Source: Okamejei kenojei (taxonomy: Eukaryota). Taken from it: a stretch of 64,000 nucleotides of DNA. The stretch is taken from positions 8,866,001 to 8,930,000 of the forward strand of contig CM069174.1 in the NCBI GenBank assembly GCA_035221665.1, read 5' to 3'. The notes beneath the pieces are model-generated. The model saw only the letters and a program-made list of their open reading frames with translations, searched no databases and had not been told where the DNA came from. Both the position numbers and the translations under genes were made by a program. Positions 1-64,000 of the stretch are shown here, in pieces; the stretch's first letter is position 1; each line of letters opens with the position of its first letter.

Positions 1-99
1 GCGGTTCCTCGCTTCGAACTACAAGAAGTATGTCTCCAATAGTGAGTAAATTCGAGATATCATATCGAAATGTCATCAGATTGTAACATCGGCCCTCTG

Positions 100-770
100 G
101 TCGTTTCTGCTGGCTGGCTTGCAGTGCAATTGACAGACGGTGTCCCCATCGACCCCACCAGCCTCCCGGTGCCCGCGCAAGGCGGCCCAGCCCCGCGGGG
201 AGGCTGGCACCTGGGCCGGGCCCGGCCTTGTAGGCCTCGGCCCCGACCCCGACTCGCAAACGGCTTCAGTGCTTGACCACCCGCTTCCCAGGGGGCGATG
301 GGGAGAGGGAAGGGTGGTCGAGACGGGAGGGCGAGGGCGAGACGGGGAGCGGGGCGGCGGCGGCGGCGGCGGCGGGAGGAAGCGGCGAGACGGGCCGACA
401 CTCACCATCTTCAACACGAGCCACAAAGAGGACCGGAAGCAGGCGCTCGCGCCTTTTATACCTCCGCGCTCAGGCCCCGCAACTGGCGGAAACAGCCCCC
501 AATGCCGCATCCAGCACCGGCATCACGGCAGCGGCTGCCCCGCCGCACTGACCCACCGTGGCGGCTGAACAGCGCTCCCGCCACTCGGCCCTTTCGGTCT
601 GTAAACACCGGGGACTACTTTATGCGGCGGACGGCGACGCCGCGGCGGGCCAGTGAAGCGGCCGCTACCCAGCGAGCAGCGCGCGCCAGCAGTGGTCACG
701 TGACGCGGGCTGTCACTCAGCGGGAGCTTTGGGTCACGTTGCGTCGAACGCCCCGCCTCCGTGTTGAAGG
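100..770. promoter_or_regulatory. CpG island promoter of a minus-strand housekeeping gene
   Basis: Very GC/CpG-rich against an AT-rich background. Minus-strand TATAAAA at 460-454, ETS/GABP-type CCGGAAG at 433-439, palindromic E-box GTCACGTGAC at 695-704, and a (GGC)n run at about 353-373. Confidence 0.85.
406..431 (-). CDS. RPS26: First exon (short 5'UTR plus ATG only) of a probable ribosomal protein gene, likely 40S protein S26
   Basis: Minus strand reads CCTCTTTGTGGCTCGTGTTGAAG-ATG|GTGAGT. The pyrimidine (TOP-like) start lies about 25-30 nt after the TATA box, and the ATG (408-406) is directly followed by a consensus donor (405-400). RPS26 has an ATG-only first coding exon and lies just downstream of IKZF4 on the same strand in mammals. 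No further coding sequence is visible, so identity rests on synteny and architecture. Confidence 0.62.
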
Positions 771-1264
771 CTCTTGAAGATGGAGCCCATCTTTGGTTTG
801 AGCAAAAATAGAATAAAGTGCACCGTAATCGTAGAGGCACACAGGTTGAGGAACTGTGTCAAGAGCCGTACCTACTAATAGTACATTAACATACAGGATG
901 GTCAAGAAGCCAGAGATGGATAAGAAATAGAACTGCAAGAGATTAGAGAAATAGGGAGGGAAACAATGTCATTTCTGTTGCCCTGATTTCCAAGGTGTTC
1001 TTTTCCCAAGGATGACAATGTTAACACTGAGATATTGCTTACAAGGGGGCTAACGTGGTGCTGGGGATGATGGGAGGTGATTCTGAGCACAAGTAAGGAC
1101 ACAGGGAGCTGGATGCGTTTAGGTTTGTGCTCTTGGTAAGGTGGTGGCAATGCGGCCAGAGTTCAAATCAGATGCCAAGTTTGCAGACAGTCTGGTTCAG
1201 TTTGAGACAGTGGTCAGGAACAGGAGCAGAATTAAATGGAGAGGGAATGGAATTTAAAATATAA

Positions 1265-1605
1265 ACAAAACTATTGGAAACACTCAGATCCAGGCTGAAT
1301 TCATGGAAAGGGAAATTGAGTTAGCATCTCTGGTCAATGATCCTACGTTTGAACTGGAAAAGTGAAAAAACAAATTAGTTTTAAGTTGCAGAAAGGGATA
1401 GATTGAACAAAACACATATCTCGGATAGGGCAAGGCAGGATTACAATGTATTCTACTGTTTACAGAACTGTCTGGACGATAGTTGAATGAGGGTAGTTTG
1501 AGAGAAAGAGAATAAAAAGGGACATAGAGAAGCTGCGAAACGCAGGTCAGAGTCATTGCTGAGGCCTTAAACCAAAAGTATTCTGAAAATGCCCAGCAGA
1601 TCAAG
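1265..1605 (-). mobile_element. Old degenerate Penelope-like element, terminal part
   Basis: 1270-1355 is a decayed version of the GGAGAAACTCAG...GCAGCATC...ACGTTTC...CAGAC terminus seen in younger copies, followed by purine-rich UTR-like sequence. Confidence 0.4.
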
Positions 1606-1617
1606 CAGTGTCTGAGG

Positions 1618-2222
1618 ATGAGCAGGGAGGTTCTACTTCAGTTGTACAGGGTCTTGATGAGACCACACCTGGAGTATTGCGTGCAGTTTTGGTCTCCAAA
1701 TCTGAGGAAGGACATTATTGCCATAGAGGGAGTGCAGAGAAGGTTCACCAGACTGATTCCTGGGATGTCAGGACTGTCTTATGAAGAAAGACTGGATAGA
1801 CTCGGTTTATACTCTCTGGAATTTAGGAGATTAAGAGGGGATCTTATAGAAACTTACAAAATTCTTAAGGGGTTGGACAGGCTAGATGCAGGAAGATTGT
1901 TCCCGATGTTGGGGAAGTCCAGGACAAGGGGTCACAGCTTAAGGATAAGGGGGGAATCCTTTTAAGACCGAGATGAGAAAGACTTTTTTCACATAGAGAG
2001 TGGTGAGTCTCTGGAACTCTCTGCCACAGAGGGTAGTTGAGGCCAGTTCATTGGCTATATTTAAGAGTGAGTTGGATGTGGCCCTTGTGGCTAAGGGGAT
2101 CAGAGGGTATGGAGAGAAGGCAGGTACGGGATACTGAGTTGGATGATCAGCCATGATCATATTGAATGGCGGTGCAGGCTCGAAGGGCTGAATGGCCTAC
2201 TCCTGCACCTAATTTCTATGAT
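1618..2222 (+). mobile_element. CR1-clade LINE (HER1-like), 5'-truncated: ORF2 C-terminus and 3'UTR
   Basis: ORF 1618-1965 (LYRVLMRPHLEYCVQFWSP...LEFRRLRGDLIETYKILKG) is the CR1 ORF2 C-terminus. Frameshift near 1960. Ends in the typical tail GGCTGAATGGCCTACTCCTGCACCTAATTTCTATG. Confidence 0.92.
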
Positions 2223-2284
2223 TCTACCGTTACAGATGAATGAACTTAATGGCAGAACTGGCTAGTTTCAATACAAACTAAATG

Positions 2285-2830
2285 CAAGTTATCTGAAATT
2301 GTTGAATTCAACATTGTCCCTAAGGCTACAACATGTCCATACAGATGAGATGCTGTTCTTCAAGCTTACGTTGGGCCTCATTAGATTAATGCAGGAGGCG
2401 ACAGAACCATGGTTCAGAAAGGGAGTGGGATATATAGAGTTAAAATTACAGGTAAATGGAAGCTCCAGGTTGTCTATGTGGACTGGACAGAGAGGTCCTG
2501 CAGAGGAGCCACCCAATCTGTATTCAGGTTCTCCAAGGCATAGGAGGCCACACTGTGAACATTGAATGCAGTGCACTGGGCTGGAAGAAATACAGGCAAA
2601 TCACTGCTTTACTGAGAAGGACTGTTTATGTCCTTGGCTGGTGGGAAGGGAAAGGATAGGTGTTGGATGGCAGTTACAAATGACAGTGCAATAAAGGGAA
2701 GCGTTTCATGGTGATGAAAGAGTGGACTACGTAATTGTGAAGGGAAATGTCCATAGGGAATGCTATAAAGGGAGCAGAGGGGGAGAGAGGCAAGGGGAGG
2801 GAAAGATACACCTAGTGGTAAAACCTTGTT
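2285..2830 (-). mobile_element. Old degenerate Penelope-like GIY-YIG region
   Basis: 2293-2560 resembles the younger minus-strand PLE at 55750-56060 (CTGAAATT...GAGATGCTGTTCTTCAAG...GGGAGTGGG) with many substitutions. Confidence 0.5.
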
Positions 2831-2859
2831 AAAGTTAGCAGAAATTATGAGGCTCAAGC

Positions 2860-3430
2860 TAAACTCAATTGGCTGCATTTGCCCAGGTTACGTCGTCTTT
2901 CAGCCCGAAACTAGATTCCTGAAATAGACGCTCTATTCTGAGCGCCATGAAGGAAATTACCAGGCAAATTGAGTAAAAAAAAACAAGGATTTGTTCAAAA
3001 CGTCCTTGAAAAGTGTCAACATCCCCACCGACTGCTGGGAACCTCTGGGCCAAGATCGCTCAAAAGTCAAGGAGCACTTGGGGTTCCACGAACATCTGGC
3101 CTATGAACAGAGGCAGGCAGACAGTCATTTGGGGAGGCCACAGAGCACATCTTACTCCAAAACCCTTCCTCTTGTTGGAAAATGGTGGAGGTGAGCGCAT
3201 CTGAGTTATCCAGCCCGAGCCTAGATCACACCACTGTGAAGCTTGCAGAAGCCCCATGTAAAGGGCAAATGCAGCACAGCAATTTGCAAACTACCCCCCC
3301 CCCCCAAAAAAAATTAAATAAATTCAGGCATCTTGTGCCCGACATGTGGAACTGTCTGTGGTCCCCACAATGACCTCATCAGATACTCCACAACCAAAAT
3401 CCTCAGTCCTAAAGTAAGGCATAAGACAAA
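2860..3430 (+). mobile_element. RTE-clade LINE 3' fragment (decayed)
   Basis: Fragmentary translation ...KTSLKSVNIPTDCWEPLGQDRSK... resembles the RTE ORF C-terminus (LKASLKxCNIPTDxWExLAxDRSKWR). Frameshifts and stops present. Confidence 0.6.
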
Positions 3431-3945
3431 GGCATAGTGGTTTATATGTCAAACAAGAACATACTTGTCATTTTATATATAGCAACTCGTGTATCTTATG
3501 AAACAGGGCCCTCTGGAGGCAACACTAAAAATAACCAAGTTGGACAGGCCATTGTCACACTGCAAGAACACAGATGAATCTTCCTCAACGGTGCCATATC
3601 ACAGTGTAAACACTCAGTGAAACAACAGCCGACAAAACTGTGGCTGTGCGACCCACCTGTTGGGGATAAAGCTCGCTCGTGTCAAAAAATACAATAAGCT
3701 ACTTCCGCAGGCTGACACCTGGGAGTTTCTGTGTTTTGTACCGTGCAGGCCAGCTCCCAATGCAGTGTGGCTCTTCTTCCAAAACAAGAAGAAATAAAGC
3801 CAAAGGCCATAAAAGTGACAAACCCTTTGAGCAGCTCTTACAGAAGCACAGTGCTATTTCCTGTTTTTCCCTCTACCTCTGGTGAAAGGCCATTGATCCA
3901 AAACAAACTATTTTTCTCTCTGCAAAGTGCAGGTGAAACTTTGTA

Positions 3946-4219
3946 GGTAGACAAAAGTGCTGGAGAAACTCAGCGAGTGCATCTATGGAGCAAAGGAAAT
4001 AGGCAACGTTTTGGGCCAAAACCCTTCTTCAGACTGATGTAGGGTGGGGTGGGGGGGGGGGGGGGGGGGGGGAGAAGAAAGGAGAAAGGAAGAGGAGGAA
4101 CCCGAGGGCTGAGGGAGAGCTGAGAAGGGGAGGAGACAGCAAGGGCTACCGGAAATTGGAGAAGTCAATGTTTATGCCGCTAGGGTGCAAACTGCCCAAG
4201 CGGAATATGAGGTGCTGCC
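3946..4219 (-). mobile_element. Penelope-like element 3' end with 12-bp TSD
   Basis: Reverse complement of 5080-5340. TSD TGAAACTTTGTA at 3934-3945 and 4220-4231. Hammerhead-like core with GAAA mutated to AAAA. Confidence 0.85.
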
Positions 4220-4231
4220 TGAAACTTTGTA

Positions 4232-4615
4232 TCAGGCAGCATCTGTGGAGGGAAATGGACACTCAACATTTTGGGTCAGGACCCTTCTTCAGACTGATTG
4301 GAGTATGGGTGGGGGTGGGGGGGGGGGGGGGGGGGGGAGGGCGAGGTGTGCAGCTGGAAGTGAGGAGATGGGGGTGTGACAAAGCCTGGCAAGCGATAGG
4401 TGGATACAGGTGAGGGGAGGATGGATTGGCAGATGGGTGGAGTCAGTGACAAAAGGCTGAAGATGAAAAGGAAACAAAAGGGTGTCAGATAAGGAGAGAA
4501 GAGGTGGAATGAAATGTAAAGCCAGAGGGGAGGGGGATATAGATGGAAGAGGATAGGTTTCTCTCTCCAGAGACAACCTGACCCATTGACCATCTCCAGT
4601 ATTTTTGGTTCTATT
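4232..4615 (-). mobile_element. Older Penelope-like 3'UTR/terminus fragment
   Basis: CAGGCAGCATCTGTGGAG...ACCCTTCTTCAGACTGATTG followed by purine-rich UTR. Same family as 43960-44305 in the opposite orientation. Confidence 0.65.
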
Positions 4616-4819
4616 TCACCATCCCTGGCATCACTATATATTTCTATTTAGATAGGAACCATTTGCAAACGCATTGGTTGTCTGTGGAAGAGAAAATGTA
4701 GTGTTCCCTGTATATGCATTATGTCCAGATTATACCGAAACATATTCCATTCTGTGCTTGTTGATAGCATTCATACAAAAAGTGTGCATGGGAATAAAAC
4801 AAGTTCGTAAGTCACGGGA

Positions 4820-5340
4820 ATGGGTGCGGCAGAGGTTCACCTGCACCTCCTCCAACCTCATCTATTGCATCCGCTGCTCTAGATGTCAGCTGATCTACAT
4901 CGGTGAGACCAAGTGTAGGCTTGGCGATCGTTTCGCCGAGCACCTCCGCTCGGTCCGCATTAACCAACCTCATCTCCCTGTGGCTCAGCACTTCAACTCC
5001 CCCTCCCATTCCGAATCCGGCCTTTCTGTCCTGGGCCTCCTCCATGGCCAGAGTGATCACCACCGGAAATTGGAGGAGCAGCAACTCATATTCCGCTTGG
5101 GCAGTCTGCACCCTAGTGGCATAAACATTGACCTCCAATTTCCGGTAGCCCTTGCTGTCTCCTCCCCTTCCCAGCTCTCCCTCAGCCCTCTGGCTCCTCT
5201 TCCTTTCTTCTTCCCGCCCCCCCCCCCCCCCCCCCCCCCGCATCAGTCTGAAGAAAGGTTTTGGCCCGAAACGTTGCCCATTTCCTTCGCTCTATAGATG
5301 CTGCCGCACCCACTGAGTTTCTCCAGCATTTTTGTCTACC
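4820..5340 (+). mobile_element. Penelope-like element: GIY-YIG endonuclease C-terminus and 3' terminus
   Basis: Translation RFTCTSSNLIYCIRCSRCQLIYIGETKCRLGDRFAEHLRSVR...LEEQQLIFRLGSLHPSGINID is a PLE GIY-YIG domain. Near-TSD TCGTAAGTCACGGGA (4805-4819) / TCATAAGTCATGGGA (5341-5355) differs by two CpG-type transitions. Confidence 0.9.
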
Positions 5341-5495
5341 TCATAAGTCATGGGAGCAGATTTAAGCCATTCGGCCCACTCCTCCATTCAATCATGGCTG
5401 ATCTATTTTTCCCTCTCAACCTTATTCTCTTGCCTTCTCCCCATAACTTTTGACACCCTTTCTAATCAAGCATCTGTCATCTTCACTTTAAAAAA
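5341..5495 (-). mobile_element. CR1 LINE 3' tail fragment
   Basis: CATAAGTCATGGGAGCAGATTTAAGCCATTCGGCCC...CATTCAATCATGGCTGATC is the reverse complement of a CR1 tail like that at 2100-2220. Confidence 0.75.
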
Positions 5496-5839
5496 AAACA
5501 TAAGTAAATGGAAGAGGCAGTTAGTGCTGCTAATTTGATGGTATATGGAGCAAAAGGAAACATTTCTAGTCAGCAGCAAGCAGTCACATAAAACTGATCA
5601 AACTACTTTACATTTTCAAACTCTGGAGGCCAGTACCAGTAACATCACAAGTATACCAAAATAGTTTCAAACTATTTCCAGCAGAATTATTCTTCACTTA
5701 GTGCAGACAGTTAACATTGAAAACACCCCTGAGAGACAAGAGTGAGAAATGTAAATCACAGCGCTTATACACACTAAATGTGTGAAAGTGCATAAACCAC
5801 TTGAAGTCGGGTTTTCTACAACTGTAACATCCAGGCTTG

Positions 5840-6565
5840 ATAATTGTTAAAGTACATGTGCTGCAAAGGGGCCAGGAAATGCCCATCATCAACAAGGCGA
5901 TCACTAATTACGTACCCTTGACCTTTAACCATCATTAAACCTTCCATGATCCCCTTCAATTCCAGACCCCCACAAAATCCCTTCCACAAGGCACATCAGT
6001 AGAACAAAAAAAAATCTTCATTTGCATTGGTACATGCAGGTCCAAATATCCACAATGCCATCCAGGACACACTAGCATGCTTAAATAGCACCTCATTCAC
6101 CTGGCTAAATATTCATTACCTCAACTATCGGAAAATACTGTTTGCAATGTGCACCATCTATAGAATGCATTGCAGAGACTCACTGTGAACAGAAGAAATA
6201 AACAAGGAAGAACATCATGCCTGCTCTGATCATGGTTGAGCTTATGGCCTCTGTGCCACATATCCCAAGTTCTCTTTGGTATCTAAAAATATTCAAGCCT
6301 TCTGAGACAACACCTGCCAAACCCAAGGCTTGTTCCCTCTGGCTGACACACAGGAACACCACCAACAGCAGGCTCTCCTCCAAATTGGACACAATGTTGA
6401 CTTGTTCTTTCACCGTCACAGGGGTCAAAATCCTGGAGATCCCTACTCAATGTACTGTGGGACTGCACAACTTCAATTCAGTGCATCATCACTACTTTCT
6501 GATGGGCAATTAGAGATGGGAATGGATGCTGACCTTCCCAATGCCCACATCCCATAAAAATAAAA
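5840..6565 (+). mobile_element. Old LINE (CR1/L2-group) 3' fragment
   Basis: Shares blocks (CATCCAGGAC, GTGCACCATCTA...ATGCATTGCAG, CAGGAACACCACC) with a second decayed copy at 13945-14340. Ends ...GCCCACATCCCATAAAAATAAA. Confidence 0.55.
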
Positions 6566-8689
6566 CCAAGTACATATACATGTTAAAAATCTAATACGGA
6601 AAGAAGAGGAATACAAAGACTTCATAATGTGAACAACATTTTTTGAGAGAAAATAATGAAATTAAAGAATTTAATTTTAATTAAGTTTGTAAAGCATTAA
6701 CTCATTTGTTTAACTGCTAATCCTGTTGCCTTTCAGTAGTAATTGTCATTGAATTTTGCAGTATAGAAACGGGACTTTGGCAACTTTTATATTCAATGCC
6801 CCAGCCTATGAAGACAAGCATACCATGTGCTTTCTTCACCACTCTATCTACTTATGTTACCAAATTCACAGGACTGTCGACTTGAAGCCGAAGGTTCCTT
6901 TGTTCATCAGCATTTCTTATCACTTTACTGAATATATCTGAGTTACTCCAGCACTTTGTTATTCATCTGTGACTAAACCATTGTCTGCTGCAAGATTATT
7001 ATGCTGCAATTAAACAGAGCCAAGTACCAAAGTACAATACAACACATTTAAAAAATCAAATCGGTTTCACTTCATCTCTATTTTTTTTAAATGGATCAAC
7101 ATAATTACAAGAAGGAAATAAAAGGTTTCTAAACTTACATAGTTTATATAAGGTGCATTTATTCTTTCACCATAGTTTACATATAATTTTTTGAGCTTTA
7201 AGAAAAATAAAACTTTCATTCATTTCAGATTTTAAGCCTACGTGAGTAAGTATGCACAATTTAATCAACCTTCTGTTTTTGTACCTATTGTTCAACTGGT
7301 AACTAAATGGTGTATGGTAGATGTGGTCCCATTTTGGGCCCCAGTCTATGGGATAAGTTCAGCTTGAGTTTGAGTTTCTGATGGCACTCCAGTGTTCCTT
7401 ACTGCCAAGTATATGTTTGCAAAAAACTGCATAATGACTAGTTGGGACAGACCTACGACACCTTTCAGGCACTCAATGAATGACTATCGAGGCAAGGTAT
7501 CCAAGGACAGTAGACGCCCAAACCACATCTCATGACCACTATCCTTCAAGAAAGAAACCAGAACATAATATACAATCTAATTATTGCCATTCTTACTCTC
7601 GCAAAAAAAAAAAAAAATTAATGTTCAAAAGTCTAAGATGTTTCTTCCCAAACTTGGGTTACTGTATAGTGATCAGCAGTAGAAACTCTGTTTATTAGTC
7701 CAGCTCCCTGAAATGAACCAATGACATTTCCCTGATTGCTATCCCAAGGTCAGTTCATTCAGGAGGCAGAACTGAACCTGGCACCTGCCTGATCTGGACC
7801 CATCACATATTGTAGCTCTTTAATTATCTCGAACATAATGAACGGAGTCAAGGTATTATTTTTCAGTTCTCGATGTACTGCAGCTTTTGAAAAAATTCCT
7901 CCCCAAAAATCGGTCAGACACTTGTGCAAAAACAGTTAATTGACAATAATACCTGCAATAATAACTGCTGCGGTAACTACTTGGTGCTTTTCATTTTTGG
8001 TGAGAAGAGTGCATATTATGTACTAGGATTGGGTGGAAATGTCAAACTTAGATAAATATCGTGATAAGTTGAAACCAGCCACCACATCAATGAGCCAGTT
8101 TGAACATTATGGTCTGGTGTACGCAGGGGTAAGTAAAGATTCAGGTTGCACACATCCAACTGCAATAACAGATGTTAATCAACCACCCTACCGCAAGTGT
8201 TCATGTGTATTTCTGTGTAAATCAGTTTGAAATTTGGCTCGCTGGGCTTTCAATTAACCTTTTCAAGCCCTTTGCTAATCCACCAAATCTTCTAAAACTC
8301 AGCAAATGCATCATAAAATCCCACATCTTGGAAGGATCGCCACACAATATACTTTAGTGTTTTAAATTAAGGCTTTGTGCTGTTGTTACCTCTTTGATGG
8401 TGAAGAATGCAAGTCTTGTTTAGTCATGACCCAAAAGCTTGTTCCTTCCACAATCCACTCCAGCGTGGAATTGATCCAACCGATTTTATCTCGCAAGGAT
8501 TAAATCTGTGATTCTTCTGGTTTAGTGCCCCAAAATTACCCAACCGAGTAACAAGGTTTTTAATTAAAATGTTATTAAAAAACATGATGTTAAAGTAACA
8601 CTTAAATCACTCCACCCCCTTGTACTTTCTTTTTGGAGAATGATTGAAATGTGAGATGTCCTTAAAACTCATGTCTTTCATTACATTAA

Positions 8690-8800
8690 AAAACAAAGTT
8701 CTGGAGTAACTCAGCTGGTCATGCAGCATCTCTAGAGAATATGGACAGGTCTTGTTTCGGGTCAGGAGCTTTCTTCTGATGGCACTCTTCTGACTGATTG
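8690..8800 (-). mobile_element. Short PLE-terminus-derived element
   Basis: CTGGAGTAACTCAGCTGGTCATGCAGCATCTCTAGAG...GTTTCGGGTC matches the family consensus. Confidence 0.7.
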
Positions 8801-9894
8801 TCTTTCATTATAGAGAGACCACACTTCATTGATAAATTGTAAGCCATAAGGAAAAAAATCAAAGCCTTATTTTAATCAAGGCAAGATTTGTAATTATACT
8901 AAACTGGCATTTGGGCAACTTGTGCTTGGATAGGTTTTTTCTTTAAATAAACCATCCAAATCCAAAGCAGACACATTAGTTCAATGTATATTTGAGATTC
9001 TTCTACACTACTATGTCATTCATGCCAAGTTAACTGAAGTTGGACTGAAGTTCTGCATCAATTTATCAGTCTCATTTATTCCTTTTCTTGCCAGATCCTT
9101 CAATTGCTTCAGTCTGGACTGGATGCAAAATGTTCTCAAGAGAGTAATCGTCTTCTGCATTAGAACCCAAGACTGCAAATGTCAATTTGGTGATAGTGCT
9201 GGTGATGGCCCCCCAGATTATCCTTTTCCATTTACAAGGTTTAAGGTGATGTGGAGTTGGAAGTGACAGGAATTGATCCACTGCCAAGCCTACAACAGAT
9301 AGGATTCAACAGGGTGATCTTTATGCTCATCAAGGTGGTGGTCATCATGGGTGAAAAAAGGAATGACCTATTTTCGACATTGTCAGATAACTCGGTGATG
9401 TGTTTTTCACAAAAAATAAGGTAATTTGTGCTTTGTCCAATTATATCTGTCAAGCACCTTGTTCAAGTTGACTATTTTTACAACTGCCGTTGAATTGAAA
9501 TGGTCAGTTCATCAGCTATTTTGTGCTGCAGACTCACTAGAAACTAGACTGGTGCTGAACAAACTTCATTTCTGGGTTTACACCAGCAGGGAAGACATTA
9601 AATGTGTGTGAAGCTAAATTCCAAGTTCAAGTTTAATGTGTGTCAAACTGAATCAGTACAAAGCTCACGATTCCTTATTCTCACAAGCGTACACTGAAGA
9701 TTACATTTAAAATATCAACACAAATTCAAATTTGGGCTAAAATTTATTAAAATAAATGCAGAAATGCATGCTGTATTGTAATTATTTGTTATAGCTTTCT
9801 CAATCATACTGCATTAGGTGCAATTATGTTGAGGGAGGATTCATTTGAACCAAAACATGTAATATAGGCTGGTTTTCTCCCAACATGACAGCAT

Positions 9895-10470
9895 GAGGTT
9901 CAATGGCAAAACTCCTAAGTCAGAAACCTTCCAGTTAAATCTCATCCCCATTTCAAGCACATTATCTAAGACAAGTTGAGTTTGGTATTGCGGAAGTGCT
10001 GCAGAGTTAGAGATGGCATTTTTTAGATGAGTTGTTACACGTACTGCAATCTTAGGTGGACATAAAAGGTTCCACAGGTTTATCTGGAGCGTGGAGAAAT
10101 TCTCCTCAGTGTCCTGGTTAACATTCTATTATCGACACTATCAAAACCAAATTAACTAGCAATCTCATTTGCAGTTTGTGGTACCTTGTGCGCAAAATGC
10201 GAACTGCATTTGCCTGCAAGAGGGAATGCTCCCAAAGCATTTCAGTCTGTGTGAAGCAAATTGAATGTTTCTAAGAGGCACCATTAAGCGCTATGTAAAT
10301 GCAAGAAATTCCCTTACCCAATATAAACGGTATACTTTATCTCATTGCGGGCCTTGTGCGCATATTGGCAGCCGCATTTGCCTGTGTGCCAACACTGATT
10401 ATGCTACAAAATGTGTGAAATGCTTTGCCACTTGCTGGGATGTGAAACGCACCGTGTATGAGAGATCTTT
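9895..10470 (+). mobile_element. Ancient Deu-domain SINE (SacSINE1/AmnSINE1-like) plus a second 3' portion
   Basis: Colinear decayed blocks GAAGTGCTGCA...GATGAG..GTTA...AGGTGGACATAAAAG.TTCC...GTGTCCTGG...TTTGTGG.ACCTTGTGCGCAAAAT...GCGCTATGTAAATGCAAG match the remembered Deu-SINE consensus. The 3' part recurs at 10335-10470. Confidence 0.7.
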
Positions 10471-10642
10471 ATTAGATTGTTCAAGTTTTTTTTTTAAAAA
10501 GCTTCCTTGCAATTATGGCACATATGTGGATATCTATCCGGCAATGTTTATACAAAATAATGTGATTACAGAGCACCAAGTCACCAGTGTTGTGTAATTT
10601 TGAAAATAACCAACTTGTCAACGGGTTCCTGAGTTTCTCAAG

Positions 10643-10648
10643 TTTATT
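10643..10648 (-). terminator. Candidate distal poly(A) signal of IKZF4
   Basis: Minus-strand AATAAA ending an AT/TGTA-rich UTR-like stretch (10650-11560), with GT-rich sequence downstream. Confidence 0.5.
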
Positions 10649-13600
10649 TTAGTAGACCTTCAGCCATGACAGTACAAAACTTACAGTAGTTTTTCTCCAG
10701 TACACAAATATATATAATTATTATAATACATGTACAAAGGCTCTGGAGCAGTTTTTAAAAGCAACATAATGCAATTCATATTGATCACAGGAGAAAAAAA
10801 GTCAAGACAATAATGGTCTGTTATCGTACTTACACACAAACGTATACGAATAAGTCCATCAAGAAAACTACTGTAAAGAGGGACAGTGGAGTATTGCACT
10901 TGGAATTCCGTACATTGTATAAAAACACAAGATTCACGCATTTTAAACACGCTATGGGTCAGCTTTTTTGAGGCAGCACATCGTTATTAAGATTACATTT
11001 TACTGTCCTCAGACCAATAAACAGTTTCAAACTAAACAAAATTTACACCTACAGGTTAAAAAACTGCTTGCAAAAATCAAATCAGCAAGGTACAACAAAT
11101 GCGATTATTTATAATTGATAGTCGATCCAGGAGTCAGTTTATCATTAATGTCATATTCACATTTTCCATGAGGTATATAATATGTGCATGTTATTTTTTT
11201 ATTTAAAAAAAAAATTGAAATTGAGGGACTGGGGCTTACCTCCATCTTTATCAGAAGTGGGCATTTTCTGAGAATTTCTCTAAATAGCCTAAGACATGCA
11301 GTTATACTCCACTTTAGCATGTATCTAGCTTACATACTCGAAGTGTATATAATGTTTTTCCCTCCAAACAACGGAGGCTTCTTCTTTAGGTTAGTGAAGT
11401 ATATTGTTAAGCAGTCCACACAAACACACAGCAAAATTAAAAGTAGAAAATAGTGGCAATATGCAGGTGAGTCGGCATCTAAAAAGATAAAGTTAGGTCC
11501 ATTGACCTGCATTTGTACCATTTGTGGTTTTCTTTAGGTTGCCAGCATTTCCACATTTTATTTTTTTTTCTATGCAAATTGTTGTGTACAACTAAAATGT
11601 CTCACATTCTCCTCACTGCAAATGAAAATGTCATAATTTGTTAAAATAAATAATTTCAACCACTGAAAGGAATATACTTCAAGGCAAGCCTCAAATCCTG
11701 TGCACCATACTCTAAAATTGACCAGTTTCTGAACACAAAAGCAGGGTGTAAAGAGGAATTTGCATTTTATATTAATTGTAGTATAAATTATAATGGTCTT
11801 TCACAGTGCCCCTAAATTGCCGAGTCTTCAATCCAGAAACACAACCTTGTAATCACCACACATTGCATCCTCGGTTGCCCTCAAGGATGAGACACAAAAA
11901 ACAGCATCCTTTGCCAATACTGTGCATGTTTAGAAGATTGGCACAAACAGACAAATTATGTGTATACGAATTTGCTTTAAAGTAATTCACCAGCTCAAAA
12001 GGTGAAAGACTACCATTAAATCACACTTGCATCATTCAGGTGAAAATGCTCTTTAATACTTGACTGTCCAGCAAGATGATGAGATTCATTTGAAGGTATC
12101 CTATCACTGAAATCAAGTGAGTAAACAACATTTATTCAGCTTTTCCATGCCCTCCATTTAGAGCTGTGAAACTCAAAATTGAGCACAGACAGAGCTAGCC
12201 GACTACCTCTATCCTAAACATGGAGGAAGACTGCGAATGGTGCAAAATACAAAACATATTTTTCCTTAATTTTCAACGATAGGAGCTGGTACACAAAAGG
12301 GTAACTTGGACAATTATTTTTTTATCAAGATCCTCAGAATAACAAGGAAGTCCAATGTTCTTGACCCTTGTATATGGAAAGCAAGCTCGTGGTTTGGGGA
12401 ACAATTGTGGAAATTATCACTTACTGTAATACTGCTTGGGTATTGGGGCATGTCCTGGCCAAAGGGTGCCTCTTAAATAAGTCAGGAAGGGAGTTCCCAG
12501 CCTTTGGGTTTAGTTCTCAATGTGAGAGAACTTGGTGGGCAATTTAGCGCAAGAGGGCGTACAAAAAGTTTATGCTGGGAAGTTCCACAAAATCCTAAGA
12601 GTTTTGATTGCAGGCCAAAGAAGTTAGTCATTAGTAATTTTTTTTCTGCTGTGTCAGGTTAACAAACCTCCACCATCAGGCGGAAGCCAGTGGCTGTTAC
12701 AGGTCTGAGAAACCTACAGCTGCTTGATCTTGAACATCCCAAGGTCTTGACATGTCCTGAAGCATTCCCAGGCCATTTACATGATCTGGGAAGGAAGTAT
12801 ATGCAAGTGCAAGGTGTGATGAATCCACTTTGCATGTATTTTGCACCCAGGCAGAGGGGAAGGAAAGAACTCCTAAACATTGTCAGTACATTTAAATTTA
12901 AACCTTTAGAAACTGTAAGATACCAGGATAAAGCTGACAAAGTACAATTGCTTGTGAAATTTTCTAACATTTCTTGGACTGTAATGCAAATTCTTTTAGT
13001 GCTAAACAGTTCTGCTGAAACCTGAAAAGGTCAGTCTTTGGACTGTAGCACACAGTGTACTGTTCTTCAATTCAAGATAAGTATACCTTGGAAGAGTCGA
13101 GCTTTCAGCGACAAATGGCTTAAAGAAGCAACATAGAATGTTTGGGGAAATTACAGTGGATAAATGCTTCAAAATTGTACACTTGTGATGCACCTTACTT
13201 CTCTCACATTAGGCAGCATGCTTGATGCTGAGTGCCGAACATACTCGCAATAGCCTCAGATGCACGGAGAAAATGAAAGGAGTTCTACCGAGAAGAGGCA
13301 CAAGGATTATATTCCACACAGCATTGCACTGCACTCATTCAGATAGCAACTTTAAAGGAATAGCAGTGATTGGAGGTTAAAATGTTCAAGTAAAGCAGAA
13401 AATCACTTACAAGTGTGCAGACATTTGAGACGCTACTAGGCACAGATAAAGCATGCATTACAAACCGATTGTTTTGTTTAAGTTGTTTTGGTACTTTTAT
13501 CTCTCCACACTCTGAAGATGAAGGATGTCAGCTGCGGAAATTCAACTTTAGCATCATTTGTACCAAATGCTAAAACTGAACTCTGCCAAGTGAGGTACAA

Positions 13601-13944
13601 AACAGCCAGATTCAGAGTTGAGCTGCCATTATGACACTTTGTCATAATGCATGAGCATTCCTTACCGCAACAGTGCGAGTGTTTCCATGGCATACGGTCT
13701 ACTGGAAATTTGAGCTGATTTTTTATGCTACAGATTTGGGTCCACTAACATTTGGTTTAAGACGAAACAAATACATTTCAAATAAAAGCCTTTTAGCTCG
13801 CTGAATACATAGTGGAAATGCATTGTGTGACATTAGCTTTACCTGAAATCTCATAACATTATTTTTAGGTCATCAAAAGTGTGGAGGACTAATAAGGAAA
13901 AGGCTAAAAAGGAAATCAAGTGCAGTTCCAGTTAACAGCCCATT

Positions 13945-14340
13945 TTGAGGGCATCCAGGTCAAAGCAACCCATTTGTTTGACATCCCAACCAGTAGCTTA
14001 AACATTCACTCGCTCCACTATGGCTGCAACGTGTACCATTTACACAATGCATTGCAGCAAATTACCAAGACTTCTTAACAAAACCTTCAATATTCACAAA
14101 CTTGACTGCGCAAAAAGGACAACAGTAGCAGGTGCATGAGAACTCCACCGTCTCGACTCCCAGCCAAATTTCACACCATCCCGACTTGGAAATGTGTCTC
14201 TGTACCTTAATCTTCAATGCTTTACATTCTAGAACCTACCTATCAAAAATCATTGTGAGAGTACCTCCACCAGAAGGACTTCAGCAGTTCAAGGTGATAG
14301 CTCACTAACATATTTTAGATTAGAGAATGGCTATTCTGCC
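13945..14340 (+). mobile_element. Old LINE (CR1/L2-group) 3' fragment
   Basis: Similar to 6050-6550. Confidence 0.55.
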
Positions 14341-15154
14341 TTGTTACATATTATTAAGATTTAATTAATTAAAAAAACCTTTCTGCTACATTTTATTTAT
14401 TTCTTTAAACTGACTTCCAATGCTAGCACTATTGCTGGAGCAGGTATATTAAGCTCGGAATACAGCTATTTTCCCAATGCCGTATTAAGCAGAGGGAAGA
14501 CCAGATTGTTCATCAGGAAATAAGCAAATGCTGCACTATCACCCTTCGTATTTCAATTAGCAAAAATGAAAAAAAAAAAACAAATCTTAAAGATACATCC
14601 CTTTGATCTACCATTCAGCCAGTGTTAGATTTTCACTTCCCTCAACATTTTCCTGTTTGTGAAATATTTTGGAAGTTTTTTTCATAGTAAAAGTACTATA
14701 TAAACATTTTATGAGTCACGAATCCAAAAGATTGTGTGAAATTCAGAGCAGCTATTAAGCCATGGCTAAAATTTAATTTTTCCTCCAAAATGAAATGGAA
14801 TTCTGAAAATGATTTATAAATGTTACAGGATTATTTATTTAAAAAGGAATTTCGAATAAAAGCATTTTTGGTGTTTTAAGTGAAAAATGACAAATTCTGA
14901 TAATAATCAACTGACTATAGAAGTGATCGATTATCAAGTTAAGTAATTCAGCGAAACAACCACTAATCACTGCACCAGCTTTAAATATTGACAAAGTGCT
15001 TTGGAAAGCTGATCGAAAATGATTCAAGTTGTTAGATCGCGAGTGCGTGACTTGCAGAAGCTTGATTATTTGAGAAATCAAACACTTTCTTGTATAAAAC
15101 GACATCCTTTATACAAAGACTAGTGCTCCAAGGAAACACAGATAGAACCACAGA

Positions 15155-15160
15155 TTTATT
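15155..15160 (-). terminator. Candidate proximal poly(A) signal of IKZF4
   Basis: Minus strand AAAAAATAAA followed by the GT-rich TCTGTGGTTCTATCTGTGTTTCC. Confidence 0.5.
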
Positions 15161-15237
15161 TTTTGTTTCACAATGTTTTATGACCTCCAATCAAACGAGA
15201 GCAAAATTAAAATTGGTGACAATTCATATTTACTGAA

Positions 15238-15257
15238 ACACACACACACGCACACAC
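15238..15257. repeat. (CA)n microsatellite, imperfect
   Basis: ACACACACACACGCACACAC read directly. Confidence 0.9.
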
Positions 15258-16189
15258 GTAACAGCGGACGTTATTTGCGTTTCCTGTCCGGTTAACATAG
15301 GGTTACAGTCACAGTATACAGTGTCCCTATTTTGCCCTTCTCCTAAACTAAATACAGACATACAGTCAGTAGGTTGACAAACAAGGCGCTAAACAAAAGG
15401 AATAAGTTCATTTAAAATGCTACAAATGAAAAGGTTTGGGGTACTGCACGGTAAATGGATGCCTTTTTTTGTTTTGCAATCAAGGCTTGATGATCACACT
15501 ATTGACTGGACCCAATAGTAGAAATATTCAACGTAAAATTAAAGTTTTTAGCTTTTGAATCCAAAGAGCGAGGATAAAATGCAGAAATCCTTAGAACGCG
15601 CTAGGCAAAAGTCACCTTATGGGAGCTATTTATTTTAGAGGAACTCTACCTCCAAATGGTTAGCCAACTTTACAGAACAGTGTCTGCTTTATTCAATTAT
15701 TTAAGCAGAATGCAGTTGTCACTGGGTGACAGTAATAAGATGGGGTCCCTGGTCTTCAATCACTAATTTATAAAATAGTTTTCTGTCAGGTATAAATTAC
15801 TTTTTGGAAGTGCTAGATCTTGGCAAAATAAAAATACCAACTTCATTACTTTTAGTTCAGCTCACACTTCAGGGTTTTGTCCATCTACAGCGACATCTAC
15901 AAGTGATTTTCAATGACTCTTACCGTCTATACTCTTTTGATATACCCTTTATACACTGCTTGGTTTTTTTTCTTCCAATTTTATGTCATTTGAGTTTCCT
16001 TAGGAGGTTCCTACACCCATTCCAACTTACAATTCCAAAATTTCAAATTTATTTTCAACAAAATGAAATTGAGGAAGTGATTCTAGATACAAACTCGGCC
16101 TTCAGGCTCTTCTGCATGCATTAAGATTCATAATTTGATCCAATTTACGCACAGGTCCAAGGCTAAAGAATACAGTAATCAAAAAACGT

Positions 16190-16405
16190 AAGACGCACAT
16201 GCTGGAAATCTGAGATATAAACAAAACAAAGAATGGTGGAGATGCTTTACAGGTCTGGCAACACATGTTGAGGGAGGAACAGGGTTAGTATTTTAGGTTG
16301 ACCACGTTTCATCAAAATTAAATTATGATAAAATAGTTCTAATGAAAGAAATCAACCTGTTCCTCTCTCCACTAGTGTTGCCAGACCTGCTGTGTATATC
16401 CAGTG
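16190..16405. mobile_element. Degenerate fold-back PLE-derived element
   Basis: GCTGGAAATCTGAG...CAGGTCTGGCAACAC at the left, with the inverted GTGTTGCCAGACCTG at 16375-16389. Confidence 0.55.
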
Positions 16406-18911
16406 GTAGGTGGGATTCAACAGGTTGAACCACAATCCTCTCTCCCCGGTGTAAATTTAAAAATCAGGGCACGTTTCTGCAATTTTCATTTATCAGTGAT
16501 CGATATTTGTCCTCTTTGCTCAACTGGGCTGTTCTTTAAGATTATATACAGGTTCAATGCAGCAAGGCGCTAAATAATGTACACTGTATCAATTTATGGA
16601 TCAAACACTGATAACAATGAAGGGAAAAGTTTTAAATTCCAAAAAGATTCTTTTTGCAGCAATTGGAAAATCTTGCTCCCCAGAGTATTGACTAATTTAC
16701 AAAATGACCAGCAAACTATGGTAGTTGTTAAATATGGGGTTCAATTCCAGTTGCAGTAGCAACAATCACAAGGCAGTTATACACTGGGTGTTGATCTGTG
16801 GCTTTATTTATATCATTTATCAATAAAAAAACAATTATTTCCTCTTTTCTCCCCATCCCACGATTTATTTTTGCCCTATTCCAACCTTAAAGTTCACTTT
16901 TTCCACCCCTTAAACCCACAGCCTGGTTGTTCTTGCCAGAAGAGGGTCAGAAACTGCATTCACGTTTAGGGTTTGATGTGTAGATGAATAGCAGAAGCAC
17001 CACTTTTGTATCAGAACAGTATCATTCTCAAATCCTTGTCTCCCTTGAGGCTGCACACAGATAGAGAGCGGGCCGAGAAGAGTTAATGGAAAAATAAACT
17101 ATAAAAAGTGTGCACCAAGCAATCTAATATAATCACTTACATCATTGATAATGACCTGAGGTTTAAAAACCCCTCAACTACTACACAAGAGTAAGGGACT
17201 ACAATACCTGAGGAATTTCAAACTGTATTTTTGGTGCCTTGCTCAGCATAATATACAATGCTCTTTGGAAAGGTTAGGGATGAATAATGGTTCGGGAAGG
17301 AATTGCTGTAACACATAATAAATAGTCGTGTGCATTACCTTCCGGCAGTCAGGTACCAAAGTATCTCGGCACCTGCCACATAGTATAGTTTTTCCAAATT
17401 ACCGTTGGATCTGAAAATTTCAACTTTCCTACATTTAAAAGGATCAGATTAAATCAGACTTTGAAAACAAATACACTATAACATGACATAAACTCTACAT
17501 ATAATACAAAGCTTTAACACAGAAGGTGGAACCTAAAGTGATGACCTTGCTGAGTTCACACAGTAGAGATTAACAATACACTCTTCATTCTGTCATCTGA
17601 GCAGATATTATTGTCTTATAATTCACTCCCGAGTACCCATCACTCTACAATACATTAAAGGTCACAACACATCAAATGGCCTCTTTGAAGGCTGGAAAGG
17701 GGGGGGGGGGGGGTGGAAGGTGGAATCTATAGTGCTAAAAAGAACATGGCCAGGAAAAGAACTAAGATCACCGACAAAAGTCAGTGCAAAAATTATTTGC
17801 AAACTAAATCGGCAATAGTTGAGTGACTCGAACATCATACTATCCACCTGAAACTAGTTTGGACTGCAAGGGTTGGCTTCATATCAGTTGATCTACAGCA
17901 AGCCCCTGGTAATTTTAAAGTATAATATTTTTCACTCGAAAGACAATTACCCAAATTATTAATACTTTAAAATAACTGACTGCCAAGCTCACTTCTCAGT
18001 CTTGATTCTTACCCATGCCAGGACTTTCTCAGGCTGATCAGAGACATTTTAAGTACATTACAAACTTCCAAGATTTCTGATGCACAAATTCAACTGGGAT
18101 ATCCATGAAGTTGGACTCCTTAGCAGTGGGAATAGGCATAGGAAGAAACAAAAACCAAGAATAATAACAAAGCAATGTATTTCTGTGCATCAATGAAGGC
18201 CACAAATGTCCCAAAGATACCTTGCAATCTGGATGACATAGCTTTTCACAACTTGAAAGCACATTAATTATTTTATTGGATTGTTGTTTTTCCAAGAGCA
18301 TCAATACAAAATTCTCAACAGCAGAATAAACCTCATAGGCAGACAGAAAAGTTAAATATAGAAGTGGCTTGCCAAAATCAAAACGCCACATCTACCAAAA
18401 AGAATCTTGATGTTAAACATACATATTTTAAATAAGGAAAGACAGAGATTGAAATCTCCTTGTGCAAAATTCAGTGTTTCATTCCATTGAGGGTCTTAAC
18501 ATTGCAGACCGAAGTGCTTCATCAAACCAACAGCCCAATTAATGCCCAAATCTTGTGTTAATAAGTAGTTTTTCTTTAAAGATTCATTAAAAACAAACTT
18601 CATGACTATGGGGGTGGGGGGAGAGGAGCTTGGTTGTCTCTGATCATCTCCTTCAAATTTTGCAAAGCTGGATAAAACTCATGGCTTTACATTCATGCTT
18701 TTGCAAATGAACTCAAAAAGCCCTTGCATATATTCACCACAGTCCAAATCCATGTATGTGCAGCAACATACAAGTCACTCATGAACTCAATACATGCACT
18801 CATCAAATAAGCTCACTTTCCAGAGATCCTCCACGATCTTCAAATTATCTCCAAAATCAAAAAACCAATTGAGATTTTTATCCCCATTTTTTCGAGGGTA
18901 GCTTTAAAAAA

Positions 18912-19187
18912 AGACAGCATGGAAACAGGCCCTTCCGCCCACTGAGTTTACGCTGACCATCAATCACCCATTCGCAATAGTTCTATGTTGTCTCACTTGC
19001 TCATCCACTCCCTACATACTGGGGGACAATTTACAGAGGGCCAATTAACCAACAAATGTCTTTGAGATGTGGGAGGAAACTGGAGCACTCAGAGGAATCA
19101 CAGGGAGAACTTGCAAATTGCAAACAGTCAAGATTGAACCTGGGTCTCTGGCATTGTGAGACAGCAGCTCCACCACTGTGCTGCCCA
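18912..19187 (-). mobile_element. tRNA-derived HE1-like SINE
   Basis: GGAAACAGGCCCTTC tail, GTGGGAGGAAACTGGAGCAC core, and GATTGAACCTGGGTCTCTGGC...GCAGC (reverse B/A-box region). Confidence 0.8.
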
Positions 19188-22100
19188 GGATTTGAATTAC
19201 AAGATTCCTTGATGTGTATTCAGATGTGCAAGACAGTACAAAATGATTTAGAAAACAGGGAAAAAGCCTGCTGAAAGGTCACAGCAGTTACTTACAAGGT
19301 CAAAAAGACGAGGTCATTTTCACTGAAGATGAAGCTTTGCTGAAAAGAGCAGATTATCTTCACTAAAGCCAAGATTTATCACAGTGTTGAAGCAATGGTT
19401 CTGGGAAACACTTTGTTCATAATGGTTTGCGCAACTCTGAACACTTTCAATATAGAAACAAAAATGGTACTGCAAGGCACTGTCTCGCAATCGGAAATCT
19501 TTTTTGTTGGAAACACATATTCAACCAGGTCCCTTTAATTAAAGAATAATAGAATTGCATCTGCTTATCTCTGGTGTAGACAGCCATATCAGTGTGACTA
19601 GGTGGGGTTAACTAGATCAATGAGTTATGATCCATAGTCCCACGTAGGGTTGCAAAATACACTAAGATTACAAATACAAAACATATTACAATGCTCTATA
19701 ATTAAAGGCACAAAGGATATTTGTTTCGGGTTAAGATCATTTTGAAAGTGCTTCAAGATTACAATGAGATAAATTAAAAATAGTCACACATGAAAAATGG
19801 GTTTCTTTCACATCATAGATGGCAGCTACAGGGAGCCACTTTACTGGATAACTGACATTGGGTGACGACCGCCGATTCTTAGGGGGAAAAATGCGAAATG
19901 CAATCTAGCCCAAATGTACATCACCTGATGCGGACACTTACTGGACTGCTGGTTTGATGCAGGATTTCCACCTTTACGCCACAATATACAATCATTTTGG
20001 AAAGAATGCTCAAGTCAGCCTCGACAATGCGTCCAGATTCCAAACATTCAAATATGTTGATTCTGAGAGTAGACGTGGCCTTTTTGTAAATGCTTGACCA
20101 TTCTTGCCTTTTGCAGTAGGATTGCAAGTTTAGCGCAACACTTAATTTGCAAAACAACAGTATCATTAAGCGACAAGAGCAAGCACAAAAAAAAAGGCGC
20201 ATAAAAAGCCTGTGGGAAAGATGAACTTAGTCTTAAGCACAAACATCTCCTACATTGAACCATCATCCACCAGCACTGGCTGGGATTTCCTGCAGTTCAA
20301 AGCAACCTGCTGTCTTCATTTCCACAAGCAGCAACTTGTTCTGATTTTTTTATCTTATTAACAATTTAAAGCTTGCTCCCTTTGCGTCTAACTGAACTGA
20401 TACAGAACAATACATTTCATTTCCCTGGTTTCTGTCCCAACAGCTTAGAGGGCGGCAGCGGTAGAGGGACGCAAGCTCTCCCTTGCTAATTTGCAGCCAG
20501 ACCCATTCCTTCAGAGACCAGAAACCCAAGACTGTATCAGAGCTCAGGGGTACATATTTCTACTAATGCAGCAGGGCTCCTTAAAGTAGATTTTAAATAA
20601 ATGTAATTTGCACAGATTAAAGTCTTAAATCTTAATTAAAAAAGGTGTGTTTGAAATAACTGGAACGAGAAGAAAATGAACTGTGACTTTGGCTCTGCAT
20701 AAGAAAAAGGAAGCTAACAAGCTGCCCGAACAGTGTGCAACATATGTGTGCATTAGAAACTAATGTGCAAAGATAATTTAAATAAAATCAGAAAATAATT
20801 CTAGAAGTGTCAGTTCAAAAGAAATTAAATAACTGAAAATCTTAAAAAAACTTAGGGTTGGACAAAAAAAAAAAATCTACAAACCATGAAGCCCCTCTCC
20901 TCCTCAAAAAATATAATCTAGACTTTGCACTGCTGTCTTGCAAACTGAAGATGTCACTGGGTTTCCTACTTTACAAAAACCTATTAACTCCATAAAACCA
21001 TCCTGAATAAACTCTTGCATTCCATAATGGCTGTGCCCCTTCATCCAACATCCTTTACTAAAGACAAACAGAATAGTCTCCTCCCAGTTCTCTTCATATT
21101 TTACCCTCCCCTCAAAGCCCAGCACCAAAAATTATTTCCTGCATCTCACTACAGTGGAGCAGCTGACAATATCCAACTCCCATCAGAGGTCATATCCAGT
21201 CAGTAGACTGAGAATTAGTTATTATTCACCATTAAAGTGGCCAATATGCATGAGCCTGGGACGAACCTACAACCACAGGAGTGTGAAGTTTTTATGCTAA
21301 CAGAATTTTTAAATTATAAATATGAATGCAGACACTATTTAAAAGTCAACATCTGGAAAAGTCCTTTTAATAGATAAGAACACATTAATTGCTTAAAATA
21401 TATTAACCTTCTGCCTGTAAACCTCATTTGGTCCAAAGTAAAAGTATTTATTATATGATTAAAGTTTTTAAAACTGCATATTCCTAGATTAACACCCAGA
21501 CTTCATCACAGCTTTTAGGACAAATGCTGCTCCAGTGTTGGTGAGCATGAACACAGATGGCTGGCTACCTCTCCCCACAGAGTAAGAAGCACTGCAGTGT
21601 TTCAGCCAAAAAAAAAACCTAAAGAAACTCGACATGCATGTGATAGTTAATGGATTGGAATACTGATTTTGGAGAAGGTTTGAACTTCAGAAAGTATACA
21701 CAGAAACTGTACTGTCGGGCCAAAAGTCAACATTTTATGCAAACGGGGCACTGTTTTCAAGCACAGAAAGTACTGAACAACAGACACCATGCACCAGTGA
21801 GACCGAGCATTTCTATTTGTGTACACTTTCTAAGTGGTTGGTGACCATGTGACATCTTCAAACAGCTTGGTGAGGGGAAGGGGAATAAGAAAGTCACCAT
21901 TAGCCACCAATTCAAAGCCTCTCATCAGCCAATGTTGCGTCATGGTAGTTATTAGATCCAACAGCTAGAACGAGGTAGTTTGGATTGCTTATGACACTAA
22001 TTTCATAAATTGTCTGCGTTCACCACAATAGTTCCTCAAATCCCATTTTCACGCCCACTGACGCCCCTGGCTTAATTACCCTACTTATTGCCAGGGTAGT

Positions 22101-23225
22101 CAGTGGCTCAGCATACAGGCTGGTCATTTGACACAGAACTAGATGGTGCATTGGTTCAACCCAGAATTTGCCAAACTCAACCAGACCTTCAGTAGGCAAG
22201 TACATGTGAACCATTGACAGGATATGAATTTGTAACCACAGTGACAAAGGAGGCACATTCACTACCACATTATTGGGCATCTTCAAACTGAAGCAGTTAA
22301 AATCTTCCGTCATTTTAAATTTCTTCCGTTATTCTTGCCAATAAATTACCACTGAGCCTGCGCTCACCCCTCCCTCCCCAAAAATGCTTTCACAGAATCT
22401 GGCTGGACACCCTAATTGTGCAACTGATAGCCAAGTCACAATGGTCTGGGATTAATCCACAGTTTTTCAACTAGTTTTAAGAAAACAATTACAGGCATCA
22501 TCTATTTCATCATAAAAAAAAGGTCAAAATGCCAAGATGTTTAGATAGTTCAACTAACCTCATCAATGAATAAAAAAGATGGGCATTTATAAAACATCAA
22601 ACTTCAAAGACAAATTCCACAAAGGCATAAACATAGGTAGTTCTCTTTGATGCATGTCATTTGGATAAATTACTGCTACTTATCTAGGTTAAGAATTCAT
22701 ACGACACTAAAAGGGTCAGTAGTTTCCACTGGATGATTCTCTTCTAAAGTTACACAAGGTCTTTAGGATTAAAGAACAGTTGAACACTTAATTATCTAGA
22801 AGGATAAAATAGAGTTGAAGTCCATTAATTAGGGAGCTTTGATAGGAATTAAAGCCTCATTTTGAATTCATCCCTATTACATTTAATCCACCTATACTGC
22901 CTTATATACATTACAGATAAATCAGTGCTTGGAAAAAAAATGTACCATGTCATTAACTGTAAAATTGGGCCCCCAGAAATATGGATTTTTCCTCCTCTGA
23001 AATTCAACTAAATAGGATTTAAGTAAGCATATTTTTGTTAAAGATGCAACCAAAAAAATCCAGAAGGAGTACACTTAGTTTTATTTGGAGCCGAATTTAA
23101 CCCTCGTTTATTCTGTAGATTAATCCCTGAAAACAATGATCTTGTCCAACCCTGGTAAGAACACCTCCTTCTTTAGATGAAGTCAGTGCAAGGGGAGTAG
23201 AAAAGTGTAGTCCATGTGGCCCTCT

Positions 23226-23950
23226 CTAACTCACTTTATGCTCTCCTCGGACAATGTGTGAGGAGAATTCGTACCGATCTTGGCTGTGGTGGCCACAGAT
23301 GTTGCACTCAAAAGGGTCTCTGAATCCATGGCAACCCATGTGTATGGTAAACATTACATGGTCAAGAAAGAGAACCCGGCAGTGGTTACAATTATAAGCC
23401 TTAACTTGTTCTCCATCTTCATTTAAGACTCTAAGGACCTCTTTGGCTGAGCTTTGAGCTGCTTTGGCAGATGATGGAGGCTCCTGTGCCTTTGGGTCCT
23501 CTTTGGAATAGGCCGGGCTTTGCCTTGTGACATAATTACTAGGAAAAGCATGGGCATTCCTGTCTTCATGGCTGCTTTCTGTATCTGTGGAATCATGACA
23601 ACCATTGCTTGGAGACACTCCAAGCTCAACCAGTTGATTTTTTGCTCTAGAATTCATATTTTCTGGCACGTCTTCATGACCTTCTGCTGCCTCTCGGCCT
23701 CCCTGTGCCTCAGCTCGGCTGTGGATCGGATGTACGTGGGAGTAGACAGCACTGATCACAGGCGTGATCTCCGGCAAACAACTGGTTATGGGCAGCCTTG
23801 GAGGCCTCATTGCTTCTGTTCCTAGATAGGACAGTGCACTGCCCAAATTCTGGTCCATGGGATGAGGAGCCATCATCTCTACATCCTTCTCAAAATTGGA
23901 GTTCATCTCAAAGTGAACATCGGATAGGTTGAGGCGTATGTGTTTATCAC
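23226..23950 (-). CDS. IKZF4: IKZF4 (Eos) last coding exon with C-terminal dimerisation zinc fingers
   Basis: Acceptor TTTTCAG|GT GAT AAA. Encodes GDKHIRLNLSDVHFEMNSNFEKDVE...SPSNGCHDSTDTESSHED...SPAYSKEDPK...CNHCRVLFLDHVMFTIHMGCHGFRDPFECNICGHHSQDRYEFSSHIVRGEHKVS*. The segments EKDVE, SPAYxKEDPK, KEVLRV and GEHKV are Eos-type. Confidence 0.95.
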
Positions 23951-24097
23951 CTGAAAAGAAAGGATTAGGGTTTAAAATCAGAAAGCACAGAAAAATATAT
24001 CAGCCAGGCAATCAAAGGGTAAACTTAATTTACAATTTCGCCCTCCAACCCACCAATTCTGTTGGATCCATTTGGTTTTAAATAAAATGCTACAGTT

Positions 24098-24280
24098 CAG
24101 GCAACAGTGGTAGGCTGCTGCTCCAGCAATCCAGGTTCAATTCGGACAATAGGCTTTTTTTTTTAATTTAAAAAAAAAAATTGAGTTTGTATATTGCTCC
24201 CATTACTGGGTTTCCTCTCATCCCAAAGATACTCTGATGGGTTATTTAGCCACGGTAAAATTATCCCTTAGTATAGATAA
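24098..24280 (+). mobile_element. HE1-like SINE, degenerate
   Basis: GGCAACAGTGGTAGGCTGCTGC...CCAGGTTCAATTC...GAGTTTGTATATT...GGGTTTCCTC...CATCCCAAAGAT. Confidence 0.6.
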
Positions 24281-24601
24281 GTGGCAATAGGACTAAAATG
24301 CAGGCAAATGAGAATGAATTGGAGGGTACAAAGGACTGGGACTAATGAGCAGCTCTGCTGGAGGCAGACATTGTGTTATTTTAGCACTTCATTGTGACTT
24401 GCAGCATCTGTAGTTCTTTGCTTTTCAATAACTGAAACTACCCGTTTCCAAATACAATTAAATTAATCAATGCAATAGTTGAAATGATTTCAACAATGTC
24501 CCAATATTCATTCAGAAATATAAATGGCCTTCAAGTCCAAATGGTCTAGTCATTAAATTGATCATGTCTAAATTCAGGAGCAAGAATGACTAAATTCTTG
24601 T

Positions 24602-24695
24602 CTGAAGAAGGGTCTCGACACGAAACGTTACCCATTCCTCCTCTCCAGAGATGCTGCCTGTCCCACTGAGTTACTCCAGCATTTTGTGTCTACCT
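24602..24695 (+). mobile_element. 94-bp PLE-derived element with hammerhead core and 16-bp TSD
   Basis: TSD ATGACTAAATTCTTGT at 24586-24601 and 24696-24711. Insert begins CTGAAGAAGGGTCTCGACACGAAACGTTA. Confidence 0.9.
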
Positions 24696-25412
24696 ATGAC
24701 TAAATTCTTGTTGGACTTTTGTGTTACCAATGCAATGAAGATAACTGCAAAAGCAAAGTACATTGAAATGATGATTTTACAAAGGAGAATCAATCTGTAC
24801 AGTAATCAGGGAAATATGGATGAGCCAAGCTAAGGTTAGATAACAGTCAGGAAATTGAAATAGCCTGGAATAAAAAACAACCAAAACTTATAAATACAAT
24901 CTAAAAGCAGCCAGAAAGATTTCACATGTTTACCTGGCAGTGACAGAAAACTTCGAAACAAATAGAATTCTCCAGATGTAAAGTCACTAAAGGCCCTATT
25001 CTAAATCCAAACAGAAGGTATTTGAACAGTGGATGATTAATATAACTGTTTCATTTGGGTATTAATTAACTTTTGTAATATTGTTGAGAATTGCATTGCA
25101 TATTTAATATTTTATTTAATTTAATTTAATACAATCTAAATTTGTGCTTCTGGAAAGCTTTAACCAAGACTATGTGCATCCAAATGAGTGGATTAAGCAG
25201 AATGCCCAGAATGGCGTTGATTAGTTTGTACAAATTAGTACAGGCCACTTCTGTCGAGTTTAGTCCCTCAAAATCAAGTTTCAAGTACAGAAAAACGTTT
25301 ATGTTACTACTGGGCAAACATCTTTAAGCTTCAAAAATGTGGAAATAGTTGTGCAAACCCTAACCATCCACTGTCCTTCTAGGGAATTGAAAAAATATAA
25401 ATGAGTTCTTAC

Positions 25413-25547
25413 CAACAAATTTCTGTGGAGTAGATCTTTTTCTTTTTGCAATGCTGTTAGCAAGCCTATCTATAAAAGAAGGTCTGTCAGGGACGGGCTG
25501 AAGGATATGGTCTGGCATCACGTCGATGTCACGGCACTCCTCCCCTG
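25413..25547 (-). CDS. IKZF4: IKZF4 penultimate coding exon
   Basis: Acceptor TTTCTCTTATCAG|CAG|GG (tandem), donor G|GTAAG. Encodes GEECRDIDVMPDHILQPVPDRPSFIDRLANSIAKRKRSTPQKFV. Confidence 0.95.
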
Positions 25548-26854
25548 CTGATAAGAGAAAGCACCCTAAAATCTGGTGATCAACTGATGCATATTGTACA
25601 GGCGGCATTGGGAAAAACAGTGCAACTTGCCTTGACCCAGCTTTAGCGATCATTTTATATTGCATAACCATTTAAGTTCCTGTTAAGGAATTTGACTTTG
25701 GCAACAATCAGAGCTCCATTACATTTTAGAGGCATTTTGCGCATTTGCGCCATAATTAAGACGGCCAATGACCTGTCGGCCAGTCCATAGTTTTGCCAGC
25801 TCCTAATTTTAATGGTCCAAGGGTGTCATGCAAGCAAAATTCATTTTAGCTTTCTTTAGAGAACAGTGCAGCATAAGAGATATGCAACGTGAAGTTATGG
25901 TGAGGGCACTCAGCACATTCACTCCAAATGGCATGCATTCTCAATGCAGTTACAAATTATTGACTTATTTCATTTGTGCAGCGCCAGGTCTTAACTAGGT
26001 CCTTTGTGAAAATGAGTTTGAACCACTTCAATGTGGTTTCAGGCAGCTATGGATCTACAACACAAAACATTCCCATTTGTAACCTTTTAACACGTAAACT
26101 GCCAAGGAAAAAAATAGATTGCTTGGGTGTGCTTGCTGCCAATACTGGATGGAAAATGGAAAGTGCTCCAGTGCACAGCTTAAATATATTTTTACCTTGA
26201 TGAGAACTATATATATTTGCAACTTTCCAATATCAAAGTTATGGAATCTGAACTAGTTTTGTTTAAAAACTAATTTTACAGTCTCCATTAAGGACATTAA
26301 ATTTGATAAAGACTCTGAAAACAAAGGTAGACCATTAAAAGACTGGAACGCTCAATCCTTATTTGTAACATCCCAAATAATTTTTCACCAATAACTTGGT
26401 GCCTTTCCACTTTCTTTAAAAAGCTACAAATAAGGCAAGAGCTGCAAATTTGTATTGGTCATTATAATTTCAAATTTATGGCACAATTTATTTCATTAAC
26501 ACTATATAGGATGGCTCTCTTAAATGTTTGGCCACACTAAACGGAATCAACTCCTAGGCTTAATTTCCGGTGGGGACTAAGCTAAAGAGAGAAGGGGAGG
26601 AAGGAAAGAGAAAGGAGAAGCGAGGGTTCCAGCTCCTAACTACAACTCCTGCCTTAACTCGCACAAAGAATCAGCAACTGCCAAAGCATTGGATGGTGGC
26701 GAGCATTCATGGAGGTATGGCAGAAACTAATTGCGAAAATAGGAAGGAACGTGGCGGGGGGGGGGGGGTCATTCTACACTGGATTTAAACTTTTATTGCT
26801 AAGCAAGGACTTGTCTTTAGGTGGATAACAAATGTCTCTTTTCATTCACTGATT

Positions 26855-27105
26855 TATAGGTACACAACATGGAAATAGGCCCTTCGCCCCAACTCACCCA
26901 TGCCAACCACGATGCTAGTCTTCACTTACTCCACCGGCCCGTGTTTGGCCCTTACCCCTCTAAACCTTTCCTATCCACGTACCTGTGCAAATGTCTTTTA
27001 AATGCACCTGCCTTAACTAACTCCTCTGGCAGCTCGTTCAAGATATCCACCACCTTCTGTGTAAAATAACTGCCCCTCAGATCCCCTTTAAATCTTTTCA
27101 TTCTC
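26855..27105 (-). mobile_element. CR1 LINE 3' tail
   Basis: GGAAATAGGCCCTTCGCCC...CCCTCTAAACCTTTCCTATCCACGTACCTGTGCAAATGTCTTTTAAATG...TCCTCTGGCAGCTCGTTC. Confidence 0.8.
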
Positions 27106-27467
27106 AACGTCGGTGTATACTTGTTAACTTAATATTGCTCAATGCGTGAAGGAAACAAGTAACGCATTTAATAAAAGTAATGGAAAATGTGATCCAAACA
27201 GTTCAATATCTTCAAGACAAACGATGGACCAACTCAATGTTGATACTTTCTTTGCAGTTCCAATGTTCAGATGTGCTATTGGATATAATTGGTGGGTTAA
27301 GTTTGTTTTTAAATTTCCCCTCCAACCAATCCTGCTGAAGTTACAGACTCATGCCTGCACACACCAGGTATCCTTTGCAGGTTCTGGAGAACTTGGTCGC
27401 TCAAAGTAACTAATTCATTTGTATGATGACAAGGACAGCCCTCGGGTCTTGTCATCTGGGTCTTGGG

Positions 27468-27730
27468 TCTGTTTAGTTTAGAGATACAGCATGGAAACTG
27501 GCCCTTTGGTCCACGGTGCCCAGAGATCACCCACACACTAGTCTCAATACTAGGCACAATATACAGAAGCCAATGGACCTTTCAAATCTTTGGAATGTGG
27601 GAGGAAACTGGAGCACCCAGAGAAAGTTCACAAAACCACAGGGAGAACGTACGTTAGCACCTGTAGTCAGAATTGAATTCTGGTTTCTGGCGTTGTGAGG
27701 CAGCAGCTCTACCCCTGCGCCACCATGCAG
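27468..27730 (-). mobile_element. HE1-like SINE
   Basis: GTTTAGTTTAGAGATACAGCATGGAAAC tail, TTTGGAATGTGGGAGGAAACTGGAGCACCC core, GGCAGCAGCTCTACCCCTGCGCCACC head. Confidence 0.8.
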
Positions 27731-29522
27731 CCAGTTCTTCAGGGGTAACCCTAGACTGAATGTGAATTGAGTTCATGATTGGCTTTGCCATAAGTTTCAC
27801 GATTGAGCACAGAACAGCAATCAAAAGCTGGAACCATGACTGATATTTCCTGTCTCTAAACATGTTTTTTTTCAGAAATCAACTGCTCTGGACAGCATTT
27901 TGCAGCAAGCAGCTTCAAGATTTAAACAATGCCATCAGATTCATATATTGCATTATATTACAGCATCAGCTGGAGCCACACACAGATATTTTCAACGTTT
28001 TATTTTGCGGCTGTAAATGTCCATAAAACAAATGTTTTAAACAATGTCGTGCAGGGATGAGAAGTGTTGTTGATGTTCCACTGCAAAATGTGCCAGTCAG
28101 TGGGTATATGTGCCCTAATCACTTAAACGCCCGTTTGAAGAAAAGTCCTTTAAAAGGGCTATGATTTTAAAAGTGGGCAGACAGTAAACAAATGATAACT
28201 CAATTCCAGAGAATCAGTGACAACTGTGAACTACTCAATTTTCAAGGAGTACAGAGAAACCAATTTATGAATATACAACAATTTCAAAACTTAATTTCTG
28301 CAGATAAAACTGTAAATTATTAATATTCTGATATCTTCATTAGTCAGTGGTTAAAAACTGCAGAAAACTTTCAGTTAAAACCATCATAGTGACAGCCACA
28401 GGAATCTTAGTAAAACTCAACTACTCACTAATATTCTGTTTAGCAGATCCTAAACACCACTGCAAATATTCAAAATATTAGTAACAGAATTAAATGAGTT
28501 TACAACTATTGTTTGTTAATGCTGAGTTATTACATCCATAGCACAGGTTTACTGCAAATGGCAATTACATTTTTGGTGTAATCTCAATTTATTGGATATT
28601 CGCTAAAATGTCACACTGGAATTTGAATGTATAGTCTCCCTCTTACTTGTCAAATTCATTATTACTATGCTACCACTCCTCCAGGTCATACTGTAAACAA
28701 TAATTTATTAGCTTACACGTGTTTTCACCAAACGGAACAACCTTTTACAATTATCGAATCAATTACTTATACAGTGTCATATGGTCATTTGATCCCTCTA
28801 CTCTTCCTTATAGTGGCCATATCATATTCCCTGGTTAAGGTGGTGAATGGGTAACTAAATGTACTCACAAGACTTCAATGTGGAAATTGTTAAGGCAACA
28901 GTAATTTTTCTGTTCCTGTGTCCTCTCCTGTCAGAGATTCCTTCAACATTGCTGAAACGTGGGAGTCACAGGCAAAGAAAAATGGCCTACATTGTACAAT
29001 CTCCTCGATTCTTCTCATGATAGCAACCCTCACAAGCCATAGGGGCTTGCCCATTCTGGATTTGTCCTAGAAATCACATTCTCTTTGATTAGGGCATCAT
29101 TGAGAACATGGCTCTTGTGACATCCTGCTCCTGCACTCTTTAAAAGGTCCAGGACCTCGGCTAAAATTTCAGCTTTTTTTGTTCTACAAAAACGTAGAAA
29201 TGATTCCATTAACATATCCCCAACCATCTGACAAAATATAACGGGTAAGAGGGGATGGCGAAGTACGAAGAACGAGGACGACTTTACCAGGTCACAACTT
29301 CTTCGACATTCAAGCAGCCCTCATACAATGAAAGAATCACATCAGCACAGCACTTGCAAAGAAAGGCCCTCACTGCAAAGCTATATGCTCTACTGCCAAA
29401 ACAGACAAGAAAAACCCAAAGGCTGCACAAATTTCACTGTGTAATGTCTGGTAAATGTGCAAGAGTGCAATATGCCAAGAAAAACGGATGGAAAAAAGCC
29501 CAAGTAACATGGTTCACAACAA

Positions 29523-29709
29523 GGGTACACAAAAAGCTGGAGAAACTCAGCGGGTGCAGCAGCATCTAAGGAGCGAAGGAGATGGGCGACGTTTCGGGTA
29601 TCGAAACGTCGCCTATCTCCTTCGATCCTTAGATGCTGCTGCACCCGCTGAGTTTCTCCAGCTTTTTGTGTACCCTCGATTCTCCAGCATCTGCAGTTCC
29701 TTCTTTAAC
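29523..29709. mobile_element. Fold-back (palindromic) PLE-derived element with 16-bp TSD
   Basis: 75-bp arms at 29522-29596 and 29602-29676 (2 mismatches, 5-nt spacer) plus a ~33-nt tail. TSD ACATGGTTCACAACAA at 29507-29522 and 29710-29725. Confidence 0.92.
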
Positions 29710-30702
29710 ACATGGTTCACAACAAAGCAGTTTTAAAACAATCAGTTTGAAAAATTTCCAATTGCAGTCCATGAGCTTATAATTTTTTTTCTTGAGAAAT
29801 ACAATGGACTGTCTCTCAAATATTTTGAAAGACTTAAGCAAGGAACATTCCTGTAAACCCACTTTTGTTTTAAGAAAATGGATGACCCGAATAACCCAAT
29901 ATTTATTTGTCATCTCCAGGAGAATAGAGTCAATTAAACAGTTTGAGACATATAGACACGATTTCCTCCTTTGAAGGACGTGAATGAAGCGGATGAGTCT
30001 TCGCAAGAATCCTGCTGGTGCTAATCAATAAATTACAAGCAACTGAAAGATATAAATTACTTTCTGGGCTGTCTGGATTAGCCAGTTGATCAAGTAAGAA
30101 TATACTAAAGGCTGAGTTACACAGAGGCAGTTGCTAGATACTCCATAAAGAAGTTAAGAGGGCGAGAAAATCTAAAGGATCCTGTACACAGCTACGGGTA
30201 ATTGAGCAATACCCAAGAGATGATTGATTGCAGGATTAATGCAACAACATACATTCACAGGGATAAACCTCAAAACCAGAAGGGTTCTGTCACTTAATGC
30301 AAGCAAACAGGATTTTTGAGGAACTGTTTAGCAGGATCCAGAAAGTAGCGCAAAGGTCATTTGACCAATTGGCCACAGGTAATAGGTGTGAAAATCCAAT
30401 ATTTACTGCTAAAAAAAAAACCATACTGAAAGTCAACGATTTTCAGAGACACTTTGTTTCGGATAGCGTCTTGATCAGAAGTGGGTATGCCAATAATTTA
30501 AATGTATAACCCATGAAAAAAAAAAACAGGTGCAGAATGCAAATGAAGACAGCTATACTGGATAACTGCCCTTTAAGCTGATGTCCAATGCTGACTGTGA
30601 TCAGTTATGATCTACGTGGGTATGTGAGCTCAAAGTTGTAGAGCTCATTAGGGTCTCATTAAAATCAATGGTGGGATAGATTATGCTGTCTTAATACCAC
30701 TG

Positions 30703-31200
30703 CATACCTGCCAACTTGTGAGAATGAAAAATCGGAATCTGATGTCAGTGAGGGCGGGGCACGTGACGTCAGTAAGGGGCGGGGCACGTGACGTCAGTAA
30801 GGGGCAGGGTTACGTGACGTCAGTAAGGGGCGGGGTGCGTGACGTCAGTGAGGGGCGGGAAAGTGACGTCAGTGAGGGGCGGGAAAGTGACGTCAGTGAG
30901 GGCGGGAAAGTGACGTCAGTGCGGGGGGGGGGGCAAGTGACGCCGAACGCCACCGTGGCGGGGCGGGGTCATGCGGCTGCGTGCTGACGTACACCCGTGC
31001 GTGCCCCCCTAAGCGGCGCAGGCGCGGTGCGCTCTCTCGCTGTCTCCTCGCTGCCGCCGCCGCCATGGGTCGCATGCACGCTTCCATCCCAATTCCGAAT
31101 TCCAATTTTTTTCGGAATATTGAGGAAAAAAATCGGAATTCGGAATTGGGATGGAAAAATCGGAAGAATTCCGCCCAAATCGGAATGGTTGGCAGGTATG
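30703..31200. mobile_element. Non-autonomous DNA transposon (MITE, possibly hAT-related) with 13-bp TIRs and 6-bp TSD
   Basis: TIR CATACCTGCCAAC (30703-30715) / GTTGGCAGGTATG (31188-31200). CCACTG duplicated at 30697-30702 and 31201-31206. Repeated subterminal CGGAAT motifs; CpG-rich. Confidence 0.88.
30740..30945. repeat. Minisatellite (23-26 bp unit) of TGACGTCA plus GGGCGG
   Basis: Seven perfect TGACGTCA (starting 30764, 30789, 30815, 30840, 30864, 30888, 30911) plus degenerate copies at both ends, separated by G-rich linkers. Confidence 0.95.
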
Positions 31201-32120
31201 CCACTGTAATTCTTAAAGTCACTCAGGGCTGTGACAGAATGGCTCTCCAAGGCTCAGGTCTATAAGTGAATTGTTCAACAGGTTCCCCAAGGGGAGGACT
31301 TCTTTACAGATTTCATTAGAATCTGAAGCCTGAACAGAGTACAATAACAAGTGTTTTGAAAGCCAGACATGTTCCTATTTTCACCAAAACGGATACAAAA
31401 AAGTTAATAAAAATAGCAAGTTGTGCACTAAACATGCATTATTGTATGCATTGAAATATACTTGGGAATCAAGCACAGCTCCCGGGACCATGTCAGGCAT
31501 TTAGGCTCCCTACTTAATGCAGATTTATATATTTACACTGCCTTTTCAGTATAACCTCAAACTAAATTATACTGTGAAAGTCTGTCCATATTGTAACATC
31601 CTTGTATTAACATATTAGAGCTATTGAATCTAAAATTGTGTCATGGCTCAGCGACCTGCTTATTTATCAGACACCGACCACAATTCGCTCCTTTGGTGAT
31701 GTACTCTACCCTTCATGTAGCACAATGATTGGATATGGTTTGGGCACTGGACTATCAGGGAGACATTGGGTTTTTATACAGTTTGTACAGTAAGGGGTTA
31801 AAGTTTGTCACCCAAGAGGTGCTCTTAATAATGTCATTAAACACCGACACATTTGCAACTCCATTGTATCAAACCAGAATGAGACTGAACGAGCTCCTGT
31901 GATTTGCGAATTAATCCTGAATGATAAAATGCACATTTTCAAACATTAATACACTGCAATGTATCTAAAGTAGTAGCTCTTGTTGACAAGATATCTAAGC
32001 TAAAAGCAAAATTATGCTGTTGGTTCAGCAACGGTTAGTAAACGGCTCACTATCCCTCTATTATTACCGACATTATTATGTACAGTCCTTTGTGACACTG
32101 TGATATTGCTGGTTACAGAC

Positions 32121-32270
32121 CTTGCTGAGAAGATGGCTGTGGGGGCTCAGCATTCAGACTCTGCAGGTAGTTGTGGCAACGTTCCTTGTGCTCTTCCAGT
32201 GAACTCTGCTGCTTGTAACTCCGCCCACAGTAGTTACATTTATAAGGTTTGCCGACAGTGGGAGAAGAGA
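32121..32270 (-). CDS. IKZF4: IKZF4 exon encoding zinc finger 4
   Basis: Acceptor CTCTTTCTAG|TC, donor G|GTCTGT, 150 nt. Encodes [50 protein letters not shown]; the VSSPT insertion is typical of Eos. Not reported in the ORF track. Confidence 0.93.
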
Positions 32271-33469
32271 CTAGAAAGAGAGAAAATGATCAGATGAGCA
32301 TTAATCACGCAAGGTCAGATTTCATTAAGATGCTACCTTGAATTGGACATTACATATGAAATTAAAACAGAAAATGCTGGACATTCCAGGCTGAAAGCCT
32401 TCATTACCATGCACTCACTTTCCCCTCATAATAAGCATGTTCTAAAACAAAGCATCTTTGTAGATTAACACGAGCTCTAATCAATGCGAACATTTATTAA
32501 TCAATCCAAAATATGCAAGTCTCTGATCAAGAAGAGTGACAATAAAATTCATAAGTTTAAGTCATAGGAGTAGAATTAGGCTGTTCAACCCATCGAGAAT
32601 GAGAAATAAATGAGAATAGACAGCCACAGGAAAAATGGGAAATAGAATTGTGAGGCAAATGATGATTCAACATGTCAAGGGACTGATGATCAGGAAAAAA
32701 GAGGTAGAATATATGTTACCAGGGTCAAATATGAGAGTTTTTTTTACAAGAGTTTAAGGAAGGAATGTCCTTGGTGTAATCTGAGAGTGTCACTAGGGCC
32801 TCTACAGAGCTTATGGCAAGGGGAGAAAGCCAAGCTCAGATTTTTTTACCTTGGGACTGTGAGAAAGACTAAAGATGAATTTGGGAAGTGACATCCTATT
32901 CTCTTGAGAACAGAGTCAGTTACACCACAGGCAGTCATCGAAATTGACAAGCAATTGCATCTCCTGACACTTGTGCCACATTACTCTATTAAACAATGTA
33001 TCAGAAATACTTTAGTATTTTCAGCTTGCAGTAACAAAAATAAACTGAAAGCTAATAAAAAGACCTTTATTTCTGAAAATTCTGCAAAGAAAAATAAATT
33101 GGTTATCGTGAGTGTGAAACTCTAATATTCAACCCCCCATCACCCCAAATTATTCTTGTTATTAATCATGCGACTTTCTATAACACAAGGATTCCTAGGA
33201 ACGTGGCTAACACATTATAACTACCTGTATGCTAACATTTGATACATCTCCAAAAGAACACAAAAGAACAATAATCCAATGTAATTCAATGCTCTCACTG
33301 TAATAGGACACTAATGTGAATTAATACAATGACTGGAAATGTTTTTTGCTGTTCAGATTCAATCAAATTTTCGTATCTTCCATAATAGTTATTTGTCAAT
33401 CGAGAATCAGGGAGTTACATATTTAAAGCAAGCTGCAGAATAAAATACAACGATATTAGAGAGAAACAG

Positions 33470-33612
33470 AGGTAGACAAAAATGCTGGAGAAACTCAGCG
33501 GGTGAGGCAGCATCTCTGGAGCGAAGGAATGGGTGACGTTTCGGATCGAGACGCTTCTTCAGACCCAAATTGTTTTGTCTACCTTCGATTTTTCCAGCAT
33601 CTGCATTCTTTC
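33470..33612. mobile_element. Partial fold-back PLE-derived element with 14-bp TSD and hammerhead motif on the minus strand (33567-33530)
   Basis: TSD TTAGAGAGAAACAG at 33456-33469 and 33613-33626. Confidence 0.9.
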
Positions 33613-33739
33613 TTAGAGAGAAACAGTGTAATAATGCTGCAAAAATTCATTTTTCAAACAAATGTAATTGTCGGGCACATCTGAGCTCATTTGCTTGGGT
33701 TGCAGCCCAAATTCTCGTTCTATAAGTTTGAAATCTAGC

Positions 33740-33868
33740 CACAAGTGATAGGAGTAGAATTAGGCCATTTGGCCCATCAAGTCTACTCCACCATTCAATC
33801 ATGGCTGATCTATCTTTCCCTCCAAGCCCCATTCTCCTGCCTTCTCCCCATAGCCTCTGACACCCGTG
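33740..33868 (-). mobile_element. CR1 LINE 3' tail
   Basis: AAGTGATAGGAGTAGAATTAGGCCATTTGGCCCATC...CATTCAATCATGGCTGATC. Confidence 0.8.
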
Positions 33869-34449
33869 CACAGAGTGCCATGTACACAAATTGATATTTC
33901 TGTTGTGCAGTATCAGTTCCTGATTCTTAGATATTCTGATAATATTTCAGGTCCATTTCTACGGAATTTGATCCAGATTTAAACGACCACATAGACATTC
34001 ATCCTTAAGGTTTAACCTCAGCCAACTTTTTCTTTTGAACACTTTGAGGGTGGGATTACTTTGGAGGTACATTAAATGTGCATAGTCGTTCATCATTCTG
34101 ACACTTCATCTATAATTTTGTCATCTTGTGCATCTATGATTTAACAGAAACTACTCAAAGGTTCCAATTGAATAACTAATACTAATGTAGCAAGTGCCAC
34201 CATTTTAGGGAAATGCTTTTATTCATTTTTATGCAATTAAAGCAAAGACAAAGCTGAATAATATCTGAAATGTTTTAGGTAATTCACAACCACACACCAT
34301 CTTGTCTGTTTGAAAAATCATGTTCACAACATAAACATTCTGTTCTCAATTAAAATGTATTCTTCATTTTCCTTGTTAGGCTTCAGTTTGAATTTGTACT
34401 CCAAATTAATTAAGCTAATTTGAACAGGAGAAAAAACCCTACAAGTTTT

Positions 34450-34760
34450 ACTTAGTTTAGTTTTAGTTTAAAGATGCAGCTCGGAAGCAAGCCCTTCGGC
34501 CCAGCGAGTCCGCACCGACCCCCACACACTAACACTATCGCACACATACTAGGGACAATTGCACACATGCACCAAGCCAATTAACCTACTAACCTGTACA
34601 TCTTTGGAGTGTGGGGGAAAACCGAAGTTCTCGGAGAAAACCCACGCGGTCACGGGGAGAACATACAAACTCTATACAGACAGCACCCGTAGTCGGGATG
34701 GAACCCGGGTCTCCGGTACTACAAGCGCTGTAAGGCAGCAACTCTACCGCTGCACCACCC
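34450..34760 (-). mobile_element. HE1-like SINE, relatively young
   Basis: TTAGT-type tail repeats, GGAGTGTGGGGGAAAACCGAAGTTCTCGGAGAAAACCCACGCGGTCACGGGGAGAAC core, and GAACCCGGGTCTC...AGGCAGCAACTCTACCGCTGCACCACC head. Confidence 0.88.
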
Positions 34761-37700
34761 TTGTGCAATTTGTGGAATAAAGAAAATATTCTACTTGTGC
34801 AATAAAGCAAATATACAGTAAAATTCAGGTGAATTTAATGCAGTTAGAAACACAACCTTCCCACCACCAATATGTTCAACATGTTCAGGAAACATTCTGA
34901 GGGTTCCCATCTGTCACTTATCAAGAAACTTAAATCCTTTTTTCCCTTATCAAGGCCACATCTCTCTACCTTTGTATTTCCAGAACGGTTCTGAGAAAGG
35001 TCACCTTCTCCCATCTCTTCCATCCACGTGTAACAATGTAGTATTGTCTAATCTTTGCTGACCTAAGAAACCACCCGTTCCTACACTTTTGTCAATAATG
35101 CGCGACCAATGGTCCCACCCACCCTCCTGGCAGTGCCATCTCAGAGCTTCCACATCCCAGGAACAAACGTCCACTTCTCCCTCTGCCCCAAACAAGCATC
35201 TGCATCCTACAGCCCTTTACCTTCATCACAATGGTTAGTCCTAGAACTGCCATATCTCAACTCATCTTTGGCACTTTGGACAAACCAGTCTCCCCTATTC
35301 CGCATCTTCAGACACCCACAACTTCATCCAGTGTGCCTCCACGTGCTACAATTCCTTTCCTGGTTTAACAGCTTCATCAGAAATGCTCCCACAACCCACC
35401 AACCACTCTTCAAAAAACTCTCAACTATCAATTGTACATCTACCACATACAATTCCTTCCAGTGGCCAGCATTACCTGCCTTAACTAACTTAAATATCCT
35501 GAATATTCTAATGCCTCAATATTTTGATCACTCAAAAAAAAAAGATTGGTAAATTAACTTCCAATGGTAATCAACGTGACTGAGTTGGTTTCCACACAAA
35601 TAACCACATAGTCCAATTTTACTCCAAAATTTCTAATAAAACAGGACACATTTTTCACATACCACCCATCTTTGGCATGTTATTTTCCATCACACAATGA
35701 TATCTAATGCATTGCAAATAATGCCGCAGGATAGCCACTAGTAGACTAAAATATTTTGGAGAAGACTGGAAATCCTGATAAGAATCATGGTTTTAATGGC
35801 TTGTGAACGATACACACGAGAGGAAGATAATTTATCGGAAATTTCAGTATAAATAGAGGATTGCATTAGAGACTGACCCATGCCATTGGAATTTGCATTT
35901 GACTCCAACTCTCAAGGACAGAAGGATGAGCAGTTCAAATGACAGGAGTCAGCCAGTTCAGACCAGGTCAGAGCATTGCCTTACTGAAATAAATGTCAAC
36001 AAAGTGGGATGTATTAATAGCTTTAGAGCAGGCACTGGAAATTATTCTGCCTAGTTTATGGTCCTGTCAGGTGAGGATCATAAACTGATTTACTATTATA
36101 AACTAAATACAGGCCATTTACCCAACTAATCTCCTGAGGCCAAATAACTGGATTTTTCATAGGCATCCCTGTCCACTACATGTTATGTAGTAGTTGGCCA
36201 AAACCTCGTTCTATGCCTCTACTCCGGAAAGGGGCTTTGTGTGGGCCAAGCACTTCCCGTACCAAATGTGAAATGGTTTAAAGAAAAGCCCAACTAAATC
36301 TACACTGCAACGTGCAATAGGAACACAACATATTGATAATTTGTTGCACAAAGGGACATGCAGGGTATTGCATTTATCCAAAAAGGAGTGTGCCATACAC
36401 TCCCTCAAACCTGCTCTGCCACTCAATACGATCAACTCTACTTGATTGCCAAATTCCAATAACCCTAGATTGCCCTGTTATCCAAAATCTCTCTAAACCT
36501 TGGAATATACATTAATTGACTTGGCATTCAAAGCTCTGAGCTAGAAAATTCCAAAGATCTGCACAAACTATTTAAAAGATGCATGTGGTACAAATTCATC
36601 CTTAAAGGCTTTCACTGAAAAAATACTTGACAAACCACAATTAGAGAGAGGAAAAAAAACTTTGAAAAATAAAACTCTTGTAATGCAGAAATGTAAGTTA
36701 GGATAGAACAACACTGAAGAAACCAGCTGCAATCTTCATTTTTTTTTTGCAATTATACAGATTATAAACTGATTTGCTACTTGAATGCAACTATCATTTA
36801 ATAAAGCTCAATCCCCTCTATACCAAATTCCTGAGGAAATGCGATCTCACAGATTTGTTAAAAATTGTTATTATGGCAGTGGGAGCCCAAATGGCCTGTC
36901 TCCAGGGAAAGAGGAGGAAATACAACAGGGGCACTGATTTCTATTTAGTAATTCACACAGGGCTAATAAATTGCATGTTGACGTTTGCTGAGAGCTGAAT
37001 CAGGCTCAGCTGTCATGCTACTGCACTCAATTACTTTGCTAAAACCTAGTGAATACTCTCACACGTAGACAGTCACTTAGACAAGAGGATGTGATGTAAA
37101 TACATGTACACCAGCGTCAATCAGCATTCGGGGAAAATACAGGAGGAAAAAAAATTAGAAGACCATACTGAAGATTTATTTTTTTTAAATGGGAATAAAT
37201 TAAACACATGTTAAATTCAATTTTTTAACCTTAAACCATAAATTTACAAAAGCCGACAAAATGACCAATTCGAAGTGGACAATGCTGATTGAAAACCCCA
37301 GATAGAAGATAGAATAGGATTAGTTGTAAAGAATTTGCGAAGATAGAAAGAATCATAACACCGAGCAAAATAGATTACAATCTTGTGGCTGCACGCAAAG
37401 AACTATCCTTCACGGTGAACAGTCGGTCTGAATTTTCAGCATCTTCTGAAAAATGCGATCTTTGAACCTCATGTGACACTGATATGACACTCTCTGGCTT
37501 AGATAGGTAAGTGACACGTGATAAAGTGCACAAATGGCAGAACGTACCATATATTTACAGTAAACTTTCACCAATGAAGGCAATGTTACCATCAAGTAAC
37601 GAACAACAATGTGATAACAGCACACTCAATTGAGAATGAAGTTATTTGCTTTTTATCTCAAAATGATCGTTTAGAATACCAAACAATGGAAGGTAGTGCC

Positions 37701-39389
37701 GAGAATACTTCAACTCAATCCTCTGTCTCGATGGTAACATTCAATATCGTGCATTCAATTGCACTGTATTTTGTCTGGTTTGCGCATTATGTTTGAAAGT
37801 AATGAACATTTTAAACACACCATTAGGCCATAGTAGTGGTTAATAAGATTGGTTAGTTGGAATGGGTTTTTTTTTTGCTTGAAAAATGACCTCCTGCAAT
37901 TGCACAGAAGATGCTGCAGGAAATGCAGTGGATATTGGGAGTGATTGAAAAGTTGGCCAGCTGGTCCCCTCAAATTCATAGGGGGGGGGGGGGGGGGGAA
38001 GGAAAAGTTTTTGGTATTGCCACTATGCTGGAAGTTGCAAAAATGGCATTGGCTGATGGGATGAATAAGTGTGGGAGCTAACAGCAGGCAAGGTCCATTA
38101 TGGCTCGGGTAAGATATGTTATCAATGACAAAACAGCTTTGAAGACCACAGGCCTAGGTCTTGTTCTCCAATTAATTTCACTGGGAAAAGACAATTCCAA
38201 TATAAGCTGGCGGGACATGAATAAATACCTTTCCTTCAATAACTTCCAAATAATCACAAATGTATTGCATTCACTTTTGCCAATCACAAGATGGCATTAC
38301 ACAAATTCATGTAGATTTGTTATAGAAGCTCAGTTGATCAGTAATACAAACCCAGCAAAAGGAACAAGCTACATTGAGTAATTGTATGCCAACTAATTTA
38401 ATTAACTAAAACACATAATGAAGTATTCTAAACAACGGTTTGCAGGATTCACCGATCATTTGCACAAGCGTTAAATGATCATCTACCGCAGGTAGTGAAC
38501 TAACAATGAAGTTAGCTTTAGGATGTTAGTTTCATCAGCTATGAAAGGCACCATGTAATTTCCCCAAATTCGGTTTTAATGTTAAGCCGGCAATTTTCCC
38601 CATTCTAGAGGTAGAAGAGGCTCTGGAGCATTCAATTCAAAGAAAACATCTCACTGGGCGTGTGCTCAGCCACAATTAAATATACAGGTTTCCATCACCC
38701 AGCAAATCTCCCATTTATCATCACCGCCCACCCCAATGCACAAATGGTATTTAAGACAGTGGCAGCCCTTCCATTAAAGGTTAAAGAGCACTTTGGCTTA
38801 CCTTTTTTTCTAAAGTAAATCATGTATTTGTAACCCAGCTGATTTTATCTTGTGAACTACCACCTAGCATGGCTGTATAAGGTAAAACACAATAATTTAG
38901 GGGATTTTAAATTTAGGGGATTTTTCTCTTCTCAGTCTGTTTTTACAGAAATAAAGTGGCACCTGATCAACTGGCAAGAACGAAAAGACCACAGATATCT
39001 CCATTTCAGAACTGCATATCACAAATCAGTTGCGCTGCTACCCAAGGGCATATTTACGTAATTGAACCTTGTAAAAAGATTCCAATAATATTCTTAATTT
39101 AATTTCCTCCCTTAAAAAATATGTAGATCTAAAATTGAGTGTTTGCAGTTGATGCAAAAACATTGGGACAGAAAGTTACTTTACTTCCAAGCTTTCTTTC
39201 AACAGACCAGTTAATATGTATTCTTCAGGAATTCTACTCAATTTCAGTAATTCATGTGGAAATGGGAAACCAGAGAAAAATAGGCAACAAATATCTCCCA
39301 GGGAGTTAACAGCAAACCTCCCAGACAGCAACCCAACACATTACAATTTGCACGCTTAATTGTAGCTGGTTATGATTATGCTGGTTTGT

Positions 39390-39511
39390 GTGTAAGAAAG
39401 AACTGCAGATGCTGGTTTAAATCAAAGGTAGACACAAAATGCTGGAGTAACTCAGGCAGCATCTCTGAAGAGAAGGAATGGGTGACGTTTCGAGTCGAGA
39501 CCCTTCTTCAG
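39390..39511 (-). mobile_element. Short PLE-derived hammerhead-core element
   Basis: Full terminus AAGAAAGAACTGCAGATGCTGG...GGTGACGTTTCGAGTCGAGACCCTTCTTCAG. Confidence 0.85.
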
Positions 39512-40448
39512 TTAATTGCGCATGTTTTCATGTCCTTTGTGGCACAAGAATCATCAATTAATTTGTGGCAGAAGAATCATTATTAATTTTCCAGGTATGT
39601 CTGCTCTTATCCTTGATATTCTTCAGTCTGGTTTTTGTTTGGTTATTTAATGAATATTTCACACAAGTATATCAACAAGCTGTGGAATGCCTTTGCCACA
39701 CCTATTACATTTATGTACTATTCTATGTGAAGGATTGGGCATGGAAGTTATTTTACTGTAATCTTATGTTCAAACCAAGTTCTAAGTTTACCAATAATTA
39801 CACACCAATGTACCTCATCTTCTATCCTGTAAGAATTACTTATTATTTAATCATGCTCTCTGCAAGATTAGATAACCAATTTCTATCCTCCTCATTTTCA
39901 AACTTAAATGTTTGCAGTTGACAATTGTTGCTTGAGCATTGACAAAAAATAGGTTGACAAGCGCGAGCTTCAAATGTAAACATTAATATACATCTTGCCT
40001 TGGTAATGTCCATATCTACAGGAGCCTCAAACATCACCTCATGACACAAAATTAGAGATAACAATGTAAAGAGGTTCACGGGGATATAGCCAACATATGC
40101 TAATGAATGAGAATACAGCAGATAGAACGTAATACGAGATCTTTAACTTTGGTAGATAAAACAAAAGAGCAGATTTTTTTTTGATTTTTTAAAAATGGCG
40201 GCAGATTAGGAAACATTACTGCCTACAATTCAAGGAAAGTAAATGTGCAGATGCAACAAGCAATTAGGTAAGGCAAATAGTGCACTTGCCAATATTACAA
40301 GAGGATTTAAATACAGAAGTATATATGTCACGTTTCATTGTTTTTGGAGTGTATTAACTTCCCTTTTAATCTTTGGAACAGCTGCTGTACAAAGAATTTA
40401 ACATGAAGTTCACTTGTTGCCTCTCTTCGAACAGGATTCCACCCACTA

Positions 40449-40709
<261 letters not shown>

Positions 40710-40859
40710 TCAATGAAGTGAAAGATGACAATGCTTGAAAGCAAAGGATTTTTCATTTTCTGGAATTCAAAGTGATGTAGAGCTGGTACATACTTTGAAA
40801 TGTGAAAGACATTTTAGAACGTGTCAAATAGACCAAGTGGCAATAGTAAACCTAATAAA

Positions 40860-41250
40860 TAATTTGTGTGCATAAGACATGATCATATCTCAGGGCACTC
40901 CAATTAATTTCTATGGACCACAGACACTTGTTTAAATGCAGCAGCCATTTTATGCACAGTAAAGATCTCACATACAAATGAAATGAGCAAGCCGTTGACG
41001 ATTTTCATTGCAGCTAGATACGCTTGTTAAATTTCCTGGCTTTTAACTGGTGCCCATCGACTCAACACTTCACACCTGCAACACTTACAAATGTGCAAGT
41101 GTGATGCTGAGGTGTAATGCAGGAAGACTCATCCAAAGATCTGACATTGTGGCACCTCTCTGGTGCTGCATTCCAGACTTTGTACTCAAGCATTAGACGA
41201 GATCTGGATAGAGAACCTTCAGAGGCAAGAATTCTGCCAACTAAACCAGT
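40860..41250 (-). mobile_element. Ancient Deu-domain SINE, decayed
   Basis: GCAGCAGCCATTTTATGCACAGTAAAGATCTCACA and CTCATCCAAAGA...GTACTCAAG...GAACCTTCAGAGGCAAGA are reverse-strand Deu-SINE blocks. Confidence 0.55.
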
Positions 41251-41604
41251 GAATGAAAATAACTTCCAGATAAACCACACACACCAAGGTGATGTTAATG
41301 CCCAGTTGAATAGTTGGTCAGACTGTCAGGTACAACCTGGCCCTTATGTTATTGACAATAGCAGCATTTAAATATCTACAAGGAACACAGTCAAAAGATA
41401 TCAAAAGCACCAACCGAGCCTATTAACATGAGTAGCATCAAAAGTGACTACATATTTACGTCAACCAATTCCACTCAGTTCAAGTTGCAATTAGATGTAG
41501 ACACAAAAAAATACAGGTGCTGGAACCTGGAACAAAAAAAATGGAACCCTCCAAGGAACAGTGATTTAAGCGTTCTTGCCAAAACTGAACAGAAAACACA
41601 TTTC

Positions 41605-41885
41605 ATTAGCAAAACACAAAAACTGCTGGAGGAACTCAGTGGGTCAGGCCACATTTGTGGAGGAAAAATGATAGATAATGCTTCGAGCCGGGTCCCTTCT
41701 TCAGACTCGGTCAAACTAGTTGTCGCACAGATCACAAGATTAAAAATGCACTGGAAATATTTATATAGTGCCGACTCAAAATGTCACCTGTGCATCTCCC
41801 TCCATGGATGCTGGCTGACCTGCTGAGTTCCTCCAGCAGTTTGTTTTTTTTGCTCAAGATTCCAGCATTTACAGTCTCGTGTCAA
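41605..41885. mobile_element. Older fold-back PLE-derived element
   Basis: AAACTGCTGGAGGAACTCAG...GGTCAG at the left, with the inverted CTGACC.GCTGAGTTCCTCCAGCAGTTTG at about 41815-41843. Confidence 0.75.
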
Positions 41886-42589
41886 CACGTTTCATTAGAT
41901 ATCTTTCTGTGAACACAGCATGGTGGTAATAAACAATTCTAAATTTCTTCCAGTAAAGTTTGTGCTCGTGCTGAGGGACACCAATACTGAGAAAATAATT
42001 TTATTGAGGGGGAAAAAAAAAAAAATTGCAATTGGCAACCACAGGTCTAATATTGCATAGGTCTGGCGCAGGATAAAACCTTCTGCCTCAACAACTACAG
42101 AAGAACTACTCCTGCTGTATCAGTAATTATTTCCATTCCCAATGCCTCAAACCTTCACTGAATTTAACGGCAACTCATTGTAGTCGTGCGCTGTGAAACC
42201 AAAGCGGCCCCAAATTGGTTACATTTCATGTCGTAGTTACGTTGCAGAAGTCCTCTTATGGGTCAAGAAAGAAAAAGCAAAATAGCAAGAACCAAAAAAA
42301 AGTGCTGCAAGATCATTTGCAGGAAGTTTTCACAAAGGAAATGTATATATGTGCAAGCTGAATTCTGTTGTCCTCAACAAGTTCTGTTGCCAGAACTGAT
42401 TGAACATAGCAACTTCCATCTGTTTGCTCTAATAGGTGCCTACATTCTGCTCCCAGGGGCAGAAATAAATGCCCAAACTTCATGGGAAAATAAATCAACA
42501 AGTGAGTTCAAACAACTGCCACCACAGATAGAGACTTTAAATCCCCACGATACGTCACTCCATTTCCTTATTTGTGTAAACATACTTAC

Positions 42590-42850
42590 CAGTGTGGCTC
42601 CTCTTATGTACCATAAGAACATTCGGTCCGATGCAGACCATTCCGCATAGATCACACTTCAGTTTTCCATTTGGAAGGCGAATCCCTCCAGGAGAATGAG
42701 GTCCCTGCCCCGTCCCCTCACAGAATCCTAGCGGCTCCGTCAAAGACTCATCCGCAATGACTGCTTCATCTTTATCACTAGCGCCATCCTCCTGTGCCAG
42801 AAGTTTCCCTGCCTCTTCATCGCTGCACATCTCAACCTTGATGGAGTTGG
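42590..42850 (-). CDS. IKZF4: IKZF4 exon encoding zinc finger 1
   Basis: Acceptor CATTTGCAG|CC, donor G|GTAAGT, 261 nt. Encodes [13 protein letters not shown]...[49 protein letters not shown]. Confidence 0.96.
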
Positions 42851-43146
42851 CTGCAAATGAACATCAGAAATGTCAGATGGAGCCATAAGATGACAGGGCT
42901 AGCTAGACACACACCAAGTACGGGTGTTCAAGGTGAGCCAGGTGGCAACAAGTGTGCAGCAATCAAACTTTCAGCGCCCTCGTGGAGTCAAATATCTGCA
43001 AGCTTGAAGCAAGAGAGGACCCAGCACTACAGGTGACCCAATGCCAAATCTCACACGGGAGATGACTGCTCACAGAAAATGTGGGAAGAAAAAAAATCCA
43101 ATTCTACAGTACTGTTGTCCTTCAGCTTACGAGCACACAGTGAACA

Positions 43147-43490
43147 TCTATCTATATATCTATGTGTATGTATGTATATGTAGATATATGTATGTATGTT
43201 CCCGAAATACAGCCAAAACGGTACACAATAGCGCAACAATTTTAGGGGCGCCTTACTCACCATTCGCCTGCGGTGTGCAGTAGCACGTTTCGTTATATTT
43301 TAAATCACCTTTTATAAACTTTAACTTATACTGTGAATGGGACAAGTTTCAACGTGGCAGCCACACCTGCTCAGTGCGCTCCCACTTGCCGGACCCATTA
43401 GCCACGTCTGCGCAGTTGTGGGAAGGGTTGCTGGGCCCGGTGGCGGCACATACAGAAGGAACGAAGAGACGGAATTTGCACAGCCTTTTA
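43147..43490 (+). mobile_element. Possible Helitron-derived 5' fragment
   Basis: Begins A|TCTATCTATATAT, then (TATG)n, then a CpG-richer body. No clear 3' hairpin plus CTRR end. Confidence 0.35.
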
Positions 43491-43879
43491 ATTGAATTGA
43501 GTAATTGCAACATTTTAGCGACTTTGGATCATACCACAGCAGACCTAAAATCCTTCTTCCTAGAAGCTATACGCAGAACAAAATGCATACAGGTCCATTC
43601 AAAGTTTGGAAATGGACAAAATTTAACTCGAGTATATGATAATAGCAAGTTGAGAGCACCAGGAAGCACTATGGGGCAGTTACAACAGCAGGAGCATATT
43701 GAAATGAAGACCACTTGCTGAGAAAAGAAAAATGGAACTTACTACAACTGCCAGAAACAACTAAGCCTGTAACACTTGGGTAGCTTACAACTCAGCTGTA
43801 TGACCTGTTTATGTAGTGTACAATCCAATGGTATGCACAATAAATTCTCCAATTTCAAGTACTATCTCCACTACACGTC

Positions 43880-44305
43880 ACCCGCCCTCCCCGTACACAC
43901 ACAGTTATCCCACTCCCACATTCACCCTACTCCTTCCCCGCCTTTGTACATTAATCTCCCACATTTTCCTTTTATCCCTGCTTTCCCCCACTCCAACCAA
44001 CCCAAGCCTCCGGATTTACATTTGACTCCTTTTCTTTCCACATCCGACACCCTTTTGTCCCTCTTTCATCTCCAGCTGTTGGCACTATCTCCACCCATCT
44101 GCCAATCTACCCCCTCACCTGTATCCACCTCTCACTTGCCATATTGTGTCACACCCCCACCTCTCTTATCCAGGTTTAGCCCCCTCCACCCACCCTCCCC
44201 ACCACACTCCAATCAATCTGAAGAAGGGGGCCGACCCCAAACGTCAGCTGTTCGTTCCGTCCACAGAAGCTGCCTGACCCGCTGAGTTCCTCCAGCACTT
44301 TAAAA
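43880..44305 (+). mobile_element. Penelope-like 3'UTR (pyrimidine-rich) and terminus
   Basis: Reverse complement of 4270-4550. Ends CTGAAGAAGGGGGCCGACCCCAAACGTC...GCTGAGTTCCTCCAGCAC. Confidence 0.75.
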
Positions 44306-44861
44306 AAAAAATTAGAGCCTTTGACACTGCTGTTTACTTGCTCATTGCCTCGTGTTCTCAACTGCTTACCAGTGATTATCTGCCTTCAGCTAAGAGGGAA
44401 TAGGTACGGAGCGTGAATTTTCCCACAACAAATAGTGAATACAACAAGTAAAACAATCTAAAAGAAGATTTGCACAGAGTTCAGCATTTGAGATATATGG
44501 CTTATTTTACATAAACACGACTACGCTGATAATGTATATTTTGTTCTGGTCAAACAAAGTAATACAAAACAATGCTGGGAAATGAAACATTTCCACCTTT
44601 GGTATATCTTCTCTGCATCAAGCATACATATTGCAAATAAAATTATGACCCCAGTATGGCGTCCCAAATCATCATCAAGGTAAATTGTCGGCTTAAAGAT
44701 CCCAGTAAGAGGAGCTTACCAAATGCTAGTGCTTTAAAGCTATACTGCTCAAGAGATGGATAATACGTTTGAAAATGATTTCAGGGAGAACAGGTGGGAG
44801 GAGGTTGGGGTGGTGGGGGGGATGGGGGGTAACTTTTATGGTTTGAGCTGTGCAGTAATCA

Positions 44862-44978
44862 GCCTGAAGAAGGGTCTCGACCCGAAACGTCACCCATTCC
44901 TTCTCTCCAGAGATGCTGCCCGTCCCGCTGAGTTACTCCAGCATTTTGTGTCTATCTTCGATGTTCCTTCCGACACAA
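44862..44978 (+). mobile_element. Short PLE-derived element with intact hammerhead core (44864-44891)
   Basis: CTGAAGA-A-GGGTC-TC-GACCC-GAAAC-GTC-ACCC followed by the family 3' end. Confidence 0.88.
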
Positions 44979-47025
44979 TCCATTCTTTGATTTGGTAGTA
45001 ACAAATTAGCTATGAATATGTGTTACTCGAGAAACAGACCATTTCAGAAATAATCCACATATCCAAAAGAACACTTTTACAGATTAAATTGTCCCGGAGA
45101 ACTTCACCACCCACTTCCCTGCTCCCTCCACCAGCATAGTGGCCACCTATCAAAGTTCATCTTTCAACCAGGAGATTGGTCAGTTTGGACTAAAGCCTTC
45201 ATTACAGCAGCATTTAACACCACTCAGTAGTCAGAAAACAGAGCTTCAGACACACACTACACTCCTATTTCTTTCACCTCCTATAAACAGAAGCCGAGCA
45301 TTCACTATATTAAGTTCAATCTCGAGAGCAATCACGTGACACAATTAGTGCTGTACCTGGACCACAATAACATTTTACACAAAATACTTCTTTAATCTTG
45401 ACTGCTTTCTACCAACACGAAAAACAAGCAACATTTTTTTTAATAACCCAGGTTAAAGATAAAACATTACCTGCAATTTGAAATTTATTTTTCTTTAAAA
45501 TTCGATGAAGATTCATAATTGGACTTTACAAGCAGCTCGAAGGTCAATGAAATAACAGGGGATTACAATTGTAACAGCTAAATTTGAAACAAAAACACTG
45601 CTTCATAGAATTCACACTGCTTTATAATTGTCCAGGAGAGAATTTATCCAATTTAACTTCAGGGATTAAATTCACAAATGCATTCAGTTTAAAAAGGAAA
45701 AAAAAAGATTCTAACAGATTCAATCCCGTGGATGAAATGCATCCATGCAATTTATCATTGTGCTCGAGTCATAAGCCAAACTGACAGAATCAACAAACCA
45801 TCCCCATAGTACAATTCCCATAATCCTTGGCCTTTCAGTTCTACGAATGCAAAATTAGTCTGAATAAAAAACAAAGACTTTCTACTTTATGTATTAAAAT
45901 ATCCAATTCAAAAACTGTCATGGCAACCAGTGGATTTGCCATGGTAGCAGACCACTCTGGTCCAGTAGTAAATGCCTGCTGAGAACCAACTGGAAGTCTC
46001 AAACATAACGAGCAAAAACAAACTGCCATTTAAAATGCAGGTCATATTTTCCATCTATTTCTTTTTATCTATTTGTTTCTTTCCAATTTTCTCCTTTTGT
46101 GTATTTGCTAGGATACGATTCTATTGCTGATGCAGTACCTTGTCCAGGTGGCTATTCATTTGAGAGCTTTGACAGGAAGTTAACAGCTTATTTATTCAAT
46201 ATTTTAAAAAAAATATTCAAGAAGAGGCAAGAGGAAAGTGGGGGTTTGAACAAAAAAAAATGAATATTACAGCTGACCTCAATTTGCCTTCACCATAAAG
46301 GAGCATCCGGAGCTGGAATCATGACTGGTTTAATAATATCCACCTAATCACAGGAGCACCAAGGCTCACATTACGACAGTTACGCTCACTTAATATGGCA
46401 TATACTGCCAGTAAAATCTGGAACCCTGTGTTTGGTACAGCTTTGGATGACACCCAAGCGGTGCCCAGATCCATTACTAACTTGGTTGCCAGGTGGGACC
46501 CATTGTCCTTTACCCTTTTAAAACCTCTCATTTTTTTGATTTACATTGCCCAACTTTAGCAAGACTGCTCTTAAATCAGCAAGGAGTCCCAAGATCATCT
46601 TGGGGATGATTCAGCTGGGCATTTGCATCCCCCTCAAGCGCTATCCAACATGGTAGCGCATATTGGAACTTAAAGCTTGCATTATAGTACAGAGGAAGAG
46701 CAACCCCAGGCCGATTCCATGCCAAACTTAGCATAAGGAGCAGAAGTGCACCATTGTCCTGTCGAGATCACTCTATCAATCATTAAGATCTTGGCCGATC
46801 ATGTACCTCTGCGCCATTTTCCAGCATTACCCTCATAAACCTCCATTCTCTCGATGCCGAGATATCAGACTTCTGTTTTGAATTAACATAATGATCAAGT
46901 CCACATAACATTCCTTGGCAGAGAATTCGAAAGTTTCACCACCCTAAGGGAAGAAATGTTTCATCTCTACTCACCAGCTATTCTAAAAAGTTGCCAACCT
47001 CAGCCAACCTACTACCATTGCTGCA

Positions 47026-47525
47026 ATAGACACAAAATGCTGGAGTAACTCAGCGGGCAGGCAGCATCTCTGGAGAGAAGGAATATGTGACGTTTCGGGT
47101 CGAGACCCTGGCAACTTTATATGCCTCTTTTAATTTAATACCACCCGCATTCTCAAGTCAGTCTACTGATGAATTACTTGCCCTGTTGTTTTTTTGTGCA
47201 TTCACTTTTTTTTGAAATGTGGACTATTTCTTTAAAATGCTAATCACTGTCTGTCCACCATCATGCCTTTCAACGTGTTCTCCCAATGTACCACAGCCAA
47301 CTCTTCTACCCTCATGCCTTCATTGTATTATATGTTTAATTTAAACCCCAAGTTTTACAATGTTTTACATCATTGATCACATTATGGTCACTCTTCCCCA
47401 AAGGCCCCTTGACAAAAGTTGTCTAACCATTGATAGACACAAAATGCTGGAGCAACTCAGAGGGTCAGGCAGCATCTCTGGAGAAAGGGAATAGGTGATG
47501 TTTCGAGTCGAGACCCTTCAGACTG
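47026..47525 (-). mobile_element. Two short PLE-derived elements (47026-47109 and 47433-47525)
   Basis: Both read ATAGACACAAAATGCTGGAG.AACTCAG...GGCAGCATCTCTGGAGA...GTTTCG.GTCGAGACCCT. Confidence 0.85.
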
Positions 47526-47559
47526 GATGAAGTCAACAGACTTCATCACTCATTAACTA

Positions 47560-48245
47560 TCTAACAATTGCATCAAAGGAGATCTAAAATAGCTTTTCCC
47601 CAGTTGGTACCTCAATATATTTTATCAAAAAAAATCTTAAATACATTATAAGACTTCATCTTCCATCTTATTAAAGTAAACTTGATCCAGTCTCTATGTA
47701 GGTTAAAGTATCCCACAATTAAAGTATTATTCTTGTTAAACACATTTCCAATTTCCCGATTCATGACATGACCAACATTACAACCATTTTGTGGTCAATA
47801 AATAACTCCTTCCAATGCTTTTCTGCCTTCTGTTATTTCACCACTCAATCCAAATTGATTCCAATCGTACAACATCATGATCTGTTTTGTCAAGATCATT
47901 TCACACCACTGCACTAATCACTTCCCTTATTAGTGCTGGATCACTCCTTTCCTCTTTTTGCCTGCCCTTCCACAAAGTCAAATCCTCTGGACTAACTTGT
48001 TTCCAGTTTTGGTCACTCTGGAACCATGTTTCTATAATGGCAACAGGATCATACCAACATTTGTAGCTCATTGCAAATGCTGCAAACATTCAGATGCCAT
48101 GTATTTTCTCTACTTTTACCCCTTTGTTGTTCAACTTTGTTTTTACCATCTATTTATTTCACCATTTATGACATCCTCTTCCTGCCCTCTCACCGACCCA
48201 AATCCCCTTTTGAGGTTCCCATCTCCCTGCCAAACTGGTTTAAAT
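47560..48245 (-). mobile_element. Decayed CR1 ORF2 endonuclease region
   Basis: Minus translation YDPVAIIETWFQSDQNW...KGRQKEERSDPALIRE resembles the CR1 APE N-terminus (YDxVAITETWLQ...RKDRQxGKGGGVALLIRE). Confidence 0.55.
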
Positions 48246-49184
48246 AGTACTGGTAAACTGAGATGATTTTAGTTCTGCTACATGGAAGTAAATTGGAAAA
48301 TGCAACGTCAATTAATGTATTTGAATACGTGCAGCTTGCACTTAACTCTGGAAATTCAACATCTCAAATAATATTTGAAGTGTCTGAACAAAGAAACTAC
48401 AATTAATTCTATATGGAACTAACATGCAAGAGCACTTTCTTGTACATTAGTCTCATATAAAATTAAGTTTGCGACATTGAAAGGATACTTACTTCTTCTA
48501 CCACAACCTCCCTCTCCCCAAGGCAGAGAGATATTTGTTTTGTTGTTATTTTGTAAAAGGGTCTAATTATTGTTTCCCATATGTTGGACCATGCTAAGAT
48601 CAAGACACATTCTTCGCAGTATCTTGTCCTAGCACGCCTGAAATGAGTGTTCAGAATTTCAAACACAATCACGTCATTGAACTGTTGCACTCACTCGCTC
48701 CCCTCAAAATTATGAGCACTATCGTATTCTGGCTTTCTGAATTAAATTCAATGGTCAGTTAATTTAAGGCCTCTGTAGGGTTTGGACACCCATGTTTGAC
48801 TTACACTTCAGTGCAGCACAAAGGAGATGCTGCAGAGCCAGATTAAAAAAAATCGTTGGATAATCTGCAGAATTGTGATGACCATCATGATTATACGCTA
48901 AGCATTGAAAAGCAAAAAGTTCATCATGAACCTCAGTTAGCTTTCTTAGTAATAGCAGCTTAATTGATCATTTGTTGCACTGCAGATTGTCAGCTCTCAC
49001 TTTGTGTAACCCATTTCATCAGTTGCCTGCGTAAGCAGTCAAGGCACTTCAAAGAGATTGATTGTGTCTGAAACACTGATATTTCCAAGAAATGTTAAAA
49101 CGTTACATAATTTTTTTTTTGTTCTTTTGTCTACCTTGGTGTGTATAACATTGTTTTGCATGTTAAGATTATCAGATTATAAGA

Positions 49185-49572
49185 TTAGCATGTTAAGGCT
49201 TGTCCTACTGGACAAGTTGGATCTTTTCAGAGGGATATGGTCTCCATTTATTGAATATTTAAAGGGTCAAAATGGCTCGGTACGAGAGCCTGACTGAAGC
49301 CTGAAAAATGGAATGGATGAAGAATCATATATAACAAATCATGGATATATCTCCAATGATGGATAACTCTTTTAATACTCCACTCATTTATTTATTTTTT
49401 GATTTTCTACTTTTACTTTATTTTTCTCTATCTTTTCCTATCTACAATAAAAAATGTATAGAAATACAAATAAGACATAATTGTTAATATTAATAATATT
49501 ACGAATGTAAGTGAGAAGTATATTCTATTAATATGTACTTGCGTCTAATAAAAATATTTAACAAAAAAAAAA
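49185..49572 (+). mobile_element. L1/Tx1-like LINE 3' end
   Basis: ORF end ...DKLDLFRGIWSPFIEYLK resembles the L1-clade FxxxWxPFxxY motif, followed by an AT-rich UTR with AATAAA and an A-tail. Confidence 0.5.
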
Positions 49573-49713
49573 GATCAACAGCAAGTAGCAAGCACTATTT
49601 GCAAGTAATTTCACTTGGAGTTGGGGAATTTGTAAAATGGGAATTAAAAAAAAAAAAACTGGTCCAAGCCCAACTGTAACCAAAAGTAGTAGTGAAATGG
49701 AGGCAGGCAAATG

Positions 49714-49845
49714 GACTGAAGAAGGGTCTCGACCCGAAAACCTCACCCATTCCTTCTCTCCAAAGATGCTGCCTGTCCCGCTGAGTTACTCCAGCATTTT
49801 GTCTACCTTCAATTTAAACCAGCATCTGCAGTCCTTTTCTACACA
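49714..49845 (+). mobile_element. Short PLE-derived element
   Basis: CTGAAGAAGGGTCTCGACCCGAAAAC...GCTGAGTTACTCCAGCATTTTGTCTACCTTC...CCAGCATCTGCAG. Confidence 0.85.
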
Positions 49846-51777
49846 TTAAAATGGAGGCTTCAGCAAGTATTAAAAACAGAACAGCTCTTTTGTTATATAT
49901 AGATAGGAAGTTTAAATTTATGAACTTTACATTTAGCCCTGAACGATTGCTGCCTTGCCTTGCACCTTGCTGCAGAAGAATGATAATCTTGATTTAATTT
50001 AATTGTGTAGAATAATCTTTAAACATTTTTCAGTCAAAACCACCTCAAAAATGCTGTTAAAATGCTATTTACATTAGCTAAATACGTCAGGAATATTACA
50101 ATCAGTAACAACCTATTCATATAGTGAAAGGCTTTTATTATGAAAATATTTAACGAAGTACATTTCCCTTCCGAAGGGCTATATCTATTCAAATTGACAA
50201 CATGAAAAAGGTCAACATTTTGAAACGCCAATTGCGGAATCTTGGATTCCCAAGCAATTGTGGTCATTTGAACAGCGCTGAATGCATCTGGTTGCTCGGT
50301 ATTTGGGAGTTTGTAGTACTCTACCCAACCTATATGGATGAGAGGAAAAGAGGAAGCATGCAAAATTGAAGAGGCTTGCAATTTTCTGGGTTGTCCGCCA
50401 GTGCAAGGTGCAGTCTGAAAGATTTTTAATATGCATCTCTAATGGCACCAACATTTATCCGGTGAATGGATAAGATAAACCCAACCAGGTTGTCACAGTT
50501 CAGTTCTGTGCTTAACTGAACAGCAGCTGTCAACTACAACTGGCTGGGTTGACGAAATAGGTTGTTGTTCCCAATCCCCCATCCAGTGATCCCTGCTGGA
50601 AGTACACAAGCATCAGGGGAGAACTCAATCAGGAATAACAGAGGACAGCCTCCCCTGTGGTCGGGCTGCCTTTCATATGTGTTGTTGTCTTAAATGGGTA
50701 CTTTGATCAAGCACTAAGGGCAATCAGTGACAGAGACAGAACCACAACAAAAATGCCAACACCTTGTCAAGAAGGCAAGGGAAAAATCAGCTCGAGGAGA
50801 AAGGATTTCTCAGTTCCATGAGGACATGTGCTCAGTTTTTTTCATTTCCAAGCCCAGCGGTAAACTACGACTGTAGATATAACTTAAAATATATTTTAAA
50901 GACTGCAAACAGCATGGAATTATGAAAGCACTAACGACACACCAAATTACAAGATTATACAGACAACAATGCATTGCATAAATTGTTCAACAAAATTATG
51001 CTGAGAGCGGTACAGTAAATATACCAACAAATTACACTTTTTTACCGCTCTTAGGAAGTTTGCTGATGTGATTTGCTTGTCATCTCTCGCACAATGTTTC
51101 CTGAAACACCGTGACATTTAATCAAGAAATATCAGGAAAACAAGCTAGAAAATATAACTTGGGTGCATGAGAGTCCCGAGTCCCACAACAAACATTCTTC
51201 CTTTCACTCAATTGTAATGATGTTGGCAATGTCCAATGCAAGCTGCGGACCACACAAGTCTGTCCTCTTGGTTAAATCCTTTCAGCTCCTTTATGAAGGA
51301 CCCCTTTACAGATCATTTTAATTTTGACAAATCAGATCAGAAACAATCCGCAAGAAATAAGTCACATAAAATTGGAACAGAACCAAAAAGCTGCCTGCAG
51401 TGCACCTCAAACTTATTTTGTGCATCTCCTCGTAATAAATTCCTGAGCTCAGAAAATGAGACTGCTGACCACATAATGGAGCGACCCAAGTATACAATTC
51501 AATTCCTTCATCTGAACAAATTAGTGTTTCCATTTGTCTGCATTGATCAAAGATAGACACATTTAACTGCCTATCCTTCTAACTCTTCTTAAACAGAAAT
51601 GAGCAAGAACAATACAAAAACCCTTCAATTCTCTCATGTCTTTCATAGCCACAAGATAACCCAAAGTGTTCTGCACCCCAAGAAATATTTTTGAAGCATG
51701 CCATCGTTTGAAAGCCAAAGGGTATGGGGTAATAGATCAGCAGTAAATAGGGTCAAATGGGTTAAACAAAAAAAACC

Positions 51778-51809
<32 letters not shown>

Positions 51810-51924
51810 TCTTTATGTAGGTATATGGAGGATTCATAACATGATAGACAAGTTTGCAGCAAAAATAGAGATAACATGGGCTTGATCTCTTGGCCTTTAT
51901 AGAGACATAACTTCAAGGTGGACT

Positions 51925-52205
51925 TCAAGGGTGACATGAGAATTAAGGGACAGAAGTTTCGGGGTAACGTGAGGGGGAACTTCTTTACTCAGAGGGTGGT
52001 GGCTGTGTGGAATGAGCTTCCAGCAGAAGTGGTGGAGGCAGGATCGATTTTAACATTTAAGAGTAAAGTGGATAGGTATATGGACGTGAAGGGAATGGAG
52101 GGGTATGGTCTGAGTGCAGGTAGATGGGACTAGGGGAAAACAAATGGTCGGCACGGACTGGAAGGGCCGAGAGGGCCTGTTTCCGTGCTGTAATTGTTAT
52201 ATGGT
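51925..52205 (+). mobile_element. CR1 LINE 3' end
   Basis: ORF RIKGQKFRGNVRGNFFTQRVVAVWNELPAEVVEAGSILTFKSKVDRYM plus the tail GGGCCTGTTTCCGTGCTGTAA. Confidence 0.88.
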
Positions 52206-53299
52206 TAACCCTGTACATTGAATGTTTCAGGGTACTTGATCTCTTTGAAAACTAGGCAGAATGTATTACCCCATGCCCTTTGGCTTTCAAACGATGGCAT
52301 GCTAGGAATTTGGGGGGGGGGGGGGGGGGTGGGGGGGGGAGAAGAGATGAAAAATGAAAGAGATAGCAACTCTGACAATAACAAATAGCATGAGGGTAGG
52401 GAGATACACACCTCGGCTAAATATCGGAGCAACACAAAAAGACAATTAAAAAATACTAGTGAGAAGTCTAGAGATTCCTTGACAGAAACAGTACTGATGG
52501 ACATGGCTTCAATCATGAAATAATAGGAACTGTAATAAAAAGTTGTGTAATGACCATTAAAAATCTGAAAATCAGAATGGTACAGCACAAGAACAGGACC
52601 TTTGACCTGTGCCAAACATGATGCCAAGACCATCTACCTGCACATAATCCATATCCCTGCATATCCATAAGCCTCTTAAATGCCTCTATCATATCTAAAA
52701 TCTTCAGAGACTGCTCAAATCAAATTGACAAAGGTGATATTGAGGATGGGTTCATGAAATGCATTGCAGTGTCCCACAGCAATACTGGATGCATTGATGA
52801 GCAAAACACTGCAGGATGTTGGAAATCGGATACAGAAAATGCTGAAAATCAGAAACAGAAGGTGCTGGAAATGCTCAGCATATTAGGTAGCATCTGTGAG
52901 GAAAGAAACAGTTAATGTTTCAGCTCAATGACCTTTCAACGAGGATAGATGCAATGTGTGGAATGAGACCACACCTCACCAAGGAATCCAACGAATGCTT
53001 ATCGACCTGAAATGTCAACTGTGCTTTTCTTTCCAGTCGATGCATTGGCTGCCATTTTCCAAAATCCTAGATTCTGGAAAGGTCGCAGCAGACTGAGAAT
53101 AGAACAGCAAACATGACACAGCTGTAGAAGGGAGGAGGAAACAGGAACTTGCCTGGTGGCTAAACCATCATGGCTATTACATGCATTGAAGACTGAGAAA
53201 GGTTTTTGTACCACAAGTGAAATCAAGGGCTGTGGGCAAAATGCTAGAAGTATTAAGGAAATGATAACTGAGCAGGTAGAAGAACACAGTGTAATTATA

Positions 53300-54425
53300 G
53301 AGAATGAATATCGTTTTATGAAACTTTAAGAAACGTATAAGCAGGGCCAACAGTGGGGAATCGGTGGATGTAGAGTTTTTGGATTCCTAAAACACTAGCT
53401 GAGCCGACACCTGACCTCAGCATGGTAGAGGATGGCCTATCAGATTGCAATGGCACTATAAAAATATCATTTTTGACATGGTAAGCTGTCGGGTTCCGCA
53501 AGTGTCAAGCCTCAGCTATTAATCTATTACAATGACTTCGATAATGGGACAAGGTGGAATGCATTTATGTGCACTACAGTACTCGGGTTGGAAAGAGCAG
53601 ATAAAAATAACTGACGGGAGAAACAAGAGACTGCAGATGCTGGAATCTTGTGTTTAAAAAAAAACTGCTGAAGAAGAATCCTGACCAGAAATGCCGTGTG
53701 TCCATTTCCCTCCACAGATGCTGCCTGGCCCACTGAGTACCTCCTGTAGTTCTTTTTTAAATCTACAAAGGGATATAGGCAGATTAAGTGAGTGGGAAAA
53801 GTGAGAGCAGATGGAATATAATTTTGTGAAATACAAAGTCACCAACTGGTACAAAGATGAGAAGGCTCGATAATTAGATATTGGTGTTTGGCGAGGTCTG
53901 GGTGTCCTCGTACAACAGAGTTAGCACCCCTCTGAAAAAGAAAGACATTGGTCTTCATGTCAGGGTGGACGGAGAAGAGCAGGAGTTTTTTTTTAAAACT
54001 ACACCTCAACAGGACTTTGGTGAAGCATTGTTTTTGGTCTTGAAAAAAATACCTTTGCTTTGAGGGCAGTGATTCCTAGGATGGAAGGATAGCAAAGGTA
54101 GTACACCCTGGGACAACCCACTGGGAATTCAGAAGAATCAATGATCTCATCTAAGGGAGCTTAAGGCTGCAGATACTGTGAGGATATTTCCTCTAGTGGG
54201 AGGGTGCAGGACTAGAGTACAGTATCAAATAAAGGGTCAGTCACTCGATTGAAAGGCAGAGGAATTTCTTCTCATTAAGTCTGTGTATCGTTTCCCCAGA
54301 GAGTTGTGAATATTAAGTTATTACATGTATTTAAGCGTTATGGGAATATGGCAGAAAAAAAGATAAAGATCAAATGAGCAACAATCTTATTGAATAACAG
54401 ATGATCTGCGCCGGTTCCTATTTTC
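53300..54425 (+). mobile_element. Decayed CR1 RT/3' fragments with a PLE-derived element nested at about 53620-53760
   Basis: GGGTTCCGCAAG...CCTCAGCTATT, CTACAAAGGGATATAGGCAGATTAAGTGAGTGGG and GGAATTTCTTCTC blocks are CR1 RT remnants. The nested part reads GACTGCAGATGCTGGAATC...CTGAAGAAGAATCCTGACCAGAAATG. Confidence 0.6.
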
Positions 54426-55539
54426 CACTTACGACAAGTTCTCATAAACAACCATATAACAATGACCAGATAGCCCTTTTTTAAAAAAAAACACAGAAAA
54501 GCATTAGTTAGGACCAGAGGTCTGTTCAGTTACAAAATTAAACCCAAATGCATTTTTTTTTCCCTAAATCCAACCATCACCAAATGCCTGCCTGCTTCCT
54601 TCTTGCTGAATTAGCAACAACCACACGAATGTGAGATGTGCCACACACTGAATGGACTAGTCATTCATAAAGAAACTTGCTCAAAGGTTTCAACCAATGC
54701 TGTTTTAAAACAAAAAGAGGCTACATAATGGATGGACTGTGTTGCTGCTGCAAACAAGATTGTTATTGTACCTCACCGTACATTGTGCAAGCGACAACAA
54801 AATTGACTCGGCACAAAGTGTGGCACAACCGTTTGTTATCAAGTATGCTCAAACGTAACTTTAAGCTAATCAGGAATCATTCTTAATATCTTTAAAGGGA
54901 AGAGATAATTGAGAATAACTGAAGCACCAATGCCATTATTCGTAACTCACAATAGAACAAGCAGCAACTCAAATTTTGGCATCACTGCAAGAAAACCTGT
55001 GATTTATCTGCATTGTATGAGCATTTGAACGGAGACTTAACTGGACCAGGGGCATATGGAAGGAATGAACTATGTAGCAGCTACATAATTTAATCGAAGT
55101 AGAATTGAGTATAAAAGCCATGCATGGCAAAGAAATCTGCCCATGGCAGTCCAGGGTTACTCATTAGCCAACTTAGGAAATATGCCAATTTCTGAAATCC
55201 CACAGTAATGACTGACTCCCACAGTAATGCCACCCTTTAGAAAAGACGGCAATTTTAACCAAGCATTTCACAGAACTTCATTTCTCAGGATGATACTAGC
55301 TTTCATGTCTGGCCAGGGACCATCGTCTGACAAAGTACTATTTTGCGGAGTCAATTTAAATTTTGCTGCTTTCTTCCTTGCTCACCCAGCTTCCCCACAA
55401 ACGGATGGACTTTCCCCTCCGACAAGCATGATCACCCTGTGTTACTGGCAAAAAAAAAACACAATTCAGCACACAGACTTAACTCAGCCCATCTCACTGA
55501 ATGTGCAGGAAACAAAGACACAACACAAAGCTTTTTGCT

Positions 55540-56118
55540 TAAGAAGGAACTGCAGATGCTGGAAAATCAAACGGTAGACAAAAGTACTGGAGAAACTCAG
55601 GGGTGCGGCAACATCCATGGAGCGAAGGAAATAGACAACGTTCGGGCCGAAACACTTCTTCAGACTGATGTGAGGGTGGGAAGAAGAAAGGAAGAGGTGG
55701 AGCCAGTGGGCTGAGGGAGAGCTGAGAAGGGGAGGTGAAAGTAAGGACTACCTGAAATTAGAGAAGTCAATGTTCATACCGCTGGGGTGCAAACTGCCCA
55801 AGTGAAATATGAGGTGCTGCTTCTCCAATTTACGGTGGTCCTCACTCTGGCCATGGTGGAGGCCGAGGACAGAAAGGTCGGATTCGGAATGGGAGTTGAA
55901 GTGCGGGAGATCAGGTTGGTTAATGCGGACAGAGCGGAGGTGTTCGGCGAAGCGATCGCCAAGCCTACACTTGGTCTCACCGATGTAGAGCAGCTGACAT
56001 CTAGAGCAGCGGATGCGATAGATGAGGTTGGAGGAGGTGCAGGTGAACCTCTGCCGTACCTGGAAAGACTGCTTGGGTCCTTGAATGGAGTCAAAGGGGG
56101 AGGTAAAGTGACAAGTGT
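55540..56118 (-). mobile_element. Penelope-like element: GIY-YIG C-terminus and complete 3' terminus
   Basis: ORF 55748-56218 contains SIQGPKQSFQVRQRFTCTSSNLIYRIRCSRCQLLYIGETKCRLGDRFAEH. Candidate 11-bp TSD AGCTTTTTGCT at 55529-55539 and 56119-56129. Confidence 0.9.
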
Positions 56119-56409
56119 AGCTTTTTGCTCCACTTTTTACAGGGACGCTGATCCAGCTTCCCCGCAAACAGATGGACTTTCCCCTCCTACAACCACGAAC
56201 ACTCCACGTTACTGGCATAATTCAGAAGATGGACTCGGCCCATCTCGCTGAATGCGTAGAAAACAAAGAGAATTAATTTACAAGCAGACAACAGCTTAGT
56301 GGTTATCGACCCTGTAAGGACTCAACGCTTTGGAGTCTGCAGGAATTGAAGGTTGCTGTCCATAGACACTGTTGGGAGCAAAACTCAAAAGACTGACAGA
56401 CATGACATG

Positions 56410-56506
56410 CATAAGAAAGAACTGCAGATGCTGGAAAAATCGAAGGTAGACAAAAAAAGTTGGAGAAACTCAGCAGGTGAGGCAGCACGTTTTTGTCTAC
56501 CTTCGA
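56410..56506. mobile_element. Short fold-back PLE-derived element
   Basis: TCGAAGGTAGACAAAAA ... TTTTTGTCTACCTTCGA inverted arms. Confidence 0.8.
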
Positions 56507-56509
56507 CAT

Positions 56510-56662
56510 GACTTACGCAGTGCTTTTCACAACCCCAGGCTACCCCAAAAGCATTGTGGTCAGTGAAGCTCTCCTCTGAAGTGTAGCCTCTATTGTAATG
56601 TAGGAAGCACAGACGCCAACAGGCTCCTACAAACGGCAACGTGAGAATGGCCAGATAATCTG
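56510..56662 (-). mobile_element. Deu-domain SINE 3' fragment
   Basis: GAAGTGTAG...TTGTAATGTAGGAAGCAC...GCTCCTACAAACGGCAACGTGAGAATGGCCAGATAATCTG. Confidence 0.65.
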
Positions 56663-57144
56663 CTGGGAGGTAGGCTTAGACAAAGTCAGGCCAAACTTGG
56701 CAATATTGCAAGCTGGGTCCTAACTTGCTTCAGAGAGGTACAAGCGACACGGATCAACCCTCAAGTAAATGACTGAACGCATCATTCCAGCAAGGTATAC
56801 AAAACACAATCTCATCATCAAATCCATCACCTCATAATCATCAAAAACATATCTTACTCCAGGGCAAGTTTAGAATCAATCACAGTTATCACTCTTTTGT
56901 CTTCCTTTTCTTATTTGTCAGGGTTACCTTTACAATGGACGAACATCCCAAAGATCTGTGGTTGTTAGGTGGTTTAAAGGAGAACTGAGGTGTGGTGTGG
57001 GATGGGGAAAGAGGAAATGGTGGGTAGTTGATCAGTACGTGAGAGAATAGATTATAGGATTGCTCCAAGACCAGCATAGACTCGATAGACTGAATAGCTT
57101 CCCATCTCAGAAGAAAACATGAAAAAACATAAAAGAATCAAAAC

Positions 57145-57270
57145 ACGTGAGACTGTAGGTGCTGGAATCGTAAGCAAACAACAACAGTTGGAGGAACTCA
57201 GCGGGTCAGGCAGCATCTGTGAAAGGGATGAGCAGACAACGTTTGGCTCGAGATCTTTCTTCAGACTGGT
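57145..57270 (-). mobile_element. Short PLE-derived element
   Basis: GACTGTAGGTGCTGGAATC...GGAGGAACTCAGCGGGTCAGGCAGCATCTG...AACGTTT...TTCTTCAGACTG. Confidence 0.8.
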
Positions 57271-60068
57271 GGATCAGAGGGAATCAATGTTTCCCCAAAC
57301 TCTCGTAAGAACCTGATGGTATTTGTAATGTGCCACATCCTGATAAGACTTCATGCAGGCCTTTGTTTTCAGCTGATTTATGAATGCTGAAAAACCTTCG
57401 TGTTGTAGTCACAGGTGTACCAATATATCATTGCTTAGAATGGCAAGTCATGCCATTTCTAACTTGAAGGCATATCCTGCTCAGCAATGAAACAAAACAG
57501 CTTGGCAGCGATTTAAAATAAATCACAAATAGGAACCAGGATGAAAATCCCAAGGGTTCTCCTAAAACATGGAAGACGTACCATACACACAATCAATGCA
57601 CCTGTGTTTAATATGCCCAGATGCTGATGGTGACTTCACGAGATGCAGGCCCTGTCCGAACGATATTTCCATCGCTGGTGCACTACCATTTTGGTACAAA
57701 ATTGATATACTGGCATTGGAAACAGCAAATACAAATGAAAAATCCAGCTATTCAAGCCCAGCTGTTCTCAGTCCCTCCTCCCTTTTACAAGTCCTGTCAA
57801 GATTTTTAAAAAGTGCAGATTTTAAAAAGATAAGCCACCAGAATTAGGGAAGTGCAGAGATCTTGAAGGGTTGTATAGCGAGGGAGCAGGACAGTGGAGT
57901 AAAAGCAGTGAAAAATTCAAAAGCAAGGTTTTGCTTAATTATGAGTTAACATTGATCAGCAAGCCCAACAGTGAGTGACAGATGAAAGGGCTTAATCAGA
58001 GTTAAGATGAAGGAACCAAAGCTTCTAAGAGCCGAAGCTTACCAAGGGTAGAACAAGGGAGAGCAGCCAAGTACCCATAGGAATAATGTCCAGAGATTTT
58101 TAAAACAAAAAGATCACAGATATTATTTGAGTGGATATGGCATCCAAAGATCACAAAGACTTCACATCCCAGGACTTCAGTCATGTCAAGACTCAGTTGA
58201 AGGATATTTCTGTTCATCCAGCACTGGACAAGCAATCTGACAGCTTGGAGACAGTGTAGTTGTGGCAAGAGGTTCTAATGACGTGGAGTTGGGAGTCACC
58301 ATGGTGCATGTGGAAGCTAATATATTTTGGGCTGGCTGACATTGCCAAGGCACAGTGTGTAGATGAATAACAGATGGTGGTCAAGGTCTAATCATTGAAG
58401 GACACAAATATTAATGGTGCAGGAAAAGAAAGATAAGTCATTGCAAGTGATTCTCTGTTCCCAACTGAAGGGAGAGAAAATGAACCAGGTGCAGCCTACA
58501 CAGCTGTATGATGGCCAACAGCCATTTTAGTGAGACACTGTCACAACCAACGGCAGCAAACTGGGCAAGAAAGGTAGAGAGATTACATTTGTTATTTCAT
58601 CTTTGATAAGAGATGCTTTCGTACCTTGGAAAGATTCAAACAGTGTTTCAGGAAAGATAGACACAAATTTGAGCAACTACAACACATCATTGTTGACAAA
58701 AGCAAGTTTGGAATTGGTTTGCAAGGTCAAGGGGTCAAATTCATGATTACGGATCAGACTTCAAGTGCCAAGTCTCAGAGCAATATCTAATCTCCACCAA
58801 AGCTGAATATTCAATGGAGATATTGGGAAATGGTGTTCATGAAAGTAAAAATGAATAATTAATAATACACGAACACGGTCCACAATATTTGCATACTCAC
58901 CGCTTAATCAGCCATGGAATATTCACCATGTTATTTGCCTGGTCCCAAAAGGTTTGGAATAATAGGCACGCAAGTGTATCACTGCATATTTGAAAATGAA
59001 TAGATTGTAATGTTTCAATTAAACTACATCAGTCAGAAAGTAACTGCTTGTTAACTGCACTTCCAGCAACCTGAGGCAATTCATAATTCCAATTCGACAC
59101 CACCATATCAGCGAATGATTTGTGGCACACCACTGTTCGGCTTTGTACAATAAGGTGGTCACCCAAGTCTCAAGAAAAGGAACTAAAATGCATAGCAGAA
59201 AATTTGGACTTGGATTTAAACCCGAGATCCTCTCAAGGATGAGAATGATGCCCTTGCTATGTTGTTCATCCTCTCCAGGCAAGGGAGAGAACCTCACCTC
59301 TGTAGGTAGCAAATTATTCTGAGATGTTTAAAAATGCAGTTTTTTATTTTTTGGGGGTTTTTTTGGTTTCGTCTTAAATTTCTATCTCCACAATCAAACT
59401 ATTTATTTCTGGTGTGACAATTTCCTCCTCTGCTTGCCCTATTCATTTCTTATTCCTCCTAAATTAAAATTGGATGCTTGGTCCCATCATTCATCACGGT
59501 TCAAGATCCATAGATCCTAACCTTATCAGTAGTCAACTTGCAATTTTCAGCTGCATAACATCTTTCAGCTGACTGGAGGGGGCAAAAATTGATGGGAGCA
59601 CACCCAAGAGTGTGCTTCTCCAGCAAACTCTGAAGCGCTCTTTACTGATAAGAGGTCCAATGCCACGATCAAATGACTTAACCACACACACGTAAATACA
59701 ACCTAATCTTTCACTAATGGAAAAGACCAAGAACCGTTTTAACGGAAATAACCAAGAACTGCAAATTTGCGACAACTACTTAAAATCCCAAAGATTATAT
59801 AAACAATGATTCTACCACCTGTTGGAACTAATCATTTTAAATAGTTTCTTTGTGCAGCATGTGCATTTCCTGCCAAGTCAAACTGCACAAAAGTGTCATC
59901 CATACTTAGTTTTAGAAATAAACTCAAACCAGGTTCTTTATTCATCCTCAGTAAATTAATTTTGCCTTCTAGAGATTTAATTTACCTAAAAACTATCCAA
60001 GAAGGGTTAGACGAGTGAAGTTAAATGAGTGAAACCAACAAATAATTAAAAAGAGAACTTAGACATAC

Positions 60069-60173
60069 CACTCAGAGAACGGCTGGGTGAAGAGTGCTGA
60101 CTGTTGGGTGTGCTCACTGTGGGACCCACCATTGTCCCAGAGAATTCTTTGTCCATTGAAGAATCACCGCTTC
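60069..60173 (-). CDS. IKZF4: IKZF4 N-terminal coding exon (start-codon exon lies outside the window)
   Basis: Acceptor TTTTTCCCTGTGCAG|GA, donor G|GTATGT, 105 nt. Encodes GSGDSSMDKEFSGTMVGPTVSTPNSQHSSPSRSLS, matching Eos as remembered (GSGDSSLEKEF...VGPSVSTPNSQHSSPSRSLS), and joins in frame to ANSIKVE. Confidence 0.93.
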
Positions 60174-60367
60174 CTGCACAGGGAAAAAATGTGGTTTAGC
60201 AATATTGTCATTTATTGCTCAAAACAAATTTACACATGGAAACTTGTAAAATAAAATTTAAAGCAACATTGATGCAAATAACACTATGCATTGGGATTTG
60301 CTATTTCAAAAAAAAAACTTAAAAAGGTTCACATTAATTGTTGATCTGATAATTCAACAACATACAC

Positions 60368-60785
60368 AGTAGGCCCCCTTCGGTCACAACTGACCATGGG
60401 TGATGCATCCTAGTTTGCAGGTGACGTGTGGTCGGATGCAAGCCTGGGCAATATCATATGGAGGACAGGCTGTTGCCCATGCAGCACGTCCCCCCTCTCC
60501 ACGTTGCTGATCGATCCAAAGGAACAGCAGGGCCGTTACAATTTGGCACCAGCGCCGTTGCAGGAGCTGCCAGAGCGAGGTTGCAGACAATGATGAACTG
60601 CCTTAGGGGCTCCGACTCCGGATTTTCTTGAGGTTTACTCCAGGACTGGATATGGCCACAAGGCCGTGGAGGTTTTCCCTCTCCTAGATGGACCGCCTTC
60701 CCAGGCTGACAAGCCCCATCTGCCCGAGGCTCATGGGGGCGGGAGCGTCTACCTTCCCGTGCAGGTCTATAGCACCTGCCCACTG
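60368..60785 (-). mobile_element. GC-rich non-autonomous non-LTR element (RTE-type leader and 3' end)
   Basis: Minus strand GTCAGCCTGGGAAGGCGGTCCATCTAGGAGAGGGAAAACCTC resembles RTE-type 5' leaders. It ends CATGGTCAGTTGTGACCGAAGGGGGCCTAC. Sharp GC contrast with the flanks. Family assignment is uncertain. Confidence 0.5.
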
Positions 60786-60863
60786 TCAATATATGTCAAC
60801 ACCATCACTGCAAGAGTAACAATAATTCTAGATAAGTAATTCACTCATACACTACCAGCACAG

Positions 60864-61062
60864 ATAAGTTCATAAGTGATAGGAGCAGAATTAGGCCACT
60901 CGGTCCTTCAAGTCTACTCCGGCATTCAACAATCGTTGATCCACCTTTCCCCCATTCTCCTGCCTTCTCCCCATAACCCCTGACACCCGTACTGATCAAG
61001 AATCTATCTAGGCATGCCTTAAAAAATATACATTGACTTGGGCTCCACAGTCTTCCGTGGCT
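60864..61062 (-). mobile_element. CR1 LINE 3' tail
   Basis: GATAAGTTCATAAGTGATAGGAGCAGAATTAGGCC...TGCCTTCTCCCCATAACCCCTGACACCCGTAC. Confidence 0.8.
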
Positions 61063-61578
61063 GATGTCGAATGTACGGCCAAGACTCAAGATACAGAATA
61101 CTGATCAAGGTTCAACATATTCCAGGATCTCAGTACTTGATATCTTCTAAATTCATTGACCACATTTGGTGAGGCACACAAGGTGGACGACATTTCACTT
61201 AACAATAGTGAGAAAATTTTTTTTTGTATTTATAATCTGGGTCAGTGTCACCGATTTACTGAGCGGAGGCAGAAATCTTGCACATCAGTCAGTCAGCATA
61301 GTTCCACACAGAATTATTGATCTCTATGTAGTATTATTAATCATGCTTTTCTCAATGTTCATTTGGATTTGATTCCCTTTATTTGCCAATTGCACCTGTA
61401 CAATCAGAAAACCTAATTAACCATCTTACACTTTTGTAAACAAACTTATTTTTTGTGTCTTCGAAATCCATACAAGGCAAGAACGGATCATAAAAGAATT
61501 ACATGTGCCCTACACCCCAAAACCTTTATATTTTCTTAATTTCAATGGACAATTATTACAAAGGAGTGAGATGACCAA

Positions 61579-62634
61579 AGGTAGAAACAAAATACTGGAG
61601 TAACTCAGTTGGACAGGCAGCATCAAAGGAGAGAAGGAATGGGTGACGTTTCGGGTCAAAACACTTCTTTTGAACATCATCCATTCCTTCTTTCCAGATA
61701 TGCTGCCTGTCCCGCTGAGTTAATCACTTCCTCCCCGTGTACCTCGGAGTCACACTCGACAGGACACTCTCTTTCAAAACCCACCTTCAGAACACCAAAG
61801 CCAAGGTCAACACTCGCAACATCCTGCGCAAACGGATAAACTCAAAGTGGGGCGCTGATCCACCAACCATCCGTGCAACTCCCCTAGCCCTGTGCTTCTC
61901 CACAGCTGAATACGCTTGCTCAAGCTGGAGCCGCTCCCACCACATCAAACTGGTTGACACAGCCCTCAACAACACCTGCCGCATTATCACGGGATGCATA
62001 AAGACAACGCGTCCCATGCCTCTACGCCCTAGCTGGTATTGCACCCCCCCCCCCCATATTAGACGATCCATCGTCACCCAAGACGAGCGGAGAGCACAGG
62101 AGATCGATACCAGGCACCCCTTGTACGGACACACAGCACCTCTACCCCGACTGAAATCCAGAGCCAGTTTCTTGCAGACAGTCCCACCTCTCCAGACAAC
62201 CAAAGAAACAGCAAGGACCAACATCTGGAAAGATGAATGGAACCAGCTCAACACACAAGCCCACGACTGGATAGAGAGAGGAATCGCTCCGACTGAATGC
62301 CTCGCCAGCGGGCACGACCTCCCATGGCCAACCTGGAAGACCCTCAACAGATTACGAGTGGAGCAGGGGAGGTGCAAAGCACTTATGAAAGCATGGAACT
62401 ACCAGGCAGAAGACACATGCAGCTGTGAAGCAGTACAGACAATGTCCCATATACTGGAGTGTGACGACGCCCCCCAGTGCAGCCCCCAGGACCTGGCTGC
62501 ACCGACCCAACCAGCTGTGACCTGCACCAGATACTGGCAGAACGACATCTGAGATTGCAATGGACTCGAAGAAGAATCCAGCATTTTGTGTCTATCTTCG
62601 GTTCAAACCAGCATCTGCAGTTCCTTCCTAGACA
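61579..62634. mobile_element. Fold-back PLE-derived element split by a LINE (parts at 61579-61722 and 62577-62634)
   Basis: The left part ends CCCGCTGAGTTA and the right part resumes TCCAGCATTTTGTGTC. Imperfect TSD TGAGATGAC(C)AAAG at 61567-61580 and 62637-62649. Confidence 0.8.
61723..62576 (+). mobile_element. 5'-truncated Vingi/Ingi-type (I-group) LINE: RT end, C-terminal CCHC, (GAA)n tail
   Basis: ORF 61737-62552: YLGVTLDRTLSFK...KWGADP...LALCFSTAEYAC...ITGC...WKTLNRLR...CSCEAVQTMSHILEC...YWQNDI, with no RNase H. A short frameshifted segment at about 62010-62050 reads CLYALAGIAPP in another frame. Tail GAAGAAGAA. Confidence 0.78.
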
Positions 62635-63284
62635 ATTGAGATGACAAAGCTTTATTCCAATTTTTTTTTCTGCATTATGACATAAGAGCTTATTTTAAAA
62701 ACGAAATTAACAGCTTAGTTAATTCTCACACACAACTTTTTCTCATGCATTATTTAAGTTAACTCAGCTGAAGAGACACTAGCAGCTGATACAACCACAA
62801 TCTTGTTCAACGACTATCATCTTCATAATGAGCAAGGCTTAAAAACAATGACAGAAAAGGTTATTCAACCCTTGAGCAGCAGATTTTACTTTGCACAACT
62901 GTTACCCAAAAATATTGGGTAAAATTACAACTAATTCAACTTCTGCCAAAACAAAATTCGCTTGAATAAAGTTGGCCGCATTCATAAATTGAAATCTTCC
63001 AAATTTTGATTTGTTGGACAAGTGTGACATATTTTCTGTTAAGGGCATGTTATGAAATGCCCTACATCACTTCAGGATGCAGTCAAAAGGAAGACATCAG
63101 GAGTTATGCAGTTAGGCAAGATTTTCTACCTAAAATAGACTCACAAACCCAACAACATAGAAGCAGTTAAGAGTAGAGTGGTAGAGATGGGTATCATCAA
63201 ATACAAACATGGAAGTTATGCTCATTTGAATGAGCATAGCTCCCATGTTTCGGGCATATAAAGTCCATCGGGCATATAGAGTCA

Positions 63285-63555
63285 GTGCCAGAGTCATTCA
63301 GCACAGAAACAGGCCATTCAGCCCAATTTGCCCATGCCGACCAAGATACTTGTCCCACCTGTCCACATCTGGCCCATATCCCTCAAAACCTTTCCTATGT
63401 GTGCACCTGTCCAGATGTCTTTTAAATGCTGTTATAGTACTTGCCTCAACGGCCTCCTCTGGCAGCTTGTTGCATATACCCACCACTCAATGTGCGAAAA
63501 TGTTGCCCCTCAGGTCCCTATTAAATCTTTCCCCTCCTACCTTCAACCTATGTCG
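63285..63555 (-). mobile_element. CR1 LINE 3' tail
   Basis: Minus ORF CNKLPEEAVEASTITAFKRHLDR...EGYGP and the tail CAGCACAGAAACAGGCCATTCAGCCC. Confidence 0.85.
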
Positions 63556-64000
63556 TCTGCGTACGACAAAGGTAGCAACCAGCTGCAGATCCTTGGAAAT
63601 TCAGAATATGAATGGAAATGGGACACAAATAAATCTTGACACAGTTGGATGCAGTAGAATGAAACCACAGACAGTCCCAGTGCGCCAGAAACAGATGAGG
63701 CATCATAGGAAGATGGTGTAGCCACCATATTGAAGACAGTGGAAATGTTAAGAAAGGATATTATGGTATGCTCACAATTACAGATGAAGGTTGTGATTTT
63801 GATTAAGACTATCTTGGTCAGTGCTGTTAGAGTAGCTGTGCTTTAGGAATGGTGGATATGCAATTGGGAAGTAAAGCAAAACAAACACATTTGAAGGCTA
63901 TGAAGGAAATGGAGACTGAAAAGAAAAACATGCAAATAGCCAAGGGTAGCGAGACAATTTCTATCAGGCTCAGGAATTATGTGTAATTTAATTAAGATGG

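Follow-up and report, generated by a model that had tools for sequence, protein, structure and literature searches.

Short hammerhead-bearing repeats around a skate IKZF4 gene are probably 5'-truncated insertions of a Penelope-like element

Introduction

Minimal hammerhead motifs are a known component of Penelope-like elements (PLEs). Cervera and de la Pena (2014, PMC4209133) described type I motifs of the consensus CUGANGAH-G..C-GAAAN-palindrome-UH behind a pyrimidine-rich 5' flank, with an extra base between positions 9 and 10.1, a G10.1-C11.1 pair and palindromic positions 15.2/16.2, located downstream of the endonuclease. Abundant solo minimal hammerheads from truncated PLEs have been in print since that paper, which ascribed thousands of solo copies per genome to truncation and noted opposite-strand pairs 100-700 bp apart. 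The repeats that we analysed in a 64-kb stretch of DNA from the skate Okamejei kenojei (the window) are alike in motif, position, solo occurrence and inverted arms. They differ in their host, no cartilaginous fish appearing among the 56 motifs tabulated in the text covered, and in the helix I of their young lineages, which is shorter than the 3-bp minimum of the published descriptor (3-7 bp). In contrast to the end map given below, that text, in the parts covered, contains no mapping of 5' ends.

Endonuclease-containing PLEs of the Neptune clade (Craig et al. 2021, PMC8557442, parts covered) share with the skate copies a C-terminal GIY-YIG domain with CxxC, heavy 5' truncation, an inverted truncated arm and a 30-40 bp tail at one end, and share with the skate element's homologs a zinc-finger-like linker. 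Their targets are microsatellites, whereas the skate targets are ordinary sequence with clear duplications, and the window contains no reverse transcriptase (RT) by which to place the skate element in a phylogeny. The Anolis Poseidon element PAc (Frangieh et al. 2024, PMC11167929, parts covered) belongs to another clade. Its tail is bounded by two internal RT start sites, and its template is the uncleaved RNA, reads that stop at the ribozyme's cut site being absent; the skate copies appear alike in both. The PAc reading frame starts at stem II, whereas skate lineages A-C have no start codon there, and the accumulation of 5' ends before the core that we describe in the skate is not described for PAc in the text covered. 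Animal non-LTR retrozymes (PMC7229834; 10.64898/2026.07.22.740005) are likewise short non-coding hammerhead repeats related to PLE pseudo-LTRs and dispersed as solo monomers, but they are defined, in the parts of these sources covered, by tandem units, none of which occurs in the window.

Results and Discussion

A repeat family of 23 insertions

A sequence-only reading of the window had proposed about 20 short copies, at about one per 3 kb. The family is real. Grouping arms, we found 23 insertion loci, one per about 2.8 kb, which take in all 19 copies located before (Table 1); this one 64-kb window is the whole sample for all counts. A profile of the window copies gave 29 matches at E<=0.01 compared with none in 10 shuffled windows, and a covariance model gave 33 at E<=1. 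An Rfam search of the window returned no hammerhead family even at E<=10.

Table 1. Insertions of the repeat and coding exons of the host gene; positions count from the first letter of the window
Position	Strand	Feature	Details
1259..2849	-	Old-lineage (D) long PLE copy	profile iE 2e-17, covariance E 5e-7; decayed linker and GIY-YIG frame about 2849-2290; LINE piece interrupting 3' UTR about 1570-2230; degenerate terminal unit 1351-1259
3946..4219	-	Lineage A, 274-bp 5'-truncated copy	core at 4032; last endonuclease codons, then C-rich UTR; short 3' end; 12-nt target duplication
4232..4640	minus, weak inverted plus arm	Lineage B copy	core at 4292; upstream UTR of 236 nt or more; minus copy lacking its 3' part, where it adjoins the 3946 insertion; weak plus arm 4558-4640
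4821..5341	+	Lineage A long copy	core 5248-5275; GIY-YIG frame, its GIY and YIG separated by CxxC; UTR rich in pyrimidines; 3' end short; target duplication 15 nt, 2 mismatches
6938..6959	+	Downstream-box fragment, weak	22 nt
8684..8798	-	Lineage B short copy	core mutated; 5' start at about -7, with local duplication; 12-nt target duplication
16186..16405	both arms	Lineage D inverted pair	old, degenerate
24602..24695	+	Lineage C short copy from core	short 3' end; perfect 16-nt target duplication
29523..29709	minus arm, plus arm	Two-armed insertion	minus arm short end, plus arm tailed, both without CUGA box; 16-nt target duplication
33470..33612	minus arm, plus arm	Two-armed insertion	minus arm from -2, core boxes intact, 3/4 stem II pairs, short end; plus arm reduced to tail; target duplication 14 nt
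39390..39511	-	Lineage C copy with 5' end exactly at C3	core and stem II intact; tailed 3' end; target duplication looked for, none found
41610..41883		Lineage B two-armed insertion	arms separated by about 60 nt of spacer; target duplication 15 nt, 1 mismatch
43773..44312	+	Lineage B long copy	probable endonuclease C-terminus remnant, weak; UTR rich in C; core at 44218
44857..44975	+	Lineage C copy with the best-preserved core	core 44864-44891, cleavage predicted after 44891; part of tail deleted
47026..47109	-	Lineage C copy from stem II (+8)	short end
47433..47525	-	Lineage C copy from -4	3-nt deletion in first box; short end
49716..49848	+	Lineage C copy from C3	second box mutated; tailed; 10-nt target duplication
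52810..53043	minus, weak plus arm	Lineage D copy, old	minus 52941-52810; weak plus arm 52999-53043
53620..53762	minus arm, plus arm	Lineage B two-armed insertion	tail arm on minus; arm from C3 (53668) on plus
55540..56118	-	Lineage A long copy	linker end, GIY-YIG frame, UTR, unit; core at 55663; tailed end; 11-nt target duplication
56410..56504		Two-armed insertion without core	8-nt target duplication
57143..57268	-	Lineage B copy from -4	tailed end
61579..62636	minus arm, plus arm	Lineage C two-armed insertion	split by later LINE-like 3' fragment about 61722-62576; short-ended minus arm beginning at core; plus arm tailed; target duplication 12 nt, 1 mismatch
23229..60177	-	Host gene IKZF4 (Eos)	coding exons near 60177-60061, 42860-42576, 40628-40452, 32271-32119, 25548-25411, 23957-23229; 99% to Leucoraja erinacea Eos

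Insertion anatomy

The copies had been taken for single units; the loci stood, but several turned out to be two-armed inverted insertions. The 3' end of the unit takes two positions, separated by about 35 nt and lying about 65 and about 100 nt beyond the cut site, and each of the six clear two-armed insertions combines one short with one tailed end. Target duplications are typically 10-16 nt, with one of 8 nt in Table 1. With intervals drawn by eye, 10 of 20 reached a duplication score of >=9, compared with 1% of 300 random intervals; at the other 10 no strong duplication was found. This two-ended, inverted, duplicated-target anatomy is the known mark of 5'-truncated PLE insertions: paired short and tailed arms are known in PLEs (Craig et al. 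2021, PMC8557442, parts covered), and two RT start sites account for the two ends (Frangieh et al. 2024, PMC11167929, parts covered). Since the two 3' ends, inverted arms and target duplications are common to the short copies and the long GIY-YIG copies, extreme 5' truncation is enough to account for the short ones.

Link to a GIY-YIG element

The proposed Penelope origin is supported, the unit being the pseudo-LTR end of a GIY-YIG PLE. It follows the stop of the frame in both copies for which this had been claimed (4821-5341, plus; 55540-56118, minus), and a third, older copy (minus strand, 2849 to 1259, with a LINE interrupting it) also ends in it. Two shorter unit-ended copies keep the end of the endonuclease frame only, clearly at 3946-4219 and weakly at 43773-44312. 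The link covers lineages A and D and, weakly, B. Pfam GIY-YIG scores fell just under the curated cut-off (E 4e-4 and 9e-4), our own profile gave iE values of 1e-55 or better, and identity to 12 database proteins, mostly batoid, was 47-76%. In the open reading frame 4656-5297, only the part from about 4821 is PLE sequence.

The CxxC sits between GIY and YIG in the C-terminal endonuclease. The nearest proteins are batoid PLE pieces, and the two intact ones, P0003 and P0005, carry a C-x4-C-x2-C linker of the CX2-5CxxC form, within or after which the window copies start. RT is present in the homologs P0005, P0006 and P0010 (weak RVT_1 in the last); the window holds no PLE-type RT region, all its copies being truncated, and no full-length or tandem master element. 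The parent element probably belongs to the Neptune clade, the window offering no RT for placement; the CX2-5CxxC linker is found in Nematis as well as Neptune (PMC8557442, parts covered).

A fixed stop just before the hammerhead core

Several copies had been thought to begin at or within a few nucleotides of the core, and the ends bear this out far beyond chance. We curated 5' ends by hand in 26 confident arms of 33, leaving out six weak arms and one that continues another. Eleven ends lie at -7..+1 relative to core base C3 and six at +2..+23; none lies at +24..+34, the region of the cleavage site, or at -8..-169. The stop rate was 11 per 80 nt travelled in the -7..+1 zone, compared with 1 per 848 nt at +24..+61, and a constant-rate simulation put 11 ends in any 8-nt zone in 0 of 20,000 runs. 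The 5' flanks of the 11 core-start arms show no likeness to long copies or to each other beyond background, except that two arms share their own inverted tail arms. Because the ends cluster before the core and none lies near the cleavage site, the copies appear to derive from uncleaved RNA with a fixed stop ahead of the ribozyme, as in PAc. This pile-up is the one unusual point, going beyond the PLE descriptions in the parts of PMC4209133 and PMC11167929 covered.

A weak arm left out of the count, 16352, aligns from about +29, that is, from the cleavage site. If short masters exist, the copies may not be independent events.

On the explanation that we consider likely, the short units are 5'-truncated insertions of a GIY-YIG PLE, probably Neptune, belonging to at least four lineages and copied from uncleaved template. 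The element's protein would nick both target strands, and reverse transcription would start at two fixed RNA sites, about 94 and about 128 nt downstream of C3. One start would leave a single arm, and two would leave an inverted pair with a short and a tailed end, the insertion being flanked by a 10-16 nt duplication. Copying of the uncleaved RNA would usually end just before the core, so that the short copy would keep the catalytic boxes, lose the 5' strand of helix I and then decay neutrally. The anatomy, PLE link, motif match and end positions are our own observations; two-site internal priming is taken from Frangieh et al. 2024 (PMC11167929, parts covered), and the tail and the dimer or protein dependence of PLE hammerheads come from published work.

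As to the cause of the stop, we infer that most likely the RNA begins there, at a transcript start in the upstream pseudo-LTR, and internal priming at that same pseudo-LTR would give run-off copies of 95-130 nt. Almost as likely, the polymerase would detach on meeting the border of the C-rich pyrimidine tract that immediately precedes the core. More speculatively, and on balance rather improbably, PLE transcripts would start a few bases before the core, priming in the upstream pseudo-LTR would yield mini-elements of 95-130 nt, and the youngest skate lineage would be a self-propagating non-autonomous element. This reading would explain the thousands of solo minimal hammerheads in animal genomes, and genomic data by themselves would then define where the PLE template begins.

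The stop might also be a 3' splice site. Pyrimidines make up 77-96% of positions -60..-9 in all five well-preserved long copies, four of which have CAG and then the core, and in D. virilis Penelope the start of helix I on its 5' side marks the end of the intron (PMC4209133, parts covered). Tract and AG would then end an intron, the short copies arising from spliced RNA or from a stall at a splicing factor. We think this quite improbable: the short copies have no common exon-like sequence upstream, five of the 11 core-start arms keep the AG, two of them with about seven upstream bases like those of long copies, and PLEs are reported to retain introns on transposition (PMC8557442, parts covered).

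Condition of the hammerhead motif

The core is as it had been described, a minimal type I motif with a palindromic helix III (ACGU), an extra base after A9 and G10.1-C11.1, and together with its pyrimidine-rich 5' flank it fits the published consensus. The CUGANGA(H) and GAAANNUH boxes and palindromic 15.2/16.2 are identical in the majority rows of lineages A, B and C. Descriptor searches were divided: our own (the core, at least 4 bp of stem II and a palindrome in helix III) matched two window sites, none in 200 shuffled windows and 1 of 100,000 single-unit shuffles, whereas no window site passed the published descriptor, even with helix I lowered to >=2 bp. The bare core string matched five times, compared with a shuffled mean of 0.84 and maximum of 5. 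Core and all four stem II pairs are intact in only 2 of 19 aligned arms, and five have no core mismatch.

Stem II, proposed as GGGTC/GACCC, is present but is better drawn with 4 bp closing a loop of 4 nt than with 5 bp closing one of 2 nt; 78.9% of its cells are paired, and the first pair is G-C in 13/19. The GGGTTT/GGCCC subfamily is not compensatory: it differs by a substitution on one side only, U-A to U-G, together with probable CpG decay. Covariation gave no signal (score 0.189 vs 0.194 shuffled, with 288/500 shuffles as high), 19 decayed copies affording little power. The refuting condition of the sequence-only reading, neither preferential conservation nor covariation, is answered both ways, covariation staying at the shuffled level and the core being modestly conserved (below).

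Ribozyme activity of the window copies is doubtful. In the old, degenerate lineage D helix I has 4-5 bp, the fifth pair requiring strands from two different copies; lineage B has about 3-4 bp, and A and C no more than 2 bp. Full-length folds give stem II a probability of 0-0.11, downstream pyrimidines pairing with the core, and the computed double-hammerhead fold lies 18-30 kcal/mol above the dimer MFE in 4/4 copies. The shrinking helix I, the poor folds, the lack of covariation, the failure of the published descriptor and the unbiased strands of core-bearing arms in IKZF4 (6 sense, 5 antisense) would suit a decayed relic, no longer cleaving in the young lineages and kept as a protein-binding or promoter part. 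We give this something short of an even chance. Against it, all 13 core columns are identical across A, B and C compared with 39 of 54 downstream (p=0.025), a modest preferential conservation, and a two-base-pair helix I occurs in published PLE hammerheads (PMC4209133, parts covered). A poor fold of the naked RNA is moreover expected, because the anole PLE hammerhead cleaves only with protein (PMC11167929, parts covered). We infer that the ribozyme of the master elements would work only as a dimer or with protein help. Loss of cleavage in the young lineages would be compatible with insertion by PLE truncation.

Lineages and independent amplification

The copies are best explained by at least four successive lineages, with D old and C apparently the youngest; the lineage tree has low support. 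Lineage C, the most uniform of them with a mean pairwise identity of 0.905, is without long copies in the window, 0 of its 7 arms being long vs 5/12 in A+B. The sequence-only reading had favoured amplification of the unit as a SINE- or retrozyme-like element in its own right. On the first version, solo copies of 95-130 nt, at least in lineage C, would be transcribed and recopied in trans by PLE protein. The uniformity of C, its lack of long arms, the fixed 5' boundary and the location of both priming sites inside the unit fit this, and PLE pseudo-LTRs are able to act in trans (PMC3846280, parts covered). Three C copies also carry antisense one-mismatch look-alikes of A-box and B-box (5/2000 shuffles; noticed before testing). 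The look-alikes are, however, antisense, confined to 3/23 arms, absent from A, B and D, and lacking one position that we take to be invariant. The long/short difference is not significant (p=0.11), lineage B has the same 5' stop along with long copies, short A arms neighbour long A copies in the tree, and there is neither a tRNA-derived head nor an Rfam match of tRNA, 7SL or 5S kind. Independent amplification is thus unlikely, truncation of the PLE being sufficient.

On the second version, tandem units would self-cleave, circularise and be reinserted after rolling-circle copying. The type I topology agrees, and non-LTR retrozymes have been described as PLE derivatives, one chondrichthyan included (10.64898/2026.07.22.740005, parts covered). 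In this window the version is largely refuted and extremely improbable: head-to-tail arrays are absent, paired arms are inverted, 0 of the 26 confident arms begin at the cut site, the 3' ends lie well beyond it, and the motif is minimal rather than canonical.

Known as a class, the repeats add a skate to the hosts of PLE minimal hammerheads, and they do so at high density. The end map provides genomic support, from a second PLE clade, for an uncleaved RNA template, and opens two matters to direct test, namely what determines where PLE copies end on the 5' side and which purpose the ribozyme serves. A shortening of helix I across lineages, from 4-5 bp down to 2 bp, would, if confirmed genome-wide, be a natural series for catalysis lost versus catalysis handed to protein. 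As for the host locus, insertions within 23229..60177 are intronic in IKZF4, and the remaining loci lie beside the gene.

Results and Discussion

A repeat family in four lineages

An iterated profile of the unit, a repeat of ~95-130 nt with a minimal type I hammerhead core, gave 29 matches at E<=0.01 in the window vs 0 in 10 shuffled windows, and a covariance model gave 33 at E<=1 over the 64 kb. Arms, as we call single copies of the unit, were assigned by hand to 23 insertion loci, or one per ~2.8 kb. The sequence-only reading had listed 19 coordinates for such a family, and all 19 lie inside these loci. The copies fall into four lineages, named A, C, B and the old D, with mean pairwise identities of 0.87, 0.91, 0.78 and 0.74, respectively, in a tree whose support is mostly low. 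An exact 30-nt pattern had 0 matches in bacterial and archaeal genomes.

The unit as the end of a Penelope-like element

In the copies at 4821-5341 and 55540-56118, a GIY-YIG frame stops ~100 nt upstream of the unit. Twelve database relatives of the GIY-YIG frames are mostly batoid proteins of 47-77% identity, and those that are intact have a Penelope-like element (PLE)-type RT end and a C-x4-C-x2-C linker, a type described as a Neptune/Nematis mark (PMC8557442). Because the window holds no RT sequence, we can only infer that its PLE belongs to the Neptune clade. With a profile of the relatives, remains of the endonuclease were also detected at 4220-4149 and 2849-2317, and weakly at 43800-43859, so that lineages A and D are directly linked to the endonuclease and lineage B probably is. 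Long copies, which reach far upstream of the core, are absent from lineage C in the window. At 44864-44995 (+) the unit is open in frame from C3, the core base taken as zero point; in other PLEs the first ORF codons are part of the pseudo-LTR. The translated unit had a single protein match, unnamed and uninformative as to whether the unit might code for the first part of the PLE ORF.

The anatomy of the insertions is in keeping with this origin. Target duplications of 10-16 nt scoring >=9 were found at 10/20 intervals, drawn by eye after several duplications had already been seen, vs 1% of 300 random intervals; two others scored 7-8 and eight showed none that was convincing. The unit has two 3' ends, a short one at ~+94 and a tailed one at ~+128 from C3, and all six clear inverted insertions (29523, 33470, 41610, 53620, 56410 and 61579) combine one of each. 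Typical PLE insertions are strongly truncated at the 5' side, have a truncated arm in inverted orientation and carry, at one of their ends, a tail of 30-40 bp (PMC8557442); the tail is reported to equal the distance separating two internal RT start sites, and insertion to involve cutting and extension on both target strands (PMC11167929). The unit behaves as a standard end of an EN+ PLE. The copies at 3946 and 5248, although they resemble a single inverted element, each have their own target duplication.

Some junctions carry additional sequence. A filler at 33563-33571 (minus) is nearly complementary to 33526-33534, past the cut site; their pairing forms a 5-bp helix I (-6.6 kcal/mol) in a gene-sense intronic copy whose stem II is damaged, and the filler is possibly a product of fold-back synthesis. 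The ~60 nt spacer between two inverted arms at 41708-41769, for which the rest of the window offers no convincing counterpart, was perhaps captured via template switching. The LINE-like fragment listed in the table below had no Pfam match, and its Atlas neighbours are eukaryotic RT-family clusters (0.92-0.94). The PLE copy at 4821-5341 sits at the edge of a LINE-type repeat piece. Similar sequence flanks the copy at 55540 (55330-55540 and 56120-56290), which suggests an older local duplication.

Other repeats in the window
Feature	Position	Strand	Remarks
LINE-like 3' fragment	61722-62576	+	277-aa frame, GAA-repeat end; inserted in PLE arm
Pieces of another interspersed LINE-type repeat	1528-2230, 5342-5480, 32559-32600, 33740-33885, 60871-61010		
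Tandem array, ~8 copies; GC-rich unit of 24-25 nt with TGACGTCA	30740-30931		IKZF4 intron

A genuine but degraded hammerhead motif

The motif fits the metazoan PLE consensus published in PMC4209133: an extra base after A9, G10.1-C11.1 and a palindrome at 15.2/16.2. Our descriptor, with core boxes, a stem II of at least 4 bp and a palindromic helix III but helix I not required, matched 2 sites in the window; it matched none in 200 shuffled windows and only 1 of 100,000 shuffles of the unit. Given these counts and the place of the motif after an endonuclease, its chance origin is excluded. The core is also preferentially conserved, as had been anticipated, if modestly: 13/13 core vs 39/54 downstream columns in the lineage majority rows (p=0.025).

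As judged from their sequences, evidence for present ribozyme function of the window copies is weak. No core mismatch occurs in 5/19 aligned arms, two of which also keep all four stem II pairs. The published descriptor gave no site in the window once a helix I of at least 2 bp was demanded. Rfam at E<=10 yielded no hammerhead family over the window, its matches being hairpin look-alikes over inverted arms and other palindromes, and the consensus fold that RNAalifold gave for the 19 arms, with 3 pairs and -0.37 kcal/mol, was not a hammerhead. Covariation in stem II, proposed earlier as a check, equalled the shuffled level. When fragments were cut off at the cleavage site, stem II was predicted in 5/6 of them with a probability of 0.35-0.91; this dropped to <=0.06 in 5/6 fragments extended to +45. 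In 4/4 copies the dimer minimum was lower in energy than the double-hammerhead fold by 18-30 kcal/mol. Helix I, judged from few degenerate copies, has 4-5 bp in D and ~3-4 bp in B; in A and C it does not exceed 2 bp. Published PLE hammerheads are slow, dimer-dependent or protein-assisted (PMC4209133, PMC11167929, PMC6765202), and 8/9 Xenopus hammerhead dimers showed no cleavage (10.64898/2026.07.22.740005).

Many copies begin near the core rather than at the cleavage site

We mapped 5' ends in 26 of 33 aligned arms, leaving out six weak arms and one continuation. Eleven start at -7..+1 of C3, and under a constant stop rate 0/20,000 simulations put 11 ends in any 8-nt zone; the impression that several copies begin at or near the catalytic core therefore holds. 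Five arms run far upstream, six start at +2..+23, one at +35..+61 and three further downstream. The flanks upstream of the 11 arms lack an excess of pyrimidines and do not match the long copies; among themselves, they are alike only where two share inverted tail arms. The choice of reference copies therefore does not account for the boundary. None of the 26 starts falls at +24..+34, around the cleavage site at ~+28/+29 (an old arm left out, 16352, aligns from ~+29). Thus, self-cleavage does not define the copies, in agreement with what is described for the PLE of PMC11167929.

As to what sets the stop, the reading that we tentatively prefer is a true RNA start, the upstream pseudo-LTR being the place of priming; the TCAGT that precedes the core is similar to an initiator. 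The Penelope pseudo-LTR holds an internal promoter (PMC2377424). Long copies are 77-96% pyrimidine upstream of the core, and a roadblock at this tract is a nearly as likely cause of the stop. A splice-site effect appears quite unlikely. An origin of the short copies from spliced RNA was rejected for want of a shared exon upstream, and so was a cDNA G-quadruplex, which predicts ends within the C tract: 0 ends fall in 810 nt at -8..-169.

Relation to retrozymes, SINEs and known families

Retrozyme-like amplification, as initially proposed, did not survive scrutiny: no head-to-tail arrays of the unit occur in the window, and the unit is not a retrozyme. Its SINE status is unproven. Antisense A-box/B-box look-alikes, each with one mismatch and ~40 nt apart, occur in the lineage C copies 44864-44957, 47026-47109 and 49716-49808; 5/2000 shuffles were as good, for a pattern noticed before testing.

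Fluke, coelacanth and frog genomes have ~2,000-9,000 minimal hammerheads each, most of them solitary and interpreted as coming from truncated PLEs, and teleosts have similar motifs (PMC4209133). The 56 motifs listed in that paper include no cartilaginous fish. A 2026 preprint on tandem retrozymes includes one chondrichthyan (10.64898/2026.07.22.740005). In the full-text literature, with few subscription papers, we found nothing on this skate family, which Repbase or Dfam may already contain, and no report of PLE 5' ends piling up at the hammerhead. The class is known; the testable 5'-end pattern is the one addition.

Host gene setting

The IKZF4 (Eos) gene lies in the window on the minus strand, with its exons mapped; its last exon shares 99% identity with the protein of Leucoraja erinacea and 97-98% with those of further batoids and of a horn shark, which makes a skate host very likely. 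Of the core-bearing arms within IKZF4, 6 are sense and 5 are antisense, a balance that gives no hint of selection against pre-mRNA cleavage. A weak match (46-58%) at 29203-28992 (minus) to an additional stretch in one Heterodontus Eos isoform is possibly an alternative Eos exon. We take TGACGTCA in the intronic tandem unit to be a CRE-like site; a long hairpin lies nearby at 31083-31155. At the start of the window, the GC-rich stretch 60-800 contains GGC repeats and looks like a CpG-island promoter of an adjacent gene.

Follow-up and report, generated by a model that had tools for sequence, protein, structure and literature searches.

Host-sequence capture by cut-and-paste transposons has been described as rare and, in animals, almost always single-copy; the survey of Tan et al. 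(2021) lists 370 Pack-TIRs in 100 genomes, four of them multicopy (PMC8277862). Multicopy cases given there are the hAT example Pack-hAT-N8_XT, which carries the CAPSL 5′ UTR in three copies, and Ssk-FB4, and the capture models put forward are gap filling or fork switching (PMC8277862). Promoter-carrying Helitrons of bats have multiplied host 5′ ends into hundreds or a thousand copies, HelibatN3 having raised the promoter and first exon of NUBPL to about a thousand (PMC4224331, Thomas et al. 2014). hAT elements with 6-bp target site duplications (TSDs) constitute the hAT6 group, the definition of which, as given in PMC12730594, is silent on host-sequence capture.

The transposon family described here, found through a copy in an intron of skate IKZF4, overlaps with each of these systems. 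Like the animal Pack-TIRs of PMC8277862, it is a DNA transposon with terminal inverted repeats (TIRs) that holds a distant host fragment and has re-transposed, with distinct TSDs and GC-rich cargo; unlike them, it has reached several hundred copies with a whole housekeeping promoter and has captured four host loci, some serially into one element. It shares with the rice Pack-MULEs described in that source multicopy, trans-captured, GC-rich host fragments between TIRs, although those are plant Mutator elements and this is a vertebrate hAT. As in the bat Helitrons (PMC4224331), a host promoter, 5′ UTR, and first exon were amplified, with 5′-end bias and sequential capture; whereas those elements are rolling and capture by read-through, the skate element, a hAT that has TIRs and TSDs, moves by cut and paste and is young enough to be polymorphic still. 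A hAT transposase with 6-bp TSDs is common to this family and hAT6 (PMC12730594). Our preferred reading, to which we assign a probability of roughly 0.85, is that the RPS13 promoter entered a non-autonomous hAT element and was carried to several hundred sites, that the parent element was probably acquired horizontally, and that the IKZF4 copy is recent, unfixed, and likely neutral.

The window (the whole 64-kb stretch of DNA analyzed) contains the host gene IKZF4/Eos on the minus strand; its last exon shares 99% identity with Eos of Leucoraja erinacea and 65% with that of coelacanth. The initial annotation had placed a transposon-borne motif array in the intron between the exon for ZF4 and the last two exons, and both the position and the motif content are borne out. 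TGACGTCA (CRE) occurs seven times, at 30764, 30789, 30815, 30840, 30864, 30888, and 30911, with spacings of 25, 26, 25, 24, 24, and 23 (the 23-26 bp claimed), and nowhere else in the window. Six GGGCGG boxes are interleaved with these CREs (30752-30900) and one more lies at 30961; CACGTG is present twice (30760 and 30785), and GCGGGAAA three times (30855, 30879, and 30902). An eighth array unit, at 30740, reads TGATGTCA and is one CpG transition away. When the bases of 30740-30970 were shuffled 20,000 times, two or more CREs never arose. The carrier is a non-autonomous hAT element of 498 bp (30703-31200) with 13-bp TIRs and the 6-bp TSD CCACTG, so the array is indeed transposon-borne. What had been missed is that the array leads on to the start tract and ATG of RPS13 (31030-31082). 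The features are as follows:

30697..30702, no strand: left 6-bp TSD (CCACTG), read from the sequence; repeated at 31201-31206, with 498+6 bases skipped in the empty allele
30703..30738, plus strand: transposon left end with the 13-bp TIR at 30703-30715; matches the first bases of the autonomous copy L234
30739..30930, plus strand: captured RPS13 upstream promoter array of eight 23-26-bp CRE/GC-box units; no counterpart in the autonomous parent
30931..31064, plus strand: captured RPS13 core promoter and 5′ UTR with GC boxes, from alignment to the native gene
About 31031-31049, plus strand: pyrimidine (5′TOP-type) start tract within the captured RPS13 5′ UTR
31065..31082, plus strand: RPS13 ATG and first six codons (MGRMHA); exon-1 splice donor missing in this subfamily
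31082..31200, plus strand: transposon right end, corresponding to the parent's 5′ end
31082-31113 and 31125-31156: arms of an internal hairpin in the right end
31188-31200: right TIR
31201..31206, no strand: right 6-bp TSD
32121..32270, minus strand: IKZF4 ZF4 exon, 920 bp from the element; translation and splice sites read from the sequence

The captured core promoter also contains a palindrome that we take to be NRF1-like. Base 31009, presumably a TATA-like position, is C in the window and A in the native gene and all compared contigs; this C could be a change private to the copy or reflect an error in the assembly. Elsewhere in the window, positions 1-1000 form a CpG island (GC 0.57-0.66, CpG o/e >0.9) that belongs to a neighboring gene.

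Immediately 3′ of the array, a pyrimidine tract, GCC repeats, and ATG-GGT-CGC-ATG-CAC-GCT correspond to the start of ribosomal protein S13. A Pfam search located two RPS13 loci: the gene with its introns, on C18, and, on C22 (G000:C22:11741870), an intronless retrocopy that has an open frame. The only native RPS13 5′ end lies on C18, and the element matches it at 244 of 274 positions (89%), array included; across the captured core promoter and 5′ UTR the majority sequence of the copies differs from the native one at 3 of 151 columns. The native promoter itself comprises five CRE/GC-box units and a degenerate sixth. Three of its CREs are perfect, CACGTG occurs three times, and GCGGGAAA is absent. 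As the array is contiguous with the RPS13 5′ end and the native promoter has such units of its own, the array is captured host DNA, a complete housekeeping promoter and not a chance assembly of motifs. The E2F sites, which had been counted as part of the design, cannot be kept as such, being absent from the native promoter; most close copies have one.

Runs from four other organisms were also searched, of which C and F were informative; the contig from B fell short of the array and D was too shallow. In both C and F, contigs run from the array into exon 1 and the intron of RPS13. For organism F, the depth of the array contig was 7.8 vs 8.3 for the intronic contig, and for organism C the array region had ~7-fold extra depth, possibly from collapsed units or other copies. 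An element-type junction was present in the shallow run X16 from organism D, where a close relative, diet, or contamination is possible. One loose end at the ATG runs into what we take to be profilin-like sequence; a chimera was considered and rejected, and we regard this as a chance match of the GCC repeat.

Genome-wide, we counted 689 exact left-end 20-mers, 541 exact right-end 23-mers, 391 exact RPS13-to-right-end junctions, and 1,822 exact CRE+GC-box units, the last of which agrees with the earlier view of a mobile, ready-made CpG-rich regulatory cassette spread across the genome. The subfamily of the window copy numbers several hundred copies, several of which were seen to have distinct TSDs. 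TSDs could be scored in 23 of the 30 junction copies that come first along the genome; 22 of these had an exact 6-bp TSD, and none had 7 bp or the 8 bp canonical for hAT elements. Arrays contain between 2 and 29 units (82 copies) and have expanded to 26 perfect CREs in one copy (L067, G000:C3:17516998-17518038) and 22 in another (L233). The right end of a further copy (L149, G000:C25:18490644 onward) is broken by an LTR-retrotransposon-like insertion. With TIR-transposon ends, a host parental copy that lacks transposon flanks, and distinct TSDs, the family is a multicopy Pack-TIR whose copy number is unusually large by animal standards, and its copies are candidate promoters. Searches of the open literature listed no published report of this family.

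The parent was located solely via a variant left end, of which there are 43 copies genome-wide (39 read, plus four array hits from another search). The RPS13 array is present in 16 of these and another host fragment in 20, five are coding, and two are other remnants. The coding copies span 4.4-5.8 kb, and four of the five lie within 2.6 Mb on C30 (L252-L255). All five assembled copies have a stop or frameshifts; two look error-rich, and some of the lesions are possibly assembly errors. The 4.45-kb parent, L234 (G000:C6:65257710; 4,463 bp), has a perfect 6-bp TSD and encodes a two-exon transposase with a hAT dimerization domain. Both ends of the 498-bp element match it, the element's left end corresponding to the 3′ end of the transposase gene. 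The dimerization domain (PF05699) scored E 3e-5, above the cut-off, in one of three transposase pieces scanned and is carried by many transposase homologues; among the best 20 loci in a genome search with PF05699, none had the element's TIR. The 6-bp TSD and hAT transposase point to a hAT6-like family.

The parent transposase is 93.4%, 92.6%, and 90.8% identical over three segments to a protein of the sea urchin Diadema setosum, which is the best among 40 homologues (93%), the second best reaching 55%. The likeness extends to a Ser/Thr/Lys-rich insert that is repetitive and variable. When the sea-urchin transposase was used in a structure search, the only matches were to low-complexity repeats. 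Since the two transposases are more alike than the IKZF4 exons of skate and coelacanth, horizontal transfer is likely, and the comparison, resting on one annotated D. setosum protein, suggests that the parent entered skates by this route.

The copies form a derivative series. In those that are presumably oldest, the parent left end meets native RPS13 at a 2-base microhomology, and the whole of exon 1 is retained together with its GT donor, which 16 copies still have. In the subfamily of the window copy, the donor has been replaced by an inverted copy of the right end, producing the hairpin, and other copies harbor a nested host repeat that has a duplication of its own. A palindromic repeat with 75-bp arms at 29522-29676 of the window belongs to a very common host family, members of which also sit inside many element copies, accompanied by a 13-bp duplication.

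Sister subfamilies contain three further CpG-rich host fragments. One, of about 2.6 kb, covers UTR, first exon, and intron sequence of CACNG2/3 (TARP); 117 candidates yielded 87 protein matches, split hits and paralogues included, and the source, on C22 (G000:C22:22934500-22944400), lacks TIRs. Dozens of copies of 3-4.6 kb (L051-L056) have an intact CACNG2/3 exon 1 of 71 codons plus donor, for which there are 21 matches at 100%, the source among them; these could mislead TARP gene annotation. Another fragment is a CpG-rich segment of C6 with a GT donor-like site and 23 near-full matches, and the last is a CCAAT/GC-box segment, the probable source of which, on C10, is an indel-rich stretch matching at just 80-87%. 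Judging by their motifs, the C6 and C10 fragments are presumably promoters. All four source loci overlap CpG-rich windows, and no parent sequence was found in the 20-30 kb around any of them. Capture in trans, together with the microhomology, fits the gap-filling or fork-switching models. We infer the following order of events. Template-switching repair likely placed a copy of the RPS13 promoter in a non-autonomous hAT, and the transposase of the 4.45-kb parent, itself probably brought to skates by horizontal transfer, likely moved the resulting element to several hundred sites; slippage or unequal exchange would have changed array length among copies.

The IKZF4 copy was compared with sequencing runs, and an empty-site joint was present in two of four. 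In run X2, a contig joins 30696 to 31201, skipping 498+6 bases, with 24 letters on its short side and a depth of 15.7 vs 35-39 in the flanks; the same skip is seen in run X6, with 39 letters and a depth of 3.4. Run X1 had no such joint, its contigs entering both element ends for 27-28 letters (the bridging rule being 31 letters), and the contigs of run X7 did not cover the flanks. With the joint found in X2 and X6, the insertion is polymorphic. The captured start site is on the plus strand, antisense to IKZF4 and directed towards the ZF4 exon. Orientation and polymorphism indicate that the copy is likely neutral, and if it fires, the product would most likely be a short plus-strand RNA that leaves the element antisense to IKZF4.

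Sequence decay was assessed in 88 distinct copies, a non-random sample in that 30 were chosen for likeness to the IKZF4 copy. Their median divergence from the majority sequence was 0.75%, and 491 of 550 CRE cores were perfect. When alleles in more than two copies were dropped, CpG transitions stood at 21/3,721 vs 19/5,045 for other C/G positions (ratio 1.5, p 0.20); a cut of four gave 30/3,721 vs 23/5,045 (ratio 1.8, p 0.05), and with no alleles dropped the ratio was 0.77, all of these figures being mixed with assembly noise. The scarcity of CpG decay reported for the window copy is not supported as a sign of function, as in these data a 1.5-1.8-fold CpG excess is inseparable from neutral youth. 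The comparison of copies that had been proposed reveals variation in unit number and high motif retention. Youth is enough to account for the intact motifs and is mostly what the scarce CpG decay reflects.

Two alternatives concern where the array came from and what it does in IKZF4. Most copies have the array beside the left TIR, the position typical of subterminal repeats, and it could in principle be native to the transposon (for example, as transposase-binding repeats or its promoter) and donated to RPS13. The parent, however, has no such array: TGACGTCA is absent from the first 1.5 kb of all five coding copies and from the L234 sequence. Further, the array continues without a break into the RPS13 UTR and ATG and lies at RPS13 in two other species, while the native RPS13 locus bears no transposon remnant, with no TIR there and no parent match in the 29.7 kb around it. 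We therefore consider a transposon origin extremely improbable and retain capture of the host promoter. As to IKZF4, the initial annotation had suggested that the array might drive an internal transcript lacking the DNA-binding fingers. The element does lie upstream of the last two exons, the next exon has an in-frame Met, and CpG-island promoters often fire bidirectionally, so that divergent firing with a cryptic minus-strand donor might yield such an RNA. Against this, the promoter points mainly in the antisense direction, we identified no first exon on the minus strand, and the RPS13 splice donor is missing from this copy; neither is the insertion fixed or conserved, and being polymorphic it cannot underlie a conserved IKZF4 isoform. 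A fingerless transcript is accordingly very unlikely, and the unfixed state, the orientation, and the missing donor speak against co-option as an IKZF4 promoter or enhancer; the other possibility raised at the outset, a young MITE, is the correct one for the IKZF4 copy.

A broader proposal is that many copies elsewhere are active promoters or enhancers, with the array unmethylated, new starts created, and the carrier perhaps kept accessible to transposase. The near-intact core promoters and CRE cores, the weak CpG transition excess, and the CpG-rich nature of all four captured fragments are in keeping with this, as are the numbers: about 700 copies carry the array, whereas 27 of the 43 copies with the older end do not. 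Promoter-carrying bat Helitrons likewise reached higher copy numbers (PMC4224331). Among the runs listed as containing the sequence, none is on record as RNA; in runs X6 and X7, which we guess to be RNA, a spliced RPS13 exon 1-2 junction and element sequence were both present, in contigs that carry no information on start, strand, or level and so do not bear on activity. However, capture of the array happened a single time, which leaves its success without independent replication, and a base change at the left end accompanies that success; moreover, the CpG-poor cargo of the CACNG subfamily has a similarly weak CpG excess (ratios 0.9-2.9), which leaves the CpG test little power. Widespread activity is thus possible, but we are doubtful of it. 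The further idea that a horizontally acquired hAT prefers to capture open CpG-island promoters and is boosted by them, its carriers staying unmethylated and accessible, is speculative, and we think it improbable. Were it true, a promoter boost would explain why array carriers outnumber array-less relatives about 25 to 1, a vertebrate genome would hold hundreds of functional, still-segregating housekeeping promoters, and the copies would be a natural allelic series for the birth of CpG islands and new start sites.

Under the preferred reading of promoter capture and recent spread, one recent invasion has left the skate genome with several hundred complete housekeeping promoters and three more captured CpG-rich fragments, and the intermediates, parent, and source loci all persist there. 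The probable transfer between sea urchin and skate would date the episode. Because copies vary in unit number (2-29), donor retention, and presence or absence between individuals, they make it testable whether a CpG-island promoter works autonomously anywhere in a genome and whether promoter cargo favors the spread of a transposon.
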